From the sequence record OQ708376.1: DNA of 64,000 nucleotides; one strand, 5' to 3'. The notes below the pieces were generated by a model that was not told where the DNA came from, did no database searches, and saw nothing but the letters and a program-made list of their open reading frames with translations. Numbering within the stretch: position 1 is the first letter of the stretch; every line of letters starts with the position of its first letter. Shown piece by piece: positions 1 to 64,000 of this stretch. The translations under genes and the position numbers were made by a program.

Positions 1-49
1 TTATAGATAGTAATACTAATGAAAGATATAGTATAGATTTGGTGGACAT

Positions 50-316
50 ATGAATTATAAAGATTTCCTACTAACATACAAGATTATTCGAGATTTAGCA
101 CACGACAATGATAGCCCTAGTCTAGAAGACACATGCACTGAAATGATTCATACGATTCGTGGTAAGATTAAAAAAAAATTCAGTACTGTTATTATTGGTG
201 ATGACCATGCAGAATTTTCTGATATAATCATTAGACGTGATGGTAAAGTTGAGGTTCAGTACTACACTGATTTTGGATTTACCAGTATTCCGTTGGAGAT
301 ATTCCCTTGGGATTAA
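50..316 (+). CDS. hypothetical protein, tandem paralogue family A
   Basis: Packed + strand ORF; N-terminal D(F/I)xxTYK motif shared with the next ORFs. Confidence 0.7.
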   Translation: MNYKDFLLTYKIIRDLAHDNDSPSLEDTCTEMIHTIRGKIKKKFSTVIIGDDHAEFSDIIIRRDGKVEVQYYTDFGFTSIPLEIFPWD

Positions 317-618
317 ATTTAAATGATATACAATTCACTTATAAGATCCTATATGATTTGTATGATGTATACCTTGTTAGTAACAACATAGGTTCACATA
401 ACCGATCCAAAGAACAACCATTTATTGATTTATATATTGAGTACTTAGATTCAGTAGGTGAATATATAAAAAAGAATTACAGTACTTTTATCGATGGAAA
501 TGATAAATTCGATTTCTATGGTGTGCAATCATATAATGGTATAATCCATGTTCAATTTCAGGAAATAACCGATAGGGGATTTATCGAGATTAAAGTTGTG
601 AAGTTGGTGAATTTATAA
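307..618 (+). CDS. hypothetical protein, paralogue family A
   Basis: LNDIQFTYKILY; TTG start uncertain. Confidence 0.7.
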   Translation: MGLNLNDIQFTYKILYDLYDVYLVSNNIGSHNRSKEQPFIDLYIEYLDSVGEYIKKNYSTFIDGNDKFDFYGVQSYNGIIHVQFQEITDRGFIEIKVVKLVNL

Positions 619-628
619 GAGGTTACAT

Positions 629-940
629 ATGTTATTAAATGATATACAATTCACATACAAATTTTTGTATATCCAATACGCTACGGTTGATGCTGGAGAA
701 TATCTCTACAGTGAAATCTATCGTTCGGTATGGATAAAGTTTTTGGATGAATTACATGAATATTACCATGATTTGTGTATAGTTCGTGATAATAAAATAT
801 ACAAATTCCGCGATATTGTTAGTCATAGCGGTAAGCTACGATTGGAATTAAGTACTGATAGTGATGTTGATTGGATTGGTGTAAATTTACTGGAATTGAA
901 GAATGAAAAACAACTTAAAGGAAATACAAGTATTTTATAA
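629..940 (+). CDS. hypothetical protein, paralogue family A
   Basis: LNDIQFTYKFLY; GAGG upstream of ATG. Confidence 0.75.
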   Translation: MLLNDIQFTYKFLYIQYATVDAGEYLYSEIYRSVWIKFLDELHEYYHDLCIVRDNKIYKFRDIVSHSGKLRLELSTDSDVDWIGVNLLELKNEKQLKGNTSIL

Positions 941-1187
941 ATTCTTATACTTATCATATGTAAAAGATGAGTACTATGAAAGTGTGTATTATTTTTTATG
1001 GCAACATTACCGTACTATAGTAAGAGATTTATATATAGGAAAATCTATCATATCCAATGGTGAAAAATGTATCTGTACGGATGTAGTTAGTTTTAATGGT
1101 TCTTTAACACTGTGTTTCAGATGCGATAATAATAGTGGGTCATTTTCATTAAACGTATATCAGTTAGAAGGAATAAATTTTGAATAA
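903..1187 (+). CDS. hypothetical protein, paralogue family A
   Basis: LKEIQVFYKFLY. Confidence 0.7.
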   Translation: MKNNLKEIQVFYKFLYLSYVKDEYYESVYYFLWQHYRTIVRDLYIGKSIISNGEKCICTDVVSFNGSLTLCFRCDNNSGSFSLNVYQLEGINFE

Positions 1188-1380
1188 ATGTCCATATTGT
1201 AACAGTACTCAATTAGCTCGTTTCCGTTTAGATTCAGACTGGGCGACTGGTGCTGGTGATTTCTTCCCTATTAATGATGATGCGGAATACACCGAAGAAC
1301 AACACAAAGATTTTGATAAATCATGGCGACCTGACATTGAGTGCATTTATTGCCTTAATTGTGAGCGTGTTCATGACTAA
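1180..1380 (+). CDS. small zinc-ribbon protein
   Basis: CPYC near N-terminus and CLNC near C-terminus. Confidence 0.65.
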   Translation: MNKCPYCNSTQLARFRLDSDWATGAGDFFPINDDAEYTEEQHKDFDKSWRPDIECIYCLNCERVHD

Positions 1381-1636
1381 AGCTGAACTAATAGTTCATA
1401 CATATAAAATGATATCAAGTACTGAGTTATCATATAGTGCAGATAATCCAGTACTGGATTATTTTGTTGAATTATTGAAAGAGCATTATATTGGTAAATC
1501 ACTGATTCTTAATAATATTAATTTCACGGTAAAGGATGTAGCACCTGGAAAAAACGTACTAATAGTATGTGTTACTTCATCTGATAACCCAGTATACCCA
1601 ATATCAATAATTTTTGAGATATTAGGAGATTTATGA
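1373..1636 (+). CDS. hypothetical protein, paralogue family A
   Basis: Start moved to in-frame ATG 1373 (MTKAELIVHTYK), overlapping the previous stop. Confidence 0.65.
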   Translation: MTKAELIVHTYKMISSTELSYSADNPVLDYFVELLKEHYIGKSLILNNINFTVKDVAPGKNVLIVCVTSSDNPVYPISIIFEILGDL

Positions 1637-1923
1637 ATATCATTTTAATGCAGAAAACATATGCTATATTGGTGAAAGATTATTCCATTACTTTCGATTC
1701 ACAAGAAAGTGCTCTACATAACCTATACAAAAACGTAACACAAGAATACAGAAATATGTTTTCTGACTTAGTAGTAGGAAGGTATTTCAGTACTAGAAAA
1801 TACCCAAAACTTCAAATAGTTGATGTTTCTTTTTATTTCAATGGTCATATTACTATTCATAGTTTAGACCAAGATTCAACAACGTACTTAAACTTTTCAT
1901 TTGATGAGGTAACATTTTTATGA
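1633..1923 (+). CDS. hypothetical protein, distant family A member
   Basis: GGAG upstream; ATGA overlap; MQKTYAIL. Confidence 0.7.
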   Translation: MNIILMQKTYAILVKDYSITFDSQESALHNLYKNVTQEYRNMFSDLVVGRYFSTRKYPKLQIVDVSFYFNGHITIHSLDQDSTTYLNFSFDEVTFL

Positions 1924-2096
1924 GAACAGTATTTTTTATCTGGAGTCTTTTTTCATTGGCAGTACTGACAGTATGTGGGATTTGTTTCCTTTCATCAATT
2001 AATACTTGGTATATCAATTTACTATTTCCATTTGTCGGTGTTGGTTTAGGGTTTACTTTGCATAGTGTATGTAAGGATTACAATGAGAACAAATGA
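1920..2096 (+). CDS. small membrane protein (58 aa), not in the ORF track
   Basis: Translated by hand: MRTVFFIWSLFSLAVLTVCGICFLSSINTWYINLLFPFVGVGLGFTLHSVCKDYNENK; two hydrophobic stretches; ATGA overlap. Confidence 0.6.
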   Translation: MRTVFFIWSLFSLAVLTVCGICFLSSINTWYINLLFPFVGVGLGFTLHSVCKDYNENK

Positions 2097-2361
2097 AGTA
2101 CTTATTGCTGAAACAATGAAGATGATTTACAATATCACGTCAGCACAGAATATGCCCTATCCAACTAAGTCTTTATTGAGGACTGTGTATCTGGGGATAG
2201 TACAGGAGTACTACAAATCCAAGCACCGAAGCATTATTAGTGTTTATCGTGATTATGAAAGGATTCGTATTTTATTCTGGAACAAGAATCGAGTACGTTC
2301 TGAATGTGACCTAGTGGACTTTAAATTAGAGAATCTTTATTGCTATAAACAGGGACAATAG
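2083..2361 (+). CDS. hypothetical protein
   Basis: AAGGA upstream of in-frame ATG 2083. Confidence 0.65.
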   Translation: MRTNEVLIAETMKMIYNITSAQNMPYPTKSLLRTVYLGIVQEYYKSKHRSIISVYRDYERIRILFWNKNRVRSECDLVDFKLENLYCYKQGQ

Positions 2362-2379
2362 TTTAATTCATGATATAAT
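2352..2379 (+). promoter_or_regulatory. promoter, GGGACA-N16-TATAAT class (extended -10)
   Basis: GGGACA 2352-2357, TGA+TATAAT ending 2379, upstream of ORF 2411. Confidence 0.65.
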
Positions 2380-2410
2380 AATGGGTAAGGAACAATAATT
2401 AACACAAGGA

Positions 2411-3148
2411 GTGTGTGAAATGCTTGACCGTATCCGTTTCGCTACAGAGATGGCGAATGAATTAAACATGGCAAATTTCCAAATGTTAACATCAGTAATG
2501 GCTGAACATGCATGTGCTTATTCTGTAAGTGGTGTGCAGTGTGGTCAGGAGAATATGTTAGCAGATGTTTATAGTGAAGTGCAAAGTAAGCAATATAGTG
2601 TAAAGACATATAAGGATAAGTTTGTTAGTCTTTATATGAACGAAGATATTGCTGAAGACCGTAAATTCACTGATTTTATTATTGAACGACGAGTATCAGG
2701 TGTATCTAATCCTAATGCATCAAGCGAGGAAGTTTTTGCAGAAGTACTGAAAGATATATACGAAAATGAATTAAAAAGTAAGAATCATTACAATGTACGT
2801 GAAACTAACACAGTGCTCTTGGGATATGATGAAGACGAAGAATACTATTATTTTCGTATGACTGAAGTTCCTTTTGAATACAAATCTCCATATACAACTA
2901 CAGTGAAAGAATTTACTGAAAAAAGTAAAAACTTCATGAAGCATGAAGGAAATCGTTGTAGTATAAATGGTTACGACGAAAATGGCATTCACATTTATGA
3001 GTGGGTTCACCCAAATTGTCAGACATACACTCGTTGCTTGAAAAAACGTTATAATTTAGAAGAGCATGAATCATTCTATTTTAAAGTTAAGAAGCAAGGT
3101 TACACTCGCCCCGCCGATTCTGAATTGATGGGTATGATATATTTCTAA
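2411..3148 (+). CDS. hypothetical protein
   Basis: 245 aa ORF; AAGGAG upstream of GTG. Confidence 0.8.
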   Translation: MCEMLDRIRFATEMANELNMANFQMLTSVMAEHACAYSVSGVQCGQENMLADVYSEVQSKQYSVKTYKDKFVSLYMNEDIAEDRKFTDFIIERRVSGVSNPNASSEEVFAEVLKDIYENELKSKNHYNVRETNTVLLGYDEDEEYYYFRMTEVPFEYKSPYTTTVKEFTEKSKNFMKHEGNRCSINGYDENGIHIYEWVHPNCQTYTRCLKKRYNLEEHESFYFKVKKQGYTRPADSELMGMIYF

Positions 3149-3158
3149 GGAAACTTCT

Positions 3159-3440
3159 ATGGATTTTTATCTACACACATGGACATACGAACAATATATT
3201 ACATTATATCTTGAAATTATTAACACAGAACCTAGGTGTGGTTGTTGGTTCGCAGATATCATAAAAGAGTATGCTGACGAGTTCGAGTTTGTGTATCTTG
3301 GGTCTGATATATTTGTAAAAAGTGTAGGTAAAACCGGACGAATCACTGATATAGATTACGACACTGTTAGTGTGAATTTCTATGTTGATTTTCCTGATGC
3401 TGGAGTTGATGGTGTATATTGTCTTTATGAAATAATTTAA
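3159..3440 (+). CDS. hypothetical protein
   Basis: AAGGA upstream. Confidence 0.7.
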   Translation: MDFYLHTWTYEQYITLYLEIINTEPRCGCWFADIIKEYADEFEFVYLGSDIFVKSVGKTGRITDIDYDTVSVNFYVDFPDAGVDGVYCLYEII

Positions 3441-3446
3441 ATTCTT

Positions 3447-3471
3447 AGGCCAGCGTTTGCTGGTCTTTTTT
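3447..3471 (+). terminator. intrinsic terminator
   Basis: AGGCCAGC-gttt-GCTGGTCT followed by T run. Confidence 0.65.
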
Positions 3472-3484
3472 CGCAGGTACAAAG

Positions 3485-3787
3485 ATGTTCAGTATAGATT
3501 TAATTAACAGTACTATCAAAATGTTGGCTGATTTGGTGAGACAATCCAATGGAACTTTATATCCATCAATGTATAAAATGTTTGACCGATACATCAAGGA
3601 TTGTAACATATCATTATATGGACTTACTGTTGATATAGACGATTACTATGGAATTAATACTTCATATAAAACAGGAATTTTAATTGGTATTAATATAAAG
3701 ATGGGGTATTTCCCTTATTACTGTATAGGATTACCAGATAATACTTTGGTAGAATATCCAGCCAGTACTATTAAATTAAGAGGATAA
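3485..3787 (+). CDS. hypothetical protein
   Basis: Packed + strand ORF. Confidence 0.65.
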   Translation: MFSIDLINSTIKMLADLVRQSNGTLYPSMYKMFDRYIKDCNISLYGLTVDIDDYYGINTSYKTGILIGINIKMGYFPYYCIGLPDNTLVEYPASTIKLRG

Positions 3788-3794
3788 AACTAAA

Positions 3795-4373
3795 ATGAAT
3801 GTATTAGAATTAAGTACTAAGCTGATTAGTATGCGTAATGAGTGGTACGATTGGTTTTATAATGGTACTGATATGAATTTTTCAAAATATCCATTTATGG
3901 AATCAGGATGTGATTCAAGATACCGCTGGTTGAGCAAAAGTGATTCTGGTTTACATATTAGAATCGATGATAGTGGTCGAGGAATTATACACGATTTACT
4001 TCAAGTTGATCAATTCGTCCATGACAATTGGTGTGATAACGATCCATACCTTGGAAATATGATTTATATAAGTGAAGATGATTGCGTATTCGTTATCCAG
4101 CGACATGGTAATTCTATGTTTTATGTAGCAGACAGCAGTACACCAGAAGGTGCAGCAGCCGATGGACTTATGCCTAAGATTGATATATTGGAATTTGGAT
4201 TACCTGAGCACTTCCAGATTAGTACTTTATACGATATTCCACCACTTGAGTTCTTTGAAGAATTTAAATTGTACTTCAATGATCTTCAAAAATTGAGTAC
4301 TGATAGACGCATTGAAATAACTGTTAAGTACATGGACGGAACGAAATTAACCGATACGGGGATAGAATTTTGA
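3795..4373 (+). CDS. hypothetical protein
   Basis: 192 aa; GAGGA upstream. Confidence 0.75.
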   Translation: MNVLELSTKLISMRNEWYDWFYNGTDMNFSKYPFMESGCDSRYRWLSKSDSGLHIRIDDSGRGIIHDLLQVDQFVHDNWCDNDPYLGNMIYISEDDCVFVIQRHGNSMFYVADSSTPEGAAADGLMPKIDILEFGLPEHFQISTLYDIPPLEFFEEFKLYFNDLQKLSTDRRIEITVKYMDGTKLTDTGIEF

Positions 4374-5059
4374 TTAAAGATTTAGATAGAATTTTATATG
4401 TACTAAGGGGTGTAATTACATTACATCCACAAATCAATCGAATTGAAAGTACATTTCAGTTGGAGTCAAGAGAAACTCCATATTCACATATATCAAATGT
4501 AGTTGGTTCACTCAGTACTGAAGACTCGTCTTACGATATTTGTGTATGTGAAGTACAACCAAGTTCGGATCTTGGATTTGCTATTTTTGATAAAAATCAA
4601 AATCTCATTAGTATGTTTCAGTGCAATAATCCTTTTTGGAAAACATGCCTGTATCCAGAGTGGGCTATGCTTGATCCAACCAAGAGTACCATTAAAGTTT
4701 ATGACTCTAAAAATGATGAAGTCGTTATTGATTTAGATGAGTCAATGTCAGAGGAAGAACACTTTCAGCTAATGATGATGCGTGCTATGCCTGAATACAA
4801 TGCAATGATTAACACTGTGCAATACATTAAGGATACCATGCCAGCGTTGCGTACACATGAGTTTTGTCATCCGGTATTGTATGAACATCTAGATTTAGAC
4901 TTCAGTACTATTAAATTTAAAGATAGTGTTAAAAAATATATTCAAGAGAATGTTAAATTTGATTTTATTAGTACTATGAACAATAATCCAAAAACTAATT
5001 TTAGGCATCAGTACAATGAATCTTTGTCCGGTGGACGTGATACCAGTTGGTGGAAATAA
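4370..5059 (+). CDS. hypothetical protein (EEHFQ-motif family)
   Basis: 229 aa; MSEEEHFQL segment resembles ORFs at 43123 and 58991-60401. Confidence 0.75.
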   Translation: MIKDLDRILYVLRGVITLHPQINRIESTFQLESRETPYSHISNVVGSLSTEDSSYDICVCEVQPSSDLGFAIFDKNQNLISMFQCNNPFWKTCLYPEWAMLDPTKSTIKVYDSKNDEVVIDLDESMSEEEHFQLMMMRAMPEYNAMINTVQYIKDTMPALRTHEFCHPVLYEHLDLDFSTIKFKDSVKKYIQENVKFDFISTMNNNPKTNFRHQYNESLSGGRDTSWWK

Positions 5060-5060
5060 T

Positions 5061-5324
5061 ATGAATATTAAAGATAGATTACAATTACTGTACACACTTG
5101 AACAGGCTGCTTATGATCTTGTTCGAAAAATCTCAGATGAACTACCTAAAGGAACTAAAGTTCGTGTACGTGAGATGAATTATTTTTCTGGAGTAATTGA
5201 AGAACAAGTACTAACAGTGAATAAAGTAACATACTATGAATCTGAGTTGTCTATTCAGTGTGAATCTGATGATGGATTAATATCATATTATGGAACTGAT
5301 GTAGATATAGAGGTAATAAAATGA
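5061..5324 (+). CDS. hypothetical protein
   Basis: Start moved to in-frame ATG 5061 just after the previous stop. Confidence 0.65.
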   Translation: MNIKDRLQLLYTLEQAAYDLVRKISDELPKGTKVRVREMNYFSGVIEEQVLTVNKVTYYESELSIQCESDDGLISYYGTDVDIEVIK

Positions 5325-6463
5325 CCCTTTTGCAAATATATGAAGATTTAATGCACTTATGTAATACAAACGATGCATTCTTTTATGTGGATCATAAAAG
5401 TCCTGCTGGTGGCACGTATCGTGTATTCAGTTATCGTCTAGCATCATACACTGATTTCATGCAACCAAATGCGTTGGAAACCCGTGGCTCTATGTGGGAA
5501 ATTGATGAAGAAGGTGACATGATACGTTGTGCAGCACGTACAATGAAAAAGTTCTTCAATGCTTACGAGAATCCTGCTACAATGTTCCCTGCTAACACCA
5601 CATGCGATGACATTGCGGTAGTGATGCCTAAGTTGGATGGCTCGATCATCAGTACTTATCGTGATAATGATGGTGAGATTCGTTGTAAATCACATACTGC
5701 ATTGTATTCTGACCATGCGATTAACAGTACTCGACTTATTAACGAGAACCAGAATTTGTATCAGTACATCGACGAAGCGGAACGTTTAGGTTACACAGTT
5801 AATATGGAGTATACAAGCCCAGAGTACCGAATTGTATTACCATATCAGGTAGAACAACTGTTTGTACTGAACGTTCGTCATCGTGTGAGTGGTGAGTTGC
5901 TATGTGGTAAAGCACTACGTGATAAGTTTCCATGTCTTGCACAGTACAGTACTAATATGACTGGAAAAGATATTCATCACACTTTTCCGGTACGAAATAC
6001 CTTCCGTGAAAGCGTGGAGGAAGTTCATAAAATGCTTGATATTGAGGGTTTTGTGTGCATCCTAAATAATGGGACAATGTGTAAAATAAAGACTGACTGG
6101 TACAGTTCATTACATCTTACAAAAGATAGTATTATTATTGATTCTCATTTATATGAAGCAGTATTAAATGGTTCAAGTGATGATTTAAAACAATTGTTCA
6201 GTACTGATGAATATGCTATGCAAAAGATATTAAGAATGGAACAATTGGTATTTTCGTGCTATAATGCATTACAAGATGAAGTAGAAAGCTTCGTCAAGGA
6301 ACACAAGCACTTGGAGCGAAAGGAATTCGCAATGAAGGTTCAGGAGTGTTTAACTAATGAACTGAATCGTCAGGGCTTGGCCTTTGCAATGTATAACAAT
6401 AAGAAAGTTGATTACAAAGAGACTCTTATAAAATACATGAAAATTGTACTAAAGGATTTTTAG
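5321..6463 (+). CDS. rnlA: T4 Rnl1-type RNA ligase
   Basis: Adenylation motif KLDGSII, N-terminal FSYRLASY, KFFN, EGFV, KIK; lies upstream of PNKP. Confidence 0.92.
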   Translation: MTLLQIYEDLMHLCNTNDAFFYVDHKSPAGGTYRVFSYRLASYTDFMQPNALETRGSMWEIDEEGDMIRCAARTMKKFFNAYENPATMFPANTTCDDIAVVMPKLDGSIISTYRDNDGEIRCKSHTALYSDHAINSTRLINENQNLYQYIDEAERLGYTVNMEYTSPEYRIVLPYQVEQLFVLNVRHRVSGELLCGKALRDKFPCLAQYSTNMTGKDIHHTFPVRNTFRESVEEVHKMLDIEGFVCILNNGTMCKIKTDWYSSLHLTKDSIIIDSHLYEAVLNGSSDDLKQLFSTDEYAMQKILRMEQLVFSCYNALQDEVESFVKEHKHLERKEFAMKVQECLTNELNRQGLAFAMYNNKKVDYKETLIKYMKIVLKDF

Positions 6464-6490
6464 TACTATCTAGCCTAAGCACAAGGAGAA

Positions 6491-6748
6491 GTGATGGCTA
6501 AACCTAAGTATAAAAATGACGGTTCCCTTTCTCCGACTGAATTCAGGAAAATACAAGAAGAAATCGATGAATTACAGCACAAACGCTCAATGAAAGGTGT
6601 GAAGATAAGTAAGAAACGAATCGAGAATACCTTCGGATGTAGTAGTACTGAATACAAGAAGAAAAGGAAACCAAAAGGTGTTAAGCCGAGAATACATGAT
6701 GTAACTCGCTATACATCGAAACGTGAAAATAAATTTGATCCACTATAA
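6491..6748 (+). CDS. small basic hypothetical protein
   Basis: AAGGAG upstream; Lys/Arg rich. Confidence 0.7.
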   Translation: MMAKPKYKNDGSLSPTEFRKIQEEIDELQHKRSMKGVKISKKRIENTFGCSSTEYKKKRKPKGVKPRIHDVTRYTSKRENKFDPL

Positions 6749-6757
6749 GGAGTTCAT

Positions 6758-6988
6758 ATGAAAGTTGAAGTTCAGCATAGTATTGTTCAGGATATGTCAG
6801 TAGTTAAATTTCTTTCTCTGAAAGATTACTTCAGATGTATCAAGTTCCTAGAAGAATCTCAATTACAGTGGACCCCATTAAAGTACAGTTCATCCAATGA
6901 TACTGCTAGTATTCGTTGTGATGAATCTGTACTTGTGAAAATCTCCAAGCGATTTGGAGTAGGAAAAGTTAATGAGCACAGTAAGTGA
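6758..6988 (+). CDS. hypothetical protein
   Basis: AAGGAG upstream. Confidence 0.7.
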   Translation: MKVEVQHSIVQDMSVVKFLSLKDYFRCIKFLEESQLQWTPLKYSSSNDTASIRCDESVLVKISKRFGVGKVNEHSK

Positions 6989-7226
6989 CCTAAAATACTA
7001 CAACAAAACTGCGGATACGTTTATTACTCATTTATATGAAGAATTTAGTCGTATCCGTGAGGAATATACAGGTAAATGTATTTTATATAGTTCTTATCAT
7101 AGTGGTGGAATTGAAAGTGCTTACATTACTAAAGTGAAGTTTTCTGATGACTATCAATTACTCTTTGAATTAGATGATTGTTTCGTTATTGAAGCTTGTT
7201 TGATAGTGGATGTTCTAGATAATTGA
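6972..7226 (+). CDS. hypothetical protein
   Basis: Packed + strand ORF. Confidence 0.65.
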   Translation: MSTVSDLKYYNKTADTFITHLYEEFSRIREEYTGKCILYSSYHSGGIESAYITKVKFSDDYQLLFELDDCFVIEACLIVDVLDN

Positions 7227-7232
7227 GGACAT

Positions 7233-7547
7233 ATGAATAAAGAACTTGCATTTGAGAGGATCGAAAAGTTAAAGTACATTGAAAAGGAACTAATAGAATC
7301 TGTCGAATCAATGGTCGAAGATTACGTTTTCGATTTTAAGAAAACATTGATTGGATGTAAAGTTAAATGCTGGGATCATACAATCAGAGAATGGTTCAGT
7401 ACTATAATTCTTGATGTTAAAGTATCGCGTACTGCTATTGGTAATTTAGTAAATGGTGAATGCTTTGTATACACTGAATACAATAACGGAACAAGAAACC
7501 TTTCAAGAGGATGGCACAAACTCGAAGATGTAGAATTCATTGAGTAA
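7233..7547 (+). CDS. hypothetical protein
   Basis: GAGGA upstream. Confidence 0.7.
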   Translation: MNKELAFERIEKLKYIEKELIESVESMVEDYVFDFKKTLIGCKVKCWDHTIREWFSTIILDVKVSRTAIGNLVNGECFVYTEYNNGTRNLSRGWHKLEDVEFIE

Positions 7548-7559
7548 CAAGGAGTAATA

Positions 7560-8492
7560 ATGCCAACTATTACACTAACAGTTGGATTACCTGGGTGTGG
7601 TAAAACCACATGGGCAGTTCAAGAAATTAAAAATGCCAAATCCAAGACTATCAACATCAACCGTGATGATATTCGTGAATCTATGGCTGGGTCACATGAT
7701 GCTTACAAATTCAACGATGCTAATGAGCAGTACGTAACTAATTTACAGTTCAGTGCAGCAAATTCAGCAGCAGAGAATGGTTGGAACATCATCATATCCG
7801 ATACAAACCTTAAACAACATTTCCGTAATCTCTGGAAAGTATGGGCTAAAGATAATGGTTATGATTACAAAGAAAAGAACTTCTATGATGATTTTGTACC
7901 TAATGAAGACCGTGGTGCAGATGTTCATGAATTCTTTAAGATTAAAGAGTTCGTAAAACTTTGTAAGAAATATAACCTCCAGCGTGAGCGTTCAGTACAA
8001 GATGATATCATTGACACAATGGCAGATACGTACTATTATAGTAAGGCATTGCACATTGGTTACTATGGTAATTCACGAGAAGCTGCTGTTATCGTTGATA
8101 TTGACGGTACTCTTGCTCATAAATGGGGTCGTAATCCTTACGATGAAAGTACTGTTCTTCAGGATACACCTGATGAAGAAGTTATTTTGTCTATTATCGC
8201 TGAAGCAGTTTTTCATAAACGCAAGATTATCGTCATGAGTGGGCGTACTGAAGGGTGTCGTGCTGATACCGAACAGTGGCTTAAGAATTGGGGTGTTCCT
8301 TACGATGCATTGTTTATGCGAGATATCGATGATAAACGTCCTGATGATGTTGTAAAATTCGACCTGTACATGAAAAATGTGGTTGATCATTACGATGTTA
8401 AAAAGGTATATGATGACCGAGCACAAGTCGTATTCATGTGGCGTAAGCTACTTGGTTTGAAAGTTTTTCAAGTTGCAGAAGGAAATTTCTAA
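7560..8492 (+). CDS. pseT: polynucleotide 5'-kinase/3'-phosphatase (PseT-like)
   Basis: P-loop GLPGCGKTTW, NRDDIR, DTNL; HAD motif VDIDGTLA; C-terminal KRPDD and YDDR. Confidence 0.95.
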   Translation: MPTITLTVGLPGCGKTTWAVQEIKNAKSKTININRDDIRESMAGSHDAYKFNDANEQYVTNLQFSAANSAAENGWNIIISDTNLKQHFRNLWKVWAKDNGYDYKEKNFYDDFVPNEDRGADVHEFFKIKEFVKLCKKYNLQRERSVQDDIIDTMADTYYYSKALHIGYYGNSREAAVIVDIDGTLAHKWGRNPYDESTVLQDTPDEEVILSIIAEAVFHKRKIIVMSGRTEGCRADTEQWLKNWGVPYDALFMRDIDDKRPDDVVKFDLYMKNVVDHYDVKKVYDDRAQVVFMWRKLLGLKVFQVAEGNF

Positions 8493-8495
8493 TAC

Positions 8496-8528
8496 AAAAG
8501 GGATCATATGTTGGTCCCTTTTTCTTTT
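8496..8528 (+). terminator. intrinsic terminator
   Basis: AAAAGGGATC-atatgtt-GGTCCCTTTT plus T run. Confidence 0.75.
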
Positions 8529-8541
8529 AAGGAATATTATA

Positions 8542-8718
8542 ATGAATGTAAAAACACAGATGTTATTACAAAAAGAATACTTAGAAAATATAGAAATGTT
8601 CTATAGATTGTCTTTATACGAAAATAAACATAAAAAATATAGCTTTTCTAAACATCTAAACACAAGTACTGATGATTATCTATTTTCATCAATGTTTTAT
8701 GTGAGAGGTTTATTATAA
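8542..8718 (+). CDS. hypothetical protein
   Basis: AAGGA upstream of in-frame ATG 8542. Confidence 0.55.
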   Translation: MNVKTQMLLQKEYLENIEMFYRLSLYENKHKKYSFSKHLNTSTDDYLFSSMFYVRGLL

Positions 8719-8978
8719 TGGATAAATTTCACACAGATATAACACAGATAGGTAATCTTATCAATAGTCTAATTACTGATTTAGAAGAAAAGTATTTAGG
8801 TCGAAATGTATACGTAGAAATGTATGAAACATATGGTGTTATTGATATGATTTATTACAGTGCATTGAAGTGTGAAATACGTTTAACAGTATGTTTGTTT
8901 GAAAAAAATACATTCAACAGAAGTACTGCAATTCGCCAAGTTGGAGTTGATGATATAGAATTATACGAGGAACAATGA
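8718..8978 (+). CDS. hypothetical protein
   Basis: GAGG upstream; TAATG overlap. Confidence 0.7.
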   Translation: MDKFHTDITQIGNLINSLITDLEEKYLGRNVYVEMYETYGVIDMIYYSALKCEIRLTVCLFEKNTFNRSTAIRQVGVDDIELYEEQ

Positions 8979-9229
8979 TGTTTGAGCAGGACTTAGAGAT
9001 ATTCAAAAGTCATATTGATTACTTGACTATATTAGAAAATGATTTAACTACAAAGTACAAAGGTATTCGTGTTCTGTGCTGGTATGATGATTGGGATTAT
9101 AAACGTGAACTCACGATTGATCGAATTTATTTCAGTGACGGTGTACTAAATGTACATGGTGTAAATGATTTTGGTCATTCATATACATATTCTAATAATG
9201 CTAAATTTAAAAGGATCTACAATGAATGA
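8975..9229 (+). CDS. hypothetical protein
   Basis: GAGGA upstream; ATGA overlap. Confidence 0.7.
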   Translation: MMFEQDLEIFKSHIDYLTILENDLTTKYKGIRVLCWYDDWDYKRELTIDRIYFSDGVLNVHGVNDFGHSYTYSNNAKFKRIYNE

Positions 9230-9524
9230 ATATTATCATAATTTATTCGATTACATAAAACTAATAGATGATCTTTCTTTTGAATTTCTCAGTACTGAAA
9301 AAGTTCTTGAACCTCTCTATTATGATTGTATTAGTTCACTATGTTTAGATGAAAAAGAGATATTAGCAAACAACTTACCATCCACGGTCTGTACAATCAA
9401 TGGTTCCAAGGCATTAGTGTGCGAGGTTAATTTTCATAAATCACTTAATACAATTGTTTACAAGTTCGATAACACTTGGGTAAATCATGTAACCAGTAAT
9501 ATTAAATCTGTGAGATTTTTATGA
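9222..9524 (+). CDS. hypothetical protein
   Basis: AAGGA upstream of in-frame ATG 9222. Confidence 0.65.
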   Translation: MNEYYHNLFDYIKLIDDLSFEFLSTEKVLEPLYYDCISSLCLDEKEILANNLPSTVCTINGSKALVCEVNFHKSLNTIVYKFDNTWVNHVTSNIKSVRFL

Positions 9525-9817
9525 ATATAAAAAAATTATTTGAACAAGTAAATTTATTGTACTGGTGTTCAGACGGTTCAGATAAGGAATATAGTGAAGT
9601 TTATTTAGAACTGTTTAGAACTGAAATTCATCAAATTCGAAGATACCTAATTGATAACAAAACTAAAGTACAAGTAAGATACCATAACGGTACTTTAAAG
9701 AATGGTGTAATTATTGGATTGATAGTTACACGAATGTCTAATAATATTAAAGTTGCAGTTAGATTAATGACTGATGATGGTGTCTACACAATAGAAGCTA
9801 GTGAGATTATATATTAA
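9521..9817 (+). CDS. hypothetical protein
   Basis: ATGA overlap. Confidence 0.65.
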   Translation: MNIKKLFEQVNLLYWCSDGSDKEYSEVYLELFRTEIHQIRRYLIDNKTKVQVRYHNGTLKNGVIIGLIVTRMSNNIKVAVRLMTDDGVYTIEASEIIY

Positions 9818-10123
9818 ATGGATATACAAACATTCAATAAACTTAAGTACTATGATGATGGTTTTGCATTAATAATTAACGAACTTGATGGAATACCATA
9901 CGAATATCATAATCAAGTAATGAAGATAATAAAATGTATATGTGAAGAATTAAAAAGTATATTTAAAAATGAATATGTTTATGATTTAGGTAATAATAGC
10001 AAAAAACTATACATAAAGAAATTCTGGGGAACGCATTGCGGTTTGATGGTCGATTTAGGTTTAAGTTTAGACGATAATTCTGAATCATGTTCATTATATA
10101 TAGATGAAATGCGAATATCATGA
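9818..10123 (+). CDS. hypothetical protein
   Basis: Abuts the previous stop. Confidence 0.65.
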   Translation: MDIQTFNKLKYYDDGFALIINELDGIPYEYHNQVMKIIKCICEELKSIFKNEYVYDLGNNSKKLYIKKFWGTHCGLMVDLGLSLDDNSESCSLYIDEMRIS

Positions 10124-10149
10124 GACGTATCAGAATTCGGTGATATAAT
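10122..10149 (+). promoter_or_regulatory. variant of the GGGACA-N16-TATAAT promoter
   Basis: GAGACG-N16 with TGA+TATAAT (10144-10149). Confidence 0.5.
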
Positions 10150-10180
10150 TTGATTACATCACCAATAGGGAGAAGTTGAA

Positions 10181-10507
10181 GTGAATGGTTCGTTTTTAAC
10201 AATATTAGAAAAGACAACCGAGATGCTTTCTAGCTCGTTAATGCAGATTTTCAGTACTAATAATTTATACAATACCCAGGTGTTAGATTCAATTAATAAT
10301 AACTATGTGGTAAGTATATCTGATGAAATATGTCCATTTAACGCGTATTCAATTTATAGTGTAGAAGAGTTTCATATATCCGAGATTCGATGTGGTTTTG
10401 GTGCTTGGTTAGTTCTAAATGAACGTTCAGGGTTGTCTTTATACATCGAAGAAGTTAGTAAATTTATATACAAAGGAGTAGAATATGTTAACCCCAATTA
10501 TTCTTAG
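10181..10507 (+). CDS. hypothetical protein
   Basis: GGGAG upstream of GTG. Confidence 0.6.
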   Translation: MNGSFLTILEKTTEMLSSSLMQIFSTNNLYNTQVLDSINNNYVVSISDEICPFNAYSIYSVEEFHISEIRCGFGAWLVLNERSGLSLYIEEVSKFIYKGVEYVNPNYS

Positions 10508-11123
10508 CAGTGCATATGTAATCGGTATTATTATTTCTGGTATGCTTGCATATAACTATAACCGAAGTGTTCTAGGTTATGTAGTACTTGGTACAGTACT
10601 AAGTCCAGTGATTGCTATTGGTCTTCTTGTTATGCTAGGTGAGAAAAATACAAGCTTCTTTATTACTAAAGAACTTGATAAAATCACCCCAGCACCAGAA
10701 ACAGTTATTCCAGAAGTTAAAGAAGAAGTTAAAGAAGTTAAAGAAGTTGAAGTGCAAATGCAAGTTAAAGTGTATAATACACTTGAAGAAACTGACCCTA
10801 AAGTTGTAGTGAATGTAGTTCCAGTCGTTGAAGAGGTGAAACCAAAAGCTCCTAAAGTACAGAAAAATACTAAAACTGCAAAGAAAGCTCGTTACACTAA
10901 AGGTAAGAACAAAGGTAAATCTAAGGATGAACCACAACTAGGTGTTCATGACCATACTGCACAAATTGCAACGGCAGCGACCGCAGCAGCAATCGTAACA
11001 TCACCAATCTACAACAATGATGATTACAGTGATTATAGCCGTCACAGCAGTTCTTCCTCTGATTCTTGTTCCTATGATAGCTCTAGTTCTGATTCAAGTT
11101 CATCTTCTGGAAGTTGTGATTAA
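10485..11123 (+). CDS. membrane protein with long disordered, Ser-rich C-terminus
   Basis: Two N-terminal hydrophobic helices, VKE repeats, Lys-rich linker, SSSSSDSCSYDSSSSDSSSSSGSCD tail; AAGGAG upstream. Confidence 0.8.
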   Translation: MLTPIILSSAYVIGIIISGMLAYNYNRSVLGYVVLGTVLSPVIAIGLLVMLGEKNTSFFITKELDKITPAPETVIPEVKEEVKEVKEVEVQMQVKVYNTLEETDPKVVVNVVPVVEEVKPKAPKVQKNTKTAKKARYTKGKNKGKSKDEPQLGVHDHTAQIATAATAAAIVTSPIYNNDDYSDYSRHSSSSSDSCSYDSSSSDSSSSSGSCD

Positions 11124-11452
11124 TGTCAATGAAACCACTAATTCAACATAATATTTTTTATAGGTCATTATTCAAAATTCAAGATGATTTTTATCAGACG
11201 TTGAGTAATGTTCTTATAGGTAAAACTGTACGATATTCGGAACAATACATCAAACGTATGACAAGTCAGTATATTGACCCTGAATACGAATACGACATTG
11301 AACACATTAATCCCAATACTAGAATGAAAATCATTGAGATATTTAAGAATGGGAGAACTATAGGTGCTGAAATTGAGTACTTAAATTGTGATTGTTACAT
11401 AGATACAGAGTTGAGTTTGGATTATCTTGTTTTAGTGGATGATGAGGAATAA
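11123..11452 (+). CDS. hypothetical protein
   Basis: TAATG overlap. Confidence 0.65.
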   Translation: MSMKPLIQHNIFYRSLFKIQDDFYQTLSNVLIGKTVRYSEQYIKRMTSQYIDPEYEYDIEHINPNTRMKIIEIFKNGRTIGAEIEYLNCDCYIDTELSLDYLVLVDDEE

Positions 11453-11454
11453 TT

Positions 11455-11670
11455 ATGATAACATTTTTCGCAATATATGGATTTGTAGCATTTGTTACAT
11501 TTATAACCAACTTTCTAGTACTTAATTGGGGTTGTTTTAAAGATGAAATCATGATTATCATGAATCTCCAAACAGCAGCACTGATGGCTATTATTTGGCC
11601 TGTAACGTTAGTATATATTTTTATTTCACTTACCCAAGATATTATTAACAAATATAAGAGAAAGAAATAA
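11455..11670 (+). CDS. small two-helix membrane protein
   Basis: Hydrophobic; AIIWPVTLV motif; GAGGA upstream. Confidence 0.7.
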   Translation: MITFFAIYGFVAFVTFITNFLVLNWGCFKDEIMIIMNLQTAALMAIIWPVTLVYIFISLTQDIINKYKRKK

Positions 11671-11921
11671 TGTTCAACAACGACTTATCACATTTGCGAT
11701 ATCTTATGTCTTTGGCTGATGATTTTATAAATGATCTGAAGCCAAAATATATTGGTCAAGAAGTACGATTAATAAACTCCAGAGGGTATGGAAAGTATAT
11801 TATTACTGATATGTATATTAGTGGTGGTGAATGGCGTTTTAAAATTAATACTTATCTTAAAGATGGTTCTTTTGCTGGAACACAAGTTACTAAACACACT
11901 AATATTATATGGTTGGAGTAA
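11670..11921 (+). CDS. hypothetical protein
   Basis: TAATG overlap. Confidence 0.65.
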   Translation: MFNNDLSHLRYLMSLADDFINDLKPKYIGQEVRLINSRGYGKYIITDMYISGGEWRFKINTYLKDGSFAGTQVTKHTNIIWLE

Positions 11922-11923
11922 TA

Positions 11924-12667
11924 ATGAAACATTTCTTAGAAGTAACCGTACCTGATGATAAAGATTTATACATTGTAGGTGATTTGCATGGTAATGGTAA
12001 ACTATGGGATGCTACAGTGAAAGAATTTGGTATTACACACAATGATTATGTTTTCAGTGTAGGTGATATTATCGACCGTGGAGAACAAAATTCAAAGCTC
12101 CTTTTTGAATTTTTGTTCGGAGAAAATCGTTACATGATTGCGGGTAATCATGAGATGATGTGCGTTGATTCGGAAACACTTCGAGATTGGTATCATTGTT
12201 GGATAAGTAATGGTGGTGATAAATTCCTTGATGAAGTTGGAGGAACAGGTATTCAATTCTTTCGTCAGTACTTGAAAGATCTCCCTATGATTATCCAAAT
12301 CAATCACCGAGGATTGAAGATTGGGTTAGTTCATGCTGGAGTTCCGTTGGAATATACAACATGGGAACGATTTGTTAATGGGACAAAATCACTTAGTGCT
12401 GATATAATTGATAAGTGCTTGTGGGATAGAAAAACATTCGATTATTGTAGAACTAATAATACATATTATGCACCTAAGTTAGATGGAGTGCATTGTGTCT
12501 TTAGTGGACATACAGCAGTTACAGACCCACTCATTTACGGTAATCGCATTTGGATTGATAGTCAGTTCTTGACGGGTGACTTAACTCTCGCTACTCCACA
12601 AAGTGGTGGAATGAGATACTTACGTAAAGAAAAAGATGAGTACTCATTCAATCGTTTCAAAAGGTAA
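11924..12667 (+). CDS. calcineurin-like Ser/Thr phosphatase (lambda NinI/PrpA-like)
   Basis: GDLHG, GDIIDRG, GNHE, HAG, GHT motifs; GGAG upstream of ATG 11924. Confidence 0.9.
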   Translation: MKHFLEVTVPDDKDLYIVGDLHGNGKLWDATVKEFGITHNDYVFSVGDIIDRGEQNSKLLFEFLFGENRYMIAGNHEMMCVDSETLRDWYHCWISNGGDKFLDEVGGTGIQFFRQYLKDLPMIIQINHRGLKIGLVHAGVPLEYTTWERFVNGTKSLSADIIDKCLWDRKTFDYCRTNNTYYAPKLDGVHCVFSGHTAVTDPLIYGNRIWIDSQFLTGDLTLATPQSGGMRYLRKEKDEYSFNRFKR

Positions 12668-12672
12668 TAATT

Positions 12673-12942
12673 ATGCATGATGTAGTTAAAAAATATTTGA
12701 ATGATAGATATATTATGAAAAAATCTATTAATTCTATCCTAAAAGACCATGCTAATCAAATACGTGAGATTCTATCAAATAAACTTATTGGTTGTTCAGT
12801 TGAGTTCAACTACAAAAAGAATGTCGTGAAGATTGGAGTTATTAAACGTGTAGTTGCTGTTTATGACCAAAATGTATATGTTGAAATTGAATATGATGGT
12901 AAATTATCACAATTAAGTACTGAAGATTTAACATTTTTATAA
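12673..12942 (+). CDS. hypothetical protein
   Basis: Packed + strand ORF. Confidence 0.65.
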   Translation: MHDVVKKYLNDRYIMKKSINSILKDHANQIREILSNKLIGCSVEFNYKKNVVKIGVIKRVVAVYDQNVYVEIEYDGKLSQLSTEDLTFL

Positions 12943-12952
12943 GGAAATAGAA

Positions 12953-13180
12953 ATGAAAGTAATTCAAGTTATGGTAGAAAAATACCAAACTGAAGATGGT
13001 CGTATTTTTGATTCAGCTAAACAAGCTGAACACCATGAACGTATTATTTCGGGTGCACGTAAAGTATGTCCTACATGTAATGGAACACAACAAGTACCGT
13101 CAGAAGATTACCGCAGCTTTTATGCTTGTCCACACTGTGATGGGAAAGGCTACGTAGAAAAACAAGAGGTATGGAAATGA
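12953..13180 (+). CDS. small DnaJ-type zinc-finger protein
   Basis: CPTCNGT and CPHCDGKG. Confidence 0.75.
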   Translation: MKVIQVMVEKYQTEDGRIFDSAKQAEHHERIISGARKVCPTCNGTQQVPSEDYRSFYACPHCDGKGYVEKQEVWK

Positions 13181-13590
13181 AATTGTATTGTTTAACTAAT
13201 ATGTACTGCCAAGGTGTCCAAGCTGGTATTCAAGCATTCCATGCTGGTGTTAAACTAATTAAAGAATATGAAGGTACTGCTTTCAGTACTATTATTGATG
13301 AATGGTACTATGAACACGAAACTATTGTAGTACTAAATGCTGGTGGACATGATAAGTTAAATTTTTATTATAACAACCTTAGCAAACAGGGAAAAGTTCC
13401 GTTTGCCAAATTCAATGAAGCTGGATTGAATGATGCTATTACCTGTGTAGCAGTACTGTGTACGTCTGAAATGATTGAAGACATGGCTGTTATGCGTATG
13501 AATCTTCCTGCTGGTGATCAACTAATGCAAGTAAAATATGGTGCATTGTTTGACACATTAAAAGCAATCAGCACAATGAGGACTATTTGA
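13177..13590 (+). CDS. PTH2-superfamily peptidyl-tRNA hydrolase-like protein
   Basis: GIQAFHA, W..EHETIVVLNAG, F.EAGL..AITCVAV pattern of phage Pth2-like proteins. Confidence 0.6.
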   Translation: MKLYCLTNMYCQGVQAGIQAFHAGVKLIKEYEGTAFSTIIDEWYYEHETIVVLNAGGHDKLNFYYNNLSKQGKVPFAKFNEAGLNDAITCVAVLCTSEMIEDMAVMRMNLPAGDQLMQVKYGALFDTLKAISTMRTI

Positions 13591-14789
13591 TGGATTTTCC
13601 AGAGAAGTTATTTGTTGCACGTTCCTATGTAAACCACAACCAAGTTGATGGTTTTATTATCGATGCAACAAAATCACATACAAAAGCGTTTGAAACAAAG
13701 AAAGAGAGAGCAGAGTACTGGGCAAAGAAGAACAATCTTCCATCGTTATATATTGACAACGTTCCAACTACGGGATTTTGTGTAGTTGATAAATTAACAA
13801 CTCATGCACGAGAAACATATTTCACGATCCGTCACCCAGAAGGATTTGAATTTATGATTAGTGCCAAAAACATGAATGATTTAATTATCAATAACGATAT
13901 AATCAAAGGTGTTTTTGTAGACCCAATGTTTTTCAACAATAACTTAGAATTAATTAATGGTAAAACAAAAACGTTTGCTAAGTTAGTTGAAAAAGAAAAT
14001 AAAAAAGAACAACAAAAAGAAACTGTAGCAGGTCTTAAAGTTGGTGATGGTTTCACTTATCTCAAAGAAGATTACTATTACTGCGGTAAAGTTCATGCAA
14101 TTTGTATAAAGAAAACTAAAGAATTTGCATACCCCGACAAAAGTTCTGTTTATCATTTACTTTTCAACAGTACTCGTGGAACTTATGCATTGAATCAACG
14201 TTTGGATAATTACAATCTGGAACCTCGTGCACTCTTGAATAAGAAGACTACGGCAGATGAAGAAATTAAACTTGCTAATGATTTTTGGCAAAGCTATAGA
14301 ACAAACAGACATAACCCATTAGGTGAATCTAACATTCCAGTACTGGTACACAATAAATCATTTAAAGCAAAAGACCTAAAAATTAAATATGAAGAAATAA
14401 ATGTTGATGATCTTATGAATAATGGACGTTTCAACGAGAACGTACCATTTATGACTAAAGATAATGAACAAACATATCGCGTATTTTTTGGTGTAAGTAA
14501 TAATACAACGCGTAGTTATTATGGGCGTAGTGGAGATTATAATATCCATTATAATGATAAATTTGAACGCTTTAGTGCATATCCAGTTCAAATTGATGAT
14601 AATGGGATTATGGTAATGGATGTTGATATTAATGAACACTCATCATTTAGTACATGGAATGGCTATCGTTCCCCATTCTTCCCACCAAATGAACGCAAAA
14701 CATCAAGTTCTCGTTACTACCAAGATAAGCCGTGTCACGTTCAACTATCAATTAGTAATCCACTTTATATTGGAAAGTATTATCTATAA
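13587..14789 (+). CDS. hypothetical protein (400 aa)
   Basis: Long ORF; no motif recognised. Confidence 0.8.
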   Translation: MMDFPEKLFVARSYVNHNQVDGFIIDATKSHTKAFETKKERAEYWAKKNNLPSLYIDNVPTTGFCVVDKLTTHARETYFTIRHPEGFEFMISAKNMNDLIINNDIIKGVFVDPMFFNNNLELINGKTKTFAKLVEKENKKEQQKETVAGLKVGDGFTYLKEDYYYCGKVHAICIKKTKEFAYPDKSSVYHLLFNSTRGTYALNQRLDNYNLEPRALLNKKTTADEEIKLANDFWQSYRTNRHNPLGESNIPVLVHNKSFKAKDLKIKYEEINVDDLMNNGRFNENVPFMTKDNEQTYRVFFGVSNNTTRSYYGRSGDYNIHYNDKFERFSAYPVQIDDNGIMVMDVDINEHSSFSTWNGYRSPFFPPNERKTSSSRYYQDKPCHVQLSISNPLYIGKYYL

Positions 14790-14800
14790 AGGAATATACA

Positions 14801-16219
14801 ATGAGCATTTTAGCAATTCTTGAAAGCATTAAAAATACTAGCAGTACACTAGGCAAAAAAGCTATTCTTGAACAAAATAAAGATAATGTAACTTTACAAA
14901 AAGTACTGAAATATACTCTAGACCCTTCTATCGTTAGTGGCTATAAGAAGCTCCCTGCCGCTGATGACGTATATCAACATATGACGTTAGATGAAGCAAT
15001 TGATAAGCTAGAATGCATTTACAAGCGTGATGTGACAGGAAATGCGGGGCGTGATTTCATTGCTTCAGTACTGGGTTCTGTATCTGAAGATGATCAGGAA
15101 GTTCTCCGTAAAATGCTTACTAAAAACCTTGATTGTGGTATTCAAGAAAAGAACTGCAATGATGTATTTGGTAAAGGCTTTATTAAAGACGAACCATATA
15201 TGCGTTGTTCTTTGATTGACAAAAAGACTGCAAAGAACATCAACTTCAAAGATTATGGTTACGCTATATCAGAAGTGAAAATGGATGGTCAGTACTTGAA
15301 CCACGTTGTTATTAATGGTTCATTAACTTCTACATCCCGTAATGGTAAACTATACGACTTCCTGGGTTGTCGTGATGGTGAGATGGCAGGTCTTGCTCAC
15401 ATCATCCAAAGTAAAGATGAACGTTTTAGTAGTGGTGTGGTCTTTATGGGGGAAGGTGTAGTACTGGACAATGATGGGGAAACCATTCTCCCACGCACTA
15501 CTGGCAACGGTATAATTCAGAAAGCTGGTAAAGATAGCATCAGTCAGAATGAAGCAATGCGTACTGTATTCGTTCTATGGGATGTTGTTCCATATGATGC
15601 ATTTTGTGAAGGTGTATGGGATGTAAAACGTAAAGAACGTCGCGAGATCTTAGTAGATGCAATTAACGAACTCAATAGTGATTTTGTTCGTATGGTTGGA
15701 TTCCGTAAAGTTCTAAACATCAAAGAAGCATTTGAGTACAATAGTGAACTAATGAACGAAGGTGAAGAGGGTTCAGTACTGAAATGTGAAGATGGTATCT
15801 GGAAATCTCACACTTCTCCGAAGCAGTTGAAAATGAAATTGAAAATGCAACTAGACTTGCGTATTGTTGGTTTCAATGAAGGTGAAGGTAAACGTAAAGG
15901 AAGCCTAGGTTCTTTACAACTGGAAAGTGCTTGTGGTTCATTGAAAGTTAATGTGGGTACTGGTATCAAAGAGAAAGATGCTGAATGGACATTTAAAACC
16001 ATTTGGGAAAGAATGCAAGAACTTATTGGTAAAGTGGTTACAGTTGAGTGTAATGACATTGTATTCGAGAAGCGTACTGGTGAGCCATCACTGTTCTTAC
16101 CAGTGTTTATTGAATTTAGATTTGACAAAAACACTTGTGACGACTATACTCGTATTTTAGAAATTCGTGATAGTGCTGTTGAGGTGTTCTCAAACAGTAT
16201 CATTGAATCACTTGGCTAA
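14801..16219 (+). CDS. ATP-dependent DNA ligase (T4 gp30-like)
   Basis: Motif I EVKMDG, SRNGK, motif III GEG, WDV, EGSVLK, K.K, OB fold GSL...VNVGTG, FLPVF..FR.DK. Confidence 0.95.
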   Translation: MSILAILESIKNTSSTLGKKAILEQNKDNVTLQKVLKYTLDPSIVSGYKKLPAADDVYQHMTLDEAIDKLECIYKRDVTGNAGRDFIASVLGSVSEDDQEVLRKMLTKNLDCGIQEKNCNDVFGKGFIKDEPYMRCSLIDKKTAKNINFKDYGYAISEVKMDGQYLNHVVINGSLTSTSRNGKLYDFLGCRDGEMAGLAHIIQSKDERFSSGVVFMGEGVVLDNDGETILPRTTGNGIIQKAGKDSISQNEAMRTVFVLWDVVPYDAFCEGVWDVKRKERREILVDAINELNSDFVRMVGFRKVLNIKEAFEYNSELMNEGEEGSVLKCEDGIWKSHTSPKQLKMKLKMQLDLRIVGFNEGEGKRKGSLGSLQLESACGSLKVNVGTGIKEKDAEWTFKTIWERMQELIGKVVTVECNDIVFEKRTGEPSLFLPVFIEFRFDKNTCDDYTRILEIRDSAVEVFSNSIIESLG

Positions 16220-16238
16220 ACACTTATAGGAGGTAATT

Positions 16239-17030
16239 ATGAAATTTGTTGTAACGTCTGACGTACACGGTGGTACTGATTACCTCCATAGTGGTGATTA
16301 CAGTGATACAGTACTGATTATTGCTGGGGACTTCGATGAAGTTAAACGCAGTCGTTACCGTACTGGTATAGAATCACTATGTAAGCAGTTTAAGAATGTA
16401 GTACTGGTTCCTGGCAATCATGAATATTATGGTTCCAATATCCACAAAACGCATAAAGTACTGTCCGATATGCAAGATGAGATTCCTAATTTCATCTTTT
16501 TGCAAAACAAATTTGTATGGCTGGATGGAGTACTGCTTGTTGGTAGTACTCTGTGGACAGACTTCGATAAAGGTAATTCTTTGACGAAGTTTGATGCTCG
16601 TCTGAAGATGAACGATTACAAACATATCCGTCATGGAACAACATCAGAGCCTTGGCGTAAGAAACTGACACCAGATGATACTGAGTTTATGCATCACAAA
16701 GATAAACAATTTATCAAAAATTCTATTGACACAGTTCGCTTTATGCATGATAATGATTTCAAGGTCATCGTGGTTACCCATCACGCACCAAGTTATCAAA
16801 GTGTTTCACCAAAATATAAAAATGATTCACTGAATGGTTGTTACTGTTCCGATATGGATCAGTACATTGAAGATTTGGGTGCTGATGTTTGGATTCATGG
16901 TCATGTTCATAGTAGTTTTGACTACCACATTGGTAAGACACGTATCATTTGTAATCCACGAGGCTATGAATCATACAGTGGAGCTTGTGAGAATTTTGAT
17001 TACAATCCTAAATTTGTATTTGAAATTTAA
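16239..17030 (+). CDS. calcineurin-like metallophosphoesterase
   Basis: SDVH, AGD, PGNHEYY, THHAP, GHVH, NPRGY. Confidence 0.9.
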   Translation: MKFVVTSDVHGGTDYLHSGDYSDTVLIIAGDFDEVKRSRYRTGIESLCKQFKNVVLVPGNHEYYGSNIHKTHKVLSDMQDEIPNFIFLQNKFVWLDGVLLVGSTLWTDFDKGNSLTKFDARLKMNDYKHIRHGTTSEPWRKKLTPDDTEFMHHKDKQFIKNSIDTVRFMHDNDFKVIVVTHHAPSYQSVSPKYKNDSLNGCYCSDMDQYIEDLGADVWIHGHVHSSFDYHIGKTRIICNPRGYESYSGACENFDYNPKFVFEI

Positions 17031-17042
17031 TGAGAGGATATT

Positions 17043-17426
17043 GTGTCATTAATTTATTTTGAACTACCAGAATATACCAATTATCCAAGCCGAGTTATTT
17101 GCTCAGTTTATAGTAATGCATATCATCACTTGTTAGTGAATAGTAATAAAGCTGTGCATTATTATCGAAATAAAGAACCACGTACATTAAAGAATCGTTA
17201 TGGGTTTGACCCAACTAACACTGAAGTTGAACTCTGTGATCTGTTCGGGGAAGTAATGGTGGTGTTGAAACGAGATATTCATCTTTTCCATACATACAAA
17301 CTTAATCAGTACTTTATGGAAACACTGTCTATACGTTCCCATGCTCCGATGATTAAAGTTGATTTGAATTATGTTGATGATAAATTGAAATATGATTTCA
17401 TTAATTCACTTGTTTATTTGGAGTAA
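17043..17426 (+). CDS. hypothetical protein
   Basis: GAGGA upstream of GTG. Confidence 0.65.
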   Translation: MSLIYFELPEYTNYPSRVICSVYSNAYHHLLVNSNKAVHYYRNKEPRTLKNRYGFDPTNTEVELCDLFGEVMVVLKRDIHLFHTYKLNQYFMETLSIRSHAPMIKVDLNYVDDKLKYDFINSLVYLE

Positions 17427-17427
17427 T

Positions 17428-17832
17428 ATGAATATACGTTCAGTACGAATATTTTCATTTGTTGATATGAATAAAAAACACTCTTATGTGTTTGAAAATG
17501 TCAATAAGTTAAATCCTCATACGGCAAAAATGATTGAAACCATGAAGAACTTGAGTTTACATATAGAAGTTTACTATCTTCATGACGATTCTGTTTATGT
17601 ATATGATGATGGATGGTATGACGGTGTGTTTTATTATGACATTAGCACTACTGCTGATTACTACTTTCTAGTGAGTAATCCACTATTCAGTACTAAAACT
17701 TTGTTTGACATTACCGATACAAGCGTGTATGATACAAGTCATGTTGAGTTACTTAAGTTTGATCCAGTATTATTCAACAAAGAGACGGCGTATTGGATGA
17801 CTGATTTCTTTTCAAATATTCCAGTAAAATAG
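17428..17832 (+). CDS. hypothetical protein
   Basis: GGAG upstream of in-frame ATG 17428. Confidence 0.65.
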   Translation: MNIRSVRIFSFVDMNKKHSYVFENVNKLNPHTAKMIETMKNLSLHIEVYYLHDDSVYVYDDGWYDGVFYYDISTTADYYFLVSNPLFSTKTLFDITDTSVYDTSHVELLKFDPVLFNKETAYWMTDFFSNIPVK

Positions 17833-17834
17833 TT

Positions 17835-17862
17835 TGGACATTTTAAATCTTAGTGATATAAT
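17835..17862 (+). promoter_or_regulatory. promoter, TGGACA-N16-TATAAT (extended -10)
   Basis: TGGACA 17835-17840, TGA+TATAAT 17857-17862, upstream of clpP. Confidence 0.7.
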
Positions 17863-17896
17863 ACTCACAACAACGAAATAATAGAGGAAATTAATA

Positions 17897-18592
17897 ATGG
17901 TTGAACAATTCATGTTTGGTGGTTATGCTAATGGCGAAGTACGTAACATTTCTATTCCTTACGTAGTTGAGAAAGTTAATGGTTCAGAACGTACATATGA
18001 TCTAGCATCTCGTATGATGCAAGACCGTATCATTTTCCTTGATACTGATTTCAATGATCAAATGGCACATATCATCAAACAACAATTGGTATGGTTAGAC
18101 TCACAAGGTGATTCCCCTATTACATTCTACATTAGTTCACCGGGTGGTTCAGTACACGCAGGTTTGGGTATTGCAGATGTTGCTAAGTCTTGTATTTCCC
18201 CAATTCGCACTGTAGTTATGGGTTATGCAGCATCAATGGGTTGCTATACACAATCTGTTATTGGGACTAAAGGTTTCCGTTTAGGTGGTAAACGCTCATA
18301 CTTCATGTGTCACCAAGTAAGTTCTGGTACACAAGGTCTAATTACAGACCAGAAGATTTCCCTACAACATTCTGATGCACTGAATACATTGTTGACCAAA
18401 GAAATTGCAGAAGCTGTAGGTGTATCACATGAACAATTACTAAAAGATGCTGACCGCGATTTGTGGTTAAATGCAGAAGAAGCACTTGAATATGGTGAAC
18501 ATGGTTTCATTGATGGTATTATTCTTGGACCACGTAACGAAGAAGGTAAGTACTTAGTTAAGCGTCGCGGCGGTGTAGAAGAGTGGGTGTAA
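17897..18592 (+). CDS. clpP: ClpP protease proteolytic subunit
   Basis: IPYVVE, DRIIFL, ISSPGGSV, catalytic Ser in YAASMG, His in FMCHQ, Asp in DRDLWL; EALEYG..FID. Confidence 0.93.
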   Translation: MVEQFMFGGYANGEVRNISIPYVVEKVNGSERTYDLASRMMQDRIIFLDTDFNDQMAHIIKQQLVWLDSQGDSPITFYISSPGGSVHAGLGIADVAKSCISPIRTVVMGYAASMGCYTQSVIGTKGFRLGGKRSYFMCHQVSSGTQGLITDQKISLQHSDALNTLLTKEIAEAVGVSHEQLLKDADRDLWLNAEEALEYGEHGFIDGIILGPRNEEGKYLVKRRGGVEEWV

Positions 18593-18640
18593 GATAGATT
18601 GTGATGCCTCAATATGGGGCATCATCTTTGTGGAGATTAT

Positions 18641-18931
18641 ATGAAAGTACTAGTACGTAATAATACGGAAGTAGCAAATGTATTAGAAGATTCCGATTTT
18701 ATTAATGTTGCGTTCGATCAAATTAGTGCAGTAGCACTTGAATTAAAAAATGTAGATGAATCTGAGCGTGTGCTGAATGGTTTTGCAATTGTACTTGAAT
18801 TAATGAAGGAAGTACTAATTAAAAAGAACATTAATCCAGTTGATGCGGTTCAACATGCAGAAGCTGTGCGTAAAGAACACGGTACATTCTCTGACAAAAA
18901 ATACATTCAAACTGATGAGGTAAAAGAATAA
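18641..18931 (+). CDS. hypothetical protein, possibly a degenerate MazG-like NTP pyrophosphohydrolase
   Basis: C-terminal VLEL...RKEHGTFSDKKY resembles the E.ADVLEV...K.EERGGF family; acidic motif eroded. Confidence 0.45.
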   Translation: MKVLVRNNTEVANVLEDSDFINVAFDQISAVALELKNVDESERVLNGFAIVLELMKEVLIKKNINPVDAVQHAEAVRKEHGTFSDKKYIQTDEVKE

Positions 18932-18932
18932 T

Positions 18933-19379
18933 ATGTCCAATGCACAATATAAAGATGGTTATGACGCATACAAAGCAAAAGTAGTTCTAAGTGCTGAACA
19001 GCTAAAAATGCAGCATCCATTATATCGTCAGGGCTATCGTGCAGCACAAGCAGAAGCAATGAAGAAAAATAATGTAACTTTCCCTACTACACTATATGAT
19101 ATTCCAAAACGTCCACACATTTTTAAAGCTGAATGGACTGATATTATGGCAGCGACAAAGCGTCCACGCTTTGCTAAATTACACACCGATGAAGGTCGCT
19201 GGTTGCTAATGGGGATTATGAAAGCAGTTGAGAATCAATCTCATAAGATTGTTCGTTATAAAGATGTTGTTGCTATGGTTGATAAAGCATTTGACCTTGT
19301 ACTTCAATATGGTTATGATGAAGGTGTTCTAACTGTCGCTGATTGTGAAAAATATCAGTACACCCCATATCAAAAATAA
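18933..19379 (+). CDS. hypothetical protein
   Basis: Packed + strand ORF. Confidence 0.75.
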   Translation: MSNAQYKDGYDAYKAKVVLSAEQLKMQHPLYRQGYRAAQAEAMKKNNVTFPTTLYDIPKRPHIFKAEWTDIMAATKRPRFAKLHTDEGRWLLMGIMKAVENQSHKIVRYKDVVAMVDKAFDLVLQYGYDEGVLTVADCEKYQYTPYQK

Positions 19380-19388
19380 TATTGTGAA

Positions 19389-19418
19389 AAGGAATCCTAT
19401 CATGGGATTCCTATTTTT
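19389..19418 (+). terminator. intrinsic terminator
   Basis: AGGAATCCTA-tca-TGGGATTCCT then ATTTTT. Confidence 0.7.
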
Positions 19419-19499
19419 ATTGCTGTATATCAATTTTCCATTGATCATATTTTGATCTATATGAGCTAAATACCCAAGGAATCATTGTTACTAGGGTAG

Positions 19500-20054
19500 G
19501 TGAATATGCAGCAATATAATTTAACTGAAGAACAAAGTGATATTTTTTACCATCATATGTTTTTAATTGATGAATTTGCTTTAAAAATTAATTCCGAAGC
19601 AATTGATATATTGAAGAAATGGTATAGTTGTTATAATAAAAACAAAAAGTGGTATTGGTTTAATAGAAATATAAAATCATTTCTAAAAACAATCACATAC
19701 ACTGATAGTATTGAGTTAATACATAGTTCTATTGGATATAGTTACTTAACTAAACACAACAGTACTATGATGTTATCAGGGTTTAAAGTTGAAAGAATTT
19801 CCAAGTTAACAGGTTTGTCATTAGAAACAATTCTATATGATATTGAGAAAATTTGGAAAACTATAGAATTAATGCATAAAAATATGTCATTCATATATAG
19901 AAATTATGATATATTCACTGATGTACGACAATATCATAATAAACCGTATGTATTGGATGAAAAGTACTATAATCATATGGAAGTTTGTTCTAAACTCGTT
20001 GATGATTGGAATCTAGAGGGACATAATGAAATACACACACCTAAGTATAGATGA
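19500..20054 (+). CDS. hypothetical protein
   Basis: 184 aa; start GTG 19500 or ATG 19506. Confidence 0.7.
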   Translation: MNMQQYNLTEEQSDIFYHHMFLIDEFALKINSEAIDILKKWYSCYNKNKKWYWFNRNIKSFLKTITYTDSIELIHSSIGYSYLTKHNSTMMLSGFKVERISKLTGLSLETILYDIEKIWKTIELMHKNMSFIYRNYDIFTDVRQYHNKPYVLDEKYYNHMEVCSKLVDDWNLEGHNEIHTPKYR

Positions 20055-20550
20055 TACTAATATCTGGTTAGATAACATAATCAAGACATTAGAATTAATT
20101 AAACTTACATTACAAAAAACTACTGATATTGAAATTAATATTAAACAAGAAATATTAAACTATTATCATAGAAACAAATATAGCACGTTTATCTCTAAAT
20201 TAATTTATGGATTATATGATATTGAAGATATTTGCATCGGTTACAGTACTGGTATTTGCTTCACAGTTAATGGTTTAAAAAATGATTTAAATTTCAGACT
20301 TTCCGATGAAGAGCAAGATTTTCGTAGATTTTGTGATAATATTATGGATACAGATAAAATTACATTTGTTATTGAATTAAATCAAACGTGGTCCACATAT
20401 GCAGATAAACCATTTGAAATTAATGAAACAGATGTGTTAAACTATATTCGAGTTATGAAAATTCATGATTTGTGTAAAAACGCATTGTTAAGTATTGGAG
20501 CTTATAATGAAACATACGACTTGGTTGAAGATAGCAGAAGTAGTTGCTGA
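20026..20550 (+). CDS. hypothetical protein
   Basis: GAGGG upstream. Confidence 0.7.
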   Translation: MKYTHLSIDDTNIWLDNIIKTLELIKLTLQKTTDIEINIKQEILNYYHRNKYSTFISKLIYGLYDIEDICIGYSTGICFTVNGLKNDLNFRLSDEEQDFRRFCDNIMDTDKITFVIELNQTWSTYADKPFEINETDVLNYIRVMKIHDLCKNALLSIGAYNETYDLVEDSRSSC

Positions 20551-20986
20551 GGAAAGTAAATGTATTTCACAAAAAGTTGGTTGTGTTATTGTTAAAAATA
20601 ACCGAGTATTGAGTACTGGTTACAATGGTACTCCATCAAAACAACCAAATTGTTGTGACGTGAATCAACACTTAGTCAATGATGGGTGTTTTCAAGACTG
20701 GGTTAGTGATGAAGCAAAGCATGAACATCATGAGTGGAGTAATATTCATGAAATCCATGCTGAAATGAACGCTTTACTCTATAGTTCTCCTACTGAACGT
20801 CAAGGTGCAACTCTTTACACAACACTACAACCATGTTATACTTGTTCTAAGTTGATCGCAGGTAGTGGGATTTCACGTGTAATTTATCTCAAAAATTATC
20901 CTCGTACACCACCAGAAGCTATTAAAGTACTGGAAGATGCTGGAATTATTGTTAATTGCATTTATGATAAGGGTCTTGATAAATGA
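20507..20986 (+). CDS. cd: dCMP deaminase
   Basis: S.C..QKVGCVIV, TGYNG, HAEMNA, PCYTC; GGAG upstream of ATG 20507. Confidence 0.92.
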   Translation: MKHTTWLKIAEVVAEESKCISQKVGCVIVKNNRVLSTGYNGTPSKQPNCCDVNQHLVNDGCFQDWVSDEAKHEHHEWSNIHEIHAEMNALLYSSPTERQGATLYTTLQPCYTCSKLIAGSGISRVIYLKNYPRTPPEAIKVLEDAGIIVNCIYDKGLDK

Positions 20987-21240
20987 CAGTAATAATTATT
21001 ATTGCTTTTCTAATAACAGTGTTTTTCATTTTTATGTTATATATAGTTGCTATGGATGAACCTAATACTTCTTTTCGAAATTATGAAGTTCGTTTTTCTG
21101 CACAAAATAATAAGTACTATATTGTAAACTGTATACACCGTAGTGAGAAAAGGGTAACAAGTAGATTTGGATTTACCATTTATTATAAAGACCGAGTAGA
21201 AGCTGATATGATTTGTCAGAAGCTTAATACTGTAGAATAA
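20983..21240 (+). CDS. membrane-anchored hypothetical protein
   Basis: N-terminal hydrophobic helix. Confidence 0.7.
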   Translation: MTVIIIIAFLITVFFIFMLYIVAMDEPNTSFRNYEVRFSAQNNKYYIVNCIHRSEKRVTSRFGFTIYYKDRVEADMICQKLNTVE

Positions 21241-21267
21241 AAAAAGGAGCCGTATGGCTCCTTTTTT
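21241..21267. terminator. bidirectional intrinsic terminator
   Basis: AAAAAGGAGCC-gtat-GGCTCCTTTTT between convergent genes. Confidence 0.85.
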
Positions 21268-21268
21268 G

Positions 21269-21646
21269 TTAACCAGGGAGGTTACAATAATACAAATCCC
21301 AAGGGTGATATTTCATCGCACCAGTACTCAATTTAATTTTATGAAACTGGAATGATTCGGCAAATGCACTATCGTCAATCTTAATACAAAAAGTGTTTTT
21401 GGCTAGAGTTGGTGCAATTTCCAATGCTGTTTTAGATGCATCTAATCTAATTTTATCTTTATCATAACTAGTGATAGTTACAAAACGATAAACATTAAAA
21501 TCAGTATCAATGAGATCGTAAACACAACTAGAACGTTGATTAAAGATGTTCAAGTTATATTTCAATTCACCGTTTATATTAGCTGCGGTTACACAAAACC
21601 CGCCGATATTGAATGGTAGTTTACCTTGTGCTGCGATAGCTTTCAT
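21269..21646 (-). CDS. hypothetical protein; only convincing minus-strand gene
   Basis: Fills a gap with no + strand ORF; AAGGA SD on the - strand; ends at the bidirectional terminator. Confidence 0.75.
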   Translation of the reverse strand: MKAIAAQGKLPFNIGGFCVTAANINGELKYNLNIFNQRSSCVYDLIDTDFNVYRFVTITSYDKDKIRLDASKTALEIAPTLAKNTFCIKIDDSAFAESFQFHKIKLSTGAMKYHPWDLYYCNLPG

Positions 21647-21716
21647 ATTTTATTTCCTTTTTTAAATATAAGTATGAAATATATTTGTTTTTTACATCAG
21701 ATGCACCATGAACTAG

Positions 21717-21745
21717 TTGACAAAACATCAGTGGTATGATATGAT
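21717..21745 (+). promoter_or_regulatory. sigma70-type promoter
   Basis: TTGACA-N17-TATGAT with extended TG. Confidence 0.65.
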
Positions 21746-21807
21746 CTGTTATAAACTGTACACCTTAAGTTTTATTTTTAAAAATTTGAGTTAAGTACAG
21801 AAAAAGT

Positions 21808-21836
21808 TTGACTTAAGTGTTTAAGTACTATATTAT
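21808..21836 (+). promoter_or_regulatory. sigma70-type promoter
   Basis: TTGACT-N17-TATTAT. Confidence 0.55.
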
Positions 21837-21871
21837 TTATATCTTCCTAAACAAAATTGAGGACTTGTTAT

Positions 21872-22480
21872 ATGAAAAGACTATGGCTTGAAGTGATACA
21901 AGCAGCGATGTTTCTATTGTTAATAAATTTTCCAGCCAGTGCTGGTATTGAAAGTAAAAATGTGATAAAGTATAATCCTGAAACCCGAAATGTATATTTC
22001 ATATCAGATATTACAGATGGGTCACTCAAGAGAATGATAGAGTTGTATGATAAAGAACACTATGATACCATCACAATTACATCTCCTGGTGGTGATTTTG
22101 ATGCAGGTATTCGAATGGCAAACTTTGTTAGAGACAATGGGATAAATTTAATTGTTTCTAGGTATTGCAATTCAGCATGTACTGTGGTATTCTTTAGTGT
22201 ATCTCCCGAAAAGCGATATATGACAAATCGCTCAGTACTGGGTCTTCATAACATTTCGATTAAAAGTAATGTTACTGATGGTGATAATTCATTTGTGTCT
22301 GTAAGACAGCTATCAACTTTTACCGAAGAAATGGCAACAAAGGTAGGTTTCCTTTTTTCACTATATGCAGCAAATGGAATCCCACCAGAAGTTCTATTTA
22401 GAGTTAGTCGTTCTCGTGGTGAAGATGTTGTAATATTAACAAAACCAGAACTGGTTTTTTACGGTTCAGTCAAACAATAA
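21872..22480 (+). CDS. exported ClpP/crotonase-fold peptidase-like protein (COG3904-like)
   Basis: Signal-peptide-like N-terminus (FPASA), ITSPGG, YCNSACT, LGLH; GAGGA upstream of ATG 21872. Confidence 0.7.
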   Translation: MKRLWLEVIQAAMFLLLINFPASAGIESKNVIKYNPETRNVYFISDITDGSLKRMIELYDKEHYDTITITSPGGDFDAGIRMANFVRDNGINLIVSRYCNSACTVVFFSVSPEKRYMTNRSVLGLHNISIKSNVTDGDNSFVSVRQLSTFTEEMATKVGFLFSLYAANGIPPEVLFRVSRSRGEDVVILTKPELVFYGSVKQ

Positions 22481-22550
22481 AAATAATTAAAATAACAGGA
22501 TGATTATGATGTACTTCCTTTGTTATTAATTATATTGAGATTATATAACT

Positions 22551-22811
22551 ATGACAAACATCCAAAACTTGACATCTATTATTTTTTATGCTACTGTAGT
22601 AATGTATGCTACAGTTATTTTTCTAACAGTTTTCATTTACAAAGATTATCGTAATGGCTTTATTGATCCAACTACAATGAAGTTCAATTCAAAATTCGAA
22701 GCAATAATTTATTATGTACTATCAACTTCATACTTGGTGTGCCTAATGTTGTTAGGAGCACTAATTTATATCTTATACACAACATTATTTGCAATTGGAG
22801 CTATTTTATGA
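22551..22811 (+). CDS. membrane protein
   Basis: Two hydrophobic helices. Confidence 0.7.
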   Translation: MTNIQNLTSIIFYATVVMYATVIFLTVFIYKDYRNGFIDPTTMKFNSKFEAIIYYVLSTSYLVCLMLLGALIYILYTTLFAIGAIL

Positions 22812-23401
22812 CCTGTATTATTGCACACACTGACGGAGTAAGTTCTTTTATTGCTGGGGATAAGTTAGGAAGCAATGGATTTACAAAAACTGTTCAAACT
22901 GAGCCAAAGGTATTCGAGAAAGAATTTATCAAGTTACATGATGATGGACTAACTAGAACTAAAGAAGTAATGGCATTGGGTTATACTACATCATTTCGTA
23001 TGGGTCAGTTGTTAAATTATAACCTTAATTTACCTGAACAAGATGCTAGTCAAACATTTTCACAATATTTGGTTCTTAAAGTTATTCCAATCATTCGTCA
23101 AATGTTTAAAGAAGAATGGGGTGCACGAGATGCATCACAAGATGTAGGTGGTGGACAATTTATCATTCTCCACAATCATACAATCTATGAAGTTCAAGAA
23201 GACTTTTCAGTACTACAACCTAAAACAAGAATTACCGCAGTAGGTAGTGGGACATATCATGCAATTGCAGCAATGCAAGCATATATTGAAGTTGAGAACG
23301 AATCTAAAAAACCACTACACGAACGTATCAAATCAATTTTTAAAATTGTTAGTGATAATGTAACAAGCGTAAGCGAAGAGTTTGATGTTTTAAAATATTA
23401 A
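22808..23401 (+). CDS. Ntn-hydrolase-fold protein (HslV/proteasome beta-like)
   Basis: Start at ATG 22808 gives M-TCII (N-terminal Thr); GD..GS, later K, AVGSG..AIAA. Confidence 0.7.
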   Translation: MTCIIAHTDGVSSFIAGDKLGSNGFTKTVQTEPKVFEKEFIKLHDDGLTRTKEVMALGYTTSFRMGQLLNYNLNLPEQDASQTFSQYLVLKVIPIIRQMFKEEWGARDASQDVGGGQFIILHNHTIYEVQEDFSVLQPKTRITAVGSGTYHAIAAMQAYIEVENESKKPLHERIKSIFKIVSDNVTSVSEEFDVLKY

Positions 23402-23428
23402 AAGTACTAATATTATAAGAGAGAATAG

Positions 23429-23623
23429 ATGATGGCATACACAATTTATGAATGGGTTTTGAGTTTTTTTATAGTTTTTTCTATTGTTGTAATTTATAAC
23501 AATGCTAAATGCTTATATAGGGACTTGAAATCCAATGGTTATCACAAAGATAATAATTTTATGTATGCCTATCATATTGGAATCATTCTGTTATTATCAA
23601 TATATTTAATTGTTTTTTTATAA
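23429..23623 (+). CDS. small membrane protein
   Basis: Two hydrophobic stretches. Confidence 0.6.
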   Translation: MMAYTIYEWVLSFFIVFSIVVIYNNAKCLYRDLKSNGYHKDNNFMYAYHIGIILLLSIYLIVFL

Positions 23624-23632
23624 GGATTGAAT

Positions 23633-24385
23633 ATGATATCAGAAAAATTTATAAGCAATGAAGGTAAAAAGCGATTACTGATTATATCAGGTGCAGGACT
23701 TTCTGTTGAAAGTGGTATGGAACCTTTTCGATTTGATGATGGTTTGTGGGATACATTTAAAATTAATGATGTATGTAACATTGCTAGTTTAACTACGAAA
23801 TATCACGTTGTTCATTCCTTCTATAATACATTACGTGTAAAATTGGGTCAATGCAAACCCAATGCAATGCATTATTTTATAAAATCGTTAGAAGATCAAT
23901 ATGGTGATTGCTTCCTTCATATGACTTCTAACATGGACGATCTTTATACTCGTATTGGTGGTCATGAGCTTAAACTTCATGGAAACTTGTGCGAAGTTAT
24001 TGAAAATTATAGTATCAATTCCGATGATTATAATGTTATTAACTGCGGATACGAACCATACATACCAAAACATGATGTTTTTGCCAAACCAAATGTAGTA
24101 ATGATTGGAGAATATCATCGTTATGTTGATGGTATTCGCTTACCAATTTACGAAGAACGAAATAATGTGTTGAAATCTCTTAATGAAAATGATACAGTTA
24201 TTGTAATTGGTAGTAGCGATACAGTACTGGTATGGTCGAGATTAGCAGCAGCATTACCATGTTATAGTGTTAATGTTAACATTCGTAAAAATGATAATGA
24301 TTTTTTGTTTAATGAAAAAGTTATCAAGCCAGCAACCAAAGCAATACCGCATCTAGAGACTATAATTAAGGAACGTATGAAATGA
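23633..24385 (+). CDS. Sir2/sirtuin-family NAD+-dependent enzyme
   Basis: SGAGLSVESG..PFR, T.N.DDL, LHG, KPNVV..GE, GSS; no zinc-binding cysteines evident. Confidence 0.88.
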   Translation: MISEKFISNEGKKRLLIISGAGLSVESGMEPFRFDDGLWDTFKINDVCNIASLTTKYHVVHSFYNTLRVKLGQCKPNAMHYFIKSLEDQYGDCFLHMTSNMDDLYTRIGGHELKLHGNLCEVIENYSINSDDYNVINCGYEPYIPKHDVFAKPNVVMIGEYHRYVDGIRLPIYEERNNVLKSLNENDTVIVIGSSDTVLVWSRLAAALPCYSVNVNIRKNDNDFLFNEKVIKPATKAIPHLETIIKERMK

Positions 24386-24933
24386 GTGTTAAAGAAGTTC
24401 CCTTTGGTGAATATGGCACACGTGCAAATTTTGTATTTTGTTATTTCTTTGCAAGAAAATGCAACCCTTACAAAAACTATGAGTTGAATGATATACCAGA
24501 AGTAAATTTAGTATTACTGCAATTACGATGGGATGGTCTTCTTGGTGGATGTGGTGGAACCGTAGAAAGTACTGATATCTCACTAGAAGATGCGTTGCGT
24601 CGTGAAGTTCAAGAAGAAATGGATTACAATATTTTTGTTTCCCATCTTCGACCACTCAAAACTTTTGAAATTTACCCAGGTGCAAACAGTCACAGTTTTA
24701 GCTATGAAGTAACCTATGACGAGTTGAAACACATTAGAGATGGATACACTAATGCTAAACATGCAAGTGCAGAAGTTGCTGGTGTAAATTTATGTCATAT
24801 TTCGCGTTATTCTAAGGGACAAAATCGAGAAGCGGGATATAATAATCTTATGACACAGAACTTCATCGGTACAGCAAAACAAGAATTGGAGTATCTGGTT
24901 CAAAAAGAAAACTTACTAATTAGTTATCTATAG
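24382..24933 (+). CDS. Nudix hydrolase, NUDT16-like
   Basis: LLQLRWDGLLGGCGGTVE...LEDALRREVQEE; ATGA overlap with the sirtuin. Confidence 0.85.
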   Translation: MSVKEVPFGEYGTRANFVFCYFFARKCNPYKNYELNDIPEVNLVLLQLRWDGLLGGCGGTVESTDISLEDALRREVQEEMDYNIFVSHLRPLKTFEIYPGANSHSFSYEVTYDELKHIRDGYTNAKHASAEVAGVNLCHISRYSKGQNREAGYNNLMTQNFIGTAKQELEYLVQKENLLISYL

Positions 24934-24942
24934 GAGTTTAAC

Positions 24943-25263
24943 ATGTCTTACTCAATGTTTTTGGATGATATTCGTGATGCAAATCTATATTATCCAAACC
25001 AAGATATGGTGGTATGTCGTGACTTTAAAAGTGCATGTGAATATGTTATTGAAAATGGAATTCCAGCATTTGTATCATTCGACCATGACTTGGGTGATGT
25101 GAGCGAAGACGAAAAGACTGGATATTCTTTTGCTAAGTTTCTTATTGATTATATGTTTGATAATAATATTAAAGAACCGTTTGAGTACTTTGTTCACAGT
25201 AGTAATCCTGTTGGTAAAATTAATATTGAAACATACTTAAACAATGGATTTAACTCATTATGA
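24943..25263 (+). CDS. receiver-like 'cyclic-phosphate processing' domain protein
   Basis: LDDIR, VSFDHDLG, KTGY.FAK, VHSSNPVG pattern. Confidence 0.7.
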   Translation: MSYSMFLDDIRDANLYYPNQDMVVCRDFKSACEYVIENGIPAFVSFDHDLGDVSEDEKTGYSFAKFLIDYMFDNNIKEPFEYFVHSSNPVGKINIETYLNNGFNSL

Positions 25264-25562
25264 TTCAAACACACATCAAAAGTCTTATTTGTACTGTTCT
25301 GTTAGGTGCAGGAGTTCTTTGGTTCGGACAGTATCACGAGAACACTAAGCGTACCAACATTCACTACAATACCGCAGAAGTTGTTAGTTTAGGACAATGT
25401 AGCGAGTCCAAATGTTCATTTATGTATAAAACCCAAAGTGGTGAAGTACGTAATGGACTATCAAGAGAACCAGTTTCAATTGGTCAACTTGTTTACCAGG
25501 AGTGCTGGGAAGAAAAGGTTCGAGGTTCACGTTGCTATGTTGAATACGAACCAAATATGTAA
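25260..25562 (+). CDS. membrane-anchored small protein
   Basis: N-terminal helix; Cys pairs in the soluble part. Confidence 0.7.
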   Translation: MIQTHIKSLICTVLLGAGVLWFGQYHENTKRTNIHYNTAEVVSLGQCSESKCSFMYKTQSGEVRNGLSREPVSIGQLVYQECWEEKVRGSRCYVEYEPNM

Positions 25563-25622
25563 TAATCCGAGTCAATAACATTAGTCGAGTACAAGGATGT
25601 ACTCATAACTCAAGGATGTTTT

Positions 25623-27062
25623 ATGAAAAAATATACAATTGACACAAACGTACTACTATCTGACCCTAATGCATCTATTGCTTTTGATGGTGCTGCAATC
25701 ATTCTACCATTTACAGTACTGGAAGAATTGGATTCAATTAAGAGTCGTAATGTAGATGTTTCACGCGATGCTCGTGTTGCTATTCGTAACATTGAAGCAA
25801 TTATTGCAGATGCATCACATGATGAGATTAGTAGTACTGGTGTTAATATTGCTGATGTTCATACCAATATGAATCCTGATAGCAAATTGTTTGTTATTAC
25901 AAACGAAGAAGCTGAAGCACTAATTCGTACTAAAGGTTCAGAAGAGAAAGTTCAAACCCTTCTCAAAAGCACAGTACCTGATGATAAAATCATTCTGGTA
26001 GCTTTAGCAACAGAATCAGTACTGGTAACTCGTGATATCAACATGCGTATCAAAGCACTAAGTTATGGTGTCGAGGTACAAGATTATCGCCATGATATTG
26101 TTATTGGTGATAGTGATTTGATTCACATTGGTCAACACCATTTGGAAATTAATTTTTGGGAAGTATATAGCAACTTATCCAATACTAATATTCAATCCGA
26201 ACAAGTTGGTCGTCGTTTGTATCATTACATTTCTAAAAGCTTGATTGAACATTTGCTTCCACAAAATCTATGCATCGGTGATTATCTATATGATGATGCA
26301 GACGTATTATTTGTGTACGAAGGTCAATCAGCAATTGAGGAAGATGATGGAACACTAACACCAGAAGATATTTTGGTATTCCAAGATATTGGACAATCAG
26401 TAGCTTTACGTGCTAAAGTATGGGATATTAAAGCAAAGAATATCCAACAAGCACTCGCCATCAACAGTATTCTCGATCCTGATGTACATCTAACAGTACT
26501 GCTAGGTTCTGCTGGTACTGGTAAAACACTAATTACGATTGCTACTGCATTAGAATTAGTACTGGAAAAACGTAAATACGACCGAATCATCTTCTCTAAA
26601 ACTCAAGACTCACAGTTTGAAGATATTGGTTTCTTGCCAGGTTCAGAAGCAGAAAAAGTGATTCCATTCTGTGGAGCCGCAATTGACGCGTTAGAGTTTC
26701 TTCATAAAGATGATGCTAACCCTCAAGGTAGTATTGAAGAGATTATGAAACGTAATGTTATTCAATTTAAAGCACTAAACTTTGTACGTGGACGTTCATT
26801 CACCAACACTATTCTAGTAGTTGATGAATTCCAAAACATTACACCTGCACAAGCTAAAACAATCTTGACACGAGCAGGATTAAACTGTAAAGTAGTAATT
26901 ATGGGTAACTTGAGTCAGATTGACAGTAAGTTTATTAGTCCTGTTAACAGTGGTTTGACATATGTAACTGAGAAGTTTAAAGATTGGGCAGGTTGTCGTG
27001 TCATCGAACTAGAAGGTGTTGTTCGTTCACCACTTGCAGAATTTGCTGAAGAAAATATGTAA
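25623..27062 (+). CDS. phoH: PIN domain + PhoH-family ATPase
   Basis: PIN IDTNVLL..EELD..DDKI..TRDINMRIKA; Walker A GSAGTGKT; RGRSF, VDEFQN, R motif GVVRSPLA. Confidence 0.92.
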   Translation: MKKYTIDTNVLLSDPNASIAFDGAAIILPFTVLEELDSIKSRNVDVSRDARVAIRNIEAIIADASHDEISSTGVNIADVHTNMNPDSKLFVITNEEAEALIRTKGSEEKVQTLLKSTVPDDKIILVALATESVLVTRDINMRIKALSYGVEVQDYRHDIVIGDSDLIHIGQHHLEINFWEVYSNLSNTNIQSEQVGRRLYHYISKSLIEHLLPQNLCIGDYLYDDADVLFVYEGQSAIEEDDGTLTPEDILVFQDIGQSVALRAKVWDIKAKNIQQALAINSILDPDVHLTVLLGSAGTGKTLITIATALELVLEKRKYDRIIFSKTQDSQFEDIGFLPGSEAEKVIPFCGAAIDALEFLHKDDANPQGSIEEIMKRNVIQFKALNFVRGRSFTNTILVVDEFQNITPAQAKTILTRAGLNCKVVIMGNLSQIDSKFISPVNSGLTYVTEKFKDWAGCRVIELEGVVRSPLAEFAEENM

Positions 27063-27065
27063 TAT

Positions 27066-27090
27066 TGTATGGGACATTATGTCCCATACA
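27066..27090 (+). terminator. perfect 11-bp inverted repeat after phoH
   Basis: TGTATGGGACA-tta-TGTCCCATACA; no U tract. Confidence 0.55.
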
Positions 27091-27099
27091 TGATATAAT
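27071..27099 (+). promoter_or_regulatory. promoter GGGACA-N17-TATAAT overlapping the hairpin
   Basis: GGGACA 27071-27076, TGA+TATAAT 27094-27099. Confidence 0.6.
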
Positions 27100-27130
27100 G
27101 TTGTTATCATAATACAGAAGGAGATATAAA

Positions 27131-27319
27131 ATGGCTAAACAACCTAAGAAAAAAGAACCAGTAGCAAAAGTTAAGAAAGAGAAAGTTATTCAATCTAAAG
27201 AACAACGTATGTACGAACAACGTAAGAGTGAAACCCTATCCGGTCTTCAAGCTCTACGCAAACAAGGTGTACTAACTCGTGCACAGTACCGTGAACTAGT
27301 AGCTCAGAAAGGTTTTTGA
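27131..27319 (+). CDS. small basic protein
   Basis: AAGGAG upstream. Confidence 0.75.
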   Translation: MAKQPKKKEPVAKVKKEKVIQSKEQRMYEQRKSETLSGLQALRKQGVLTRAQYRELVAQKGF

Positions 27320-27423
27320 TTCATTTGAAGACATATTGTGGAGTTCTTAATAAATACTTTTATAAGAATAATAATACTTTTTATTAAATTAAAAAGAACT
27401 CCATGTGTTATTTCAGTTTTTCG

Positions 27424-27449
27424 TCCCTGTCTTTTGGCAGGGATTTTTT
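27424..27449 (+). terminator. intrinsic terminator
   Basis: TCCCTGTC-tttt-GGCAGGGA-TTTTTT. Confidence 0.75.
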
Positions 27450-27545
27450 ATATCTATATCTTGACAAAAGGAACAAATCATGAGAACATGTATTAAAGGA
27501 AGAATGACTTTCCATTAGGTTATTTTAACTTAAAGGAGATTTCAT

Positions 27546-28103
27546 ATGTTTTTTGACCAAACATTTACGTTGTATCACGATTCTGGTAAAGTTGAGATTA
27601 TTGATAATCTGTTAGAGTACATTGCGGAACATGACGGTATAGACCGTTTCCACAGTAAGATGAAATTCGATTTAGCTGAATTCAACAAAAAGAATCGTGA
27701 AACATTTTGGAAGAACCGTTTCTATTACGAAATGTTTCCAGAAAAGTTTGTGGGTTATTATCTTTGTACTGAAAAAGGATTACTTGTATCTCCTGATTTA
27801 CTTATGGGTGAATACATGATACTCTATAATGAGTACTGGGAACATAAACGTAAAGCTCGTGATACGGAATGGCGACATAAGCGTTCGTATATGTACAAAC
27901 ATAACCACTCCCGATACAAGCGTCCTAAGACACAACAAGAGCGTCGTATGGCTTGTGCAGTACTGAAGGATGAGGGGGAACCTGATATACGTGGAAGACG
28001 TAAGATGCGTTCATTACCATCGTATTGGGACGATATCAGAACAAGACATAGTACTGGCTGGAAATACAGTACTAAACGTAAACATCAATACAAAGGGAGC
28101 TAA
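27546..28103 (+). CDS. hypothetical protein with basic C-terminal domain
   Basis: AAGGAG upstream; RPKTQQERR...LPSYWDD...WK..KRKHQ. Confidence 0.8.
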   Translation: MFFDQTFTLYHDSGKVEIIDNLLEYIAEHDGIDRFHSKMKFDLAEFNKKNRETFWKNRFYYEMFPEKFVGYYLCTEKGLLVSPDLLMGEYMILYNEYWEHKRKARDTEWRHKRSYMYKHNHSRYKRPKTQQERRMACAVLKDEGEPDIRGRRKMRSLPSYWDDIRTRHSTGWKYSTKRKHQYKGS

Positions 28104-28121
28104 TGCTCCCTAATTTTATAG

Positions 28122-28460
28122 GTGAACTTTATGAACAAAATTGACGTTACTGTAGTGATTGGTTATATTGAAATTGAACCGTGTGGCATTGATACCTTTA
28201 TTGACACTCTTAATAAGTATCGTGCTGAATATAACGGTCACATTAGTCTTTCACCAGACAGTGGGTACGGCGGTTTTCATGGATACAATGTAATTTGGAC
28301 CAGAGAAGAAACTGACGAAGAATATAATACACGAATTGAAGCTGAATCTAAAAGATGTGAAGAAATTGAACGTCAAGAAATGAAACACTTAATGAACAAG
28401 AAATCATTAAGTACCGAAGAGAAATCTAAACTGCTAAAATACATCAAGGATTACATGTAA
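28122..28460 (+). CDS. hypothetical protein
   Basis: Start GTG 28122 or ATG 28131. Confidence 0.7.
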   Translation: MNFMNKIDVTVVIGYIEIEPCGIDTFIDTLNKYRAEYNGHISLSPDSGYGGFHGYNVIWTREETDEEYNTRIEAESKRCEEIERQEMKHLMNKKSLSTEEKSKLLKYIKDYM

Positions 28461-29110
28461 TGAAAAATGTAACTCAAGAAAAGATTCTGTACCTTGCAAA
28501 GTACAATGGTGGTTTCAATATCATTAGCCGTGAGTACAGTGGTAATTTGGCTAAGTTGATTGACAGTTTGTTAGAATTTGATTTCATTAAATGGGAAACT
28601 AATGAACTTTGGTACGAATATGCTGGTCAGAAATGGGAAAGTGATTATGATAATGCAATACATTCATACACTATCACCAAAGCAGGTGAAGTTCGATTAG
28701 CCATTATGCGTTGTGCATATACTTACAAAAATCATAAAGGTGAAGAAAAACATATTCGCAGAAATGAAGAGCTATTACTTCTCATGGAAGCAGCAAAAGT
28801 TACAATGCATGATTTGTTCCACCACCCACGTTGGTATGAAAATCTAACAAAAGCAGAGTACAAAGCTTTACGTTACATTGATGAACAAAACAACAACCCA
28901 GTTGAAGTTGATGATGTTAGTGATGATGAACTAAGCCTCAAAAATGTATTTGAAAGTACCAGTACTGAAAGTATTACAGACATTTCTGTACAGATGGCAC
29001 TAAAAGCAATGGAACTTTTCAAGACACAATATGAAGGACACAGTGCTGAAGAAGTAGAGCGTGAGTTCATTACACGCGTACAGATTGCATTGTTCCAATC
29101 GAAAAAGTAG
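28460..29110 (+). CDS. hypothetical protein
   Basis: TAATG overlap; 216 aa. Confidence 0.75.
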   Translation: MKNVTQEKILYLAKYNGGFNIISREYSGNLAKLIDSLLEFDFIKWETNELWYEYAGQKWESDYDNAIHSYTITKAGEVRLAIMRCAYTYKNHKGEEKHIRRNEELLLLMEAAKVTMHDLFHHPRWYENLTKAEYKALRYIDEQNNNPVEVDDVSDDELSLKNVFESTSTESITDISVQMALKAMELFKTQYEGHSAEEVEREFITRVQIALFQSKK

Positions 29111-29116
29111 GATGAT

Positions 29117-29296
29117 ATGAAATTTTTACTTGTACTAATCGCAGTTCTTATGGTATTATCTTGTTCAGTTAGTAATGGTTCATACATTTACGTATCAGTA
29201 TTTGAAGAAGCTCCCGACAACTGTGTATTAACTCACACTGGAATTGTGTTAGTTAATGGTAAACCATCAATCGAGTACTTATGTATAGGTGATTAA
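29117..29296 (+). CDS. small lipoprotein (59 aa), not in the ORF track
   Basis: MKFLLVLIAVLMVLS-C lipobox; AGGA upstream. Confidence 0.6.
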   Translation: MKFLLVLIAVLMVLSCSVSNGSYIYVSVFEEAPDNCVLTHTGIVLVNGKPSIEYLCIGD

Positions 29297-29299
29297 ATT

Positions 29300-29530
29300 A
29301 TGAAATTATTATATATTTTTATTATTTCTTCTATTGTATTTCTGAGTGGATGTGCTCCTAAAGTTGATGAGATGGATGCTGAAATCATCCGTCAAGGTTT
29401 AACAAAACTAAATCACCAAGGAACACTATACGCATGTCATACTATGCGTCATGGGCAAGATCTTAATCTCATGTGCAGGAAGATTGTGAATCGCAAACGT
29501 CTTAATACTGTTCCGAAGGATGCACAATGA
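29300..29530 (+). CDS. small lipoprotein
   Basis: MKLLYIFIISSIVFLSG-C lipobox. Confidence 0.7.
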   Translation: MKLLYIFIISSIVFLSGCAPKVDEMDAEIIRQGLTKLNHQGTLYACHTMRHGQDLNLMCRKIVNRKRLNTVPKDAQ

Positions 29531-29697
29531 AAGAAGTAATTGACTACAAATGTAAAAATTGTGGCAAAGATAAGGGTAAGCATTCAGTACAAGGGATGGC
29601 TTGCCCGAATCCAGGTCGTGGTAATTTCAGAGGGTTTAGTACTGAAAAGTCTTACGAACCGGATCATACCAAACCTGTAATGGGTTATAAATTATGA
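29527..29697 (+). CDS. small Cys/His protein (56 aa), not in the ORF track
   Basis: MKEVIDYKCKNCGKDKGKH...C; ATGA overlaps at both ends. Confidence 0.6.
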   Translation: MKEVIDYKCKNCGKDKGKHSVQGMACPNPGRGNFRGFSTEKSYEPDHTKPVMGYKL

Positions 29698-30053
29698 GTG
29701 ATTATGTAGCATTTCTTCATCGCTTTGGAGAAGCTAAAGAAAAACATATTATCCGTATGCCATTATATGGTGAAAAAGACTGGTACAAAAGTACTATCAG
29801 TGTAGGTGCATTTCGTGACCGTGAAGCTGGATTCTTTCTGGGTAAGAAACATGAACGAGAGGTACTTTGCTCACTGTGGCGTTTGGATGAATGGGATAGT
29901 GAGAACGTAAGAACTGCTGAATCAATGCTGGCTATTGTTGGTATTGCGAACTATCAGCATCCATATGACCTATTACCTACATTTGAACATGCTTCTTTGT
30001 TTGACTTTTACAAAGCAGTAGGGTATGATTATAAAAAGAAACGTTACATTTAA
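29694..30053 (+). CDS. hypothetical protein
   Basis: ATGA overlap. Confidence 0.7.
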   Translation: MSDYVAFLHRFGEAKEKHIIRMPLYGEKDWYKSTISVGAFRDREAGFFLGKKHEREVLCSLWRLDEWDSENVRTAESMLAIVGIANYQHPYDLLPTFEHASLFDFYKAVGYDYKKKRYI

Positions 30054-30098
30054 TATCAGTACTGTCATAATGGCAGTACTTTTTAATTGGAGATTACT

Positions 30099-30713
30099 AT
30101 GACTACATCGGAAAAGTACTGGTGGATTTTGGCTCATCCTAAATTCATAAACAAAGATATGGTTCCAGCTAGGATTGATATAGAACCTCATGATGTGTGT
30201 CCAATGACAAATCGAATTGAAGATTTCAAAGCATTGAATACAAAGACTCAATTTTGGGTAGAATTTCTTTCACCAATGTATATTGAGCAAGACGACGAAT
30301 GGGTACAAGCACATGATTATCAATTGGATTGTGGTGGTGATACGTATGAAGAGGCGATTGATAAATTATACAAAAATGTGCTAAACACATATGGTGATTA
30401 CACCCAACAAGAAGCAGATAACACATTTAATAAGATCCATGCATTCAAATCTACTCCATCAATTTTTAATCCTACTAAAACTGTTTGGGAGGAACGACAC
30501 AGTTGGAGTTCATGTGTAATCGATGAAGAAACCAAAGAAAAAATCATCGATGATATAAAAAATTTAAAAAATACGATAGAAGCCTTGCGTGAATTCATAA
30601 TGTCTTGTACAATAGAACAACAGAAAGAGGCAAAGATACATTTGGAGAGTGAAGAATGTAAACTTTGGGTTCTAGAGAAATCTATTGAAAAGGGTATAGA
30701 CTTAGACTTATGA
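30099..30713 (+). CDS. hypothetical protein
   Basis: GGAG upstream of in-frame ATG 30099. Confidence 0.75.
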   Translation: MTTSEKYWWILAHPKFINKDMVPARIDIEPHDVCPMTNRIEDFKALNTKTQFWVEFLSPMYIEQDDEWVQAHDYQLDCGGDTYEEAIDKLYKNVLNTYGDYTQQEADNTFNKIHAFKSTPSIFNPTKTVWEERHSWSSCVIDEETKEKIIDDIKNLKNTIEALREFIMSCTIEQQKEAKIHLESEECKLWVLEKSIEKGIDLDL

Positions 30714-31078
30714 ATAGTAAATTGAAGAAACTAATCGAAGAATTACGCCAGATGCCACCTATTGAACAAGTAGGAAATTACAAACGGTATCGTGTTATTG
30801 CTCGTGCACTTGATAAAAAAGGTAGAGTACTGGCAACTCGCACAAATTCTTATACACAGACTCACCCAGTACAGAAGGGTTTCGCCATTCGTGCTGGGCG
30901 ACCGCAAGGTGAGTTTCTTCATGCTGAAATTTCATGTTTACTGGCTGCTCGTACTGATGTTCATACTTTACTGATTGCACGGATAAGTAAAGATGGAATT
31001 CCTGTTCCGGCTAAACCATGTGAAATTTGCTCATTAGCAATAAAAGAATATGGGGTGAAAGAGATTATCCACACATGA
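30710..31078 (+). CDS. CDA-fold zinc deaminase of unknown substrate
   Basis: HAE and PCEIC motifs; N-S-Y/THP pattern; distinct from the dCMP deaminase. Confidence 0.75.
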   Translation: MNSKLKKLIEELRQMPPIEQVGNYKRYRVIARALDKKGRVLATRTNSYTQTHPVQKGFAIRAGRPQGEFLHAEISCLLAARTDVHTLLIARISKDGIPVPAKPCEICSLAIKEYGVKEIIHT

Positions 31079-31296
31079 AAATTGAAAGATATGCTAAGCA
31101 TACTGTTGGGTGTGTAAATGATATATTCTATTATTATATTTTTGCACCTGAACTACGTTTTCAAATCACAACATACAATGATGGCAGATTTAAAGATACA
31201 AACTTCCTCATAACCGACTTAGCAAAGTATGCGAATACAGAACATTTTAATCATTTAGTATTTGTGTACTGTATACCAAACCCAAATAAAAAGTAG
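31075..31296 (+). CDS. hypothetical protein
   Basis: ATGA overlap at 31075. Confidence 0.6.
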   Translation: MKIERYAKHTVGCVNDIFYYYIFAPELRFQITTYNDGRFKDTNFLITDLAKYANTEHFNHLVFVYCIPNPNKK

Positions 31297-31306
31297 GAGA
31301 TTAAAA

Positions 31307-31666
31307 ATGGCTAAAACAATTTCTTTAAAAAATGAAAATGTAGGACAACGCAAAGATGGTTTCTTTGGTTTTTCTTGGACAACATTATTCTTTGGACCGT
31401 TCCCTGCATTGTTTCGTGGTGACTTTATTACGTTCATCGGTGCATTTGTAATTTACTTCATCCTCAACGCAGTGTCATTTTGGATTGTGGGTACAATTGC
31501 AATGGTTGTATGGGCATTTCTTTATAATAAGTACTACACCGTGAATCTCATCAAGAATGGGTATAAATTCAATGGCACACATGAAGAAAATGCTGAAGCT
31601 GCAATGGCTTTGCAAATTGATTTGAATAAAAACAACACAGTTGATAAAAATAAAGATCCTGAATAA
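31307..31666 (+). CDS. membrane protein (GFSWTTLFFG family)
   Basis: GFSWTTLFFGPFPALFRGD, hydrophobic helices, YNK.Y...L; AGGAG upstream of ATG 31307. Confidence 0.75.
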   Translation: MAKTISLKNENVGQRKDGFFGFSWTTLFFGPFPALFRGDFITFIGAFVIYFILNAVSFWIVGTIAMVVWAFLYNKYYTVNLIKNGYKFNGTHEENAEAAMALQIDLNKNNTVDKNKDPE

Positions 31667-31885
31667 ATGGAAAAATACGATATAATTTACGATTATTATG
31701 GTAAGGCTTATATGAAGTGTGGGCGTTATGTTGAACTCTCTAATAGAGAATCAATAGATCCCCACACTCTTATAACAATTCATAATTCGTACTATAAAAA
31801 AGTTACAATAGCTAATTTTGCAACATACGTAAATAATCCTTTATTTCCTTACATTATTCAGTACTACTGTAGAGTTATCAAATAA
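31667..31885 (+). CDS. hypothetical protein
   Basis: Abuts the previous stop. Confidence 0.6.
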   Translation: MEKYDIIYDYYGKAYMKCGRYVELSNRESIDPHTLITIHNSYYKKVTIANFATYVNNPLFPYIIQYYCRVIK

Positions 31886-31897
31886 GGTAAAAAAGAA

Positions 31898-32308
31898 ATG
31901 TTAGCTGATGAATTTATGTCACTAAGTATCAAGATATTTGATATACTAGGTGATGAAACAGATTTCAATCTAAGCGACAAAGATATTCCATTGGAAGATG
32001 GTGGATACTTTTTTGCGATTGGAACTACGTATAATCTGGATCTTTCAAAGCCTATCAGTGATGATAGTGATTATAATGCAACAACATATTTTGATTTCCA
32101 GCTTGATGGACATAAAGAGCGTTTACTAACGTACAGACGTAAAGGTAGTTTCAATAGAACCGAGATTACAATAATGGATTTTGAAAAACGCATTGAACTA
32201 GCTAAGAAACATCCATTCATCAGTACTCATACATTTAATAGCCTAATCGATCTATTAGATAATTATCCATATACAATCCGAGGGTCGTTACGTTTAAATG
32301 CAGAATGA
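31898..32308 (+). CDS. hypothetical protein
   Basis: Packed + strand ORF. Confidence 0.7.
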   Translation: MLADEFMSLSIKIFDILGDETDFNLSDKDIPLEDGGYFFAIGTTYNLDLSKPISDDSDYNATTYFDFQLDGHKERLLTYRRKGSFNRTEITIMDFEKRIELAKKHPFISTHTFNSLIDLLDNYPYTIRGSLRLNAE

Positions 32309-32483
32309 AATCTTCAAAAAAGAATACGATGGTGAAAGTCTCTATGATATTCAAAGAGACGTACATGAAGCATTCGATTCAAGATTTAACCCATTAGCTG
32401 AACAAATCCCACAAGATGAGTTTGGTTTTCAGGAAGGCACTTTCACAGTGACTATTACATGGAGTCCAGATGAGACTAGCTAA
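32298..32483 (+). CDS. small acidic hypothetical protein
   Basis: Overlaps neighbours. Confidence 0.65.
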   Translation: MQNEIFKKEYDGESLYDIQRDVHEAFDSRFNPLAEQIPQDEFGFQEGTFTVTITWSPDETS

Positions 32484-32586
32484 ACTTGTCATAGGTTGTA
32501 GTGCACTTGCTGCATATATGCTTTTTTCCGCACCAACCAATGTATTACTGTTAATTTGGGCAGTTGTTATATTAGCAGTACTTTAA
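32470..32586 (+). CDS. very hydrophobic micro-protein (38 aa), not in the ORF track
   Basis: MRLAKLVIGCSALAAYMLFSAPTNVLLLIWAVVILAVL; GGAG upstream. Confidence 0.5.
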   Translation: MRLAKLVIGCSALAAYMLFSAPTNVLLLIWAVVILAVL

Positions 32587-32607
32587 AGCACCCTAGTGGT
32601 GCTTTTT
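32585..32607 (+). terminator. intrinsic terminator upstream of the nrdD promoter
   Basis: AAGCACC-ctagt-GGTGCTT-TTT. Confidence 0.75.
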
Positions 32608-32642
32608 CTATTTGTGCAAATAAAAACCAATGTGACTTTTCC

Positions 32643-32684
32643 TTGATATAGGTCAAGAGAAATAACCTGTTCTGACGCTATAAT
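32643..32684 (+). promoter_or_regulatory. putative class II FNR-dependent promoter for nrdD
   Basis: TTGAT-ATAG-GTCAA (32643-32656, 1 mismatch to TTGAT-N4-ATCAA) centred at -41.5 from the predicted +1; TATAAT 32679-32684; no -35. Confidence 0.75.
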
Positions 32685-32745
32685 GTTGTCTGGTGATATT
32701 AAATATCTTCACCCCCAGATGATTTCAAAATACAAGGAATGTACA

Positions 32746-34551
32746 ATGCAATTAGATAAATTATATACTGACGTAACGAATTTCCTCAATCAGAGCAATA
32801 CTGATCTTACCAACGAAAATGCGAACAAAGATGCGAAATGCGTCAATACACACAGGGATTTACTTGCAGGTATCCTATCTAAGCATTATTCACAAGATGT
32901 TATTCCAAATGAGCTAATGCAGTGGCATAATGATGGTTATGGTCATATTCATGATTTAGACTACTATATCAGCCCATTAACCAACTGTTGCTTAGTTAAC
33001 TACCCAGATATGCTAAAAAATGGATTTACCATTGGTTGTGCCAAAATTGAAGAACCAAAGAGTTTTAGTGTAGCATGTACAGTACTGACACAGATTGTAC
33101 AAGCTGTAGCTAGTTCCCAATACGGCGGTCAATCGTTGGCTCACATTGATGTCGGTTTAGAACCTTACGTTCAAAAGTCATGGGATAAGCTGTTAGAAAA
33201 ACAAAAGAAATATAATCTAAGTGATGAGTTCATTGAAGAAGAATTACGAAAAGAAGTATACGATGGATGTCAAACATTACTTTACCAGACTAATTCAATG
33301 ATTAGCACTAATGGACAAGCTGCATTCATTTCTCTTAGTTTAGGGCTTAATACTTCTAAATTTGGTAAATTAATCACTGAACAGTACTTAAAAGTTCATG
33401 AGAATGGTTTAGGTAAAGATAAGATTACTCCAGTGTTTCCTAAAGTTATTTTCTTTCTACAAGATGGTATAAACATGAATGCAAATGATAGTAATTATGA
33501 CCTTAAACATTTAGCTATGCGTTGTGCATCAAAACGAATCTACCCAGACTTTGTTTCAGTACCATTAAATCACAAAGTGACTGGAAGTAGTAGTACTGCT
33601 GTAACACCGATGGGCTGTCGTTCATTCTTAGGAAAATGGGAAGATTCAAATGGAAATGAACAATACAACGGTCGTTTCAATTTAGGTGTGGTTTCTATCA
33701 ATTTACCTCTAATTGCTCTTGAGAGTACTTCTGACGGAGAGTTTTTTGATAAGATAGACGAGCATATGAATATTGCATATCGTGCTCAGATGAACCGTGT
33801 GGAGCGTTTAAAAGGCACTAAAGCGAAGCAGAATCCAATTTTGTTCATGGAAGGTGCATTATCACGTTTAGGTGCAGAAGAAACCATTGACAAGCTATTT
33901 TACAATGGTTATGCTAGTATTAGTATTGGTTATGTTGGTCTTGTTGAATGTTCAGAAATCCTCACTGGTTCTATCAGTAAGGAGTTTTGTATGTCAGTAC
34001 TGAATTATATGAAAGTAAAATGTGATGAGTTCAAAAAAGAAAGTAATATTGCTTTTAGTCTATATGGAACTCCAGCAGAGTCGCTTTGTTATAAATTTGC
34101 ACGTTGCATTGAAGCAAAATATCCTTCAGTACTAAAACGTGATTACATCACAAATTCCTTCCATCAACCAGTATGGGTAGAAAGTTCTCCATTTGATAAA
34201 TGGAGTTATGAAGAAGGGTTTGCTTACCTAAGTAACGGTGGAAATATCAGTTATGTTGAATCTCCAAACTTAGCAAACAACATTCAAGCACTTGAAACAT
34301 TAGTTAACTATGCGTACACTAAGATACCATATTTTGGTATTAACCAACCAGTTGACCATTGTTATGAATGTGGCTTCCAGGGTGAGTTCAGTGTAGATAA
34401 ACATGGTTTCCACTGTCCTGTATGTGATAATCGTAATGAGAAGACAATCTCAGTGATTCGTCGTGTTTCTGGGTACTTGGGTAATCCTTCTTCGCGTGGC
34501 TTCAATAAAGGCAAGCAACAAGAGTGTTGTGAGCGTATTCAGCACAAATAA
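32746..34551 (+). CDS. nrdD: anaerobic (class III) ribonucleotide reductase large subunit, no ATP cone
   Basis: NENANKD, HIHDLD, NCCL, QYGGQ, PMGCRS, TPAES, zinc-site CYEC/CPVC, glycyl-radical RRVSGYLG; AAGGA upstream of ATG 32746. Confidence 0.97.
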   Translation: MQLDKLYTDVTNFLNQSNTDLTNENANKDAKCVNTHRDLLAGILSKHYSQDVIPNELMQWHNDGYGHIHDLDYYISPLTNCCLVNYPDMLKNGFTIGCAKIEEPKSFSVACTVLTQIVQAVASSQYGGQSLAHIDVGLEPYVQKSWDKLLEKQKKYNLSDEFIEEELRKEVYDGCQTLLYQTNSMISTNGQAAFISLSLGLNTSKFGKLITEQYLKVHENGLGKDKITPVFPKVIFFLQDGINMNANDSNYDLKHLAMRCASKRIYPDFVSVPLNHKVTGSSSTAVTPMGCRSFLGKWEDSNGNEQYNGRFNLGVVSINLPLIALESTSDGEFFDKIDEHMNIAYRAQMNRVERLKGTKAKQNPILFMEGALSRLGAEETIDKLFYNGYASISIGYVGLVECSEILTGSISKEFCMSVLNYMKVKCDEFKKESNIAFSLYGTPAESLCYKFARCIEAKYPSVLKRDYITNSFHQPVWVESSPFDKWSYEEGFAYLSNGGNISYVESPNLANNIQALETLVNYAYTKIPYFGINQPVDHCYECGFQGEFSVDKHGFHCPVCDNRNEKTISVIRRVSGYLGNPSSRGFNKGKQQECCERIQHK

Positions 34552-34559
34552 GGTAAATT

Positions 34560-34892
34560 ATGGATTTAAAGCCAATTGTGGTTAACAAATACAAAGAACC
34601 GTATGATGTGTATATTGGACGTGGGTCTAAATGGGGAAACCCATTTACCCATATTAAAGATAAACAAACCAAAGCCGAGTTCATTGTTAGTACAAGAGAA
34701 GAATCAATTGAAAAATTCAGAGAATACATTATTGAACGTATTTCTTGTGGAGAAGTTAAGATTGATGAATTACTTGAACTCGCAGGGAAACGCCTTGGTT
34801 GTTTCTGTAAACCAAAATCATGTCACGGCGATGTTCTTGTCGAAATAGTGAGTGCAATATTAGATGAATTACCAGACGATAATCAAGGATGA
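34560..34892 (+). CDS. DUF4326-like protein
   Basis: DVYIGRGSKWGNPF, L.GKRLGCFCKP..CHGDVL. Confidence 0.8.
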   Translation: MDLKPIVVNKYKEPYDVYIGRGSKWGNPFTHIKDKQTKAEFIVSTREESIEKFREYIIERISCGEVKIDELLELAGKRLGCFCKPKSCHGDVLVEIVSAILDELPDDNQG

Positions 34893-35334
34893 TTTAGTAA
34901 ATGGAGAGGGCGTTCGCTGCTCTTTATTTGTTAGTGGGTGTTCGCACGGATGTGATGGTTGCTTCAATGAAGAAGCATGGGACTACCGAAGTGGACAAGA
35001 GTTCAGTACTGAAACAGTTGAGATTATACTACAGGAACTAAAAAAACCATATGTTAGTGGTTTGTCACTTCTAGGCGGCGATCCATTAATGAAAAAGAAT
35101 ATAGATGAAGTTTTAAATCTATGCAAAGTAGTTAAAGAAACTTATCCTAGTAAAACTATTTGGTGCTGGAGTGGGTATACTTTAGATGAGATTATGAAAA
35201 ATCATGCTAAAGATATACTTCAGTACTTAGATGTATTAGTTGATGGTAAATTTATTGAGTCCGAAAAGAATTTAAAATTACCTTTCCGTGGTTCAAATAA
35301 TCAAAGAATACTATATAAAAATAAAGATTTTTAG
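34864..35334 (+). CDS. nrdG: anaerobic RNR activase (radical SAM)
   Basis: NGEGVRCSLFVSGCSHGCDGCFN, LLGGDP, RGSNNQR. Confidence 0.96.
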   Translation: MNYQTIIKDDLVNGEGVRCSLFVSGCSHGCDGCFNEEAWDYRSGQEFSTETVEIILQELKKPYVSGLSLLGGDPLMKKNIDEVLNLCKVVKETYPSKTIWCWSGYTLDEIMKNHAKDILQYLDVLVDGKFIESEKNLKLPFRGSNNQRILYKNKDF

Positions 35335-35337
35335 CAT

Positions 35338-35361
35338 AAGCACCCGTTGGGTGCTTTTTTA
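35338..35361 (+). terminator. intrinsic terminator after nrdG
   Basis: AAGCACCC-gtt-GGGTGCTT-TTTT. Confidence 0.8.
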
Positions 35362-35368
35362 TTATGTA

Positions 35369-35376
35369 TATAAATA
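35369..35376 (+). promoter_or_regulatory. T4-type late promoter
   Basis: TATAAATA directly after a terminator and upstream of virion genes. Confidence 0.65.
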
Positions 35377-35410
35377 CATTAACTAATATCTAATTTATAA
35401 GGGATATATA

Positions 35411-38107
35411 ATGTCAAAGAAAATATATGGTGGCTTAGATGTCACACATAATGTGACAGTTAATGGTAAAAGAACAATTCAAGGAATAAATGAACAAGTT
35501 TTTGATTCCAACGGTAACTTGGAATTAGATACTTATTCCAGAGATGAAGTACTAGATATAGTAAGTATGATGCCAATCTCCCATTATGGTTCACAAAACT
35601 ATCTACCTGCGGGTGTATCTGGGGATTTCAATGGTGCATCAGAAAACCAGTCACAACGTAGAAATAAAATTTTATTAGAAAACGATGGTACACTAGTACT
35701 TTTACGTAGTGGGACAAACGGTAGTGTTGAGGGATTATTTTATTCATATTTGGCTAACGCATTATCAGTTGATGACATGAGCCGTACAATTAACACTAGT
35801 CGTCAATACAAGCCTGGGTTTTTTGGTTCAAATAGAGTTGCGATTGGTTTATACAATACTGATCCAAATATTTTACTCGGTAGATATATTGATACTTCTA
35901 ACAGTACTAATGGTTTGTTCATATCAATTACCAATGGTACATTAGATGATAAATTGCATACTGGTTTTTTCGTTAACCAAGCAGATATATCACCTGAAGG
36001 TGGTATTGAATATGCTATGATGGCAGAAGATGGTTCTATATATGTTTTTAACGTACTTAATGAAAATAACCAACTACAATTAGTTGTTGTTAAAGTTGTT
36101 TATAATATAAGCAATGGTACTTATACTGCAACTCGAATTACTGGATGGACTACAAAAACATTCTATAATACAACTTATTCTGCACAGAATAACATGGTTA
36201 TTACTAATCAAGTAACTTCAACTAATATAGCAGATAAGCCTTATGTGTATGTACCACAAAACCTACGTGGTATTGGGATTTATATGACATCCATTGATTT
36301 GTATGTTGCACAGCAACCAGGAACACAGAACTTTCGTTTTAGAATGAATGGTGATGCATGGTTTACAATGGCGACATATAATGTCCGACCACAACATAGC
36401 TACAGCTTTGCATTTAATATGAGTACTAAACAATGCACCCTAGACGCTGGGAATGACATAGGTTCATATCAAGCACCATTGGTTATAACCAATACTGGCT
36501 CTGCATTAGTGCCTACAGGTAACGTTTTAAATAATGATCCATTATATAATCATGCTGGTGCAAGAAACATTTATAGTTCATATTTTTATTTGAATTCTGG
36601 TGAAGCTTTTTGTACTGCATGTCCAAACTTAGCAGAACCATTACTTATGCAAAAAGCTAAGTTTCCTATTCAAATAGTTTATAGTATGCTGAATGTCCGT
36701 GCTGTACTTTCTACTGACTTCAAAGGTGGTATAGTTCGCCCGTCTTTTGGTTCAGCGGTTGGTTCATTTATTAATGGTGTAGAATTACTACCAGATAACA
36801 GTACTAAACAATATTCACGTGCATCAGGTAGTGGTGGATTTAGACCATCATATGCAGTTCATAAAAGTACTCCTAATTTTACATTTAAATCATTATCTTT
36901 AGGAACAATACAAGGTTATGAACCTACAGTTGAACGTGCTAATGTTGATGATAATGCAAATAATAGAATTTTTATTAGTAGTATTTCTGGGTCAACTGTC
37001 ACAACCAATGGTGGTATTTTTATGGTTGGGCAACGTTATTCACAATCATTATCCTATGATAAAAACTTAAATGGCACAGGAATTATAAGCGTTACACAAT
37101 CAGTACTGGACAATTTTAGAAATACTGAATATGCCAAAGTTCTAAGTGATTGGAATTTATCAGCACAAGCATACCGTGATATGACACTATTTGTTCCACA
37201 ACAAACAGACATTCCAGCTTTTGTTATGTTGAGTACAATTACTAATGATTATAGAAACTATATTAGAATTGCTGAAGTTAATGTCAATACTAGAGTTGGT
37301 AATATTACATCTATTACATTTAAGCGTTTAGTACTTGAGAATACGTATGGTGATAACTTTACACCAACTGGGAATGGTTCGATTGCATCTTCTTCTGTTG
37401 GTTTGACAATATATGATGGTGGTTCATTCTACTTCATTGGTGGTTCTGACCCATTATCACATCCAACAATAGGTAATACTGCAACTCATCAATTTAGAGC
37501 ATATGTAACTAAATCAACTGCACAATTTACAAGTTTTATAATTACTGGTTCTCATGCCAGTTATGAACAAGGAAGTCAACCAGCAGCGTTACCTGGTATT
37601 GGTTTTGGAATTTTTGAACCAATGGATTACTCAAATAAAATGACATTCAAAAAATATGGAACAACGATTGCAGACTATAATAACTGGACTGCACAAGGTA
37701 GCCCAATTAACGTAGTATCCCAGGACGTTGCTCAAGGGTTTATTGTATATTTTACAGAGGAAACACCAGTTATTCTTTCAGGTAAGTCATTTTCACTACC
37801 AGTTTCAAATATTGATTTGAGAACTATTAAGTCTAATCCAGCAAATACAACATTTTATGTATATGTTAAATTGGAACAAGGATTGGCAAACTATTACATA
37901 ACTACTGATGTTATTTCTGAAACAGGAACAACTGCATATAATATTTTTTGGATAGGTACAATTCAAACTAATGCAATTCAAATCGAAACAATTAATATAC
38001 AAAAACGTTCCCGTTTAGATATATTTGGTGCTTCACTTGAATCAGCAGGTTCATCGTTCCCAGTTAGCTACGGTCTACCATCACAAACAGGAACCATAAA
38101 CTGGTAA
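35411..38107 (+). CDS. putative tail/virion protein, paralogue 1
   Basis: 898 aa, S/T/N/G-rich; shares N- and C-terminal blocks with the next two genes; late promoter upstream. Confidence 0.7.
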   Translation: MSKKIYGGLDVTHNVTVNGKRTIQGINEQVFDSNGNLELDTYSRDEVLDIVSMMPISHYGSQNYLPAGVSGDFNGASENQSQRRNKILLENDGTLVLLRSGTNGSVEGLFYSYLANALSVDDMSRTINTSRQYKPGFFGSNRVAIGLYNTDPNILLGRYIDTSNSTNGLFISITNGTLDDKLHTGFFVNQADISPEGGIEYAMMAEDGSIYVFNVLNENNQLQLVVVKVVYNISNGTYTATRITGWTTKTFYNTTYSAQNNMVITNQVTSTNIADKPYVYVPQNLRGIGIYMTSIDLYVAQQPGTQNFRFRMNGDAWFTMATYNVRPQHSYSFAFNMSTKQCTLDAGNDIGSYQAPLVITNTGSALVPTGNVLNNDPLYNHAGARNIYSSYFYLNSGEAFCTACPNLAEPLLMQKAKFPIQIVYSMLNVRAVLSTDFKGGIVRPSFGSAVGSFINGVELLPDNSTKQYSRASGSGGFRPSYAVHKSTPNFTFKSLSLGTIQGYEPTVERANVDDNANNRIFISSISGSTVTTNGGIFMVGQRYSQSLSYDKNLNGTGIISVTQSVLDNFRNTEYAKVLSDWNLSAQAYRDMTLFVPQQTDIPAFVMLSTITNDYRNYIRIAEVNVNTRVGNITSITFKRLVLENTYGDNFTPTGNGSIASSSVGLTIYDGGSFYFIGGSDPLSHPTIGNTATHQFRAYVTKSTAQFTSFIITGSHASYEQGSQPAALPGIGFGIFEPMDYSNKMTFKKYGTTIADYNNWTAQGSPINVVSQDVAQGFIVYFTEETPVILSGKSFSLPVSNIDLRTIKSNPANTTFYVYVKLEQGLANYYITTDVISETGTTAYNIFWIGTIQTNAIQIETINIQKRSRLDIFGASLESAGSSFPVSYGLPSQTGTINW

Positions 38108-38118
38108 AGGATTACATA

Positions 38119-38706
38119 ATGGCATATAAAATAAGAGCAGACCTTAAGGCAATGCAACAAGTTACAGTTCAGGGTAAAAGTACTGGTCTTGGTGTATTAG
38201 GTAATAATATGACTTATTACCCAACAAATTCAAATGGGGAATGTACATTCCCCTCTATTACCAAAGATGAAGTTAACTTTATTGTCAATGGATTACCACT
38301 TACACAATACGGAGAATTGTATGATGACGCTAGTCTAAATATTACTTCATCAGGCTATAGTCTTACATTTAATAGACAGATACCATCATTTATTGGTGGT
38401 TATCTTTATAAATTTCCAGCAGTTTCTATTTTTGCTTCAACTGTTTCATCTGGAACACAAACACAATACGTATATGCAACGTTAGTTCTCGGTGAACCAA
38501 TTTATAAAATATCACCAACACAAATACAAGAATCTGAAATTATAATGTTTATTGGAACACTGACCGTTGGTACAAGTGGTATTACAAATATAAACATTAA
38601 TAAAGTATCCAGATTTAGTACATATAGACCTAGTGTTACACAAAAAGGTTCTTCATTCCCAGTCAGTACTGGAAAACCATCAGAAACTGGTACAATTGGT
38701 TGGTAA
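38119..38706 (+). CDS. putative tail/virion protein, minimal paralogue 2
   Basis: 195 aa; only the shared N- and C-terminal blocks. Confidence 0.7.
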   Translation: MAYKIRADLKAMQQVTVQGKSTGLGVLGNNMTYYPTNSNGECTFPSITKDEVNFIVNGLPLTQYGELYDDASLNITSSGYSLTFNRQIPSFIGGYLYKFPAVSIFASTVSSGTQTQYVYATLVLGEPIYKISPTQIQESEIIMFIGTLTVGTSGITNININKVSRFSTYRPSVTQKGSSFPVSTGKPSETGTIGW

Positions 38707-38722
38707 ATTAAGGAAAAGAAAG

Positions 38723-41452
38723 ATGTCATCAAAACGAATTATAGGAAGTGCCGAGATCCTTGGGAACTTGGCAATTGGACAAAGGTACGCTATGCGTACT
38801 TTTAATGGAACCTCACCGAATGCCAATACTGGAATTGTTCAATATCCAATATATAAGCGTTCAGAAGTTCAAAGTATTTTAGATATGTTGCCTATATCAC
38901 GTGTAGGAGAAATGGATTACTTGCCATTAAACGTAAGTGGGTCGTATGAAGGTGCTACACCTATGTCAAGTGACCAAGTAGTTCAGCCAACAATTATTGA
39001 AGATGATGGAACCGCCGTTGTTCTGCGTAGCGGAACCAATGGTAGTACTAAAGGTTTTTATTATTCATTTATACGAGAACTCCGAAATATAACTATGATT
39101 TCACAAGAAAGTGTTATTTCCACCAATTCAATGTATAAACCTTCAATTATGAGTAGTACTGAAAATATTAAGTATTTTATTGGCTCTAATGGTTATGAGA
39201 TGCTTGGATGTTTAAGTACAGAAGATAATTATATTTTCACTTTAACAAATGGTACATTCAACGAAATTTCACATATTCACGCTAAAGTTCCAAGTACATC
39301 ATTTGGAAATGATATGCCATTATACGTTCATATTGTAGGTTCTAAAGTATATATTTGGTGTAAAGATAAAAGTGTTTCTAATTTAGGATTAGCACTTTCA
39401 ATTTATACAGTAGAGCTAAGTGATGTGAAAGCAAGCTCAATGGCATCATTAACAAAAGTTACTGGATTATCAGGGCAAACTGTTCGAAATACAAGTTATT
39501 CTGCATCTAATAACATAAGAGTGTTTGATAGATTATATAGTGTTGGTACTAGCTCGGATTCATTATTCGAAGTTACATCACCAGTCTCACGTGTAGAATT
39601 TTCGGATTATACAGACTTTAATATACAAGCAAACGTTAGTACTGATTTATCCAAAATACGTGTAACTTTATACCCAACACATAGAATGGTTACACCTTTA
39701 TATATTTCAACAGTGTATGGTACTGGTATCAGTTTTGTTTATAATATAAACTCAAAATCTATGTCACTAGATGGTTCTGCTCGTGCTCCTGCGACAGTTT
39801 CATATAATAATGGCTTCCAAGTTACAAACCCATTTGAAATAGATATGGTAAACTTTACTGGAACAACAGCTACCGGAGTTTTAGGTAATGCTGGTGGGTT
39901 ATGTCAAACAAAAGATGGTCTTGTATTTGCATCTAAATTCAGATGGAGTTCTACTGAATTTTATGGTTTACAAAGATATAAAGTTAATGGTACACCATTT
40001 GATTCATGGGTAGCCAGTACTAGATCCGCAAGTAACGTTATAAATACAAACGTTTTACCAGTTTTTGGTAGTGCTGTTGGTGCAAACCTATTAGGTGTAC
40101 GTTTCATCGATAATAGAAAAATATTATTAGCATGTTCTGGTACGTATGATGATGTAACATATAATTATAATAATACTGTTTTTTCTGAAATAGGCCCACA
40201 ACCAACATATCAATATAACTCAGTTCAACATAATACTACATTAAATGGTTTTGCACCACAATCTAATCGTAAACAAATAGGTGATGATTTTACATACACT
40301 GCTATGATTTCTCTTGTTGATACCGATGGTAGTGTTAGATGTTATGGAACATCATTCATTGAAGGTGTATATAAAACAAGTGGTGGATTATTAAACCCAG
40401 ATACTTTAGAATTTGATGAAACATATACAATAGAACCAACGGTATTAGAATCATTAAAACAAGATATTTTTGCTAATCTAGGAAACTCTGGCATTGTTGG
40501 TACACTATCTGGACAAATTGTATTATATTATGTACCTGATAATACTTTTTCTAAATCCATTGCAGTAGTTTCAGCATATAATCTTAACAATAACCAAGGT
40601 TATGCAATTTATGCCGAAGTTGATGTTGTATTATCTGGATCTAACATAACTTCAGCTACATTGGTAAGTACTAGATATGAGACACTTAGTTCTGTTACAG
40701 GAATTATTACTGAAGCATATATGAAACGTTGTACTGGTCTAACAGTTGCTAAATATTCAGGATTTGGTTATATTGGTGTTGATGCAGTTCATCAATTTTC
40801 ACAACCAGGTAATGCACAATTTAAGATGATGATAGCTAAAACAGTAAATGGTGTCATAACATCAAATCGTTTTTTATCATCTAGTTACATCCAACTCGGT
40901 GCAGCATATCAACATGGTGTTATTCCTGGTGTTGGTTTTGGATATTACAATTTTCAAGATTCTGACTATCAAACCAAATCTGTATTCAGCGTTTTTGGTA
41001 CAACATCTGCTGAAATGGATGGTTTAATTAGCGGAAATGGTAGCGTTAAAGAAAAGATTGTGGTAGTATCACAAGACGTTGCACAAGGATTCTCAGTGTA
41101 CTTTACACGTGAAGTTCCGGTATTTTTAGGTGGAATTTTCGACAGACTACCTATACAAAGTGTAGATTTAAGTACTGTAAAAAATAATCCAGCTAATACT
41201 ACGTTCTATTTGTATATACAAATGAACAGGAATACTAAGAAAGCTTCATATGTTATTAGTACTGAAACTATTGATGAATCTTTAACTAGCACTTACATTG
41301 GTAAGATAGTTACTGGAACTTCAGGAATTACTTCGATTGATACTGAAAAAGTGACTCGTTTTTTGACATATCGCCCAAGTACAACGAAACGTGGTTCAGC
41401 GATACCTGCCAGTACTGGTGTACCGTCTGGGTCAGGCACACGTTGGAAATAA
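38723..41452 (+). CDS. putative tail/virion protein, paralogue 3
   Basis: Start moved to ATG 38723 (MSSKRI; AAGGA upstream); LRSGTNGS and VSQDVAQGF shared with paralogue 1. Confidence 0.7.
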   Translation: MSSKRIIGSAEILGNLAIGQRYAMRTFNGTSPNANTGIVQYPIYKRSEVQSILDMLPISRVGEMDYLPLNVSGSYEGATPMSSDQVVQPTIIEDDGTAVVLRSGTNGSTKGFYYSFIRELRNITMISQESVISTNSMYKPSIMSSTENIKYFIGSNGYEMLGCLSTEDNYIFTLTNGTFNEISHIHAKVPSTSFGNDMPLYVHIVGSKVYIWCKDKSVSNLGLALSIYTVELSDVKASSMASLTKVTGLSGQTVRNTSYSASNNIRVFDRLYSVGTSSDSLFEVTSPVSRVEFSDYTDFNIQANVSTDLSKIRVTLYPTHRMVTPLYISTVYGTGISFVYNINSKSMSLDGSARAPATVSYNNGFQVTNPFEIDMVNFTGTTATGVLGNAGGLCQTKDGLVFASKFRWSSTEFYGLQRYKVNGTPFDSWVASTRSASNVINTNVLPVFGSAVGANLLGVRFIDNRKILLACSGTYDDVTYNYNNTVFSEIGPQPTYQYNSVQHNTTLNGFAPQSNRKQIGDDFTYTAMISLVDTDGSVRCYGTSFIEGVYKTSGGLLNPDTLEFDETYTIEPTVLESLKQDIFANLGNSGIVGTLSGQIVLYYVPDNTFSKSIAVVSAYNLNNNQGYAIYAEVDVVLSGSNITSATLVSTRYETLSSVTGIITEAYMKRCTGLTVAKYSGFGYIGVDAVHQFSQPGNAQFKMMIAKTVNGVITSNRFLSSSYIQLGAAYQHGVIPGVGFGYYNFQDSDYQTKSVFSVFGTTSAEMDGLISGNGSVKEKIVVVSQDVAQGFSVYFTREVPVFLGGIFDRLPIQSVDLSTVKNNPANTTFYLYIQMNRNTKKASYVISTETIDESLTSTYIGKIVTGTSGITSIDTEKVTRFLTYRPSTTKRGSAIPASTGVPSGSGTRWK

Positions 41453-41457
41453 TTTTA

Positions 41458-41486
41458 AAGCTCGTCTATTGACGGGCTTTTCTTTT
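41458..41486 (+). terminator. intrinsic terminator
   Basis: AAGCTCGTC-tatt-GACGGGCTT then T-rich run. Confidence 0.75.
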
Positions 41487-41497
41487 ATGTGTATAAT
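41469..41497 (+). promoter_or_regulatory. sigma70-type promoter overlapping the terminator
   Basis: TTGACG-N17-TATAAT with extended TG. Confidence 0.75.
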
Positions 41498-41519
41498 TGA
41501 ATAAAAATAGGAGGAAATT

Positions 41520-42086
41520 ATGGTTAAATCTTTGCTACCACCACCAAAACGTCATAAAATCAAAGAAATGAAAGAACAACGTACATTAAAGATGTACAAC
41601 AATTTAGTTCAGTTACTGTGTAAAAGTCCATCGCTCAAAGCAGAGTTTAAAACTGATGATGACCGCAAAGCACTAATTGAGATGAAGTATATGCTCAGTA
41701 AAATGTCCTTTTACAAATTTGTAAAAGAATACACAACTGACCCATTTAGTCCTCGTTGGAGATCCAAACCAAGAGAGTATTTTTACGGTGGTTCATATAC
41801 GGATCGCATTCAAGACACAGTGATGGGAGTTGAATTTGAAATCGATTATGAGCCGAATGGTGTGGAAAGCTGGCCGATTGAGAAACGTTTACCAAGTGAA
41901 GAAGAAATTTATGTTTATGCAAGAAAACTTTCAAATTTCAGTTCAAGAATTACTCTAGGCAATTTAGATTCATTTATTATTTTCTATACACGTGTTGGTG
42001 TAGATAAAATGGTAACTAAACTCAATGAACTTTCATTACAACAAAAACAGATTAATGCATACAAAGACATTACTGATTTATACTAA
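41520..42086 (+). CDS. hypothetical protein, paralogue family B
   Basis: KSPSLK...DRKALIEMKYMLSK; AGGAGG upstream. Confidence 0.75.
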   Translation: MVKSLLPPPKRHKIKEMKEQRTLKMYNNLVQLLCKSPSLKAEFKTDDDRKALIEMKYMLSKMSFYKFVKEYTTDPFSPRWRSKPREYFYGGSYTDRIQDTVMGVEFEIDYEPNGVESWPIEKRLPSEEEIYVYARKLSNFSSRITLGNLDSFIIFYTRVGVDKMVTKLNELSLQQKQINAYKDITDLY

Positions 42087-42092
42087 TGAGGA

Positions 42093-42614
42093 ATGGATAT
42101 GTTTTTTGGATCAGTTGGAAAACAAAACAGTACTTTAATTTGGCATGAAATTATCTTTAAAATTATATCTAAAAGCTACTCACTAAAGGATATTATTACC
42201 ACAGATAATGATAGACGTATCCTGTTAGATGCAAAATATAAATTGAGCAAACACCCTTTACTTTCTTTAATCATTGATTACGTTTGTGATTATGAATCTA
42301 GTCGTTGGAAGTGGGAAGACGGCGGTTTATTTCGTGGAAAAACATTCTACGGTGCGGAACGATATGTTTTCAGTGATACATCAAATGGCGTTAAGTTTGT
42401 TATTAGAAACTTTAACTCCAAAGAAAATGATTATCTTGAAAGTGGAGTGAAAGTATATATCGATAATAATAGCAATGTACTAACATATGACGAATCACTA
42501 ATTATGTTACAAATAATGCGTGGTGTTGAAGGTGTAAGAAACAACCTTACTAAATTGAAAATCCAGCAAAATGATATACATAATAGACAGAAAATTAAGG
42601 GTTTATATAAATGA
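42093..42614 (+). CDS. hypothetical protein, paralogue family B
   Basis: KSYSLK...DRRILLDAKYKLSK. Confidence 0.75.
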   Translation: MDMFFGSVGKQNSTLIWHEIIFKIISKSYSLKDIITTDNDRRILLDAKYKLSKHPLLSLIIDYVCDYESSRWKWEDGGLFRGKTFYGAERYVFSDTSNGVKFVIRNFNSKENDYLESGVKVYIDNNSNVLTYDESLIMLQIMRGVEGVRNNLTKLKIQQNDIHNRQKIKGLYK

Positions 42615-43120
42615 TTTCATTTTTCAAAAAGAAACAAAAAGTTGATGAAACCGGATTAGAATCGTTTCTATGGACTCTTATCATCAAAAAAAGTCCATTG
42701 ATAAAAGAATATGCTATCAATGATGCTAATAGAAAAACTATCATTGAATACAAATATGAATTATCTAAATGTGATCCAATTGTTTATCACTTTGCGAAGT
42801 ACTGTTCAAAAAATTTATCGGATATCACAATCTACCACGAGTCAGTCCCAATGAGTTTTCCTTATGGTGATTGGGTAGATACTTTTGATATTTTTGATGG
42901 GTCAAATGGTTTCAGTTTCTTTTACTCGTCAAATAAAGCAAGTGTTCGTATTAAAACAGACATAGGTTGGACAAAGCATAGCTCAAATAAAGAAGATTAT
43001 AATTTATTAGCTGACGTATACCGAAGTGTGAAGAATTCAAAGGATATTGATGAAAGAATTAAAAAGCAAAATCGTATATCTTTATCACTTGAAACATACA
43101 AGTCAAAGTATGGTGGTTAA
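42611..43120 (+). CDS. hypothetical protein, paralogue family B
   Basis: KSPLIK...NRKTIIEYKYELSK. Confidence 0.75.
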   Translation: MISFFKKKQKVDETGLESFLWTLIIKKSPLIKEYAINDANRKTIIEYKYELSKCDPIVYHFAKYCSKNLSDITIYHESVPMSFPYGDWVDTFDIFDGSNGFSFFYSSNKASVRIKTDIGWTKHSSNKEDYNLLADVYRSVKNSKDIDERIKKQNRISLSLETYKSKYGG

Positions 43121-43122
43121 CT

Positions 43123-43524
43123 ATGACTACAGTTGATGATATCTATAGCACTATACGCAATATGAGTACAGATAGAAAAGTATTTGGCGATAAAGAAAAA
43201 TCTAAGTGTTATGGTATTGATTCTTTTGATATAATTTCTTATGAGTACAATACAAGTGGAAATAGTTCACTGAATATCGTCTGTCCTCGTGATCCAGAAA
43301 ATAATTTTATGTATGTTGAAATTAATAATGATGGAATGTTTTTTACAAAAGTTTTAAAAGGTGGAATTAATTACGAACCTATTGAATGTATGAATGAAGA
43401 AACTTTCTTTCAAGAAGATACAATTATCAATTTAGGTTTTAGTTTTGATGATTATAAAACATTAGAACATGACTTTAATCGTTATTATAATGGTTTCTTA
43501 AAGGAGTTAACAATTTATCTATGA
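43123..43524 (+). CDS. hypothetical protein (EETFFQ-motif family)
   Basis: MNEETFFQEDT. Confidence 0.7.
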   Translation: MTTVDDIYSTIRNMSTDRKVFGDKEKSKCYGIDSFDIISYEYNTSGNSSLNIVCPRDPENNFMYVEINNDGMFFTKVLKGGINYEPIECMNEETFFQEDTIINLGFSFDDYKTLEHDFNRYYNGFLKELTIYL

Positions 43525-44753
43525 ATAACCAATATATTGAACAAACAATAGTGAAACACTTGGCTGGGTCACAAGCCTACGGAACCAGTACACCTGAAAG
43601 TGATACTGATTATCGTGGTATTTTTCTTGCTAATAAAGAATTTATTCTTACACCCTTCTATAAGGTCAAAGAGGTAGCTGATAAAAGCGAAGAAGATACT
43701 AAATTCTATGAGTTGAATCAGTATTTAAAATTATACACTGAAGCTAACCCTAATATTCTTGAATCACTTTGGGTTGAACCTGAACACATTGTTGAAAGTA
43801 CTGAAATTTATGACTATCTTCGTTCATTTAACCAAAAACTTCTTAGTTCCAAGATTGCATTTTCATACACTGGATATGCATATAATCAGATTAAGCGTAT
43901 GACAAATCATCACGGTTGGATGGATAAAGAGCGTATTGCTGAAAAACGATTAAATGAGATTTTAGAAGAACACCCAGTCGATGAGGTTCTTGCGTGGATG
44001 TATGATTCATTTCCACAATATCTTGTTGAACGTTTAGATACATCGAACTTACATCCATTTAATGCTAAAAAGATTGATTTTGAAAAATATATGCGTGATA
44101 CGTCATTGCAGTTAGTTTCGAAAAATCCATTAAAGCAATATCATTTTGTAAGATTAGTGCATAACTACACTACTGATAAAATTCTAGATCGTGATTTCAA
44201 TTTATTGAATTTTAATAATGGCTATGAACTAATTCATTACGGAGAAAACATTTTTGCGATTATTAAAAATCCGAATGAAAGTACTATCAATGGTGATGGT
44301 TCATTGCGTTATTTTTCTAAAGAGCGTAGTACTGAAGAGTTGAAAACCAAACCAGAACTGATTGTCAAATTTAACGAAAAAGAATATCAGGAAAATAGTG
44401 AGAATAGGAAAAGTTATCATAAATGGAAAGAAAATCGTAATGCCAAACGTGCTATTTTAGAATCACAGCACGGATACGATTGTAAACATGCTATGCACAC
44501 AATCCGACTTTTGAATAGTGCAGAAGAAGCATTACAAAGTGGTATTATTCAAGTTAAACGTCCTGATGCACAAATGCTGATGGATATTCGCAATGGTAAG
44601 TGGAAATATGAAGAAGTATTAGAATACTTTGATGATAAAGTAAAATATATTCGTGATGTTCTATATAAGAAATCTGTACTTCCTAAAAAACCAAACATCA
44701 AATTAGCATCAAAAATTATCATTGATATTAGAGAAATGCAATGGTATAAGTAA
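43521..44753 (+). CDS. pol-beta-superfamily nucleotidyltransferase (RlaP-like)
   Basis: GSQAYGTSTPESDTDYRGIF, ANPNILE, AF.Y.GYA..Q, C-terminal GYDCKHAMH.IRLL. Confidence 0.85.
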   Translation: MNNQYIEQTIVKHLAGSQAYGTSTPESDTDYRGIFLANKEFILTPFYKVKEVADKSEEDTKFYELNQYLKLYTEANPNILESLWVEPEHIVESTEIYDYLRSFNQKLLSSKIAFSYTGYAYNQIKRMTNHHGWMDKERIAEKRLNEILEEHPVDEVLAWMYDSFPQYLVERLDTSNLHPFNAKKIDFEKYMRDTSLQLVSKNPLKQYHFVRLVHNYTTDKILDRDFNLLNFNNGYELIHYGENIFAIIKNPNESTINGDGSLRYFSKERSTEELKTKPELIVKFNEKEYQENSENRKSYHKWKENRNAKRAILESQHGYDCKHAMHTIRLLNSAEEALQSGIIQVKRPDAQMLMDIRNGKWKYEEVLEYFDDKVKYIRDVLYKKSVLPKKPNIKLASKIIIDIREMQWYK

Positions 44754-44793
44754 CATATACAAGTGTAATGGTACTAAAAATGCCATTACACTC

Positions 44794-44801
44794 AATAAAT
44801 A
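44794..44801 (+). promoter_or_regulatory. possible late promoter
   Basis: AATAAATA upstream of the virion-type gene at 44831. Confidence 0.35.
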
Positions 44802-44830
44802 CTCAATATAAATTAACACAAGGATTAAGT

Positions 44831-45458
44831 ATGGCACAACAAATTTTCACAGATATCCACACTACCGGAGTTATTAAATTTCAAAATAATTTTTCTGGTG
44901 CTACTGGTGTAGACATTAAAAATGATGGTTTTAACATTGTCAGTACTCGGATCTATTGATGGTGAAGATAGTTCTCTTAGTGATTCTGTGATTGCATCAT
45001 TCGGAACTAATAAAAACAGTTCTTTTATTATATCTGGATGGACTGGAATGACTGATTCTGAAAATAATGTTAAGATAAAAGCTAAAGCTACTAACGAGAA
45101 TCATGAAACAGAATGGGTAACATTATATGATAGTGCAAGTAATAAGTTATATAATGTATTAAGTTCTAATAATATTTTAATTAATCCACTGTCGGGCAAT
45201 GCTGTTTTTAATATTAATTTATCTGATAGAAATACTACTATTTCGATTGGTGCGGCTCCTACTGAAGTTTATTCAATTACCATCCTATTAACACAACAAA
45301 CAGGTTCAAACCTAGTTAATTGGGGTTCTAATGTTAAATGGTCATATAACAGACCAGTTGTTCTTTCTTATGAAATTGGTGAAAAAGATATTATTTCATT
45401 AGAAACATATGATAAAGGAGTTACATGGTACGGTGCATTAATTAGAGCAGGAGTATGA
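44831..45458 (+). CDS. tail-associated protein split by a +1 frameshift (window 44913-44956)
   Basis: SD-led 42 aa ORF from 44831 overlaps an SD-less +1 frame ending in a tail-type domain (TQQTGSNLVNWGSNVKW...DIISLETYDKGVTWYG). Confidence 0.6.
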
Positions 45459-45459
45459 T

Positions 45460-48249
45460 ATGTTAAACAATAATATTGATAATATTGTACAACTTCTTTA
45501 TGGGCATCACAAATTTATTGAAAGAAATACTGGTGATACAATAGACCCAACAGTACAACATTATGTGGTGAATAATCAGGGTGTTTTGGCGAACAACCGT
45601 CATTTTATTAACTATTCTGCAATGGAAGGTCAACCAAACGGTGACGGGACAACAGAAGGTCAAAGTCTATTAATTTTGGGATACATTTATGCGTATCTGG
45701 CAACAAATGATCCAATGTTTTTAGATAAAGCCAAATGGTACTGGGATGCATATCATCAGTACTTTTATGCTGGACGTGAATTACCAGACCCACCAACTCC
45801 ACTTCAATGTAACTGGATAGTTAATGCCAAAGAACCGATTTTGGCTAACTGGCCTTTAGCTGATGATGGATGGCCTACACATGGTGGTTTCAAGGGTGTA
45901 GAATTTACATTTACAAATGGACAATGTAAAATACCACATGGTGCACCTTATTATGGTCAGTTCTTGGATAAAGTAACATTCGCATTCAAAGGTGCTTTAG
46001 CATGGAACCAAATAAATGCGTCAGTAAAAGCATTACTACCAGATGGTAGTGTTGATTGGGATACCCCTGGTGATCAATATGATGTTGACTGGATTATTGA
46101 TTTCATGGGTAGAAAAATCGACTGGGATGGTAATATTTTAGCAGAAGGTTTTGACGAATCTGAAAAAGGAACGGTTCAATTAAAAAATACAACAATTAAT
46201 GGTGTATATAAATTAAATTTTGCTAATCGTCAACCAGTAGAATATGGTGGTGTGATAATTCAACGAAATGAAATGCAACACAACCGACCACTTCATGTTC
46301 CAATTGATTTGGAATTTGCGGATAATGCATCAGATGCAGAATTGTGGTTTAGTGATGCTTCTTATTTGTTATATAAAATAACAAAAGAAAGAAAACATTA
46401 TTTGGGTTGGAAATGTTCATTACTCACATGCTATGCTTATGGTGATATCGACTCCAGAGATAAATTTTTCAGACAAAGTACAATTGTAACCACACCATTC
46501 ACTGATGGTATTTCCTATGAATATTTTTATCCAAGTGATGCTATCGCTAAGTTTGGTAGAAATTCTTTAGGATATATTACTATCAGGCAAGACCAAAGTG
46601 CACAAAGTACAATGGAACAACAAGCTATTTGGTTCAGGGTCAATGCTGATTCTAAATTACTTGTAGATTATGGTGGTGTATGTGATGATGGTAAGCCGTT
46701 ATCATTTAAACCAGTACTGGAATTGTCTAAAACAAAAAATGATCATGATGTAGTAAGATATCGTTGTGGATTACCAGAAAGTAAAGACCAAAATATCACA
46801 CATTCATTAACACCTTTAAGTGCATTTGTTAGAGAAAAGAAAGCAGATGGTTCCCCTTATATAATTGCTGATAGTAGAATAGTTGTTCCTTATGGTGCAG
46901 CTACGTCCGAAATGATATATAGTACTGATATATTAGTTACACGCCGAGATACCATTAATCAGTTAGTTTGTGGTGAAGATGATGGTGCTGTTATTGGATT
47001 TTGGCTATTAGCAACAAATAAGTCTGAAGTTAAATCTTTTACATATCGTTCATATGAAGATGATTACAATATAAGAATTGTAGATGATAATGGTTGGAGA
47101 TGGTGGTGGATGATTCCTGCAACACACGGGGAATGGACTACAATCACACTAAGTTCCGATACATTACGTTTATCTGGGTATCAGCCAAATCATCCAAGTT
47201 CTGACCCAAGACCAGATGCACCAGTATATAGTGAGCTAGAAGATATTACTATTTTACCTGATACAACCCCAGTAGATGGTGTTGCTGCAATAATTGATTG
47301 GTATTGTATTAATGACATTCCAGAATTATATACGGATGCTGACGGTGATGACTATACTATGACATTTTCAATAACAATTGCAGGTGAATCACCATATACT
47401 GCACAGTTAGGGGATTGTGTAATCAAAGATTATTTGTTAAACTCATTGCATTACACACCAGGAACAATACCATTTTCTAACATCACTGACCCGTATGCGA
47501 ACCAGTACTCAGGTTGGCGTGGTTTACCGTATCCAGGTTATCAATATCCAGTGATATATTGTTTTAAAGACCAGCCAGTAGATAACACACGCTTAGGAAA
47601 CATGTTAAGCTTTATGAAAGATTCCCAAACATGGTTTACTCAACAATTCGGTACTGTTGGTCCGTGTGCACAAGCATATGTTTGGAACCGCTGGGATAAC
47701 TTAAAATATGGTGAACCAGATACATTTACTATGCTACATTGGGGTGATCAAGCATGGAGTGGGTATGAACCACGTGCGTTCTTTGGGGCTGCCAGAGCAT
47801 GGCAAGAACTCGCAGAGAGAGGAATTGAACCACCAGCAGATCTTGTTGAATTTTGTGAGAATTGGATTCACTTTTTAATTCAATTTCAAAAAGATAATGA
47901 TGGTCGTTCACCAACAATCTTCAATAAAGATGGCACAGTTGAAGGTCCAGATTGGGACTTTACAGGTCATATGTGTGGGTTGTGGTTAGCTGGGGCTTGT
48001 GCTGCTGGATTGGCTGGATGTAAAATAGAAGGTCTAACAACACTCGCTGATAACTTAGTTCTCGAACTTCAAAAGAATTATGTTATTGTAAATCCAGGTT
48101 CCCCAATGAATGGTTCATGGAGTCCAGCAGTTAGAGAAGGTACTGATAATGGTATGTTTTTTGGTTTCTGGGCAGGTGAGATTATGCGTGGATTGGGGTT
48201 ATACTCAATGTACCGTTTAAACACACCAAATCGTTTCCGTGATTTATAA
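45460..48249 (+). CDS. large putative virion glycoside hydrolase, GH8-like catalytic motifs
   Basis: TTEGQSLLILGY and NASDAELW resemble the GH8 SEGQ and ASDAD motifs; aromatic-rich inserted beta domains. Confidence 0.6.
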   Translation: MLNNNIDNIVQLLYGHHKFIERNTGDTIDPTVQHYVVNNQGVLANNRHFINYSAMEGQPNGDGTTEGQSLLILGYIYAYLATNDPMFLDKAKWYWDAYHQYFYAGRELPDPPTPLQCNWIVNAKEPILANWPLADDGWPTHGGFKGVEFTFTNGQCKIPHGAPYYGQFLDKVTFAFKGALAWNQINASVKALLPDGSVDWDTPGDQYDVDWIIDFMGRKIDWDGNILAEGFDESEKGTVQLKNTTINGVYKLNFANRQPVEYGGVIIQRNEMQHNRPLHVPIDLEFADNASDAELWFSDASYLLYKITKERKHYLGWKCSLLTCYAYGDIDSRDKFFRQSTIVTTPFTDGISYEYFYPSDAIAKFGRNSLGYITIRQDQSAQSTMEQQAIWFRVNADSKLLVDYGGVCDDGKPLSFKPVLELSKTKNDHDVVRYRCGLPESKDQNITHSLTPLSAFVREKKADGSPYIIADSRIVVPYGAATSEMIYSTDILVTRRDTINQLVCGEDDGAVIGFWLLATNKSEVKSFTYRSYEDDYNIRIVDDNGWRWWWMIPATHGEWTTITLSSDTLRLSGYQPNHPSSDPRPDAPVYSELEDITILPDTTPVDGVAAIIDWYCINDIPELYTDADGDDYTMTFSITIAGESPYTAQLGDCVIKDYLLNSLHYTPGTIPFSNITDPYANQYSGWRGLPYPGYQYPVIYCFKDQPVDNTRLGNMLSFMKDSQTWFTQQFGTVGPCAQAYVWNRWDNLKYGEPDTFTMLHWGDQAWSGYEPRAFFGAARAWQELAERGIEPPADLVEFCENWIHFLIQFQKDNDGRSPTIFNKDGTVEGPDWDFTGHMCGLWLAGACAAGLAGCKIEGLTTLADNLVLELQKNYVIVNPGSPMNGSWSPAVREGTDNGMFFGFWAGEIMRGLGLYSMYRLNTPNRFRDL

Positions 48250-48250
48250 C

Positions 48251-48279
48251 TTGACATAGAAAAAGTAATTATGTATAAT
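48251..48279 (+). promoter_or_regulatory. consensus sigma70 promoter
   Basis: TTGACA-N17-TATAAT with extended TG. Confidence 0.85.
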
Positions 48280-48280
48280 T

Positions 48281-48310
48281 AGAGAACTTCATATGGAGTT
48301 CTCTTTTTTT
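48281..48310 (+). terminator. intrinsic terminator
   Basis: AGAGAACTT...GGAGTTCTCT then T run. Confidence 0.75.
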
Positions 48311-48323
48311 ATAAGGTGATAAA

Positions 48324-48743
48324 ATGTTAAATGAACGTATTAAAAATGCACTACATGTATTGAATCAAGAAGTCAATTCTATTCATAAAAGTACTGACCG
48401 TTATAAAGTAATGCATGAAATCAAACAAGAATTGGAATCTATTAATAAGGGAGAGTGGTGGTATCTTCAGCCCGAATATCAAACTCGTGAATTAAACGAT
48501 GTTGAAAAAGAAATTGTCAAATTCATCACTACTCGTTATTGTGATACATCAGAGAATGATGTATCAGCGAACTTCAATCTTACTAAATTGGAAGTCGAAG
48601 AAAAATTCCATTTTGATTGGCTTGATTGGATTGAAATGGTAATGGAACTAGAAGAAAAATTCAATGTTGAAGTTGATGAAAAGTTCGAGAATAATGAAAC
48701 TAAGCTGTATGAACTAGTAGAACATATTCAAAAAATGTTGTAA
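48324..48743 (+). CDS. acyl carrier protein-like protein lacking the phosphopantetheine serine
   Basis: FDWLDWIEMVMELEEKFNVEV aligns with ACP DSLDxVELVMALEEEFxxEI; Ser is Trp (TGG 48618-48620). Confidence 0.75.
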   Translation: MLNERIKNALHVLNQEVNSIHKSTDRYKVMHEIKQELESINKGEWWYLQPEYQTRELNDVEKEIVKFITTRYCDTSENDVSANFNLTKLEVEEKFHFDWLDWIEMVMELEEKFNVEVDEKFENNETKLYELVEHIQKML

Positions 48744-48796
48744 AACTATACAATTGTATACTCTAAATAATATCATCAACTATAGGAGATATTATT

Positions 48797-49171
48797 ATGA
48801 GTATGTTAGAAATAATTGTTTCAAAAATTCTTATTCCATTTTGGAAACCAATTTCTTTTGTATTATTAATTGGCGGTTCAGCTTATGCTGGTTGGGAAGC
48901 TAATACTTATTACAGTGGATATCAACAAAGCATAGAGCAACAAATAGCTAAAAAAGTTGATACCGCCTTGGATAAAATGCAACAAGAAAATGCAAAAAAT
49001 TACCTTGAAACTAAAAAAATCATGGAAGATAATGCTAAAGTTATTGAAACAAAGGTTCCTTTTATTGTAGAACGTGAAGTTTATAAGAATGTATGTTTAG
49101 ATGAAGATGGTGTAAAAGTACTGAATGAACTAAAACAAAATTCTCAAGCTGCGAGGAATAAATTCAAATGA
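48797..49171 (+). CDS. i-spanin (Rz-like)
   Basis: N-terminal TM helix, coiled coil, C-terminal VYKNVCLDEDG; overlaps a lipoprotein gene. Confidence 0.8.
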   Translation: MSMLEIIVSKILIPFWKPISFVLLIGGSAYAGWEANTYYSGYQQSIEQQIAKKVDTALDKMQQENAKNYLETKKIMEDNAKVIETKVPFIVEREVYKNVCLDEDGVKVLNELKQNSQAARNKFK

Positions 49172-49476
49172 AAAAATTATTAGTTCCGTTTATTTCTTTT
49201 TTAATTATAAGTGGATGTGCAGAACAAGTAAAACTACAATCCCCTACACCAATTAAACAAGAAATTCTGTTAGAAAGATGTGATGATGATACACCTCTAC
49301 CACAAAAAATTATGATTGACAAAAATGGTTTTAAAGGTTATGATGGTGCAGAAATTCTTAAAGTACTTACTCGTTGGGATGCAGTATACAACGAATGTGC
49401 TTTAAAACATGATGCATTAATTAAAACTATTCGTGATTTACAAGGTAAAGATATTAAAATCAATATCAAGGAATAA
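49168..49476 (+). CDS. o-spanin lipoprotein (Rz1-like)
   Basis: Lipobox ISG-C; later C residues and YNECALKH; ATGA overlap. Confidence 0.8.
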   Translation: MKKLLVPFISFLIISGCAEQVKLQSPTPIKQEILLERCDDDTPLPQKIMIDKNGFKGYDGAEILKVLTRWDAVYNECALKHDALIKTIRDLQGKDIKINIKE

Positions 49477-49477
49477 A

Positions 49478-50089
49478 ATGAACAAATATCATGTTTACTA
49501 TACGACCAAATTATCACTTCTTGACGAATTAAATCAACGAAGTACTAAGATGAAACGCTACACTTTAAATGGTATTACTTTTCGATATTTCCCACAAAAA
49601 GTTCTTACATTTATTAAGAATCCAAAATGCGTGGCATGTGGGATTGAAGCTACTGAAGTACGCATTGAACGTTCATTATGTTCTGATCCAGTATATGGTA
49701 AACCACATTTAAATGTATATGCTGTATGTGGTCTTTATGAAGTTTTAATGACAGTTGACCATAATCATCTGGCATCTAAGGGTGGACCTGATTTAGAGTC
49801 AAACTTTAATACTATGTGCTCCAGATGTAATCAACTACGTTCGAATAAAACTGAAACAGTTGATGAGTTTCTTGAGAAAGTTAAAGGTCGTAATCTTCTC
49901 CAAGAACATATGAATAATTTCTTTAATGTACAAAAAAAGAAAAATAACATTGACAAGTCGAAACTACTAGAAGAACGTAGGTTACGTCAAGAATTATGGG
50001 AAACTGATCATCTATGGCATGTTCGAGAGTTTGGTCGTCATATGAAAGCATTGAAAAAAGAACAGAAGAAATTGAATAAACATGATTGA
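49478..50089 (+). CDS. HNH endonuclease
   Basis: CVACG...TVDHNHLASKGG...N...MCSRCN; AAGGA upstream of ATG 49478. Confidence 0.85.
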   Translation: MNKYHVYYTTKLSLLDELNQRSTKMKRYTLNGITFRYFPQKVLTFIKNPKCVACGIEATEVRIERSLCSDPVYGKPHLNVYAVCGLYEVLMTVDHNHLASKGGPDLESNFNTMCSRCNQLRSNKTETVDEFLEKVKGRNLLQEHMNNFFNVQKKKNNIDKSKLLEERRLRQELWETDHLWHVREFGRHMKALKKEQKKLNKHD

Positions 50090-50100
50090 TATGATATTAT
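50072..50100 (+). promoter_or_regulatory. sigma70-type promoter immediately before a terminator
   Basis: TTGAAT-N17-TATTAT with extended TG. Confidence 0.5.
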
Positions 50101-50130
50101 AGGGACTTGAGTATTCAAGTCCTTTTTTTT
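50101..50130 (+). terminator. intrinsic terminator
   Basis: AGGGACTTGA-gtat-TCAAGTCCT-TTTTTTT. Confidence 0.85.
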
Positions 50131-50142
50131 TGGAGAAAATAT

Positions 50143-50415
50143 ATGAAAACAAAATTATTTCCACAACAAATAATGATTGAACTGTGCGAACATCAGTCTG
50201 GTGAAGTTGTTACAATCAGTGGTGATACGTATTCCATCATTTTAAATGAACAACAATTTGATCATACAAACCATACGAATGAACTGTATAATCTTATGTT
50301 TATGGACGATAAGAGTGAAAAATACTATCATTGTACATATGAACGATGTATAGATACAACACCATTTTGTAATGAAATGGTTGGTGTTAAATGTTATGAA
50401 TGTGAAGTGTTATGA
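50143..50415 (+). CDS. hypothetical protein, duplicate copy 1
   Basis: MKTKLFPQQIMIELCEH...KYYHCTYER; GGAG upstream of ATG 50143. Confidence 0.7.
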   Translation: MKTKLFPQQIMIELCEHQSGEVVTISGDTYSIILNEQQFDHTNHTNELYNLMFMDDKSEKYYHCTYERCIDTTPFCNEMVGVKCYECEVL

Positions 50416-50435
50416 AGTTTTTTAGGTAAAAATAT

Positions 50436-50792
50436 ATGAAAACAAAAATCTTTCTACCACAAACCATGATGGAACTGTGTGAACATGATGCAGGGGATGT
50501 TGTCACTATTAGTGGTTCCTGGAATGAGAGTACTGAAGACTTTATGCCAGATGAGGTATATTCTGTTGTTTTAAATGAACAGTACAATACAAGCCGTTGG
50601 AATGCACAGTACAATCTAGTTTTTCTTGACAATAACAATGAAAAGTACTATCATTGTACGTATGAACGAGGTCTGACAGAACGTAACTACACAACTCCTT
50701 TCTGTGATGAAATGGATGGTGTAAAGTGCTATGAAGTTTATGTTCGTCAGGTTCCAGTTGTTACTTACAAAACCGAGTGGGATTATCTGTAA
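50436..50792 (+). CDS. hypothetical protein, duplicate copy 2
   Basis: MKTKIFLPQTMMELCEH...KYYHCTYER. Confidence 0.75.
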   Translation: MKTKIFLPQTMMELCEHDAGDVVTISGSWNESTEDFMPDEVYSVVLNEQYNTSRWNAQYNLVFLDNNNEKYYHCTYERGLTERNYTTPFCDEMDGVKCYEVYVRQVPVVTYKTEWDYL

Positions 50793-51190
50793 TGCTTAAA
50801 GATTTAGATTTTTCAAATTTAGAGATCATCAGTGCAGTGAAGAATATTACTGATATGGATGATGAAAAAGGTGTAATGGTAACTATCACTTTCGTAAAGG
50901 AAGAGGATAGCTATAAGCATCTTACTGGAATTGAAGAACTAATTCATAAAACCAATCTTGAGAATGATGGTAAACTCATCAAGCTTCAGGCTTCATATAC
51001 GCAAAAAACGTCAAATTTTATAGACCTAAATAATGTAGTCAAGGTGGTATACAATCATCCTGATCACACATATAGGAACACGACAAGAAATGAAAATGTT
51101 GCTAACGATTCGAATATTATCGAAGATGTTGAATTCATAAACACAATTTTTGATCGTTGTTCTAAGGATTTAAAAAAAGTATACATGTAA
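50792..51190 (+). CDS. hypothetical protein
   Basis: TAATG overlap at 50792. Confidence 0.7.
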   Translation: MLKDLDFSNLEIISAVKNITDMDDEKGVMVTITFVKEEDSYKHLTGIEELIHKTNLENDGKLIKLQASYTQKTSNFIDLNNVVKVVYNHPDHTYRNTTRNENVANDSNIIEDVEFINTIFDRCSKDLKKVYM

Positions 51191-51191
51191 T

Positions 51192-51219
51192 GGGACATTA
51201 TATGTTCCAATGATATAAT
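51192..51219 (+). promoter_or_regulatory. promoter, GGGACA-N16-TATAAT class
   Basis: GGGACA 51192-51197, TGA+TATAAT 51214-51219. Confidence 0.7.
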
Positions 51220-51293
51220 GTATATAGAAAATGACAACGGACATTGAAAAATGGACACTGAGAACCTACTTCTCTTGAAAATGTAAAGGATAG

Positions 51294-51410
51294 ATGAGCT
51301 TTACCGTTGTAGCGAACAGCAGAAGAAACCTGTTAGAGTACTGGCATTTAAACAAACACGATGTAAGACCACGAATCACGGCGACACGGCTGTATAAAGA
51401 ACTCCGATAA
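51294..51410 (+). CDS. candidate micro-ORF (38 aa)
   Basis: MSFTVVANSRRNLLEYWHLNKHDVRPRITATRLYKELR; AAGGA 3 nt upstream. Confidence 0.3.
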   Translation: MSFTVVANSRRNLLEYWHLNKHDVRPRITATRLYKELR

Positions 51411-51433
51411 GCATACAGAGAGTTCCTAGATAG

Positions 51434-51598
51434 ATGTATAAGGTTCGCACCTTACCAGATTTGCTAAGGGAGTTTAAGAATAGCGGACGCAATTTTACAA
51501 GAAAGTTGCGTCCAAAATTTGAGAACAGGTACTACTTTGATCGAATAGAGTTAGTACTGAGTGCTGTTGATGAAAAGACCAGCGACCGTTGCATATGA
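51434..51598 (+). CDS. candidate micro-ORF (54 aa)
   Basis: MYKVRTLPDLLREFKNSGRNFTRKLRPKFENRYYFDRIELVLSAVDEKTSDRCI. Confidence 0.35.
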   Translation: MYKVRTLPDLLREFKNSGRNFTRKLRPKFENRYYFDRIELVLSAVDEKTSDRCI

Positions 51599-51677
51599 CT
51601 GCGATAGAGAGAAACCGAGCAACCCGCTTTCGCTCTCTAAATTTTGGTACAAGAAAGATCCGTCCAAAATTTGAGAA
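51496..51677 (+). repeat. 30-nt direct repeat, two copies (51496-51525, 51648-51677)
   Basis: TACAAGAAAGTTGCGTCCAAAATTTGAGAA vs TACAAGAAAGATCCGTCCAAAATTTGAGAA, 28/30 identical. Confidence 0.9.
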
Positions 51678-51693
51678 ATTCGCAATTCGATAA
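51595..51693 (+). CDS. candidate micro-ORF (32 aa)
   Basis: MTAIERNRATRFRSLNFGTRKIRPKFEKFAIR; ATGA overlap with the 54 aa ORF. Confidence 0.35.
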   Translation: MTAIERNRATRFRSLNFGTRKIRPKFEKFAIR

Positions 51694-51713
51694 TATCCGA
51701 TGCCATCATCGTC

Positions 51714-51738
51714 AAGAGAGACTTAATTGTCTCTTTTT
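51714..51738 (+). terminator. intrinsic terminator
   Basis: GAGAC-ttaatt-GTCTC-TTTTTT. Confidence 0.7.
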
Positions 51739-51878
51739 TATTATCTTCATTCCCCTGCGGGGGATGTAATAGTCCTCAACAAATCCCGTCAAGTTTTTAA
51801 AGTACATTATCATTTTCAGAAGGAACTAGTTTACGAAGTAAACGCAGTGACTTCTTGAGTTACGAGAGAACGAAGTGA

Positions 51879-52307
51879 ATGAGTAACACAACGAAAATAT
51901 CCGATAAATCTGAATTAACACAAATGTTATTCAAAGAATATTTTGAGTTCCAGATAAAAGACGAACATCAATTACCACAGCAATATTTGAAAAGAATTAA
52001 AGATCCGTCAGTAATTACTAAAGAAACTAATTTTTATAATAGTATTTTAGATTTCGTTAAATCAGTTCATACAACAAGACCTATTGTAGTTTTGTTTTTT
52101 GATAAATCTATTCCTTTAGTAGTTCCTGAAAATGTATTTTTTATCTCAGAAACTGATTTAAATAATCAAAGTACTGTAAGTAGATTAAGAAATTGCTTAC
52201 TTGTAGTATGTGATTCTTCTTTGTATATTAATAGAATACTATGGGATAGAAGTAAACGCAATACAGTTTCGGAAATGAATCCTGAAATTACCTTTATTAT
52301 TAACTAA
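51879..52307 (+). CDS. hypothetical protein
   Basis: 142 aa ORF. Confidence 0.65.
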   Translation: MSNTTKISDKSELTQMLFKEYFEFQIKDEHQLPQQYLKRIKDPSVITKETNFYNSILDFVKSVHTTRPIVVLFFDKSIPLVVPENVFFISETDLNNQSTVSRLRNCLLVVCDSSLYINRILWDRSKRNTVSEMNPEITFIIN

Positions 52308-52339
52308 ATAATAAGAGAATAACTCTAAGGAGAGATATT

Positions 52340-52780
52340 ATGGAAGATATTAATGATTTACGACACGTAATGGACTTTATCGGAAGTACTGAAGAAGATA
52401 ATTCATATGATGAAGTACTATTAACTTTTATTGAAAATAGTTTGTTTTTGAGTTCTGCTGCACATAACTGGCACTTACAATGTCATTTTTATACAAAGCA
52501 TTTACAATTAGATGAACTATATAAAGAATTACCAGAATATGTAGACGCATTTGTTGAAGGTATCATGAATAATCGTGGTGCTTTACAAGTTGGGACTGGT
52601 AATAGTTATCGTTTTACACCAATTGAAGATTGTGTACCAATTCTTGAAGAATATGTTGAGCAATGCAGAGCAATTCATGATATGCTTGAAGAATCGGGTG
52701 ATTACGGCAGTGTAAACACATTAGAAGATATTATGAGTTTTGTTGAAGGCGTACTTTACAAACTTAAAGTTTTACAATAA
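52340..52780 (+). CDS. Dps/ferritin-like protein
   Basis: AHNWH...HLQLDELY...DAFVE ferroxidase-type pattern; AAGGAG upstream. Confidence 0.75.
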   Translation: MEDINDLRHVMDFIGSTEEDNSYDEVLLTFIENSLFLSSAAHNWHLQCHFYTKHLQLDELYKELPEYVDAFVEGIMNNRGALQVGTGNSYRFTPIEDCVPILEEYVEQCRAIHDMLEESGDYGSVNTLEDIMSFVEGVLYKLKVLQ

Positions 52781-52788
52781 ACTATATG

Positions 52789-52817
52789 GAGAGTCGTTAT
52801 GACTCTCCTTTTCTTTT
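52789..52817 (+). terminator. intrinsic terminator
   Basis: GAGAGTC-gttat-GACTCTC then T-rich run. Confidence 0.7.
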
Positions 52818-52827
52818 GGAGAAAATA

Positions 52828-53181
52828 ATGAGCGATTACCGAGTTACAACAGGTCTGATGGCACGATTAGTTGAAGCTGTACCTGAAGATGATTATGAAG
52901 CTATTTCAGATCGTCTATTTGACGCAGATACTAATCTCCATATTACATATGATGGTACACTTGTCTTCAGTACTGATCTTGATGTTCCTGCGTATGAATT
53001 TGAGATTTCTTTTGGTAACAACTTAACCCCTGAAGAATTCGCTAGAAAATGTGAGCGTGAAGGGCTGTGCATTGACGTTAGTTCAGTTCAGCCATATACA
53101 TCTCTGTGGTGTGATAATGCTGATAGCCCAATGTCAATGACATCTTTACAGGATTTTGTAAATGCAAATCAAAAAGATTAA
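52828..53181 (+). CDS. acidic hypothetical protein
   Basis: GGAG upstream of in-frame ATG 52828. Confidence 0.7.
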   Translation: MSDYRVTTGLMARLVEAVPEDDYEAISDRLFDADTNLHITYDGTLVFSTDLDVPAYEFEISFGNNLTPEEFARKCEREGLCIDVSSVQPYTSLWCDNADSPMSMTSLQDFVNANQKD

Positions 53182-53554
53182 ATTCCACCAGCATTGTTCT
53201 ATACATGAATGTGATGATTGTGGTATACAAATGAGTGACATTTATACTGTTTCATGTAAAGGTTTCAAATTCTCTCACGGTGAACCTGCTTATTGTTATG
53301 GTACAGAAGAAGGTGATATCGAAGTAGTACTGAAAGAATTGTTCCAGTACTTGCAAAGTGTAGGTCATGATGTTACAATACCCACATATTATGAAGATGA
53401 TTATGATGCACATGTAGAAGAAAATACATATTATAATCAATTCGTTTATGGTAATGGTTTTATCACATACCTACATGAGAATGGTATTGAGGTAAAAACT
53501 AAGTACACCAGTGATGATTATGATGATGATAATTCTATGGAGATTGAAGATTGA
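53162..53554 (+). CDS. acidic protein with possible zinc site
   Basis: HECDDCG. Confidence 0.7.
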   Translation: MQIKKIKFHQHCSIHECDDCGIQMSDIYTVSCKGFKFSHGEPAYCYGTEEGDIEVVLKELFQYLQSVGHDVTIPTYYEDDYDAHVEENTYYNQFVYGNGFITYLHENGIEVKTKYTSDDYDDDNSMEIED

Positions 53555-54135
53555 AAGCAAAAGACTTGGCAGCACTGTTGATGCAGAATCCTGAAATGGA
53601 AGTGTATCATGAGCACATGCACATTGATGACATGTGTGACGCTTACTATTCACCAGAAAATGTGTCTGGTATTGAAATCACCCCTAGTGGAGTATTCATC
53701 AGTAGTGAACGTATTGATTTCAATTCCCAGCAAGAAATCAAAACTCCACATAATAAACCTCGCATTGGTGCTATTGACCTAGTATTTCATCAGGACCGTT
53801 TGGTGGAATATGATGAAGACGATGGTACTACCCAAACTGATGTTGAGAATGTTGTTTTTCGTTTTTATAATGCATACGAAGACCCAACTACTGGAGAAGA
53901 TTTCTTCCGTGAGCTATTAGAGGATGGAGAAGTTTATGGTCAGGATGGTACGGTTTTTGTACTGGACCCTAACTATGAGCCTGATCACAATACATGGCAA
54001 TTCTATACACCAGAAGATGTAATGGAAGTTAAAGTACTTATGGATATTGACGATAAATGGAATCCTATGTATACTTCAATGACATATGAAGAAGCCAAAG
54101 AATATTTCGTTTCTAAACTAAACATTACAAAATAA
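53551..54135 (+). CDS. acidic hypothetical protein
   Basis: TTGA overlap; MKAKDLAALL start. Confidence 0.75.
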   Translation: MKAKDLAALLMQNPEMEVYHEHMHIDDMCDAYYSPENVSGIEITPSGVFISSERIDFNSQQEIKTPHNKPRIGAIDLVFHQDRLVEYDEDDGTTQTDVENVVFRFYNAYEDPTTGEDFFRELLEDGEVYGQDGTVFVLDPNYEPDHNTWQFYTPEDVMEVKVLMDIDDKWNPMYTSMTYEEAKEYFVSKLNITK

Positions 54136-54152
54136 TAAGGATTCACAAATTT

Positions 54153-54434
54153 ATGAAAATTGTTGCAAGTGCATGGATGAAACTACCAGATGGTACAACT
54201 GCTTTTGAAGAATATGGCTTTGTTGAAAGTGTAGATGAATTAAAGCGTTTCAAAAGTGAAAATGATGATGATGTGTTTGATATTGTATTTGTATATCATC
54301 ATATTCCTAATGATACTGATTATGAACATTATTATTATCATCCTGATTTGTTGGAAACACTTGTATGCGACAACTATCATGAAATTGATGAAAATACAGC
54401 TTTACTAATGTTGAGTACCGTATCTCCGGTATAA
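54153..54434 (+). CDS. hypothetical protein
   Basis: AAGGA upstream. Confidence 0.7.
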   Translation: MKIVASAWMKLPDGTTAFEEYGFVESVDELKRFKSENDDDVFDIVFVYHHIPNDTDYEHYYYHPDLLETLVCDNYHEIDENTALLMLSTVSPV

Positions 54435-54442
54435 GGAGTAAT

Positions 54443-54922
54443 ATGTATAATCTTATAATTATCCGCGAACCATATGAATCTGACAACAGTTCAACTGATG
54501 GTGAGGTTTTAGTATATCAAAGTTATGAACAAAGTGGCATTGAACATGAATTAAAAGATTATTTACGTCAACATATATATCTATATCGTTCAAAACCACA
54601 TGAACAGTATGGCGATATAATGTTTATCGTAACTCATAATGGTGCAGTAATTGAACATGTAAATATGACAAATAACATGTATTTTCATAATTACACTGAC
54701 ACGTCTAAAGAATTAGGAAACGATTTCAATGCTGTTTACAATGCATTGCGTATCAATTTTTTTAAAAATGACAAATTCTGTACTGATATTAGATTAGAAG
54801 AAGCAAATACAAAAAAGAAACTTTCTCGAAAATACGAGAGTGATAGAAAAAAAGAACAAGAGATTCAGCGTTTACACGAATTGATGAAAAAATACCCTAA
54901 TGAGGTACAACATGGCTCTTAG
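54443..54922 (+). CDS. hypothetical protein
   Basis: AAGGAG upstream. Confidence 0.75.
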   Translation: MYNLIIIREPYESDNSSTDGEVLVYQSYEQSGIEHELKDYLRQHIYLYRSKPHEQYGDIMFIVTHNGAVIEHVNMTNNMYFHNYTDTSKELGNDFNAVYNALRINFFKNDKFCTDIRLEEANTKKKLSRKYESDRKKEQEIQRLHELMKKYPNEVQHGS

Positions 54923-55250
54923 AGGTTCAAATCAATATAAATGTATTGCAGAGATCAGGAAGAAAGATGGAACACTTGTAGACCGAACATTAAAGGAAGA
55001 ATATAAAGAACTACGTGATGTGGTGCATAATGATAGTTATGGCGGGATGCGTCGTCAAAAAATTTATGAATATCTAAAGAAAGGTTTAGAAATTCAGGTT
55101 AATGGTCTTCATTGTATTCAAACAAAAAATGATCCTGATATTCTACGTTTGTTGAAAGAAGATAAGATTGAAATGTTTAATGTTCCTATTTCATTCTATG
55201 GTAATAAACTAAAATGTAAGCATACTTTCTTGAGGATTAAAAATGGTTGA
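54912..55250 (+). CDS. hypothetical protein
   Basis: GAGG upstream of in-frame ATG 54912. Confidence 0.7.
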   Translation: MALRGSNQYKCIAEIRKKDGTLVDRTLKEEYKELRDVVHNDSYGGMRRQKIYEYLKKGLEIQVNGLHCIQTKNDPDILRLLKEDKIEMFNVPISFYGNKLKCKHTFLRIKNG

Positions 55251-55467
55251 TTCATTTATGAAAAAAATCTTTAAAAATTTACTATCTGGATTTGAAAAAG
55301 CAGTCCGTCTTATTTTCAGTTCAGTTGTAATGGTTATTACAGTACTGGCATTTTCTCTAGTACTGCATTTTGTACCATTCTGGTTAGTCTTTATTGTACT
55401 TATTGCTCTGCTAGGTGCACATGTTTATTATGTTTACCGTGACGCATTGGATGATGATAACGATTAA
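55243..55467 (+). CDS. small membrane protein
   Basis: Two hydrophobic helices; GAGGA upstream. Confidence 0.7.
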   Translation: MVDSFMKKIFKNLLSGFEKAVRLIFSSVVMVITVLAFSLVLHFVPFWLVFIVLIALLGAHVYYVYRDALDDDND

Positions 55468-55474
55468 ATGTATT

Positions 55475-55500
55475 TGACCTCACTATGTGGGGTCTTTTTT
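55475..55500 (+). terminator. intrinsic terminator
   Basis: GACCTCAC-tat-GTGGGGTC-TTTTTT. Confidence 0.75.
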
Positions 55501-55512
55501 AAGGAAAATTAT

Positions 55513-55965
55513 ATGCTTATAGAAACAGAAACATTTAAGCGTTTTATAGACGTATGTCGTGATACGTGTTTTTGTTTTCTTTCATCACAAGAACAGTTCG
55601 ATGCAATGAGTGATGTGTTAGGATATCGCCGTTCGGTATTGATGAATTTTGATGGTCCTTTGATTGAAGTTCATGATGATGTGTATTCCCTCCAATATGT
55701 ATCAATTAACAATGCGTTCATCTTTATTGCTGACACGTACTCAATTGTAGTTGAGGAACGTGGTAAAGGTATACCAACAACACACTATATTGATTGTCAA
55801 AGAACTGATTGTGTTTATAGTTCTGGACTAATACAAACACCAATTCCATATCCTAGCATTTATATAAACACACTCCATCAAGAAATTATTGAGTACTGTA
55901 ATAGTATTTCTGATACAGATACACAGTATTTTCCTATTGTATTATTGAAAGGAGTTAGAACATGA
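55513..55965 (+). CDS. hypothetical protein
   Basis: AAGGA upstream of in-frame ATG 55513. Confidence 0.7.
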   Translation: MLIETETFKRFIDVCRDTCFCFLSSQEQFDAMSDVLGYRRSVLMNFDGPLIEVHDDVYSLQYVSINNAFIFIADTYSIVVEERGKGIPTTHYIDCQRTDCVYSSGLIQTPIPYPSIYINTLHQEIIEYCNSISDTDTQYFPIVLLKGVRT

Positions 55966-56351
55966 GATGGAAGAAACGTCACATTAAGCGTTTTGAGAAA
56001 ATAATTAAAAAATATTACTCACATAAGTTAGATCCGATGATTCTTCAGCTAAGGACCAGTATTTTTGATAGACGTTATCCGCAGTGTTTAGAATCGTACA
56101 GTCGTAAGCGTTCCAAGAATGAATACCAGGTGTATCGTTATGATTTATCTGAATTGTTTTTGAATACTCGTGTATCAGTACCAATCAAGCTGTACTCAAG
56201 GGTAAAACGAAGTAGGGTTCAAGATATTACATATGGATATCTTATGATTGAAATCGACGACCTCAATGAAAAAACTGGCAGAAATTACAGTACTTTATGT
56301 CTGGAAAATCATGATTCAATAAAAAGAATCATAGAAGAGTTGGGAAAGTGA
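55962..56351 (+). CDS. basic hypothetical protein
   Basis: AAGGAG upstream; ATGA overlap. Confidence 0.7.
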   Translation: MRWKKRHIKRFEKIIKKYYSHKLDPMILQLRTSIFDRRYPQCLESYSRKRSKNEYQVYRYDLSELFLNTRVSVPIKLYSRVKRSRVQDITYGYLMIEIDDLNEKTGRNYSTLCLENHDSIKRIIEELGK

Positions 56352-56369
56352 GATTTTTAGTGCTATAAT
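56342..56369 (+). promoter_or_regulatory. variant of the GGGACA-N16-TATAAT promoter
   Basis: GGGAAA-N16 with TGC+TATAAT (56364-56369). Confidence 0.5.
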
Positions 56370-56380
56370 TGGAGATGAGT

Positions 56381-56725
56381 ATGAAATACATCGATAAAGG
56401 TACAGTGGAGACACAGTACTGGAATATCCATATTGCTGGTGATATTCAAACAGCAAGAGAGTACACAAGAAAGTTTGCGTTTAAGCATGGCTTTTGTGTA
56501 CAATTAATTCCCTGTGAATATATCTACACTGGCGGTCTTGAAAGTGGGATGTGTGCTCGTATTATTCAGTACCCACGCTTTCCAAAAGAAGAAGTATATC
56601 TCAACCGAGATGTATTAAACTATGCAAAGGGTTTAGCTGAAGAGTTGTGTCAAAAGAGCTTTACTATAGAGCGAAATAATGATACAATTTATTATGAAAG
56701 TGATGAACCTTTACACAAGAAATAA
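56381..56725 (+). CDS. hypothetical protein
   Basis: GGAG upstream of ATG 56381; YIYTGG.E.G...IIQYPRFP. Confidence 0.75.
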   Translation: MKYIDKGTVETQYWNIHIAGDIQTAREYTRKFAFKHGFCVQLIPCEYIYTGGLESGMCARIIQYPRFPKEEVYLNRDVLNYAKGLAEELCQKSFTIERNNDTIYYESDEPLHKK

Positions 56726-56736
56726 AAGGAAAATAT

Positions 56737-56868
56737 ATGAATGGACTAAAGAAATTTGGTAAAGATTTTCTAAAATGTATACGCTATACATATGATGCAA
56801 ACCCAGAAATGACTGCTATTGTGGGTGTGTTTATTACACTCGTTGTATTAAGCTTTATTGTGGTGTAA
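56737..56868 (+). CDS. small membrane protein (43 aa), not in the ORF track
   Basis: AAGGA upstream; C-terminal hydrophobic helix. Confidence 0.55.
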   Translation: MNGLKKFGKDFLKCIRYTYDANPEMTAIVGVFITLVVLSFIVV

Positions 56869-56871
56869 CAT

Positions 56872-57075
56872 ATGATTGAAATTAATGCTGATATCTATTG
56901 TAGTGCAGCACCAAATTACTTCATTTATGCACTAAGTACATTTGGTGAAACTGAAGGTGAAACTTTTGTTTTAGTAGAGAATACTACATGGTTCAAAACA
57001 AGTAATAAAATTCCGAAAGATGTTTTGGAAACATATGTTCGTATTGAAAATAAAAACATATATGTAATTTTATAG
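56872..57075 (+). CDS. hypothetical protein
   Basis: Packed + strand ORF. Confidence 0.6.
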   Translation: MIEINADIYCSAAPNYFIYALSTFGETEGETFVLVENTTWFKTSNKIPKDVLETYVRIENKNIYVIL

Positions 57076-57082
57076 GTAAAAT

Positions 57083-57493
57083 ATGATTGAAATGGAAGGA
57101 ACTCTGGTGTATGATCCAGACCGTGGCACTATGAAAAAGAAGAAGGACTTCTGGTTAGTACTGCAACTTCCATTACAGTTGGTTAGATACTACCAGTATT
57201 TCATCAGAACTGATTTACATATTGACGTTAAAGATCCTCAATGGGGAGCACATGTTAGTATAGTGCGTGGTGAAGTACCACCACATGAAGAGTTCTGGAA
57301 AAAATACGATGGAATGAAAGTAAAGATAAAGTTCAATCCTTGTATTGAGATAGTAAAAGATAAAAAGAATCCAGGTTCATTCTTTATCATTGAATTTGAA
57401 GATGATTTCATCACACACATTAGAAACGAACTAGGACTACCAACCAAGTACTTTAAATATCACATAACTGTAGGTAGAACCTACTACGATTAA
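57083..57493 (+). CDS. 2H phosphoesterase-fold protein
   Basis: Two H-x-S/T motifs (AHVSIV, YHITVG) about 70 aa apart. Confidence 0.7.
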   Translation: MIEMEGTLVYDPDRGTMKKKKDFWLVLQLPLQLVRYYQYFIRTDLHIDVKDPQWGAHVSIVRGEVPPHEEFWKKYDGMKVKIKFNPCIEIVKDKKNPGSFFIIEFEDDFITHIRNELGLPTKYFKYHITVGRTYYD

Positions 57494-57517
57494 TGTGGTT
57501 TTTACAGTAAATATGTC

Positions 57518-57545
57518 TTGTAATAAAATAAAAATATGCTATACT
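57518..57545 (+). promoter_or_regulatory. sigma70-type promoter for the lysin leader
   Basis: TTGTAA-N16-TATACT with extended TG. Confidence 0.45.
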
Positions 57546-57661
57546 ACTTAAACATTTGAAAAGAACGTTTTTGTACTGTAGAAAGTCCGATGAGGCTTTT
57601 GCAAATGGCCTCTTTGCCATCTTTGTGATTGCCCATCTTAACAATCAACAAAGGAGGCGTT

Positions 57662-58588
57662 TTGAAACAAGCGAAAAAAGCACTGAAAACTAAGACTACT
57701 TATGGTGTTCTAGTTTGCACAGTACTTGTCGCTGCGATTGGATTTTATGGTTTTTCTCAAAATGATCGTGTATCATCATCGGACGAAAGTCAGGTACACA
57801 ATTTAAAACCACAAGTTACGCAAATTCAAAAGCAGGAATTACCAAAGGTAGAAATATCAAAGGATGTTCCACGCGGCGAGAAGCATTATACGGTTCAACC
57901 TGGTGATAGTTATTATTCTATTGCTAAAAAGTTTAAACCTAAAAATGTACAACTTGAAGAGTATGTTATTTTGTTGAAAAATATCAATTTAAATGCTACT
58001 CTTCATACTTCTCAGGGTATCTTTATCCCAACAAAAGAGGATTTGAAGAACGTATTGTTACCAGATGTGACTGTACTGTTTGATTATAATGATCCAGAAA
58101 TTGTCAATCACATCAAAGAAGCTGAAGGTTCAATTGAATTTCAGTCCAAGAACAAACGCCGTTTACTTGGTGGGAAAGTCGGAGTTCCTTTCCACAATTC
58201 TAAATTTCATCCCTACAAGGACATGAAAGGTAATTATACAATAGGTTATGGGCATTATTTGGGTAGAAAAGAATCTGATGCGATTAAGTACAGAAACGGT
58301 ATTACCAAAGCTCAAGCCAATAAACTTTTAATGCAAGATATGAAAAGAACATATAATGACTTTTTATTATTGATGCAGAAAAAAGAAGCAGTAAATCTGA
58401 CCAAAGAACAACAACGTATTCTTTATGAAATGTCCTATACAATGGGTGTTGATAAATTAGCAACGTTTAATAAACTTTGGAAAAGTGTGAAAAATGATAA
58501 CCCTAAGAAATTTAAAAAAGAAATTATGAATTCCTTATGGTATCGTCAAGTTACAAACCGAGCAGATTTGTTGTTAAGTTCACTCTAA
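57662..58588 (+). CDS. membrane-anchored LysM + T4-lysozyme-like muramidase
   Basis: N-terminal TM helix; LysM YTVQPGDSYYSIAKKF; lysozyme IKEAEG, YKD..G..TIGYGH, LWYRQV..RA; TTG start 4 nt after AAGGAGG. Confidence 0.85.
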   Translation: MKQAKKALKTKTTYGVLVCTVLVAAIGFYGFSQNDRVSSSDESQVHNLKPQVTQIQKQELPKVEISKDVPRGEKHYTVQPGDSYYSIAKKFKPKNVQLEEYVILLKNINLNATLHTSQGIFIPTKEDLKNVLLPDVTVLFDYNDPEIVNHIKEAEGSIEFQSKNKRRLLGGKVGVPFHNSKFHPYKDMKGNYTIGYGHYLGRKESDAIKYRNGITKAQANKLLMQDMKRTYNDFLLLMQKKEAVNLTKEQQRILYEMSYTMGVDKLATFNKLWKSVKNDNPKKFKKEIMNSLWYRQVTNRADLLLSSL

Positions 58589-58604
58589 AAAAGGTAGGTA
58601 AATT

Positions 58605-58937
58605 ATGCTAAAATTAAATATTCAAGGTAATGTTGATTTTACTACAGCAATTCAAGATGCAATTTACGATGGTGCTAAATGTCTTGAAAAGTTCCGTACT
58701 TCAACTGTAATGGATATTGAAGTTCATGTGAAGAAAGAGCATAAGTCTCAATACTCTGTGACTATAACATCAGGTAGTAAATCAGTTACTGCCGATGCAG
58801 CAGATTTATACAAAGCAATTGGTGATTCATTTGAAAAAATGGAAACTGTATTCAGTAAAGACAAAAGCATTAAATTACACCGCCGAAACCATCCAGAACA
58901 CCCAGTTCTTAATGATTTGACAGAAAACGAAGAGTAA
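58605..58937 (+). CDS. hpf: ribosome hibernation factor (HPF/RaiA-like)
   Basis: LNIQG.NVDFT.AI, DLYKAIGDSFEKM pattern matches HPF; acidic tail. Confidence 0.75.
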   Translation: MLKLNIQGNVDFTTAIQDAIYDGAKCLEKFRTSTVMDIEVHVKKEHKSQYSVTITSGSKSVTADAADLYKAIGDSFEKMETVFSKDKSIKLHRRNHPEHPVLNDLTENEE

Positions 58938-58946
58938 TATATACTA

Positions 58947-58975
58947 AAGGGACAGATTAATTCTGTCCCTTTTCT
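58947..58975 (+). terminator. intrinsic terminator
   Basis: AAGGGACAG-attaatt-CTGTCCCTT then T run. Confidence 0.8.
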
Positions 58976-58990
58976 TATGGAGTTTTAATT

Positions 58991-59386
58991 ATGAATTATT
59001 CCTGGATGGAAATTGTAAAATCTCTAATATCAACACATGATATGGACTTACCTGAACACCTAGTTATTAATAGATGGTACTATCCATATCCAGATAACCG
59101 TTGTGTTGGGATTGGATTTTTTATTAATGAAAAATCTCAATATATTGGATTAATTGAAGATTATACAAAAACCAACATTGCGTTCTCTATTGAGTTGAAT
59201 GTAGATCACATAAAATACTACACCAATAAAATGGACGAAGACGATGGTGATGTTATAATTCCAGCAGAAATAGACGAAGCTTCATTTTTTCAGTTATCAT
59301 TAATTCATGATGTATCTGATATTACTTATGATAATGTGAAAGACCTTTTTATATTGTACAATAAACTGTATAATTACTTTTTATAA
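58991..59386 (+). CDS. hypothetical protein (E.SFFQ-motif family)
   Basis: IDEASFFQLSL; GGAG upstream. Confidence 0.7.
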   Translation: MNYSWMEIVKSLISTHDMDLPEHLVINRWYYPYPDNRCVGIGFFINEKSQYIGLIEDYTKTNIAFSIELNVDHIKYYTNKMDEDDGDVIIPAEIDEASFFQLSLIHDVSDITYDNVKDLFILYNKLYNYFL

Positions 59387-59399
59387 TGGAGATAAATTT

Positions 59400-59585
59400 A
59401 TGGAATATACAATATGTATAGTTATATGTATCATATCCTTACTAGTCGGGGTTGGTGTGATGATTTATTGTGATGCAGAACCCAGTACAGAAACAGGAAC
59501 AACTATTGAACTTAAGCCTGGTATTAAGGTAAATGATTCATATTGTTACGATCCACATAGTAATAAGTATGTGATTTGTATATGA
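59400..59585 (+). CDS. small membrane protein
   Basis: N-terminal hydrophobic helix; GGAG upstream. Confidence 0.65.
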   Translation: MEYTICIVICIISLLVGVGVMIYCDAEPSTETGTTIELKPGIKVNDSYCYDPHSNKYVICI

Positions 59586-59992
59586 AAAAGTTTGATATTA
59601 AACCTATGATTGATGCTATCGAAATTAAATTAAAAAATACTAAAAAGCCAGATAGTACAGGTTTGTTCTTTAGTTTAGATAAAATGTATTATGAAACACA
59701 CGTGTCAAGTTATGATAGAACAGGAAATCTCTTCATCCGTACATATAACTTATTTTATAGTGAAGATGTTTTTATGATAGATATAAATCTGGATGAAAGT
59801 ATAGTGTTGATGTATATTGAGGATGTTCAATCAACAGAACAACGAAACGGGACTCTTCCTATTGCTGCTACAGAGGAAGAGTTTATGCAATATCAGTTCA
59901 TTGAGGATACCTTTGGCATTGACTTTGATACATATCAGAGTATAATGAGGGTATACGAACTTTATGAGGATTATGTGATTGGACGTTACTAA
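59582..59992 (+). CDS. hypothetical protein (EEEFMQ-motif family)
   Basis: GTLP...EEEFMQYQFIEDTFGIDF. Confidence 0.7.
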   Translation: MKKFDIKPMIDAIEIKLKNTKKPDSTGLFFSLDKMYYETHVSSYDRTGNLFIRTYNLFYSEDVFMIDINLDESIVLMYIEDVQSTEQRNGTLPIAATEEEFMQYQFIEDTFGIDFDTYQSIMRVYELYEDYVIGRY

Positions 59993-60401
59993 AATTCCAA
60001 AATTTAATGAAACGTTAAAGTACTTTGCTGAACATGAAATCAGTACTGAAAGACGTGGTTTAGTTACATATAATCAACATCGTGTAATGTACACTAATAA
60101 TTTTCAGGGTACTGTTCGTATTAAATTTCGTAATGCACTCGACGACAATGATGAATTGTTAATTTTACTAAGAAAAAGTAAGATTGAATTGACATACGCA
60201 ACTCACCATATTGAAAGTGAGTTGATGTGGCACACCCTATCAAAAAAAGAAGGGACATTACCAGTTGATGATAATGGACCAGAAACACTTGATCAGTACA
60301 TGTTCATTGATGATACATTTGGCATTGACTATTCTGCATATCAGTGTATACTAGCTATACACGAAAAATATTACGACCGTCTACGTGATAGATTAATTTA
60401 A
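59979..60401 (+). CDS. hypothetical protein, paralogue of the previous gene
   Basis: GTLP...QYMFIDDTFGIDY. Confidence 0.7.
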   Translation: MDVTKIPKFNETLKYFAEHEISTERRGLVTYNQHRVMYTNNFQGTVRIKFRNALDDNDELLILLRKSKIELTYATHHIESELMWHTLSKKEGTLPVDDNGPETLDQYMFIDDTFGIDYSAYQCILAIHEKYYDRLRDRLI

Positions 60402-60412
60402 TTGGAGGCATT

Positions 60413-60535
60413 ATGATTGCTATGTTAGAAGAAGATTGGGGTGTTTCCGAGCAAGGCACTGATGAATATGAATACCCAGAATATAAGCCCAAAGGCTTCT
60501 GGGAACGTTTGCGTGATTGGTTGATGGGGGAATAA
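60413..60535 (+). CDS. small acidic protein (40 aa), not in the ORF track
   Basis: GGAGG upstream; MIAMLEEDWGVSEQGTDEYEYPEYKPKGFWERLRDWLMGE. Confidence 0.6.
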   Translation: MIAMLEEDWGVSEQGTDEYEYPEYKPKGFWERLRDWLMGE

Positions 60536-60536
60536 T

Positions 60537-61649
60537 ATGAAAAAGTATTTGGTTGGTGGCTACGTCCGTGACCGTTTAATGGGTCTTCGTGCAAAAGACA
60601 AAGATTATGTCATTGTCGGAGCAACTGAATCTGATATTAAGTACTTGCAAAGTATTGGCTATAAGCAAGTAGGTAAGGATTTCCCTGTATATCTAAGTCC
60701 AGAAGGTAATGAACACGCATTAGCCCGTACTGAGCGTAAAACTGGTACTGGATATGGTGGCTTTGAAGTGGATACAAAAGGCGTAACACTCGAACAAGAT
60801 TTGTATCGCCGTGACCTAACAATAAATGCAATTTCGTATGATCCAGTACTACAAATTCACATTGACCCATACGGTGGTAAAGCTGATATCAAGAACAAGG
60901 TACTACGTCATGTGTCTGACCATTTTAAAGAAGATCCATTACGTGTGTTACGTCTTGCTCGATTTGCTACTCGTTATTCTGACTTTACTATCCATGAAAG
61001 CACTGAGGAACTCGCTATTGGAATGGTCAATAGTGGTGAGCTAAATCATCTTGTTCCTGACCGTGTGTTTGTGGAATTCGAAAAAGCATTTTCCGAAGAA
61101 AAGCCTGCAAAGTTCCTTAAGACGCTAAGTAAATTTGGTTATTACGAAAAGGTGTTTAATACATCTTTGACCAAAAAGAATTTAGACCTTATTGATTATA
61201 TTGCAGAGAACTGTACAGATGTATATAAACCATATTTTCTGTGGTCTATTCTTCTTGAAAATGAAGAAGTAAATAATGATTCAGTACTTAACGGTGCTAT
61301 TAAAGTTCCAGTTAAGTATGTTAAATTTAGTAATTATATCAAACGTTTCCGTGATGATATCAAAACATTCCGTAAAAAGACCCCTATTGAAATGGGTAAT
61401 ATTTTATTGGATATGAATATTAAAAATAACGGAGGTGAAGAATTCCTTTATAAAGTTTTGGAATACTTCATTTTGCGAAAAGAAATTGATTTAGAACTTG
61501 AAGATCTAATTATTAAAGTTTATGATCGTTATACTGATGTTGAATTGCCTGATATTCAGCAAATGGTCAAAGATGGTGAACTTGAAACGTCAGAAATTCG
61601 TGATTTTGTTTGTGAACTTCGTTACGAAGCAATCAAACAAATGTTCTAA
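60537..61649 (+). CDS. cca: tRNA nucleotidyltransferase (CCA-adding enzyme, class II), no HD domain
   Basis: VGGYVRD, DKDY, ALARTERK, DLYRRDLTINA, EDPLRVLR.ARF. Confidence 0.93.
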   Translation: MKKYLVGGYVRDRLMGLRAKDKDYVIVGATESDIKYLQSIGYKQVGKDFPVYLSPEGNEHALARTERKTGTGYGGFEVDTKGVTLEQDLYRRDLTINAISYDPVLQIHIDPYGGKADIKNKVLRHVSDHFKEDPLRVLRLARFATRYSDFTIHESTEELAIGMVNSGELNHLVPDRVFVEFEKAFSEEKPAKFLKTLSKFGYYEKVFNTSLTKKNLDLIDYIAENCTDVYKPYFLWSILLENEEVNNDSVLNGAIKVPVKYVKFSNYIKRFRDDIKTFRKKTPIEMGNILLDMNIKNNGGEEFLYKVLEYFILRKEIDLELEDLIIKVYDRYTDVELPDIQQMVKDGELETSEIRDFVCELRYEAIKQMF

Positions 61650-61657
61650 AAAATAGT

Positions 61658-61685
61658 GGGACAAAAAACCAATAACTGATATAAT
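61658..61685 (+). promoter_or_regulatory. promoter, GGGACA-N16-TATAAT class
   Basis: GGGACA 61658-61663, TGA+TATAAT 61680-61685. Confidence 0.65.
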
Positions 61686-61726
61686 TATTAGTATCTGAAC
61701 ATCGATTGATGACAAAGAGATAAGAT

Positions 61727-62159
61727 ATGCGTTATAGTTGTGGTATAATATTTTATCGTGATGGTCAGATACTTATCGGACATACAACACGGACAGAATC
61801 ATTGGGATTTACCTAAAGGGAAAGCTGAGGGTAATGAAACTTTCAAAGAAGCTGCTGTACGTGAATGTTTCGAAGAGACAGGATACGAAATCGATGAAGA
61901 TGATCTTCTGTTTCTTGGTGATGTATCCTATAGAAAGGGAAAAAGGTTAGTACTTTTCTTTTATACTGCCAAAGACAAACCAATACCAGATGAATTAGTT
62001 TGTAAAAGTACTTACACTAATAGATATGGTAAGAGTCATCCAGAATTGGATAAGTTCATGTACATTGATGTACGAGAATGTCAAAAGTATTTGACTGAAC
62101 GAATGTGTAACAGTATTATTAAAGCTGTTAAAGCTTTTCAAAGAAATAGAAGGAAATAA
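61727..62159 (+). CDS. Nudix hydrolase (T4 NudE/Ap4A-hydrolase-like) split by a +1 frameshift near 61790
   Basis: Frame from 61727 gives MRYSCGIIFYRDGQILIGHTT; the +1 frame continues GQNHWDLPKGKAEGNETFKEAAVRECFEETG. Confidence 0.8.
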
Positions 62160-62160
62160 C

Positions 62161-62409
62161 ATGAAAGTTAAAATTTATGGTCGCAAGACTGGTTGTAAAT
62201 TTTGCGACACTGCAAAAGCTGTATGTGAACAAAATAAATTTGAAATGGAGTTTGTAGATATTGTTGCTGAAGGTATCGATGGTTCAAAACTGTCTGAAAT
62301 TTGTGGTGAACCAGTTCGTCAAGTTCCTCAAATTTTCGTAAATGACATTTATGTACCAGGTGGTTGTACTGGGTTTATTGAAGGTCTTAAAGAAGGTCGT
62401 TGGAACTAA
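62161..62409 (+). CDS. glutaredoxin
   Basis: GCKFC, VPQIF, GG motifs. Confidence 0.9.
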   Translation: MKVKIYGRKTGCKFCDTAKAVCEQNKFEMEFVDIVAEGIDGSKLSEICGEPVRQVPQIFVNDIYVPGGCTGFIEGLKEGRWN

Positions 62410-62651
62410 TGGATATTGAAAAAGTATCATCTCGTGCAAAACAACTAGCTGATACGTTGGGAGTAGAGTTCAAAATTCCTGATATTTCAATAGCTAAAGA
62501 AAAAGCCCAGATTAAAATTAACAAGATGAAAGAATATCTATCTAAACAAGAACAGTATGATTCCGCTGTCGAATTTATTGTAAAATCTTTTAGTAAAGAT
62601 GATATTTTGGCATTTATCAAATATGTGAAGGTTTCTGGCAACCCTAAATAA
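62409..62651 (+). CDS. hypothetical protein
   Basis: TAATG overlap at 62409. Confidence 0.65.
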   Translation: MDIEKVSSRAKQLADTLGVEFKIPDISIAKEKAQIKINKMKEYLSKQEQYDSAVEFIVKSFSKDDILAFIKYVKVSGNPK

Positions 62652-62697
62652 ATGTGAAGAACAAAAAGTTCTTCTTAACAATTTGGGAGATACTATT

Positions 62698-62940
62698 ATG
62701 CTCAGTTTTCGTGAACAATTAGCAAAAGGTCAATTTCAGGCTAAAGCTCAAACTAATATTCCTAAAAAATCTGCATTTTTAGGAACAATTACGGAAGATG
62801 GATTTTGTGATTATGATGCACCAGAAGATTCATGGTACATTACAAAAGACACAAAACGCAGTAATAGACTTCACAAAAGTACAATAGCTAGAAAGCATCG
62901 AAAAGAATTAAAGAAAATCCGTTTCGGTGAAGAAGAATAA
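62698..62940 (+). CDS. hypothetical protein
   Basis: GGGAG upstream of in-frame ATG 62698. Confidence 0.7.
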   Translation: MLSFREQLAKGQFQAKAQTNIPKKSAFLGTITEDGFCDYDAPEDSWYITKDTKRSNRLHKSTIARKHRKELKKIRFGEEE

Positions 62941-62949
62941 TTTAAAATA

Positions 62950-62978
62950 AGGACTCTGAACACAGAGTCCTTTCTTTT
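62950..62978 (+). terminator. intrinsic terminator
   Basis: AAGGACTCTG-aaca-CAGAGTCCTT then T-rich run. Confidence 0.8.
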
Positions 62979-62989
62979 CGGAGAATATA

Positions 62990-63466
62990 ATGATTCATGA
63001 ACACCGAGGTAATCTGTTTGAATTATTCAGTACTGTTACAGATGATAAAACAGCAATACATATAATTGCTCATGGTTGTAACGCACAGGGTAAAATGGGT
63101 TCAGGTTTTGCAAAAGAGCTAAGAAATCGTTACCCAATGGCATATGATGATTATAAAGCATATGAAAAGGAAATGGGATTTCTTAGAATTGGACAAATTG
63201 CATATTCAGCAATTAACGATAATTTGATTATTGCAAACTGTATTACCCAAAAAATGTACGGTAATGACGGTGCTAAATATGTCAGTTATGATGCAATCGA
63301 CGATGTGTTCAAACATCTAAATTATTTTTGTAAAGTTGATCGAGATGTTCATGTACACTTCCCGAAAATTGGAGCCGATTTGGGCGGCGGTAACTGGAAC
63401 GTTATCAAAGAAATCATTGATCACCGACTGGTCAATGCAGAAAAACACTTATACATTCTAAAATAA
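62990..63466 (+). CDS. macrodomain protein (T4 Tk.4/Poa1-like)
   Basis: GNLF, IAHGCNAQGKMGSGFA, FPKIGADLGGGNW. Confidence 0.88.
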   Translation: MIHEHRGNLFELFSTVTDDKTAIHIIAHGCNAQGKMGSGFAKELRNRYPMAYDDYKAYEKEMGFLRIGQIAYSAINDNLIIANCITQKMYGNDGAKYVSYDAIDDVFKHLNYFCKVDRDVHVHFPKIGADLGGGNWNVIKEIIDHRLVNAEKHLYILK

Positions 63467-63485
63467 ACAAAAGGACTTGACAAAA

Positions 63486-63794
63486 ATGACTATGACCGTT
63501 AAACTACTAAACATCAATAACATTGGCCCAGTACTAGCAGTTCTACAAACCGATTCTGCTGAAGCTGTTGTAGTTAACTACCCAGCACAACTAGGGACTG
63601 ACGAAAATGGTGAAATCATTCTTCGTGATTATCTAGAGTTTGTTAGTATGGAGAAAAATGTTATTTTTTATAAATCCAACATTATTAGTGTTAGTGATGC
63701 AAACCCTGCATTAGTTGATGCTTATGTTGATGCTATTAAAGCAATCGAAAACACTCCAAAAGTTTTCGTTCCTGAGAATAAAATCATTCTATAA
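63486..63794 (+). CDS. hypothetical protein, possibly small beta-barrel (Sm-like)
   Basis: AAGGA upstream; start TTG 63477, ATG 63486 or ATG 63492. Confidence 0.65.
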   Translation: MTMTVKLLNINNIGPVLAVLQTDSAEAVVVNYPAQLGTDENGEIILRDYLEFVSMEKNVIFYKSNIISVSDANPALVDAYVDAIKAIENTPKVFVPENKIIL

Positions 63795-63806
63795 TAGAGG
63801 TATATA

Positions 63807-64000
63807 ATGGCTGCTAATGACGTTAAAGTAAAAACTATCCAAGCTATCGTAGTACTGAAAGATTCTACACCATCCCCTAAAGAATTAGTAATGGCTGGGA
63901 TGACTATGTTACATCAATACAACCCTGAATCACCTAACTATGTTCAAGAATACGAAGCTAAGAAGTTTAAAGAACATTGGCAGTCATGGATTAAAGATAA
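63807..64000 (+). CDS. hypothetical protein, runs off the window end
   Basis: GAGG upstream of ATG 63807; open to the end of the window. Confidence 0.65.
   Translation, partial: MAANDVKVKTIQAIVVLKDSTPSPKELVMAGMTMLHQYNPESPNYVQEYEAKKFKEHWQSWIKD

Follow-up and report, generated by a model that had tools for sequence, protein, structure and literature searches.

Why is a phage genome crowded with AGTACT, a six-base palindrome of the sort that phages usually deplete? The question arises from a window of 64,000 nucleotides, bases 62001-126000 of Escherichia phage vB_EcoM_CRJP21 (OQ708376.1), a 366-kb Asteriusvirus. An earlier note, made from the letters of this window, had put the palindrome at about 165-170 copies, a 7-8-fold excess over the roughly 22 expected, and proposed that something selects for or generates it.

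Selection on the DNA word

An exact count gives 168 copies, the outermost at 182 and 63851. Successive 10-kb intervals hold 35, 31, 25, 29, 19 and 19 copies, with 10 in the final 4 kb, which matches the earlier series except for 29 in place of 30. At a GC content of 33.4% (estimated before at about 32%), the zero-order expectation is 21.5 and the excess 7.8-fold, and AGTACT ranks as the commonest of all 6-mers in the window. The whole CRJP21 genome contains 1022 copies against 124 expected. Markov models of orders 1-3 predict only 17 to 55 copies for the window; order 4 predicts 140, but only because that model is fed AGTAC and GTACT and so contains the signal itself. A general GTAC bias, raised earlier as something that might explain the whole effect, fails to do so: the other NGTACN words show no enrichment in the window, and GGTACC and CGTACG have 0 copies each. 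The form CAGTACTG occurs 32 times against 0.6 expected. Sites are evenly distributed along genes, their spacing is Poisson-like without helical periodicity, and even the longest stretch lacking the word is compatible with an inhomogeneous Poisson process.

182..63856, no strand assigned: AGTACT copies (n = 168, 32 of them as CAGTACTG), 155 in genes (frames 71/32/52) and about 12 intergenic or at gene edges
57727..60018, no strand assigned: longest stretch of the window without AGTACT, 2.3 kb

The claim that the word occurs in all frames, and that no single amino-acid preference explains it, holds up. When synonymous codons were shuffled within the genes of the window, 38.7 ± 5.8 coding copies were expected against the 155 observed (z = 20), with a 3.6- to 4.5-fold excess in each of the three frames. 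When all 6-mers were compared under the synonymous shuffle, AGTACT was the most enriched, at 3.45-fold. Under a first-order codon Markov model, which allows for codon pairs, about a 2-fold excess is left in frame 1 (32 against 14.1) and frame 2 (52 against 25.4). Codon choice shifts wherever it can complete the word: 71 of 122 Ser-Thr dipeptides are spelled AGT-ACT, where 17 are expected; the TAC:TAT ratio for Tyr is 32:9 in completing contexts and 345:784 elsewhere; and GTA serves for 76% of Val codons in such contexts against 37% elsewhere. The excess is the same for genes on the plus and minus strands. These results show that selection acts on AGTACT at the nucleotide level, and that the excess is not accounted for by protein sequence, by codon usage, by GTAC bias or by codon pairs.

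AGTACT is the type II restriction site of ScaI and Eco255I. CRJP21 avoids palindromes to an extreme degree, as is typical of restriction-site avoidance in phages, and the excess of this one runs in the opposite direction: the sign is inverted, with an 8-fold enrichment rather than a depletion.

Spread across Rak2-like phages

The excess recurs at 7.0- to 8.6-fold in fEgEco12, JNE01, Munch, A4, GAP32, Yersinia phage fHe-Yen9-04 and RaK2, and reaches 16-fold in the first 50 kb of CBB, so that each Rak2-like genus sampled has it (7-16-fold), at protein identities as low as 35%. Since these relatives were sequenced independently, it is no assembly artefact. It is absent in T4, E. coli K-12 and the outgroup jumbo phage Erwinia phage Desertfox. 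The feature is thus common to a clade of 350-kb phages whose hosts are E. coli, Salmonella, Klebsiella, Cronobacter, Pectobacterium and Yersinia.

Orthologous copies are also retained about twice as often as other hexamers, at 63% against 38% in fEgEco12, 65% against 26% in JNE01 and 42% against 14% in Munch, which in these alignments points to purifying selection or maintenance. Density peaks at the genome ends, with 62-69 copies per 10 kb in the terminal repeats, and is lowest mid-genome; weaker protein constraint in early genes may lie behind part of this gradient. A reader limited to the window could not see that the feature is genome-wide and clade-wide, strongest in the terminal repeats and built into promoter architecture.

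The same phages have companion features, each unusual on its own. GCGC is wholly lost, and nearly all GC-rich restriction palindromes have been removed. The terminal repeats are rich in true Chi: on the top strand, the 20 kb of CRJP21 carry 9 copies, while fEgEco12 has 10 and CBB 6-7. A conserved operon of 7.5 kb (7.5-8.3 kb) has 0 ACT on its sense strand, and there the signal persists as AGTACA on one strand (AGTACA:TGTACT 40:0), so a second, strand-specific constraint is needed. Outside this block AGTACA, TGTACT and the other NGTACT words are unenriched (0.8- to 1.2-fold), and plain ACT occurs about 19.5 times per kb in the 35-62 kb stretch beside it. The literature found on these phages makes no mention of the AGTACT excess, GCGC loss, Chi-rich terminal repeats or triplet-free operon.

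Promoter sites and a candidate DNA-binding protein

The flanks of AGTACT are dyad-symmetric, the 12-bp form being tTCAGTACTGAa. Among 763 sites, C stands at -1 in 42% and G at +1 in 46%, with T-rich positions -2 to -4 and A-rich positions +2 to +4. In the 20-kb terminal repeats, sigma-70-type early promoters have their -35 hexamer flanked by two sites about 21 bp apart, of which one directly adjoins the -35 and the other occupies the spacer immediately 5' of the -10. Measured upstream from the start of the -10 hexamer, AGTACT lies at 7-8 bp (17 cases) and 27 bp (9 cases) in the CRJP21 repeat. In that of CBB, 13 of 15 promoters carry it at matching offsets (10 and 12 cases; overall range 7-8 and 27-29 bp). 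Phages with only about 45% protein identity have the same arrangement. Candidate promoter placements in the window are:

21795..21845, + strand: promoter-like element with TTGACT, a spacer, AGTACT at 21824 and the -10-like TATTAT; next gene 33 bp on
23385..23430, + strand: intergenic AGTACT at 23403 with an AT-rich, -10-like stretch directly 3', by sequence reading alone; next gene 26 bp on
30030..30085, + strand: intergenic AGTACT pair (30058 and 30075), 17 bp apart, 12-29 bp upstream of the next gene
53326..53380, + strand: AGTACT pair (53326 and 53346), 20 bp apart, with a promoter pattern match at 53351-53379

As in the terminal-repeat early promoters, the copy at 21824 sits immediately 5' of its -10-like hexamer and that at 53346 abuts a -35-like hexamer, TTGCAA. 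The copy at 30058 reads AGTACTG-T-CATAAT with GAAACG farther upstream, and a GAAACG-type -35 has been reported for CBB and GAP32 (PMC5259590).

The fixed places in early promoters make a protein-binding mark on phage DNA the most likely function. Our leading reading, to which we give a little less than an even chance, is that a dimeric DNA-binding protein uses AGTACT as an operator-like site, both to control early promoters and to mark the DNA of the phage. Among the candidates put forward earlier, a phage DNA-binding, condensing or packaging protein stands in part: DNA binding fits best because of the dyad-symmetric flanks and fixed promoter offsets, whereas a packaging signal is unsupported, as is a nicking signal. 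The broader proposal that something selects for or generates the site stands likewise as far as it concerns the DNA word and such a protein, but is disfavoured for Vsr repair and unsupported for nicking or packaging.

The putative reader would recognise the 12-bp dyad as a symmetric dimer on double-stranded DNA. It would be common to the entire Rak2-like jumbo-phage clade, and could be phage-encoded, virion-delivered or a host protein conserved across Enterobacterales. With both promoter sites occupied, it would govern early transcription; the simplest way would be to occlude RNA polymerase and so shut off early genes. The roughly 800 intragenic sites would make the mark about 45 times denser on phage than on host DNA, and with that density the same protein would favour the phage chromosome when loading, and serve along it as self-mark, coat or series of roadblocks. 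We propose that positions are conserved because each site adds a small benefit. A symmetric duplex reader by itself does not explain the upkeep of some 800 intragenic sites, and there is no sign of cooperative arrays outside promoters, where spacing is Poisson-like. No homolog of the HTH_37 regulator found in CBB and GAP32 was detectable in CRJP21, and Pfam scans of about 30 ORFs (of 632 annotated genes in the genome) gave no DNA-binding candidate. The remark that no reader protein is identifiable in the window also stands, the sole nuclease-like gene seen there having no specific link to AGTACT:

49433..50089, + strand: HNH endonuclease gene (Pfam HNH, E = 1e-5; annotated HNH)

This gene is syntenic in fEgEco12 and Salmonella phage Munch; no PDB relative of its product was found.

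Alternative readings and known systems

An unlikely alternative is that a phage DNA methyltransferase targets AGTACT and that the methyl mark itself is read, for example to confine early-promoter activity to incoming DNA that is fully methylated, or as a shield against ScaI/Eco255I-type enzymes or a phage nuclease. CRJP21 does encode a Dam-family N6-adenine methyltransferase (record 59509-60030) and a 286-aa C5-cytosine methyltransferase (record 278049-278909), and 1022 ScaI-type sites in a palindrome-avoiding genome would need protection if such an enzyme were met. The Dam-family gene, with its cytidylyltransferase neighbour, is syntenic in CBB and GAP32; synteny across genera was seen for no other methyltransferase. 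GAP32 has two further methyltransferases, neither of them with a homolog in CRJP21. Among the matches listed, inspected at 80% identity and above and at 60% and below, C5 homologs of at least 80% identity belong to Asteriusvirus, and the next group, at about 51%, is rV5-like. Changes at the sites show no 5mC-type excess of C>T (14 of 54), and methylation would account for tolerance of the sites rather than for an 8-fold excess or for positional conservation. DNA of fEgEco12 is cut as predicted by ten enzymes, a set that does not include ScaI (PMC13070987).

Rather improbable is a replication or recombination signal, be it a primase start, a strong type II topoisomerase site or a Chi-like attenuator of a helicase-nuclease, which we suppose could work in both directions because the word is palindromic. 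The gradient from dense ends to a sparse mid-genome suits such a role, and terminal repeats packed with true Chi imply that end-related DNA-processing signals are selected there. The clade carries T4-type primase-helicase and topoisomerase II genes, and in the ACT-free block the word is kept on one strand alone, like a polar element. Outside that block, though, the selected unit is the palindrome and not a strand-specific word, as the unenriched one-strand variants indicate, and fixed promoter offsets would be unexpected. No 6-bp palindrome is known to serve as a primase or Chi site.

We think it quite doubtful that the signal is read in RNA, as AGUACU in transcripts built for cutting or binding by a sequence-specific RNase. 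The idea comes from the UACU within it, a cleavage site of MazF/PemK-family endoribonucleases; enterobacterial enzymes of this family that cut U^ACU are known (PMC10864209), and an operon of 7.5 kb without sense ACT is what one would expect if its mRNA had to escape an RNase that cuts at ACU. Such reading does not predict flanks that are dyad-symmetric to +/-4, and many copies are found at fixed offsets in promoter DNA that is not transcribed. GTACT lacking the 5' A is unenriched on the sense strand, and the AGTACT excess is equal for plus- and minus-strand genes. With plain ACT already at about 19.5 per kb in the stretch beside that operon, extra AGTACT sites would add nothing.

More doubtful still is that mutation or repair, in the manner of Vsr very-short-patch repair or of HIP1, drives near-cognate words to AGTACT without benefit to the phage. 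Cyanobacteria have highly iterated palindromes linked to methyltransferases, and CRJP21 encodes a C5-cytosine methyltransferase, but one-mismatch neighbours stand at 0.60-1.45 of shuffle expectation with no class emptied. The deamination (transition) neighbours AATACT/AGTATT, a comparison suggested at the outset, are at 0.85, which leaves them about 74 words short while AGTACT is some 490 in surplus, far too mild a depletion for Vsr supply. Differences at orthologous sites, whether lost or gained, are unbiased in spectrum (the same 14 C>T among 54 single differences). No Vsr-like gene was seen among the genes scanned, which cover part of the genome. Promoter positions that are fixed and conserved between genera argue for function instead.

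Binding of the host nucleoid-occlusion factor SlmA is scarcely credible. The SlmA-binding sequence GTGAGTACTCAC is likewise a 12-bp palindrome with an AGTACT core, SlmA is a dimeric helix-turn-helix reader, and it requires G1, T2 and a purine at position 3 (PMC3020112). All hosts of the clade are Enterobacterales. The flanks of the SlmA sequence are GTG...CAC, in contrast to TTC...GAA in the phage, where the bases SlmA requires are the least used: position 3 favours C and disfavours G, GTRAGYRCTYAC has 0 matches in 346 kb, and even one SlmA-type flank occurs in about 1% of sites. SlmA is thus disfavoured by flank mismatch, Vsr-type drive by neighbour counts, and an RNA-level signal by dyad symmetry and promoter sites.

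Returning to the dimeric DNA-binding protein, a wider and clearly more speculative extension is that Rak2-like jumbo phages, with unmodified DNA and no phage nucleus, distinguish self from host solely by sequence. They have purged nearly all GC-rich restriction palindromes and keep about 1000 host-rare AGTACT sites, which would be read by a dedicated protein that switches early promoters and coats or roadblocks DNA against translocating host nucleases, and the ACT-free operon would hint that a sequence-specific RNase also acts during this infection programme. If the binding-site reading is true, this would be a clear viral case of positive selection for a restriction-type palindrome, the word being maintained in about 1000 copies and having a definite position within early promoters. 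AGTACT would then offer a handle on a putative global DNA-binding or marking system, through the 12-bp form as bait and ScaI as probe, and would make it easier to follow early transcription in these little-understood therapeutic-candidate phages.

One precedent is SPO1, a lytic phage whose strong early promoters cluster in long direct terminal repeats. Its abundant DNA-binding protein, TF1, has preferred sites over those promoters and elsewhere in the genome. Rak2-like phages share the long repeats with clustered early promoters and have sites over these and elsewhere, the protein being only proposed. TF1 reads hydroxymethyluracil DNA and has no simple hexamer site, whereas Rak2-like DNA looks unmodified and presents a sharp 6-12-bp palindrome in about 1000 copies to a putative reader.

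Chi, KOPS, DNA uptake sequences and cyanobacterial HIP1 resemble AGTACT in being short, far above chance, present in all coding frames and long maintained. The first three are asymmetric and polar, unlike the palindromic AGTACT; HIP1 is palindromic but cellular and thought to be methyltransferase-driven, whereas AGTACT is viral and sits in a palindrome-removing genome. None of the four is part of promoter architecture, as AGTACT is. The ACT-free operon has its own parallel in ACA-less mRNAs, which resist MazF: it is a natural transcript unit wholly without one triplet, although the triplet is ACU, the unit runs to 7.5-8.3 kb in a phage and the matching RNase is hypothetical.

The AGTACT excess in the window and the whole genome

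The window matches bases 62001–126000 of OQ708376.1 at 100% identity; this record is the 366,301-bp genome of Escherichia phage vB_EcoM_CRJP21 (CRJP21; Asteriusvirus, Rak2-like jumbo phages) and closes with an exact direct terminal repeat of 20,152 bp. Nearly all window genes lie on the + strand. GenBank product labels look shifted relative to the genes and were therefore set aside: the 1.8-kb NrdD gene (window 32746–34551), for instance, is called hypothetical, and its name sits on a 360-bp ORF upstream.

With 168 sites, compared to 21.5 expected under a zero-order model, AGTACT outnumbers every other 6-mer in the window. The earlier note, which had tallied about 165–170 by hand against an expected 22 or so, was accurate, and the positions it listed match exactly. 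Among the 16 NGTACN words in the window, AGTACT alone is clearly raised, AGTACA is up about 2-fold, and GGTACC and CGTACG have zero copies; the excess is one of AGTACT and not of GTAC in general, which the note had considered a possible explanation. Markov models up to order 3 predict 17–55 sites in the window. The order-4 expectation reaches 140 only because AGTAC and GTACT, the signal itself, are supplied to that model.

Shuffling synonymous codons within genes gives 38.7 ± 5.8 coding sites versus 155 observed, and each of the three frames is raised, in agreement with the claim that the word occurs in all frames and does not reflect an amino-acid preference. The note had also named loss of the enrichment under preserved codon pairs as a refuting result. 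Such a model retains frame-0 sites by construction; in frames 1 and 2 counts still stand at twice expectation (32 versus 14.1 and 52 versus 25.4, respectively). The clearest evidence that AGTACT is selected is codon choice: the TAC:TAT ratio for Tyr is 32:9 where TAC completes AGTACT and 345:784 elsewhere, Val is written GTA in 76% of AGTACT-completing contexts versus 37% elsewhere, and 71 of 122 Ser-Thr pairs are spelled AGT-ACT, where 17 are expected. It is thus the nucleotide word on which selection acts. The Markov, shuffle and codon-pair tests reject base composition, GTAC bias, codon usage, protein sequence and codon pairs as causes.

The whole CRJP21 genome holds 1022 AGTACT sites versus 124 expected, and CAGTACTG occurs 218 times, 60-fold above expectation. 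Counted per 10 kb, AGTACT is densest in the terminal repeats (62–69 sites); the window's first 40 kb (record 60–100 kb) have 24–38, and the core of structural and replication genes has 11–26, before density climbs again toward the right end. The core excess is still 3.1-fold after synonymous shuffling, and when all 6-mers are ranked by this shuffle, AGTACT is enriched most. A 5.2-kb array of ~70-aa ORFs near the left end (L001:20016–25194, in the first piece of the record) is without AGTACT; it carries TGTACT ten times in similar contexts (..gcTGTACT..), probably because a family of paralogs shares a conserved peptide.

Conservation and anatomy of the sites

The excess recurs in independently sequenced relatives, a comparison the earlier note had called for. 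It is 7.5-fold in fEgEco12 and 8.6-fold in JNE01, 7.0-fold in Salmonella phage Munch, 7.7-fold in A4, 8.4-fold in Cronobacter phage GAP32, 7.1-fold in Klebsiella phage RaK2, 7.4-fold in Yersinia phage fHe-Yen9-04 and 16-fold in the first 50 kb of Pectobacterium phage CBB. An assembly or basecalling artefact is rejected, since the excess, and even an odd block in which AGTACA replaces AGTACT, recurs in independent genomes. In the relatives, a marker protein shares only 35–85% identity with its counterpart in the window. At that distance synonymous sites are saturated, so the excess can persist only by active maintenance. We saw no excess in T4 (12 versus 16.7 expected), in one 50-kb sample of E. 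coli K-12 (3 versus 11.6) or in Erwinia phage Desertfox (9 versus 5.6). Orthologous AGTACT sites are kept more often than other same-frame hexamers at each divergence: 63% versus 38% at 83% nucleotide identity, 65% versus 26% at 77%, and 42% versus 14% at 71%.

The flanks hold little information but are dyad-symmetric, with C at −1 in 42% and G at +1 in 46% of sites, G at −1 and C at +1 rarest, T-rich positions at −2 to −4 and A-rich positions at +2 to +4. The extended dyad is tTCAGTACTGAa. A longer repeat or mobile element is rejected, as the flank logo is informative only out to about ±4. Sites are uniform along the length of genes, with no association with gene starts or ends. Outside the repeats their spacing follows an inhomogeneous Poisson process, and the spacing test suggested earlier revealed no regular spacing or helical phasing outside promoters.

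Promoter placement and candidate functions

The CRJP21 terminal repeats hold strong sigma-70-type promoters (TTGACA or TTGCAA, 17 bp, TATAAT, with an A-rich tract upstream) in which AGTACT has two fixed positions, one directly against the −35 (AGTAC-TTGCAA) and one in the spacer directly 5′ of the −10 (AGTACT-G/T-TATAAT). In the CBB terminal repeats, 13 of 15 promoters have AGTACT at the same offsets, usually with both sites present, about 21 bp apart. Late promoters gave too few cases to assess an association. Overall, the AGTACT signal in the DNA is genuine, strong, shared across the clade and under selection, and it has a defined role in promoter architecture. The window itself contains four promoter-like elements with AGTACT in the terminal-repeat pattern:

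Window 21824, promoter-like element
Window 23403, promoter-like element
Window 30058, promoter-like element
Window 53346, promoter-like element

The likeliest reading of AGTACT is a site where a dimeric protein would bind double-stranded DNA, given the selection on a DNA word, its symmetry, its conserved positions and a fixed early-promoter place kept since the genera split. The earlier note had listed a DNA-binding protein among its candidates, and this one best fits the symmetry and promoter offsets. Two same-face sites bracketing the −35 have operator geometry, from which we infer early-promoter control; a protein at the paired sites would act most simply by shut-off. AGTACT density is 2.8 per kb in the phage and about 0.06 per kb in the host, the host figure coming from one 50-kb E. 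coli K-12 sample, so that intragenic sites make phage DNA ~45-fold richer in the mark and could load the same protein preferentially. So loaded, it might serve as a self-mark, in compaction or as a roadblock.

Scanning ~30 ORFs out of 632 annotated genes yielded no candidate reader; the matches were a sigma-70-family factor, a DksA/TraR zinc finger, an HNH nuclease, and Dam-family and C5 methyltransferases. For the HTH_37 regulator CBB_511, whose gene in CBB adjoins that of the phage sigma factor, no homolog was detected in CRJP21. The sigma-70-family factor has regions 2, 3 and 4 (L007:3089–4054; record 303089–304054) and is conserved, at 34% identity to CBB_513; the AGTACT-(N)-TATAAT arrangement may be part of what it recognises at promoters. 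Within the window the note had seen no reader, and we likewise obtained nothing specific from the one HNH endonuclease:

Window 49433–50089, HNH endonuclease gene, after the spanin genes

This gene lies at the same place in fEgEco12 and Munch, a stability unusual for a supposed homing enzyme.

AGTACT could instead be a methylation target, although methylation accounts for tolerance of the word rather than its excess. Synteny across genera was observed for one methyltransferase alone, a Dam-family enzyme; two other GAP32 methyltransferases, sought as clade-wide enzymes, are absent from CRJP21, and sampled matches to the C5 methyltransferase above 80% identity are Asteriusvirus. The fEgEco12 ortholog of window 56381–56725 is annotated as a SAM hydrolase, which, if true, bears on any methylation during infection. 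A replication or recombination signal is possible, but strand-specific forms of AGTACT show no enrichment outside the ACT-free block described below. Vsr-like repair, one of the note's candidates, or HIP1-type drive is an unlikely generator of the word: neighbour words stand at 0.60–1.45 of expectation and deamination neighbours at 0.85, none depleted enough, and where orthologous sites differ, C>T changes are not over-represented. Symmetric flanks and promoter sites speak against a signal read in RNA. SlmA is rejected as the reader: its site has the same core, but the flanks it requires are those least used around phage AGTACT, and no full match occurs in 346 kb.

GCGC is absent from the 366-kb CRJP21 genome (312 expected) and from every clade sample, and 22 GC-rich 6-bp palindromes, including GGTACC, CTGCAG, CCATGG and GGATCC, have zero copies, as do the non-palindromic GAGGAG and CAGCTC. 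Together with the normal cutting of fEgEco12 DNA by ten enzymes (PMC13070987), these losses suggest that the DNA is largely unmodified and depends on avoiding sites; against that background the excess of AGTACT is all the more striking. The terminal repeats of CRJP21, fEgEco12 and CBB are also rich in correctly written E. coli Chi, GCTGGTGG. The 20-kb CRJP21 repeat has the following copies:

L001:578–18790, terminal repeat, Chi 9 on the top and 2 on the bottom strand
L007–L008, second copy of the repeat

The 326 kb outside the repeat hold 9 top and 5 bottom Chi. For the repeat of fEgEco12 the counts are 10 and 2, and for that of CBB 6–7 and 2. Chi contexts in the terminal repeat differ, so the copies are not one repeat family. 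Outside subscription journals, full-text searches on AGTACT, its promoter context, the genus and over-represented jumbo-phage palindromes turned up no report of the excess, and the papers on CBB, RaK2, Sharanji and fEgEco12 do not describe it.

An ACT-free block left of the window

Just inside the left repeat, the sense strand lacks any ACT over 7,500 bp (record 27771–35269), where about 145 are expected (Poisson expectation of such a gap, 8e-60). No other trinucleotide approaches this gap, and the AGT count is normal. The block comprises 16 annotated CDS (18 ORFs by our own calling) between two larger intergenic gaps, all small sense-strand ORFs to which no function could be assigned. Promoter and terminator scans at its borders were uninformative. 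The first 50 kb of CBB showed no such block. Counting CRJP21, it is conserved in four Asteriusvirus genomes, the other three being:

121Q, L016:661–8170, 7.5 kb
PBECO4, L017:640–8258, 7.6 kb
fEgEco12 (much more distant), L019:29020–37311, 8.3 kb

AGTACT is absent from the block and AGTACA stands in its stead, with 40 copies in all frames, the same C/G flanks as AGTACT and a 3.1-fold excess over shuffle. In fEgEco12, AGTACA is retained at 19 of 37 aligned sites and changed to AGTACT at 0. A separate, strand-specific constraint may bar ACT/ACU here, most simply an ACU-cutting endoribonuclease by analogy with MazF and ACA-less mRNAs; the block would then yield an mRNA that an ACU-specific RNase cannot cut. 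The AGTACT signal would then survive as the nearest permitted word, AGTACA, and its being kept even here is further evidence that the word is wanted. Within one gene of the block, AGTAC occurs three times head-to-tail (AGTACAGTACAGTACA, L001:31428–31443), and AGTACAGTACA is also found at L001 30127 and 34242.

Follow-up and report, generated by a model that had tools for sequence, protein, structure and literature searches.

Introduction

The nrdDG operon of Escherichia coli and Salmonella encodes a class III ribonucleotide reductase and its activase, and is activated by FNR and repressed by NrdR; its promoter contains two FNR-like sites, NrdR boxes and a long leader. Roca et al. (2008) reportedly placed the two FNR sites at -64.5 and -33.5. 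Activation of nrdDG by FNR has been described for the enterobacteria (PMC2892513). In the class II FNR promoters of E. coli, such as pnirB, the inverted repeat TTGAT-N4-ATCAA lies next to the -35 region, which is weak or absent, and the -10 hexamer follows about 21-23 nt past the box (21 nt in pnirB). FNR sites (TTGA) are separated from CRP sites (GTGA) by T or G at the discriminating position.

Lytic phages are usually pictured as following a fixed temporal programme. The only case found in the literature that is comparable to the one described here is that of cyanophage genes under the control of the host PhoBR phosphate system, for which there is transcriptomic and EMSA support (PMC10976474). 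Rak2-like phages have genes for sigma-like factors of their own (PMC5259590, PMC11895373), and the late-promoter motifs predicted for the phage CBB are ATAAATA, CTAAATA and GTAAATA (PMC5259590). A search of the openly accessible literature gave no paper that connects FNR with phage nrdD, with Rak2-like phages or with jumbo phages.

Here, we describe a predicted FNR box in front of the nrdD-DUF4326-nrdG genes of a Rak2-like phage and its conservation in relatives. We propose, with a probability of about 0.72, that these three genes are gated by a promoter module that occupies the gap before nrdD and depends on host FNR.

Genome context and operon layout

The stretch of DNA analyzed (the window) comprises 64 kb of the 366-kb genome of Escherichia phage vB_EcoM_CRJP21 (Asteriusvirus; Rak2-like group), and the search for other FNR boxes in this phage covered these 64 kb. 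The operon is preceded by a gap of 160 bp, and its features are as follows.

32585-32605, plus strand: intrinsic terminator at the end of the preceding gene block, with a T-run past the hairpin (8-bp stem, 5-nt loop; -10 kcal/mol, z -3.05)
32643-32656, no strand assigned: predicted FNR box TTGATATAGGTCAA (9 of 10 specified consensus positions, TTGA/TCAA core intact; centre 32649.5)
32679-32684, plus strand: -10 hexamer TATAAT of the first promoter, P1 (22 nt 3' of the box; without -35 and without TG)
32700-32713, plus strand: TAAATA (32700-32705) and CACC (32710-32713), candidate late-type phage promoter, termed P2 (motif match, fixed spacing)
32734-32738, plus strand: ribosome-binding site AAGGA (7 nt 5' of the nrdD start codon)
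32746-34551, plus strand: nrdD, class III (anaerobic, glycyl-radical) ribonucleoside-triphosphate reductase (601 aa; Pfam NRDD 3.4e-166, Gly_radical 1.2e-22)
34560-34892, plus strand: gene for a DUF4326 protein, between nrdD and nrdG (110 aa; Pfam PF14216 6e-24)
34864-35334, plus strand: nrdG, radical-SAM activase of NrdD (156 aa; Pfam Fer4_12 2.6e-53, Radical_SAM 3e-09)
35338-35356, plus strand: intrinsic terminator at the operon end (-11.9 kcal/mol, z -3.82; same hairpin family as 32585-32605)

The Pfam matches, a glycyl-radical NrdD together with a radical-SAM NrdG, identify a class III ribonucleotide reductase operon, in which the 5' part of nrdG overlaps the 3' end of the DUF4326 gene. 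The start codon of nrdD is the ATG at 32746, and the start at 32683 in the list of open reading frames is incorrect; the homologues in relatives carry the nrdD annotation, and AAGGA or GGAG is found there at the position equivalent to the ribosome-binding site.

The AAGCACC..GGTGCTT sequence is found twice in the window (0 expected), in the hairpins at 32585-32605 and 35338-35356 that flank the three genes. A hairpin of this type is also located 5' of the box in RaK2, L002, fENko-Kae01, 7t3, Hallingskeid, L151 and L184, the hairpin equivalent to 32585-32605 carries a terminator annotation in G17, and in CBB an AGCACC..GGTGCT terminator (Torf146, at 76.5 kb) is located shortly 3' of the nrdD-nrdG block (PMC5259590). 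From the hairpins alone we infer that the nrdD promoter would be insulated from upstream read-through. An earlier note on this DNA had described the near-identical terminators on both sides of the operon, as well as the box, the TATAAT and the genes, and our analysis agrees with it at the level of single bases.

Sequence of the FNR box

The single mismatch of the box is in the right half-site, at base five; the site TTGAGctacATCAA of the host nrdDG operon likewise departs from the consensus at the fifth base of one half-site. Boxes with at most one mismatch are unremarkable on their own (15 in the window, 10.3 expected), and a TATAAT 21-23 nt past such a box was seen once, with 0.065 expected for 64 kb and both strands. 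The intact TTGA-N6-TCAA core occurs at six sites in the window, and the one before nrdD is the only intergenic site; intergenic DNA makes up 6% of the window. Every box sequence, in the window and in relatives, is of the FNR type (TTGA..TCAA) and none of the CRP type (GTGA..TCAC).

The regulator would be supplied by the host: fnr is present in E. coli K-12, and a tblastn search of 50,697 phage records with the E. coli protein as query gave no Rak2-like match, which led us to reject a phage-encoded FNR or CRP as the regulator. The hosts of Rak2-like phages are facultative anaerobes. The box as a predicted binding site for host FNR, the wiring to FNR that the earlier note had suggested, is well supported.

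First promoter

A transcription start predicted 7 nt past the TATAAT, at about 32691, puts the centre of the box at -41.5, a position that depends on this predicted start. The hexamers 16-18 nt 5' of the TATAAT are GAGAAA, AGAGAA and AAGAGA, and no TG precedes the -10. Other promoters of the window have T(T/G)GGAC or TTGAC(A/G), a spacer of 17-18 nt and TGnTATAAT, a promoter class with -35-like hexamer that is also found in CBB (PMC5259590); by this contrast, the statement of the earlier note that P1 has no recognisable -35 holds.

The arrangement resembles that of pnirB in that the inverted repeat abuts the -35 region, the -35 is weak or absent, and the distance from box to -10 is 22 nt in the window compared with 21 nt. 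It differs from pnirB in that it sits in the genome of a strictly lytic jumbo phage, with a start that is predicted, in that a phage sigma factor may be used, and in having another invariant element at a constant 43 nt from the box.

In 11 relatives, a TATAAT is located 22-23 nt 3' of the box; the -10 of Mimasvirus and Eneladusvirus is degenerate (TATTTT or TATTAT, 23 nt past the box), and fHe-Yen9-03 has none. Relative to the starts predicted from the -10, the box is centred at -41.5 or -42.5 in the window and relatives. The weak core of class II promoters is found in the window and not in L002, fENko-Kae01, 7t3, L151 and L184, in which P1 has a phage-type -35 (GGGACA) with TGATATAAT; being complete, P1 of these five relatives may fire without FNR.

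Second element

The TAAATA and the CACC that follows it are invariant across the sequences compared. All 19 sequences share a gap of exactly 43 nt between the end of the box and TAAATA, and the distance from TAAATA to the ATG varies between 27 and 41 nt. The DNA in between comprises a terminator hairpin in Mimasvirus and Eneladusvirus, and -35/-10 sequences in other lineages. Since the distance from the box to TATAAT shifts by 1 nt and that to TAAATA is fixed, the second element looks like a constrained partner of the box. With A32711 as the assumed +1, the box would be centred at -61.5 in the window; activator sites of class I promoters are centred near -61.5, or at positions such as -71.5 and -82.5.

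The invariant TAAATA fits the predicted late motif (A/C/G)TAAATA of CBB and Rak2-like phages; the motif of T4-type late promoters is TATAAATA. The preceding base is C or G in most relatives outside Asteriusvirus, and T in the window, in other members of Asteriusvirus, in RaK2 and in some members of Mimasvirus; the form TTAAATA of the window is thus outside the CBB list. Unlike T4-type and Rak2-like late promoters, the TAAATA before nrdD is at a fixed distance from a predicted host activator site, and it precedes a gene of nucleotide metabolism, not a structural gene. By a rough composition estimate, TAAATA hexamers are not enriched in the intergenic DNA of the window (about 6, with about 4 expected). 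A perfect TATAAATA is located directly past the nrdG terminator.

TAAATA..CACC may represent a second promoter with a start near 32711. It may be independent of FNR or of the class I type, and the expectation of the earlier note that the reductase is switched on only in anaerobic hosts exceeds the evidence.

Conservation in relatives

The genomes compared comprised Asteriusvirus, Alcyoneusvirus, Mimasvirus, Eneladusvirus and unclassified phages. The box is present 5' of nrdD in 17/17 relatives from the phage records and in four further metagenomic contigs from IMG/VR, at 83-97 nt from the nrdD ATG; the conserved predicted FNR box spans at least four genera of Rak2-like phages. A perfect consensus box (10/10) is found in all relatives outside Asteriusvirus except L002. 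The information content per position is 1.91 bits (of 2) for the ten specified positions and 0.74-0.86 bits for the flanks. In distant relatives, the flanks retain an identity of 0.31-0.49 to the window and the box one of at least 0.79. Conservation of box and spacing, which the earlier note had proposed as a check, was thus observed, with the box in all relatives and the -10 at 22-23 nt in nearly all.

Other phage lineages

An intact core 30-160 nt 5' of the reading frame was found at 16 of the best 80 phage NrdD loci in IMG/VR (0.65 expected), and at none of 80 bacterial NrdD loci used as a control (mostly Lactobacillales). The same layout was found in unrelated smaller phages, with TAAAAT 22 nt past the box in Nernie and TGnTAAAAT 21 nt past it in Aeromonas phage TS9. 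At least 118 IMG/VR loci have a perfect box followed after 21-24 nt by TATAAT, and NrdD or NrdG was found at none among the matches listed, which makes this pattern uninformative as regards nrdD.

In the T5-like phage DaisyDussoix and at two IMG/VR loci, nrdD is preceded at about 92 nt by a box with one mismatch. T5-like phages were rejected as further cases, for most presumed T5-like loci have no box and a consensus sigma70 promoter is located between box and gene. No box was found before nrdD in T4-like, Felix O1-like and rV5-like phages, in which nrdD adjoins the upstream gene or has an N-terminal ATP-cone extension.

Comparison with the host nrdDG promoter and rejected readings

The phage operon shares with E. 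coli and Salmonella nrdDG its function, a class III reductase with activase, and its regulator as predicted, FNR. It differs in having a single site, and the paired FNR sites and NrdR boxes of a host-type nrdDG promoter are not found. No NrdR-like box (up to three mismatches to the consensus used) is located near the phage nrdD, and their number in the window is at chance level; by this consensus, NrdR control as in the host was rejected.

The phage promoter and that of E. coli nrdD have no sequence similarity beyond the box. A captured host promoter was rejected on this difference in upstream architecture, and because even the closest among the cellular NrdD proteins found reach only 40-43% identity. 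An RNA element in the leader (32691-32745) was also rejected, with folding no better than that of shuffled sequences (z 0.48) and no Rfam match; the fixed spacing to a DNA site argues for a role at the level of DNA. For a leftward promoter from the palindrome, there is no suitably spaced -10 and no gene on the minus strand.

Proposed mechanism

The model joins the observed sequence features to four inferred parts: that FNR binds, that it activates, where transcription starts, and that expression depends on oxygen. In an anaerobic host, dimeric [4Fe-4S] FNR would bind the inverted repeat at 32643-32656 and bring the host RNA polymerase to the intrinsically weak TATAAT promoter (32679-32684), which has neither a -35 nor an extended -10. 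Transcription would begin at about 32691, which places the site near -41.5 as in class II promoters. The transcript of about 2.65 kb would terminate at the hairpin 35338-35356, and the hairpin 32585-32605 would shut out upstream transcription. In aerated cells FNR would be inactive, with little or no oxygen-labile reductase and activase made from the nrdD promoter.

If the box works, there is an even chance that P1 alone is the promoter; P2 alone would be rather unlikely, and so would the use of both. A wider proposal, which we regard as doubtful, is that one FNR dimer serves two tandem promoters, one class II and sigma70-like or 'middle', the other class I, at -61.5, of the late type and read with a gp55-like sigma, and that such gating has arisen repeatedly. 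If true, a host oxygen sensor would directly activate a polymerase reprogrammed by the phage, and oxygen gating of nrdD would have arisen repeatedly, in Rak2-like jumbo phages, in Nernie-like phages and in Aeromonas Plateaulakevirus.

Alternative explanations

The box-to-TAAATA distance bears on the possibility that the main role of FNR is class I activation of the late-type TAAATA promoter, at -61.5 and via the alpha C-terminal domain, with the TATAAT secondary or incidental; this promoter may be read by a polymerase with a phage gp55-like sigma. Such a role would account for the 43-nt gap in 19/19 sequences despite unrelated DNA in between, for the invariant TAAATA and CACC, for which the conserved A as +1 gives a box centre of -61.5, and for the poor -10 of P1 in two genera, and the motif fits the list of CBB late promoters (PMC5259590). 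The TTAAATA of the window, however, is not on that list, TAAATA is unenriched in intergenic DNA, and Nernie and TS9 show the class II layout only. To our knowledge, no host activator works with a T4-type late sigma, and we consider this explanation unlikely as the main one; -61.5 and -41.5 are two helical turns apart, so both geometries can coexist. A role for FNR as a repressor or modulator, e.g. damping a constitutive phage promoter under anaerobiosis or acting as a roadblock, could be drawn from the seemingly self-sufficient P1 of some relatives (GGGACA with TGATATAAT) and from the annotation of FNR as a dual regulator in E. coli. It appears very improbable, since a site centred at -41.5 or -61.5 is in an activating position by the spacing rules for FNR and CRP, P1 of the window has no -35, and to shut down an anaerobic enzyme under anaerobiosis would be physiologically senseless.

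Most genes of these phages are without known function and palindromes are generic operator shapes, and a factor other than FNR (a phage regulator with a different fold, or one of the host's other factors) might bind the palindrome, the match to FNR being coincidental. This is improbable, since about ten divergent lineages match TTGAT-N4-ATCAA at 10/10 positions, the base discriminating FNR from CRP is always T, the position relative to the -10 is canonical, and the same box is found before nrdD in unrelated phage lineages; no FNR/CRP homologue was matched in Rak2-like phages, and the bacterial counterpart of the regulated gene is activated by FNR (PMC2892513). A box that matches by chance, or that has been carried along with the gene without any function, is strongly disfavoured and hardly credible: one-mismatch boxes are frequent in the AT-rich window (15, with 10.3 expected), but the box is kept and is nearer to the consensus across genera with diverged flanks, its spacing to downstream elements is fixed, and the core is enriched before phage nrdD (16/80, with 0.65 expected, and 0/80 in the control).

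Biological significance

The proposed FNR-dependent module is like the cyanophage PhoBR case in that a lytic phage would put sites for a host environmental regulator before its own metabolic or replication genes, and in that expression would follow host physiology. It differs in the signal (oxygen, not phosphate), in the regulator family and in the hosts, and the phage nrdD case is drawn from sequence alone. The conserved box in front of the genes of an oxygen-sensitive reductase suggests that the host very probably signals anaerobiosis to the phage, and that the phage very probably learns of it via host FNR.

A whole group of jumbo phages of gut and plant enterobacteria appears to sense host oxygen via FNR, which would determine whether they make an enzyme that oxygen destroys. 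The operon represents a readily testable example of a phage auxiliary metabolic gene that would be tied to a global regulon of a genetically tractable host, and a promoter is proposed for nrdD, a gene to which none is given in the published CBB promoter tables. The invariant 43-nt link to a late-type motif provides an entry point to the unstudied transcription machinery of Rak2-like phages. The proposed control bears on how the replication of these phages in the anaerobic gut compares with that in aerated laboratory cultures; several of them have been put forward as agents of therapy or biocontrol.

The nrdD operon in the phage genome

Phage vB_EcoM_CRJP21 is a Rak2-like jumbo myovirus (genus Asteriusvirus, 366 kb), to which megablast matched 32000-36000 at 100%; window position 32000 corresponds to position 94000 of OQ708376.1, and 36 near-full-length relatives were found, including 121Q, PBECO4, phAPEC6, G17 and Sharanji. 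Pfam confirms NrdD with a glycyl-radical domain, DUF4326, and NrdG as radical-SAM activase. In the public record the product names of gp_224 to gp_230 (window 31307-35334) are shifted by four genes; a protein of 120 aa bears the name 'Anaerobic NTP reductase large subunit' and one of 61 aa the name 'nucleotide reductase-activating protein', and the actual NrdD and NrdG stand there as hypothetical proteins. The operon is bracketed by two hairpins of one family, as the earlier note had described (AAGCACC..GGTGCTT, 2 in the window vs 0 expected; -10 and -11.9 kcal/mol). A perfect T4-type late-promoter octamer, TATAAATA (35363-35370), lies directly past the nrdG terminator, 40 nt 5' of an 898-aa gene (35411-38107).

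The coordinates that the earlier note had given for the box, TATAAT and the predicted start were all reproduced; they are listed here with the second element and the nrdD start codon:

32643-32656, FNR-type box TTGATATAGGTCAA, centre 32649.5, i.e. -41.5 given the predicted start
32679-32684, TATAAT, 22 nt past the box
32691, predicted start (+1)
32700-32713, second element, TAAATA..CACC
32746, ATG, the real start of nrdD, with AAGGA in front

The FNR-type box and the predicted nrdD promoter

Taken alone, a one-mismatch box is no more than chance in the window (15 boxes with at most one mismatch vs 10.3 expected). The combination of a box with TATAAT 21-23 nt past it was found once, vs 0.065 expected per 64 kb, and among six intact TTGA-N6-TCAA cores in the window the nrdD box is the sole intergenic one (intergenic DNA, 6% of the window). 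The nrdD box departs from the consensus once, at the fifth position of one half-site, a deviation shared by the boxes of phages Nernie and TS9, by that of the relative L002, and by one of the two FNR-like boxes 5' of E. coli nrdD, TTGAGctacATCAA.

Rak2-like phages encode sigma-like factors and no RNA polymerase of their own (CBB paper, Sharanji paper). A recurrent class of intergenic promoters in the window comprises T(T/G)GGAC or TTGAC(A/G), 17-18 nt, and TGnTATAAT, with TGATATAAT occurring 11 times vs 3.1 expected; examples with T(T/G)GGAC or GAGAC, 17-18 nt and TGATATAAT are at 2374, 10144, 17857, 27094, 51214 and 61680. This class is the counterpart of the tabulated TGAAACG..TGnTATAAT class of phage CBB, found before CBB DNA-synthesis genes. 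The nrdD promoter of the window, having no -35-like hexamer, as noted earlier, and no TG either, looks activator-dependent. A stretch of 688 nt without annotated gene (51191-51878), with a TGGGAC-N17-TGATATAAT promoter at its start and a repeated CGTCCAAAATTTGAGAA motif, gave no tRNA and no Rfam match and may encode small genes missed in the annotation or an RNA of unknown kind.

Conservation in relatives

Conservation in relatives was the decisive test of the box. Upstream regions of nrdD were compared from 17 relatives in phage records, and later from four IMG/VR loci; the sample covered Asteriusvirus (G17, 121Q, ph0011, JNE01, A4), Alcyoneusvirus (RaK2), Mimasvirus (GAP32, CBB, XbC2), Eneladusvirus (fHe-Yen9-03, Serratia BF, pEa_SNUABM_12), the unclassified Erwinia phage Kaldavass, fENko-Kae01, Salmonella phage 7t3, one IMG/VR contig and Erwinia phage Hallingskeid. 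The box is present in all of these 17 relatives and four loci, 83-97 nt 5' of the ATG, and outside Asteriusvirus it is almost always a perfect consensus, mostly TTGATCTAGATCAA. Information content over 15 non-identical sequences is 1.91 of 2 bits at the ten specified positions, vs 0.74 bits in the 45 nt upstream and 0.86 bits in the 22 nt downstream; in distant genera the flanks drop to an identity of 0.31-0.49 with the window. The core is TTGA/TCAA (FNR type) in every sequence and never GTGA/TCAC (CRP type).

The -10 is likewise placed 22-23 nt past the box in the relatives examined, except in fHe-Yen9-03, which has none: Asteriusvirus, RaK2 and Hallingskeid have TATAAT at 22 nt, fENko-Kae01, 7t3 and the loci L002, L151 and L184 have TGATATAAT at 23 nt, and most members of Mimasvirus and Eneladusvirus have a weaker TATTTT or TATTAT, also at 23 nt. 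These spacings would put the box centre at -41.5 or -42.5; in E. coli pnirB, the canonical class II promoter that served as control, 21 nt separate box and -10. The box-to--10 spacer of Mimasvirus and Eneladusvirus contains a strong terminator hairpin (-15 kcal/mol), thus the predicted insulation from upstream transcription is also conserved, by another arrangement. This hairpin, ATACCCC..GGGGTAT (L010-L012 and L014-L017, between box and TAAATA), has arms that may resemble NarL heptamers (TACCCCT).

Upstream of the box (window 32606-32642 and relatives), a short conserved TTTGT(G/A)CAAA block (about 22-33 nt 5') occurs in Asteriusvirus and RaK2 and an AA(T/A)GT(G/A)C block (about 7-15 nt 5') in most lineages; Mimasvirus and Eneladusvirus share AAACGTTAA(T/C)CAAAG in their place. 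These blocks could be alpha-CTD contacts or sites of a second regulator. The perfect TTGATCTAGATCAA boxes (L007-L017) contain two GATC (Dam) sites, and these phages encode adenine methylases (PMC5259590); methylation might affect FNR binding.

Among eight outgroup phages, Nernie (146 kb) has the box 22 nt before TAAAAT, Aeromonas phage TS9 has it 21 nt before TGnTAAAAT, and a single T5-like phage carries a box with one mismatch about 92 nt 5' of nrdD; T4-like, Felix O1-like and rV5-like phages have no box before nrdD. No family claim is made for T5-like phages, since most loci taken as T5-like are without the box. The core occurs intact 30-160 nt 5' of the ORF in 16 of the best 80 IMG/VR NrdD loci, vs 0.65 expected from the remainder of the same loci, and in 0/80 bacterial NrdD loci (mostly Lactobacillales). 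Three more distant phage loci of IMG/VR (L168, L195, L222; NrdD 40-44% identical) have perfect or near-perfect FNR-type boxes that lie 34-82 nt 5' of the start of the longest possible ORF in a different geometry, with just 9 nt between box and TATAAT in L168.

A second element phased with the box

TAAATA followed by (T)CACC, 3' of the -10, is invariant in all sequences compared (window, L001-L017, L149, L151, L158, L184). From box end to TAAATA the distance is exactly 43 nt in 19/19 sequences, the most constrained one, vs 27 to 41 nt from TAAATA to ATG, and the stretch between box and TAAATA shows no relationship from genus to genus. TAAATA fits the predicted late-promoter set of CBB (ATAAATA, CTAAATA, GTAAATA); the CBB promoter tables give no entry for its nrdD, CBB_141. 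Since the leader has no significant RNA structure (z 0.48) and no Rfam match, the best reading is a role at the DNA level, as a candidate second promoter in phase with the FNR-type box. With the conserved A (32711) as start site, the box centre would be at -61.5, the classical class I position. The predicted class II layout is common to all lineages and the tightest distance is that to the late-type element, so 32691, 32711 or both may be active starts.

Source of the proposed regulator

A tblastn search with E. coli K-12 FNR against all 50,697 phage records gave no Rak2-like match, the sole match being one short unannotated Listeria-phage record; the putative regulator at the box must therefore be that of the host. 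The named hosts (Escherichia, Salmonella, Klebsiella, Cronobacter, Pectobacterium, Erwinia, Serratia, Yersinia) are all facultative anaerobes, with the exception of that of XbC2, which is listed under Xanthomonas. As Xanthomonas is an aerobe, either this host assignment or the value of the box in such a host is questionable; the nrdD upstream regions of XbC2 and Kaldavass, box included, are nearly identical. FNR activation of enterobacterial nrdDG is established (PMC2892513). A copied host promoter was rejected: the E. coli region combines a long leader with NrdR boxes and a pair of FNR-like boxes, whereas the phage region is like it in the box only and has no NrdR-like box, and even the closest cellular NrdD proteins found share just 40-43% identity with that of the phage.

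We consider it probable (about 0.72) that nrdD-DUF4326-nrdG is gated by a promoter module before it that host FNR would activate. The conserved box and the lack of an FNR homologue in Rak2-like phages support the FNR wiring proposed in the earlier note; its further claim, that expression is confined to anaerobic hosts, goes further than these data. Expression independent of FNR may come from the second element, and the first promoter of some relatives has a complete phage-type -35 and an extended -10. Full-text literature searches found no published account of an FNR link to phage nrdD or to Rak2-like or jumbo phages; the closest conceptual precedent is host PhoBR control of cyanophage genes (PMC10976474). 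The nrdD promoter would be an FNR promoter of standard type where none was expected, and would offer a clear and testable example of host oxygen status being read by a lytic phage.

Follow-up and report, generated by a model that had tools for sequence, protein, structure and literature searches.

One gene in the stretch of DNA that we analyzed (64,000 nucleotides of sequence record OQ708376.1, hereafter called the window) encodes a 139-amino-acid protein whose C-terminal domain is acyl carrier protein (ACP)-like by both sequence matches and predicted fold, as an earlier note on this DNA had proposed, and in which the serine that would bear phosphopantetheine is replaced by tryptophan. Attachment of phosphopantetheine at the canonical site cannot take place, because the equivalent of Ser36 in Escherichia coli AcpP is Trp99, and the protein contains no further D-S-L motif. 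In the Asteriusvirus/Alcyoneusvirus branch of the Rak2-like phages this serine has been replaced at least four times (by Trp once, by Thr twice, and by Asn once), and the ACP domain is under purifying selection after the serine loss, a combination that marks a cofactor-independent ACP. We infer that the function in this branch needs no phosphopantetheine, and the reading that we favor, with moderate confidence, is that of a cofactor-independent, ACP-derived protein-protein binding module that carries nothing.

An ACP-fold domain with tryptophan at the cofactor site

The window comes from an Asteriusvirus jumbo phage of the 121Q/PBECO4 group, with E. coli as the host. The gene lies at 48324..48743 on the + strand, and its product, which is of the 121Q gp510 type (full-length match to PHROG 18343, E value of 1e-61), is 100% identical to the counterparts in 121Q, phAPEC6, CRJP21, and BF17; tblastn with it turned up no Aeromonas phage. 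The AlphaFold2 model of the protein (mean pLDDT of 84) consists of an N-terminal hairpin of two helices (residues 1 to 44, 48324..48455, + strand), a flexible linker (residues 45 to 56, 48456..48491, + strand), and a C-terminal ACP-fold domain (residues 57 to 139, 48492..48740, + strand). The N-terminal extension described earlier is thus real, with helices at residues 2-19 and 25-41 in the model. Model confidence was high in the ACP domain (pLDDT of 88-94) and low in the linker, where relatives differ by indels (pLDDT of 57-72 over residues 41-60). No signal or membrane segment is present.

The assignment of the C-terminal domain is based on structure and sequence comparisons. The predicted model shows the four-helix bundle of the ACP superfamily, with its long loop I and recognition helix II; the first 49 Foldseek matches were all ACPs (target TM of 0.7-0.77), and residues 56-139 aligned with an ACP in VIA-align with a Z score of 8.9 and an rmsd of 2.3 Å over 78 residues. 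The best HMMER match in the PDB was the Plasmodium ACP 3gzl (E value of 9e-4), and more than 50 of the 63 PDB matches listed were ACPs. The protein also matched the PHROG ACP families 5934 (E value of 1e-7) and 4154 (E value of 5e-6), the TIGR00517 model (E value of 2.6e-5, at 24 bits against a cut-off of 70), and Pfam PP-binding_2 (PF14573; E value of 1.6e-3, at 19 bits and thus under the gathering score of 32). A profile built from the phage family reached bona fide bacterial ACPs at E values of about 1e-10, and PF00550 was matched at an E value of ≤0.01 by 8 of 12 family members (best value, 1e-9).

Trp99 (TGG codon at 48618..48620, + strand) stands at the phosphopantetheine-serine position, in the motif F-D-W-L-D-W-I-E-M-V-M-E-L-E-E-K-F, and HMMER aligned it with the DSL serine of solved ACPs, so that the earlier claims about its identity and about the lost cofactor site both hold. 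By alignment to E. coli AcpP, the docking helix, helix II, spans residues 98-113 (48615..48662, + strand), with D35, L37, D38, E41, E47/E48, and F50 of AcpP corresponding to D98, L100, D101, E104, E110/E111, and F113. Among the 14 Asteriusvirus and Alcyoneusvirus sequences compared, helix II is the best-conserved segment of the protein, and the linker together with the loops is the least conserved. D98 and D101 are invariant across all genera aligned, and E104, E110, and F113 are nearly so. W102, beside the Trp99 site, is invariant in the lineages that lost the serine.

The tryptophan is a fixed, selected state and no isolate mutation. It was found in all 18 distinct variants read from two W-type clusters; 14 of the 24 members of the larger cluster were read, and the listed variants of this cluster occur on more than 100 contigs. 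The Trp-bearing sequences form one monophyletic group, the W clade (bootstrap/SH-aLRT, 93/91), the two subclades of which are only 72% identical to each other, and an independent wastewater contig spanning 48510-48717 retains the TGG codon. A degenerate DNA pattern around this codon returned from IMG/VR 121Q alone and one chance match in an unrelated sequence (L016). The closest homologues thus carry Trp, and those next in distance carry Ser, Asn, or Thr, so the possibility raised earlier that all close homologues have serine does not apply. In principle, an ordinary phage ACP with a TCG serine codon could have acquired TGG by one base change, through a read error or a mutation peculiar to one isolate, as had been supposed, but the nearest serine-bearing relatives use TCA, which is two changes away from TGG; together with the number and divergence of the Trp-bearing variants and the wastewater contig, this refutes the explanation, and we give it practically no credence.

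Serine loss and selection within a conserved phage locus

The hairpin-ACP family was present in every Rak2-like genus examined, with lengths of 131-142 amino acids, an R-Y hairpin, and a C-terminal ACP domain, a description that the window protein fits. Y27 is invariant and R26 nearly so across six genera. The order ACP-like gene, i-spanin, o-spanin is common to the Asteriusvirus, Alcyoneusvirus, Munch-type, Eneladusvirus, and Mimasvirus loci examined; a downstream gene for a starvation-inducible DNA-binding protein is also conserved across Rak2-like genomes. In blastp comparisons, the small genes preceding the ACP-like gene in RaK2, Munch, GAP32, and pEa_SNUABM_12 had no counterparts among the upstream open reading frames of the window. 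Several phage records label the family members "acyl carrier protein", "acpP", or "D-alanyl carrier protein"; for the Trp-bearing protein these labels can now be corrected, since it cannot be a carrier.

The more distant genera, which were reached via the spanin gene because tblastn with the RaK2 protein stopped short of them, have DSLD in 13 of 13 tree sequences. Serine is thus the ancestral state, and the tree requires four state changes, each of them a serine loss. The sequence P0144 is a natural Thr variant within a Ser cluster, and the RaK2 orthologue also carries Thr, which makes it equal to the laboratory ACP variant S36T, a form without cofactor (PMC13343975). Phage EJP2 has lost the ACP domain entirely, which leaves a lone open reading frame of 50 amino acids that aligns to the hairpin and retains the RY pair, with 76 nucleotides remaining ahead of the spanin gene.

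Selection on the two parts of the protein was compared by dN/dS. The ACP domain gave 0.32 at a dS of 0.53 within the W clade and 0.13-0.32 over all informative pairs, and the hairpin gave a lower value (0.12, from the comparison with Ecwhy_1) within the W clade. The W-type domain has stayed intact across approximately 30% amino acid divergence, and the frame was open in the cluster members read, except for a few Salmonella-phage assemblies with altered C termini.

Partner enzymes for a carrier were sought as named Pfam families in six related phage genomes in all. A 348,532-bp record of 121Q size that shares 54% of sampled words with the window, and served as its genome proxy, yielded neither an ACPS (AcpS-type transferase) domain nor a second PP-binding domain, and GAP32, CBB, pEa_SNUABM_12, Munch, and A4 had no ACPS, AMP-binding, or PlsC-type acyltransferase domains.

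The feature described in the earlier note began at 48251, which is the −35 box of a promoter; the gene itself starts at 48324. This putative sigma-70 promoter (TTGACA, 17 nucleotides, TATAAT; 48251..48279, + strand) matches the consensus at 12 of 12 positions, as reported earlier, and is the sole perfect one within the window, where sites with at most one mismatch numbered 13 against 2.1 expected. It is recognizably kept in UE-S1, A4, and Turkey5, with an exact −35 TTGACA in all three. Overlooked earlier was a terminator-like hairpin with a 10-bp stem, a 4-nucleotide loop, and a T-run (48281..48311, + strand; hairpin at 48281-48304), which begins two bases past the −10 box and is conserved together with the promoter in the same three relatives. 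The expected transcription start, at approximately 48286, falls inside the 5′ arm of this hairpin, so that read-through from the tail gene should stop there and transcripts from the gene's own promoter should not. A ribosome-binding site, AAGGTGA, can be read at 48313..48319 (+ strand), 4 nucleotides before the ATG. The case for the early expression proposed on the strength of the promoter is weakened: the consensus promoter is real and is kept in the three relatives, but it is missing from Ecwhy_1, and the remaining genera have no space for a separate promoter, because the gene there touches or overlaps its upstream neighbor.

Downstream on the + strand lie an Rz-like i-spanin gene (48797..49171; PHROG 1152, E value of 7e-29), which is the conserved neighbor, and a gene for an o-spanin lipoprotein with a lipobox (49168..49476), which overlaps the i-spanin stop and was identified by a weak LysC/Rz1 match and by homologues annotated as o-spanins. 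They are followed by an HNH endonuclease gene (49433..50089; PHROG 23285, E value of 1e-130), the match to which runs from residue 16 onward; the true start is likely the ATG at 49478. A second terminator-like hairpin (50101..50131, + strand) closes this unit and is directly preceded by a second promoter-like site (50072-50100, + strand). Host RNA polymerase probably starts at the consensus promoter and transcribes the ACP-like gene along with the spanin and HNH genes. Short contigs from wastewater metatranscriptomes cover the region and are uninformative on transcription, start sites, and timing.

Proposed function and rival explanations

E. coli ACP is among the most connected proteins, acting in lipid, lipid A, biotin, and lipoate synthesis and binding MukB, SpoT, and IscS. 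Since the serine has been lost, the phage protein probably acts through binding to other proteins rather than as a fatty acid carrier. Helix II would dock through its acidic face (D98, D101, E104, E110, and E111) onto a basic surface, the way ACP engages its clients, and the R26-Y27 hairpin would supply a second contact or a tether. A decoy or binding role, which the earlier note had suggested, is plausible because helix II has retained its acidic docking residues. The most likely use, which we put forward tentatively, would be competition, by a protein that cannot be modified, for a host client that tolerates ACP in its apo form. One candidate target is PlsB, which is strongly inhibited by apo-ACP; a review describes apo-ACP as a potent growth inhibitor acting via glycerol-3-phosphate acyltransferase (Keating 1995, as cited in PMC3896788). 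Another is MukB, which apo-ACP activates as well as holo-ACP, the ATPase being stimulated equally by apo- and holo-AcpP (PMC8602292). A third candidate is AcpS, which requires D35, E41, and E47/E48 of ACP (bioRxiv 10.1101/2025.01.28.635281), all of which are retained in the window protein. During infection, competition of this kind would dampen either the synthesis of membrane lipids by the host or its handling of the chromosome. What is left of the probability that we give to a binding module falls to some partner outside these candidates.

A bolder and more speculative proposal is that the protein serves Rak2-like jumbo phages as a specialized imitation of the host ACP hub, a serine-less and permanently "apo" competitor at sites that tolerate the apo form, with the R-Y hairpin as a second grip or a block on the client. 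At the PlsB site this mimic would shut down phospholipid synthesis, and on the MukB arm it would disable the MukBEF condensin. If true, such mimicry of a protein cofactor would define a host-takeover protein of a new class.

Other proposals for the function fared less well. SpoT and IscS were rejected as targets because both have a published requirement for the holo form: SpoT does not bind apo-ACP, according to a review (PMC3896788), which makes the (p)ppGpp control suggested earlier unlikely, and IscS needs Ser36 of ACP (PMC13343975). We found no evidence for the ACP-dependent defence that had also been suggested. Lipoprotein acylation draws on phospholipid donors, not on acyl-ACP. On this ground we rejected a role in o-spanin lipidation, which is hinted at in PMC7760394. 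The idea that the tryptophan imitates a loaded group has a precedent in Phe113 of a Plasmodium ACP, but orthologues with Ser, Thr, or Asn argue against it, since the position looks free to vary and not specially designed.

Several points count against a binding module. The serine-bearing orthologues in the same slot could be true carriers, so that the function would have changed and would not always have been cofactor free. In addition, the ACP signal fades in the serine-less lineages and EJP2 has deleted the domain, so the domain may be dispensable, and in the W clade dN/dS is lower in the hairpin than in the ACP domain. These last observations would suit a decaying appendage, with the hairpin as the working part and the ACP domain jobless since the serine loss and drifting toward the deletion seen in EJP2, where the hairpin ORF alone persists before the spanin gene; replacement of the serine through four different residues or events and the position of the RaK2 protein outside all NCBIfam ACP models (zero matches) point the same way. 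However, the dN/dS values of the ACP domain over all informative pairs are far from neutral, helix II is the best-conserved segment in precisely the lineages that lost the serine, W102 is invariant there, and the W-type domain is intact over the divergence sampled, with frames open in all but the few Salmonella-phage assemblies. We therefore judge decay to be unlikely. Somewhat more credible, and still rather doubtful, is a phage-internal adaptor that binds phage proteins as an assembly or lysis factor or is a packaged acidic protein, with specificity residing in the hairpin and the ACP fold serving only as a stable, acidic support. The pre-spanin position and a virion mass spectrometry report could point to such a role: the slot just 5′ of the i- and o-spanin genes is invariant in the loci examined, even at less than 20% identity of the ACP-like protein, one promoter and one terminator flank the ACP-like, spanin, and HNH genes in the window, the hairpin is conserved more strongly than the ACP domain, and LC-MS/MS of virion preparations picked up the homologue from Eneladusvirus (PMC7760394). 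Synteny alone is weak evidence here, because Rak2-like genomes are collinear over long stretches, and carry-over into the virion preparations is likely because lysis proteins were present in the same preparations (PMC7760394). Moreover, spanins act in the periplasm and the ACP-like protein has no signal or membrane segment, and the conserved residues of helix II are exactly those that ACP uses on bacterial enzymes.

The conserved hairpin admits a further explanation, which we consider improbable: the R26-Y27 hairpin could clamp the acidic helix II of its own domain or of host AcpP, as eukaryotic LYR proteins do with mitochondrial ACP, with Trp99 filling the interface that is occupied in serine-bearing relatives by acyl-phosphopantetheine. 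The only residues conserved family-wide are R26/Y27 and D98/D101/E104/E110/F113, the RY pair survives in the lone hairpin of EJP2, and the Phe113 residue of Plasmodium mACP contacts Tyr/Arg/Lys of Isd11 (PMC8547962). Yet the hairpin gave no Pfam match to Complex1_LYR, for which we rejected membership of the LYR family, and it has two helices, not three; fold searches with it returned generic hairpin matches only, and an ESM Atlas look-alike search with residues 1-58 returned nothing usable. The docked arrangement of hairpin and ACP domain is unsupported because confidence in the linker is low, W-type and S-type domains each occur with either hairpin type, and Ser, Thr, and Asn variants cannot fill a hydrophobic pocket.

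The earlier note had overlooked the conserved hairpin, the fixed pre-spanin position, the repeated serine loss, and the one whole-domain deletion. A docking helix that is still under selection after at least four serine losses is a natural experiment in which the fold appears to be used for binding alone, and the natural Ser, Trp, Thr, Asn, and domain-deleted variants provide a built-in allelic series. Identifying the partner would uncover either a new route by which phages seize the lipid or chromosome metabolism of the host or a new role of the carrier fold among the phage's own proteins, and it would also supply a non-modifiable ACP probe.

Comparison with known systems

The window protein shares with E. 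coli AcpP and other type II ACPs (TIGR00517, PF00550/PF14573) the four-helix fold, detectable homology, and the helix II pattern D-x-L-D-x-x-E...E-E-x-F with its acidic docking residues, at approximately 25% identity to AcpP over the domain. It differs in having Trp for Ser36 and W102 for T39, in its additional 56-residue N-terminal hairpin and linker, and in scoring under the curated cut-offs of every ACP model; in addition, the encoding phage has no detected ACP-using enzymes among the named Pfam families searched.

The annotated phage ACPs GAP32 gp159, CBB gp163, fHe-Yen9-04 g153, and pEa_SNUABM_12 gp158 occupy the same pre-spanin slot and have the same hairpin-plus-ACP architecture (134-142 amino acids). 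In contrast to the window protein and its Asteriusvirus and Alcyoneusvirus relatives, which have W, N, or T at the serine position, these four keep DSLD and match PF00550 or the ACP equivalog models far better (E value of 3e-15 for GAP32). The association of ACP and spanin genes in Rak2-like phages has been remarked on before (PMC7760394), and we found no experimental study of the annotated Rak2-like phage ACPs in the searchable literature.

Unmodified E. coli apo-ACP and its S36T variant resemble the phage protein in combining an intact helix II with the absence of the cofactor, and the RaK2 orthologue is a natural S-to-T form. However, these are laboratory states of the host's own protein, and the phage protein carries the extra hairpin. 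The mACP of Plasmodium falciparum is likewise a serine-less ACP fold under selection with an aromatic substitute: it is cofactor free, has Phe113 at the serine site, and is purely a binding subunit (PMC8547962). Binding to the LYR protein Isd11 depends on Phe113, which lies against Tyr/Arg/Lys residues of that partner (PMC8547962). In contrast to the phage protein, mACP is a eukaryotic organelle protein with a known partner, Isd11, and a required Phe113, whereas S, T, or N occupies this position in phage orthologues, which leaves a specific role of the tryptophan conjectural. A further likeness would lie in the mode of action: mACP binds as a subunit through its acidic helix II face, the face that the phage family has conserved.

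Homology and predicted fold of the ACP-like protein

The window was ~98-99% identical to 121Q, PBECO4, phAPEC6 and other Asteriusvirus jumbo phages of ~350 kb, and 3.5 kb of it was 100% identical to Escherichia phage vB_EcoM_CRJP21. The 139-aa product of the plus-strand open reading frame at 48324-48743 recurred unchanged in 121Q (gp510), phAPEC6, CRJP21 and BF17, and it and its matches were variously labeled "hypothetical", "acyl carrier protein", "acpP" and "D-alanyl carrier protein".

Judged by sequence matches and predicted fold, this protein is a homologue of acyl carrier protein (ACP), and the likeness proposed in the earlier note was borne out. It was matched by PHROG ACP families 5934 and 4154 (E of 1e-7 and 5e-6), by TIGR00517 (2.6e-5) and, under the gathering score, by Pfam PP-binding_2 (1.6e-3), while solved ACPs matched from E 9e-4, their DSL serine falling on Trp99. 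A profile of the phage family found hundreds of genuine bacterial ACPs at E ~1e-10. An AlphaFold2 model from an 11-sequence alignment (mean pLDDT of 84) predicted helices at residues 2-19 and 25-41, so that the N-terminal extension noted earlier would form a two-helix hairpin, followed after a linker of low model confidence by helices at 59-71, 99-113, 119-122 and 128-138. The first 49 Foldseek matches listed were all ACPs (target TM of 0.7-0.77), and an all-against-all structural search with residues 56-139 gave a Z of 8.9 and an rmsd of 2.3 A over 78 residues.

Alignment with Escherichia coli AcpP of the K-12 record placed D35, S36, L37, D38, T39, E41, E47/E48 and F50 on D98, W99, L100, D101, W102, E104, E110/E111 and F113, respectively. 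The change from DSL to DWL described earlier was confirmed, with Trp99 (TGG, 48618-48620, plus strand) lying within the motif F-D-W-L-D-W-I-E-M-V-M-E-L-E-E-K-F. By this alignment, the docking helix (helix II) is retained and the carrier residue is lost.

Residue 99 across related phages

Comparing site 99 among phage homologues, as had been proposed, returned Trp in the nearest relatives and Ser, Asn or Thr in those further away. With amino-acid identity to the window protein in parentheses, Trp (TGG) was found in the 121Q group (at least 92-96%) and the Ecwhy_1 group (72%), Ser (TCA) in the UE-S1 and A4 groups (65-71%), Asn (AAC) in Turkey5 (35%) and Thr (ACA) in the Alcyoneusvirus phages RaK2 and Muenster (30%). 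In the two Trp clusters, Trp was present in each of the 18 distinct variants read; 14 of the 24 members of the larger cluster were read, and the listed variants occurred on more than 100 contigs. A wastewater contig spanning 48510-48717 had three other base differences and an unchanged TGG codon. In the UE-S1 cluster, five variants had Ser and one, P0144 (one Logan contig with D-T-L-D-W), had Thr; P0144 shared more than 90% identity with the Ser-type proteins and represents either an additional independent serine loss or a read error.

More distant genera were reached through the spanin rather than through the ACP-like protein. In each of them, EJP2 excepted, a gene of 134 to 142 aa occupied the same slot before the spanin genes (Munch-type Salmonella phages; pEa_SNUABM_12 and fHe-Yen9-04 of Eneladusvirus; GAP32, CBB and XbC2 of Mimasvirus), and each product had the hairpin-plus-ACP layout with a canonical D-S-L-D motif. 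In a maximum-likelihood tree of 28 sequences, Ser was present in all 13 from other genera, and the Trp sequences formed one clade (support of 93/91) nested among Ser-bearing Asteriusvirus sequences. The tree requires four state changes at the site, one to Trp, two to Thr and one to Asn. On this pattern, Ser is ancestral and was lost repeatedly in a single family branch.

The two halves of the protein differed in their nearest relatives: in per-domain identity matrices (window 48324-48743 versus the related records L001, L002 and L003), the hairpin was nearest to that of Ser-type UE-S1 (84-86%) and the ACP domain to that of the Trp-type Ecwhy_1 group (69-72%), which suggests intragenic recombination among Asteriusvirus phages.

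Some family members were irregular. The record of Cronobacter phage GAP32 annotates only an 84-aa ACP (GAP32_159, L012:2129-2383); its frame is open from 1967 (L012:1967-2383) and encodes 138 aa with the conserved hairpin that CBB and XbC2 also have. The C terminus was frameshifted or cut in P0004 (SD-15_S21), P0131 (SD-6_S16) and H22 (SD-1_S14) from Salmonella phage assemblies (192 aa with an unrelated tail; 126 aa; 83% coverage), reflecting either assembly errors or a broken gene.

Transcription unit and gene neighborhood

The consensus promoter TTGACA-N17-TATAAT of the earlier note is present on the plus strand (48251-48279, a 12/12 match) and was the sole perfect sigma-70 site in the 64-kb window. 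However, 48251, where that note had begun the feature, belongs to the -35 box; the gene starts at 48324, with a ribosome-binding site, AAGGTGA, read 4 nt 5' of the ATG. Sites with at most one mismatch numbered 13 over the whole window versus 2.1 expected, with 12 of the 13 on the plus strand. A near-consensus promoter at 41469-41497 precedes a gene block with an RlaP-type nucleotidyltransferase gene.

Overlooked earlier was a plus-strand terminator-like hairpin with a 10-bp stem at 48281-48304, two bases 3' of the -10 box, with a T-run to 48311. The expected transcription start (~48286) falls in its 5' arm, so the hairpin should block read-through from the upstream tail gene and spare transcripts of the 48251-48279 promoter. 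The next plus-strand terminator lies 3' of the HNH endonuclease gene (50101-50124, the whole feature reaching to 50131), and the likely transcription unit therefore comprises the ACP-like, i-spanin, o-spanin and HNH genes. Two cassettes of a sigma-70-like promoter with a terminator hairpin 0 to 2 bases after it occur within 2 kb (48251-48311 and 50072-50131), and such a cassette may end upstream, possibly late, transcripts while starting a new one. The 121Q, UE-S1, A4 and Turkey5 types all had this cassette at the ACP-like gene.

The order ACP-like, i-spanin, o-spanin was found in every genus examined. The HNH gene followed in Asteriusvirus (EJP2 excepted), RaK2, Munch and fHe-Yen9-04 and was missing there from pEa_SNUABM_12, GAP32, CBB and XbC2. 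Upstream was the nucleotidyltransferase gene, accompanied in some phages by three or four small genes and in others by inserted tail genes (a 178-aa open reading frame and a 929-aa tail protein in the window). The ACP-like gene lay directly 3' of the nucleotidyltransferase gene in Ecwhy_1, overlapped the stop codon of the small gene before it in genera other than Asteriusvirus and was followed by an annotated terminator in Munch. The HNH frame as listed (49433-50089) opens with a GTG inside the o-spanin gene; its family match begins at residue 16, which makes the ATG at 49478 the likelier start. Further on, two tandem paralogous small frames (50107-50415 and 50436-50792), both starting M-K-T-K, have relatives at the equivalent position in EJP2 and Munch; the TTG start of the first overlaps the terminator hairpin, and its true start is probably an internal ATG.

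Candidate roles and comparison with known ACPs

An ACP fold without the serine, a docking helix on which purifying selection is concentrated, repeated and tolerated serine replacement and a conserved extra hairpin lead us to infer that the protein acts by binding, not carrying. We lean modestly toward a cofactor-independent binding module in all its versions; within that reading, competition for a host ACP client is a tentative proposal. An adaptor internal to the phage appears rather unlikely. The spanin adjacency alone is weak evidence of shared function, because Rak2-like genomes share their gene order over long distances. In Eneladusvirus, where an ACP lies beside the spanin, ACP was among the proteins identified by LC-MS/MS in virion preparations, which also held lysis proteins (PMC7760394). 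No candidate ACP-partner gene emerged from Pfam searches confined to the families named here: a record of 121Q size gave neither a further PP-binding domain nor an ACPS (AcpS-type transferase) domain, and domains of the ACPS, AMP-binding and PlsC-type acyltransferase kinds were not found in GAP32, CBB, pEa_SNUABM_12, Munch or A4.

It seems improbable that function resides in the hairpin and that the ACP domain is being lost. In EJP2, an Escherichia phage, the nucleotidyltransferase and spanin genes are separated only by a 50-aa frame (EJP02_158, L010:2266-2418) matching the hairpin, most closely that of the Munch type, and by the 76 nt left before the spanin gene; the ACP domain has been deleted, a step beyond serine loss. 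Additionally, matches to ACP models weakened in lineages without the serine (window protein, E of 2.6e-5; RaK2, none; compared with 3e-15 for the Ser-bearing GAP32). Nei-Gojobori dN/dS values, from short sequences and partly saturated pairs, were 0.12 for the hairpin and 0.32 for the ACP part between the window and Ecwhy_1, both Trp type (dS of 0.53), and 0.13-0.32 for the ACP part in other informative pairs. The 14 Asteriusvirus and Alcyoneusvirus sequences compared were more conserved in helix II (98-113) than in any other segment, and W102, variable elsewhere, was invariant in these two genera. Over all genera, only R26 and Y27 of the hairpin and D98, D101, E104, E110 and F113 of helix II were invariant or nearly so. 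These values and this conservation indicate an ACP domain that is not drifting freely after serine loss. An LYR-like self-clamp is the most doubtful reading; the hairpin drew generic matches only in the structural search.

For the binding module, the literature restricts the candidate host clients to those that tolerate apo-ACP. Apo-ACP potently inhibits growth via glycerol-3-phosphate acyltransferase (Keating 1995, as summarized in PMC3896788). The two forms of AcpP, apo and holo, stimulate the MukB ATPase to the same degree (PMC8602292). AcpS recognizes D35, E41 and E47/E48 (bioRxiv 10.1101/2025.01.28.635281), whose counterparts D98, E104 and E110/E111 are all present in the window protein. 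SpoT, a target suggested previously, was set aside, since it is reported not to bind apo-ACP (PMC3896788), as was IscS, whose binding is lost in ACP S36T (PMC13343975); the RaK2 orthologue, with Thr at this site, is in effect a natural S36T.

Annotated phage ACP homologues, their spanin neighborhood (in one paper) and cofactor-free ACPs of apicomplexan mitochondria were already known. We found no prior account of the missing serine in the Asteriusvirus and Alcyoneusvirus proteins, its repeated loss on a tree, the conserved hairpin or the EJP2 domain deletion. The suggestion that Trp imitates a loaded arm has a precedent in the Plasmodium mitochondrial ACP, in which Phe113 replaces the serine and is needed for Isd11 binding (PMC8547962). 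The slot occupied by Trp99 in the window protein holds Ser, Thr or Asn in orthologues, which speaks against a need for any one side chain at this site.
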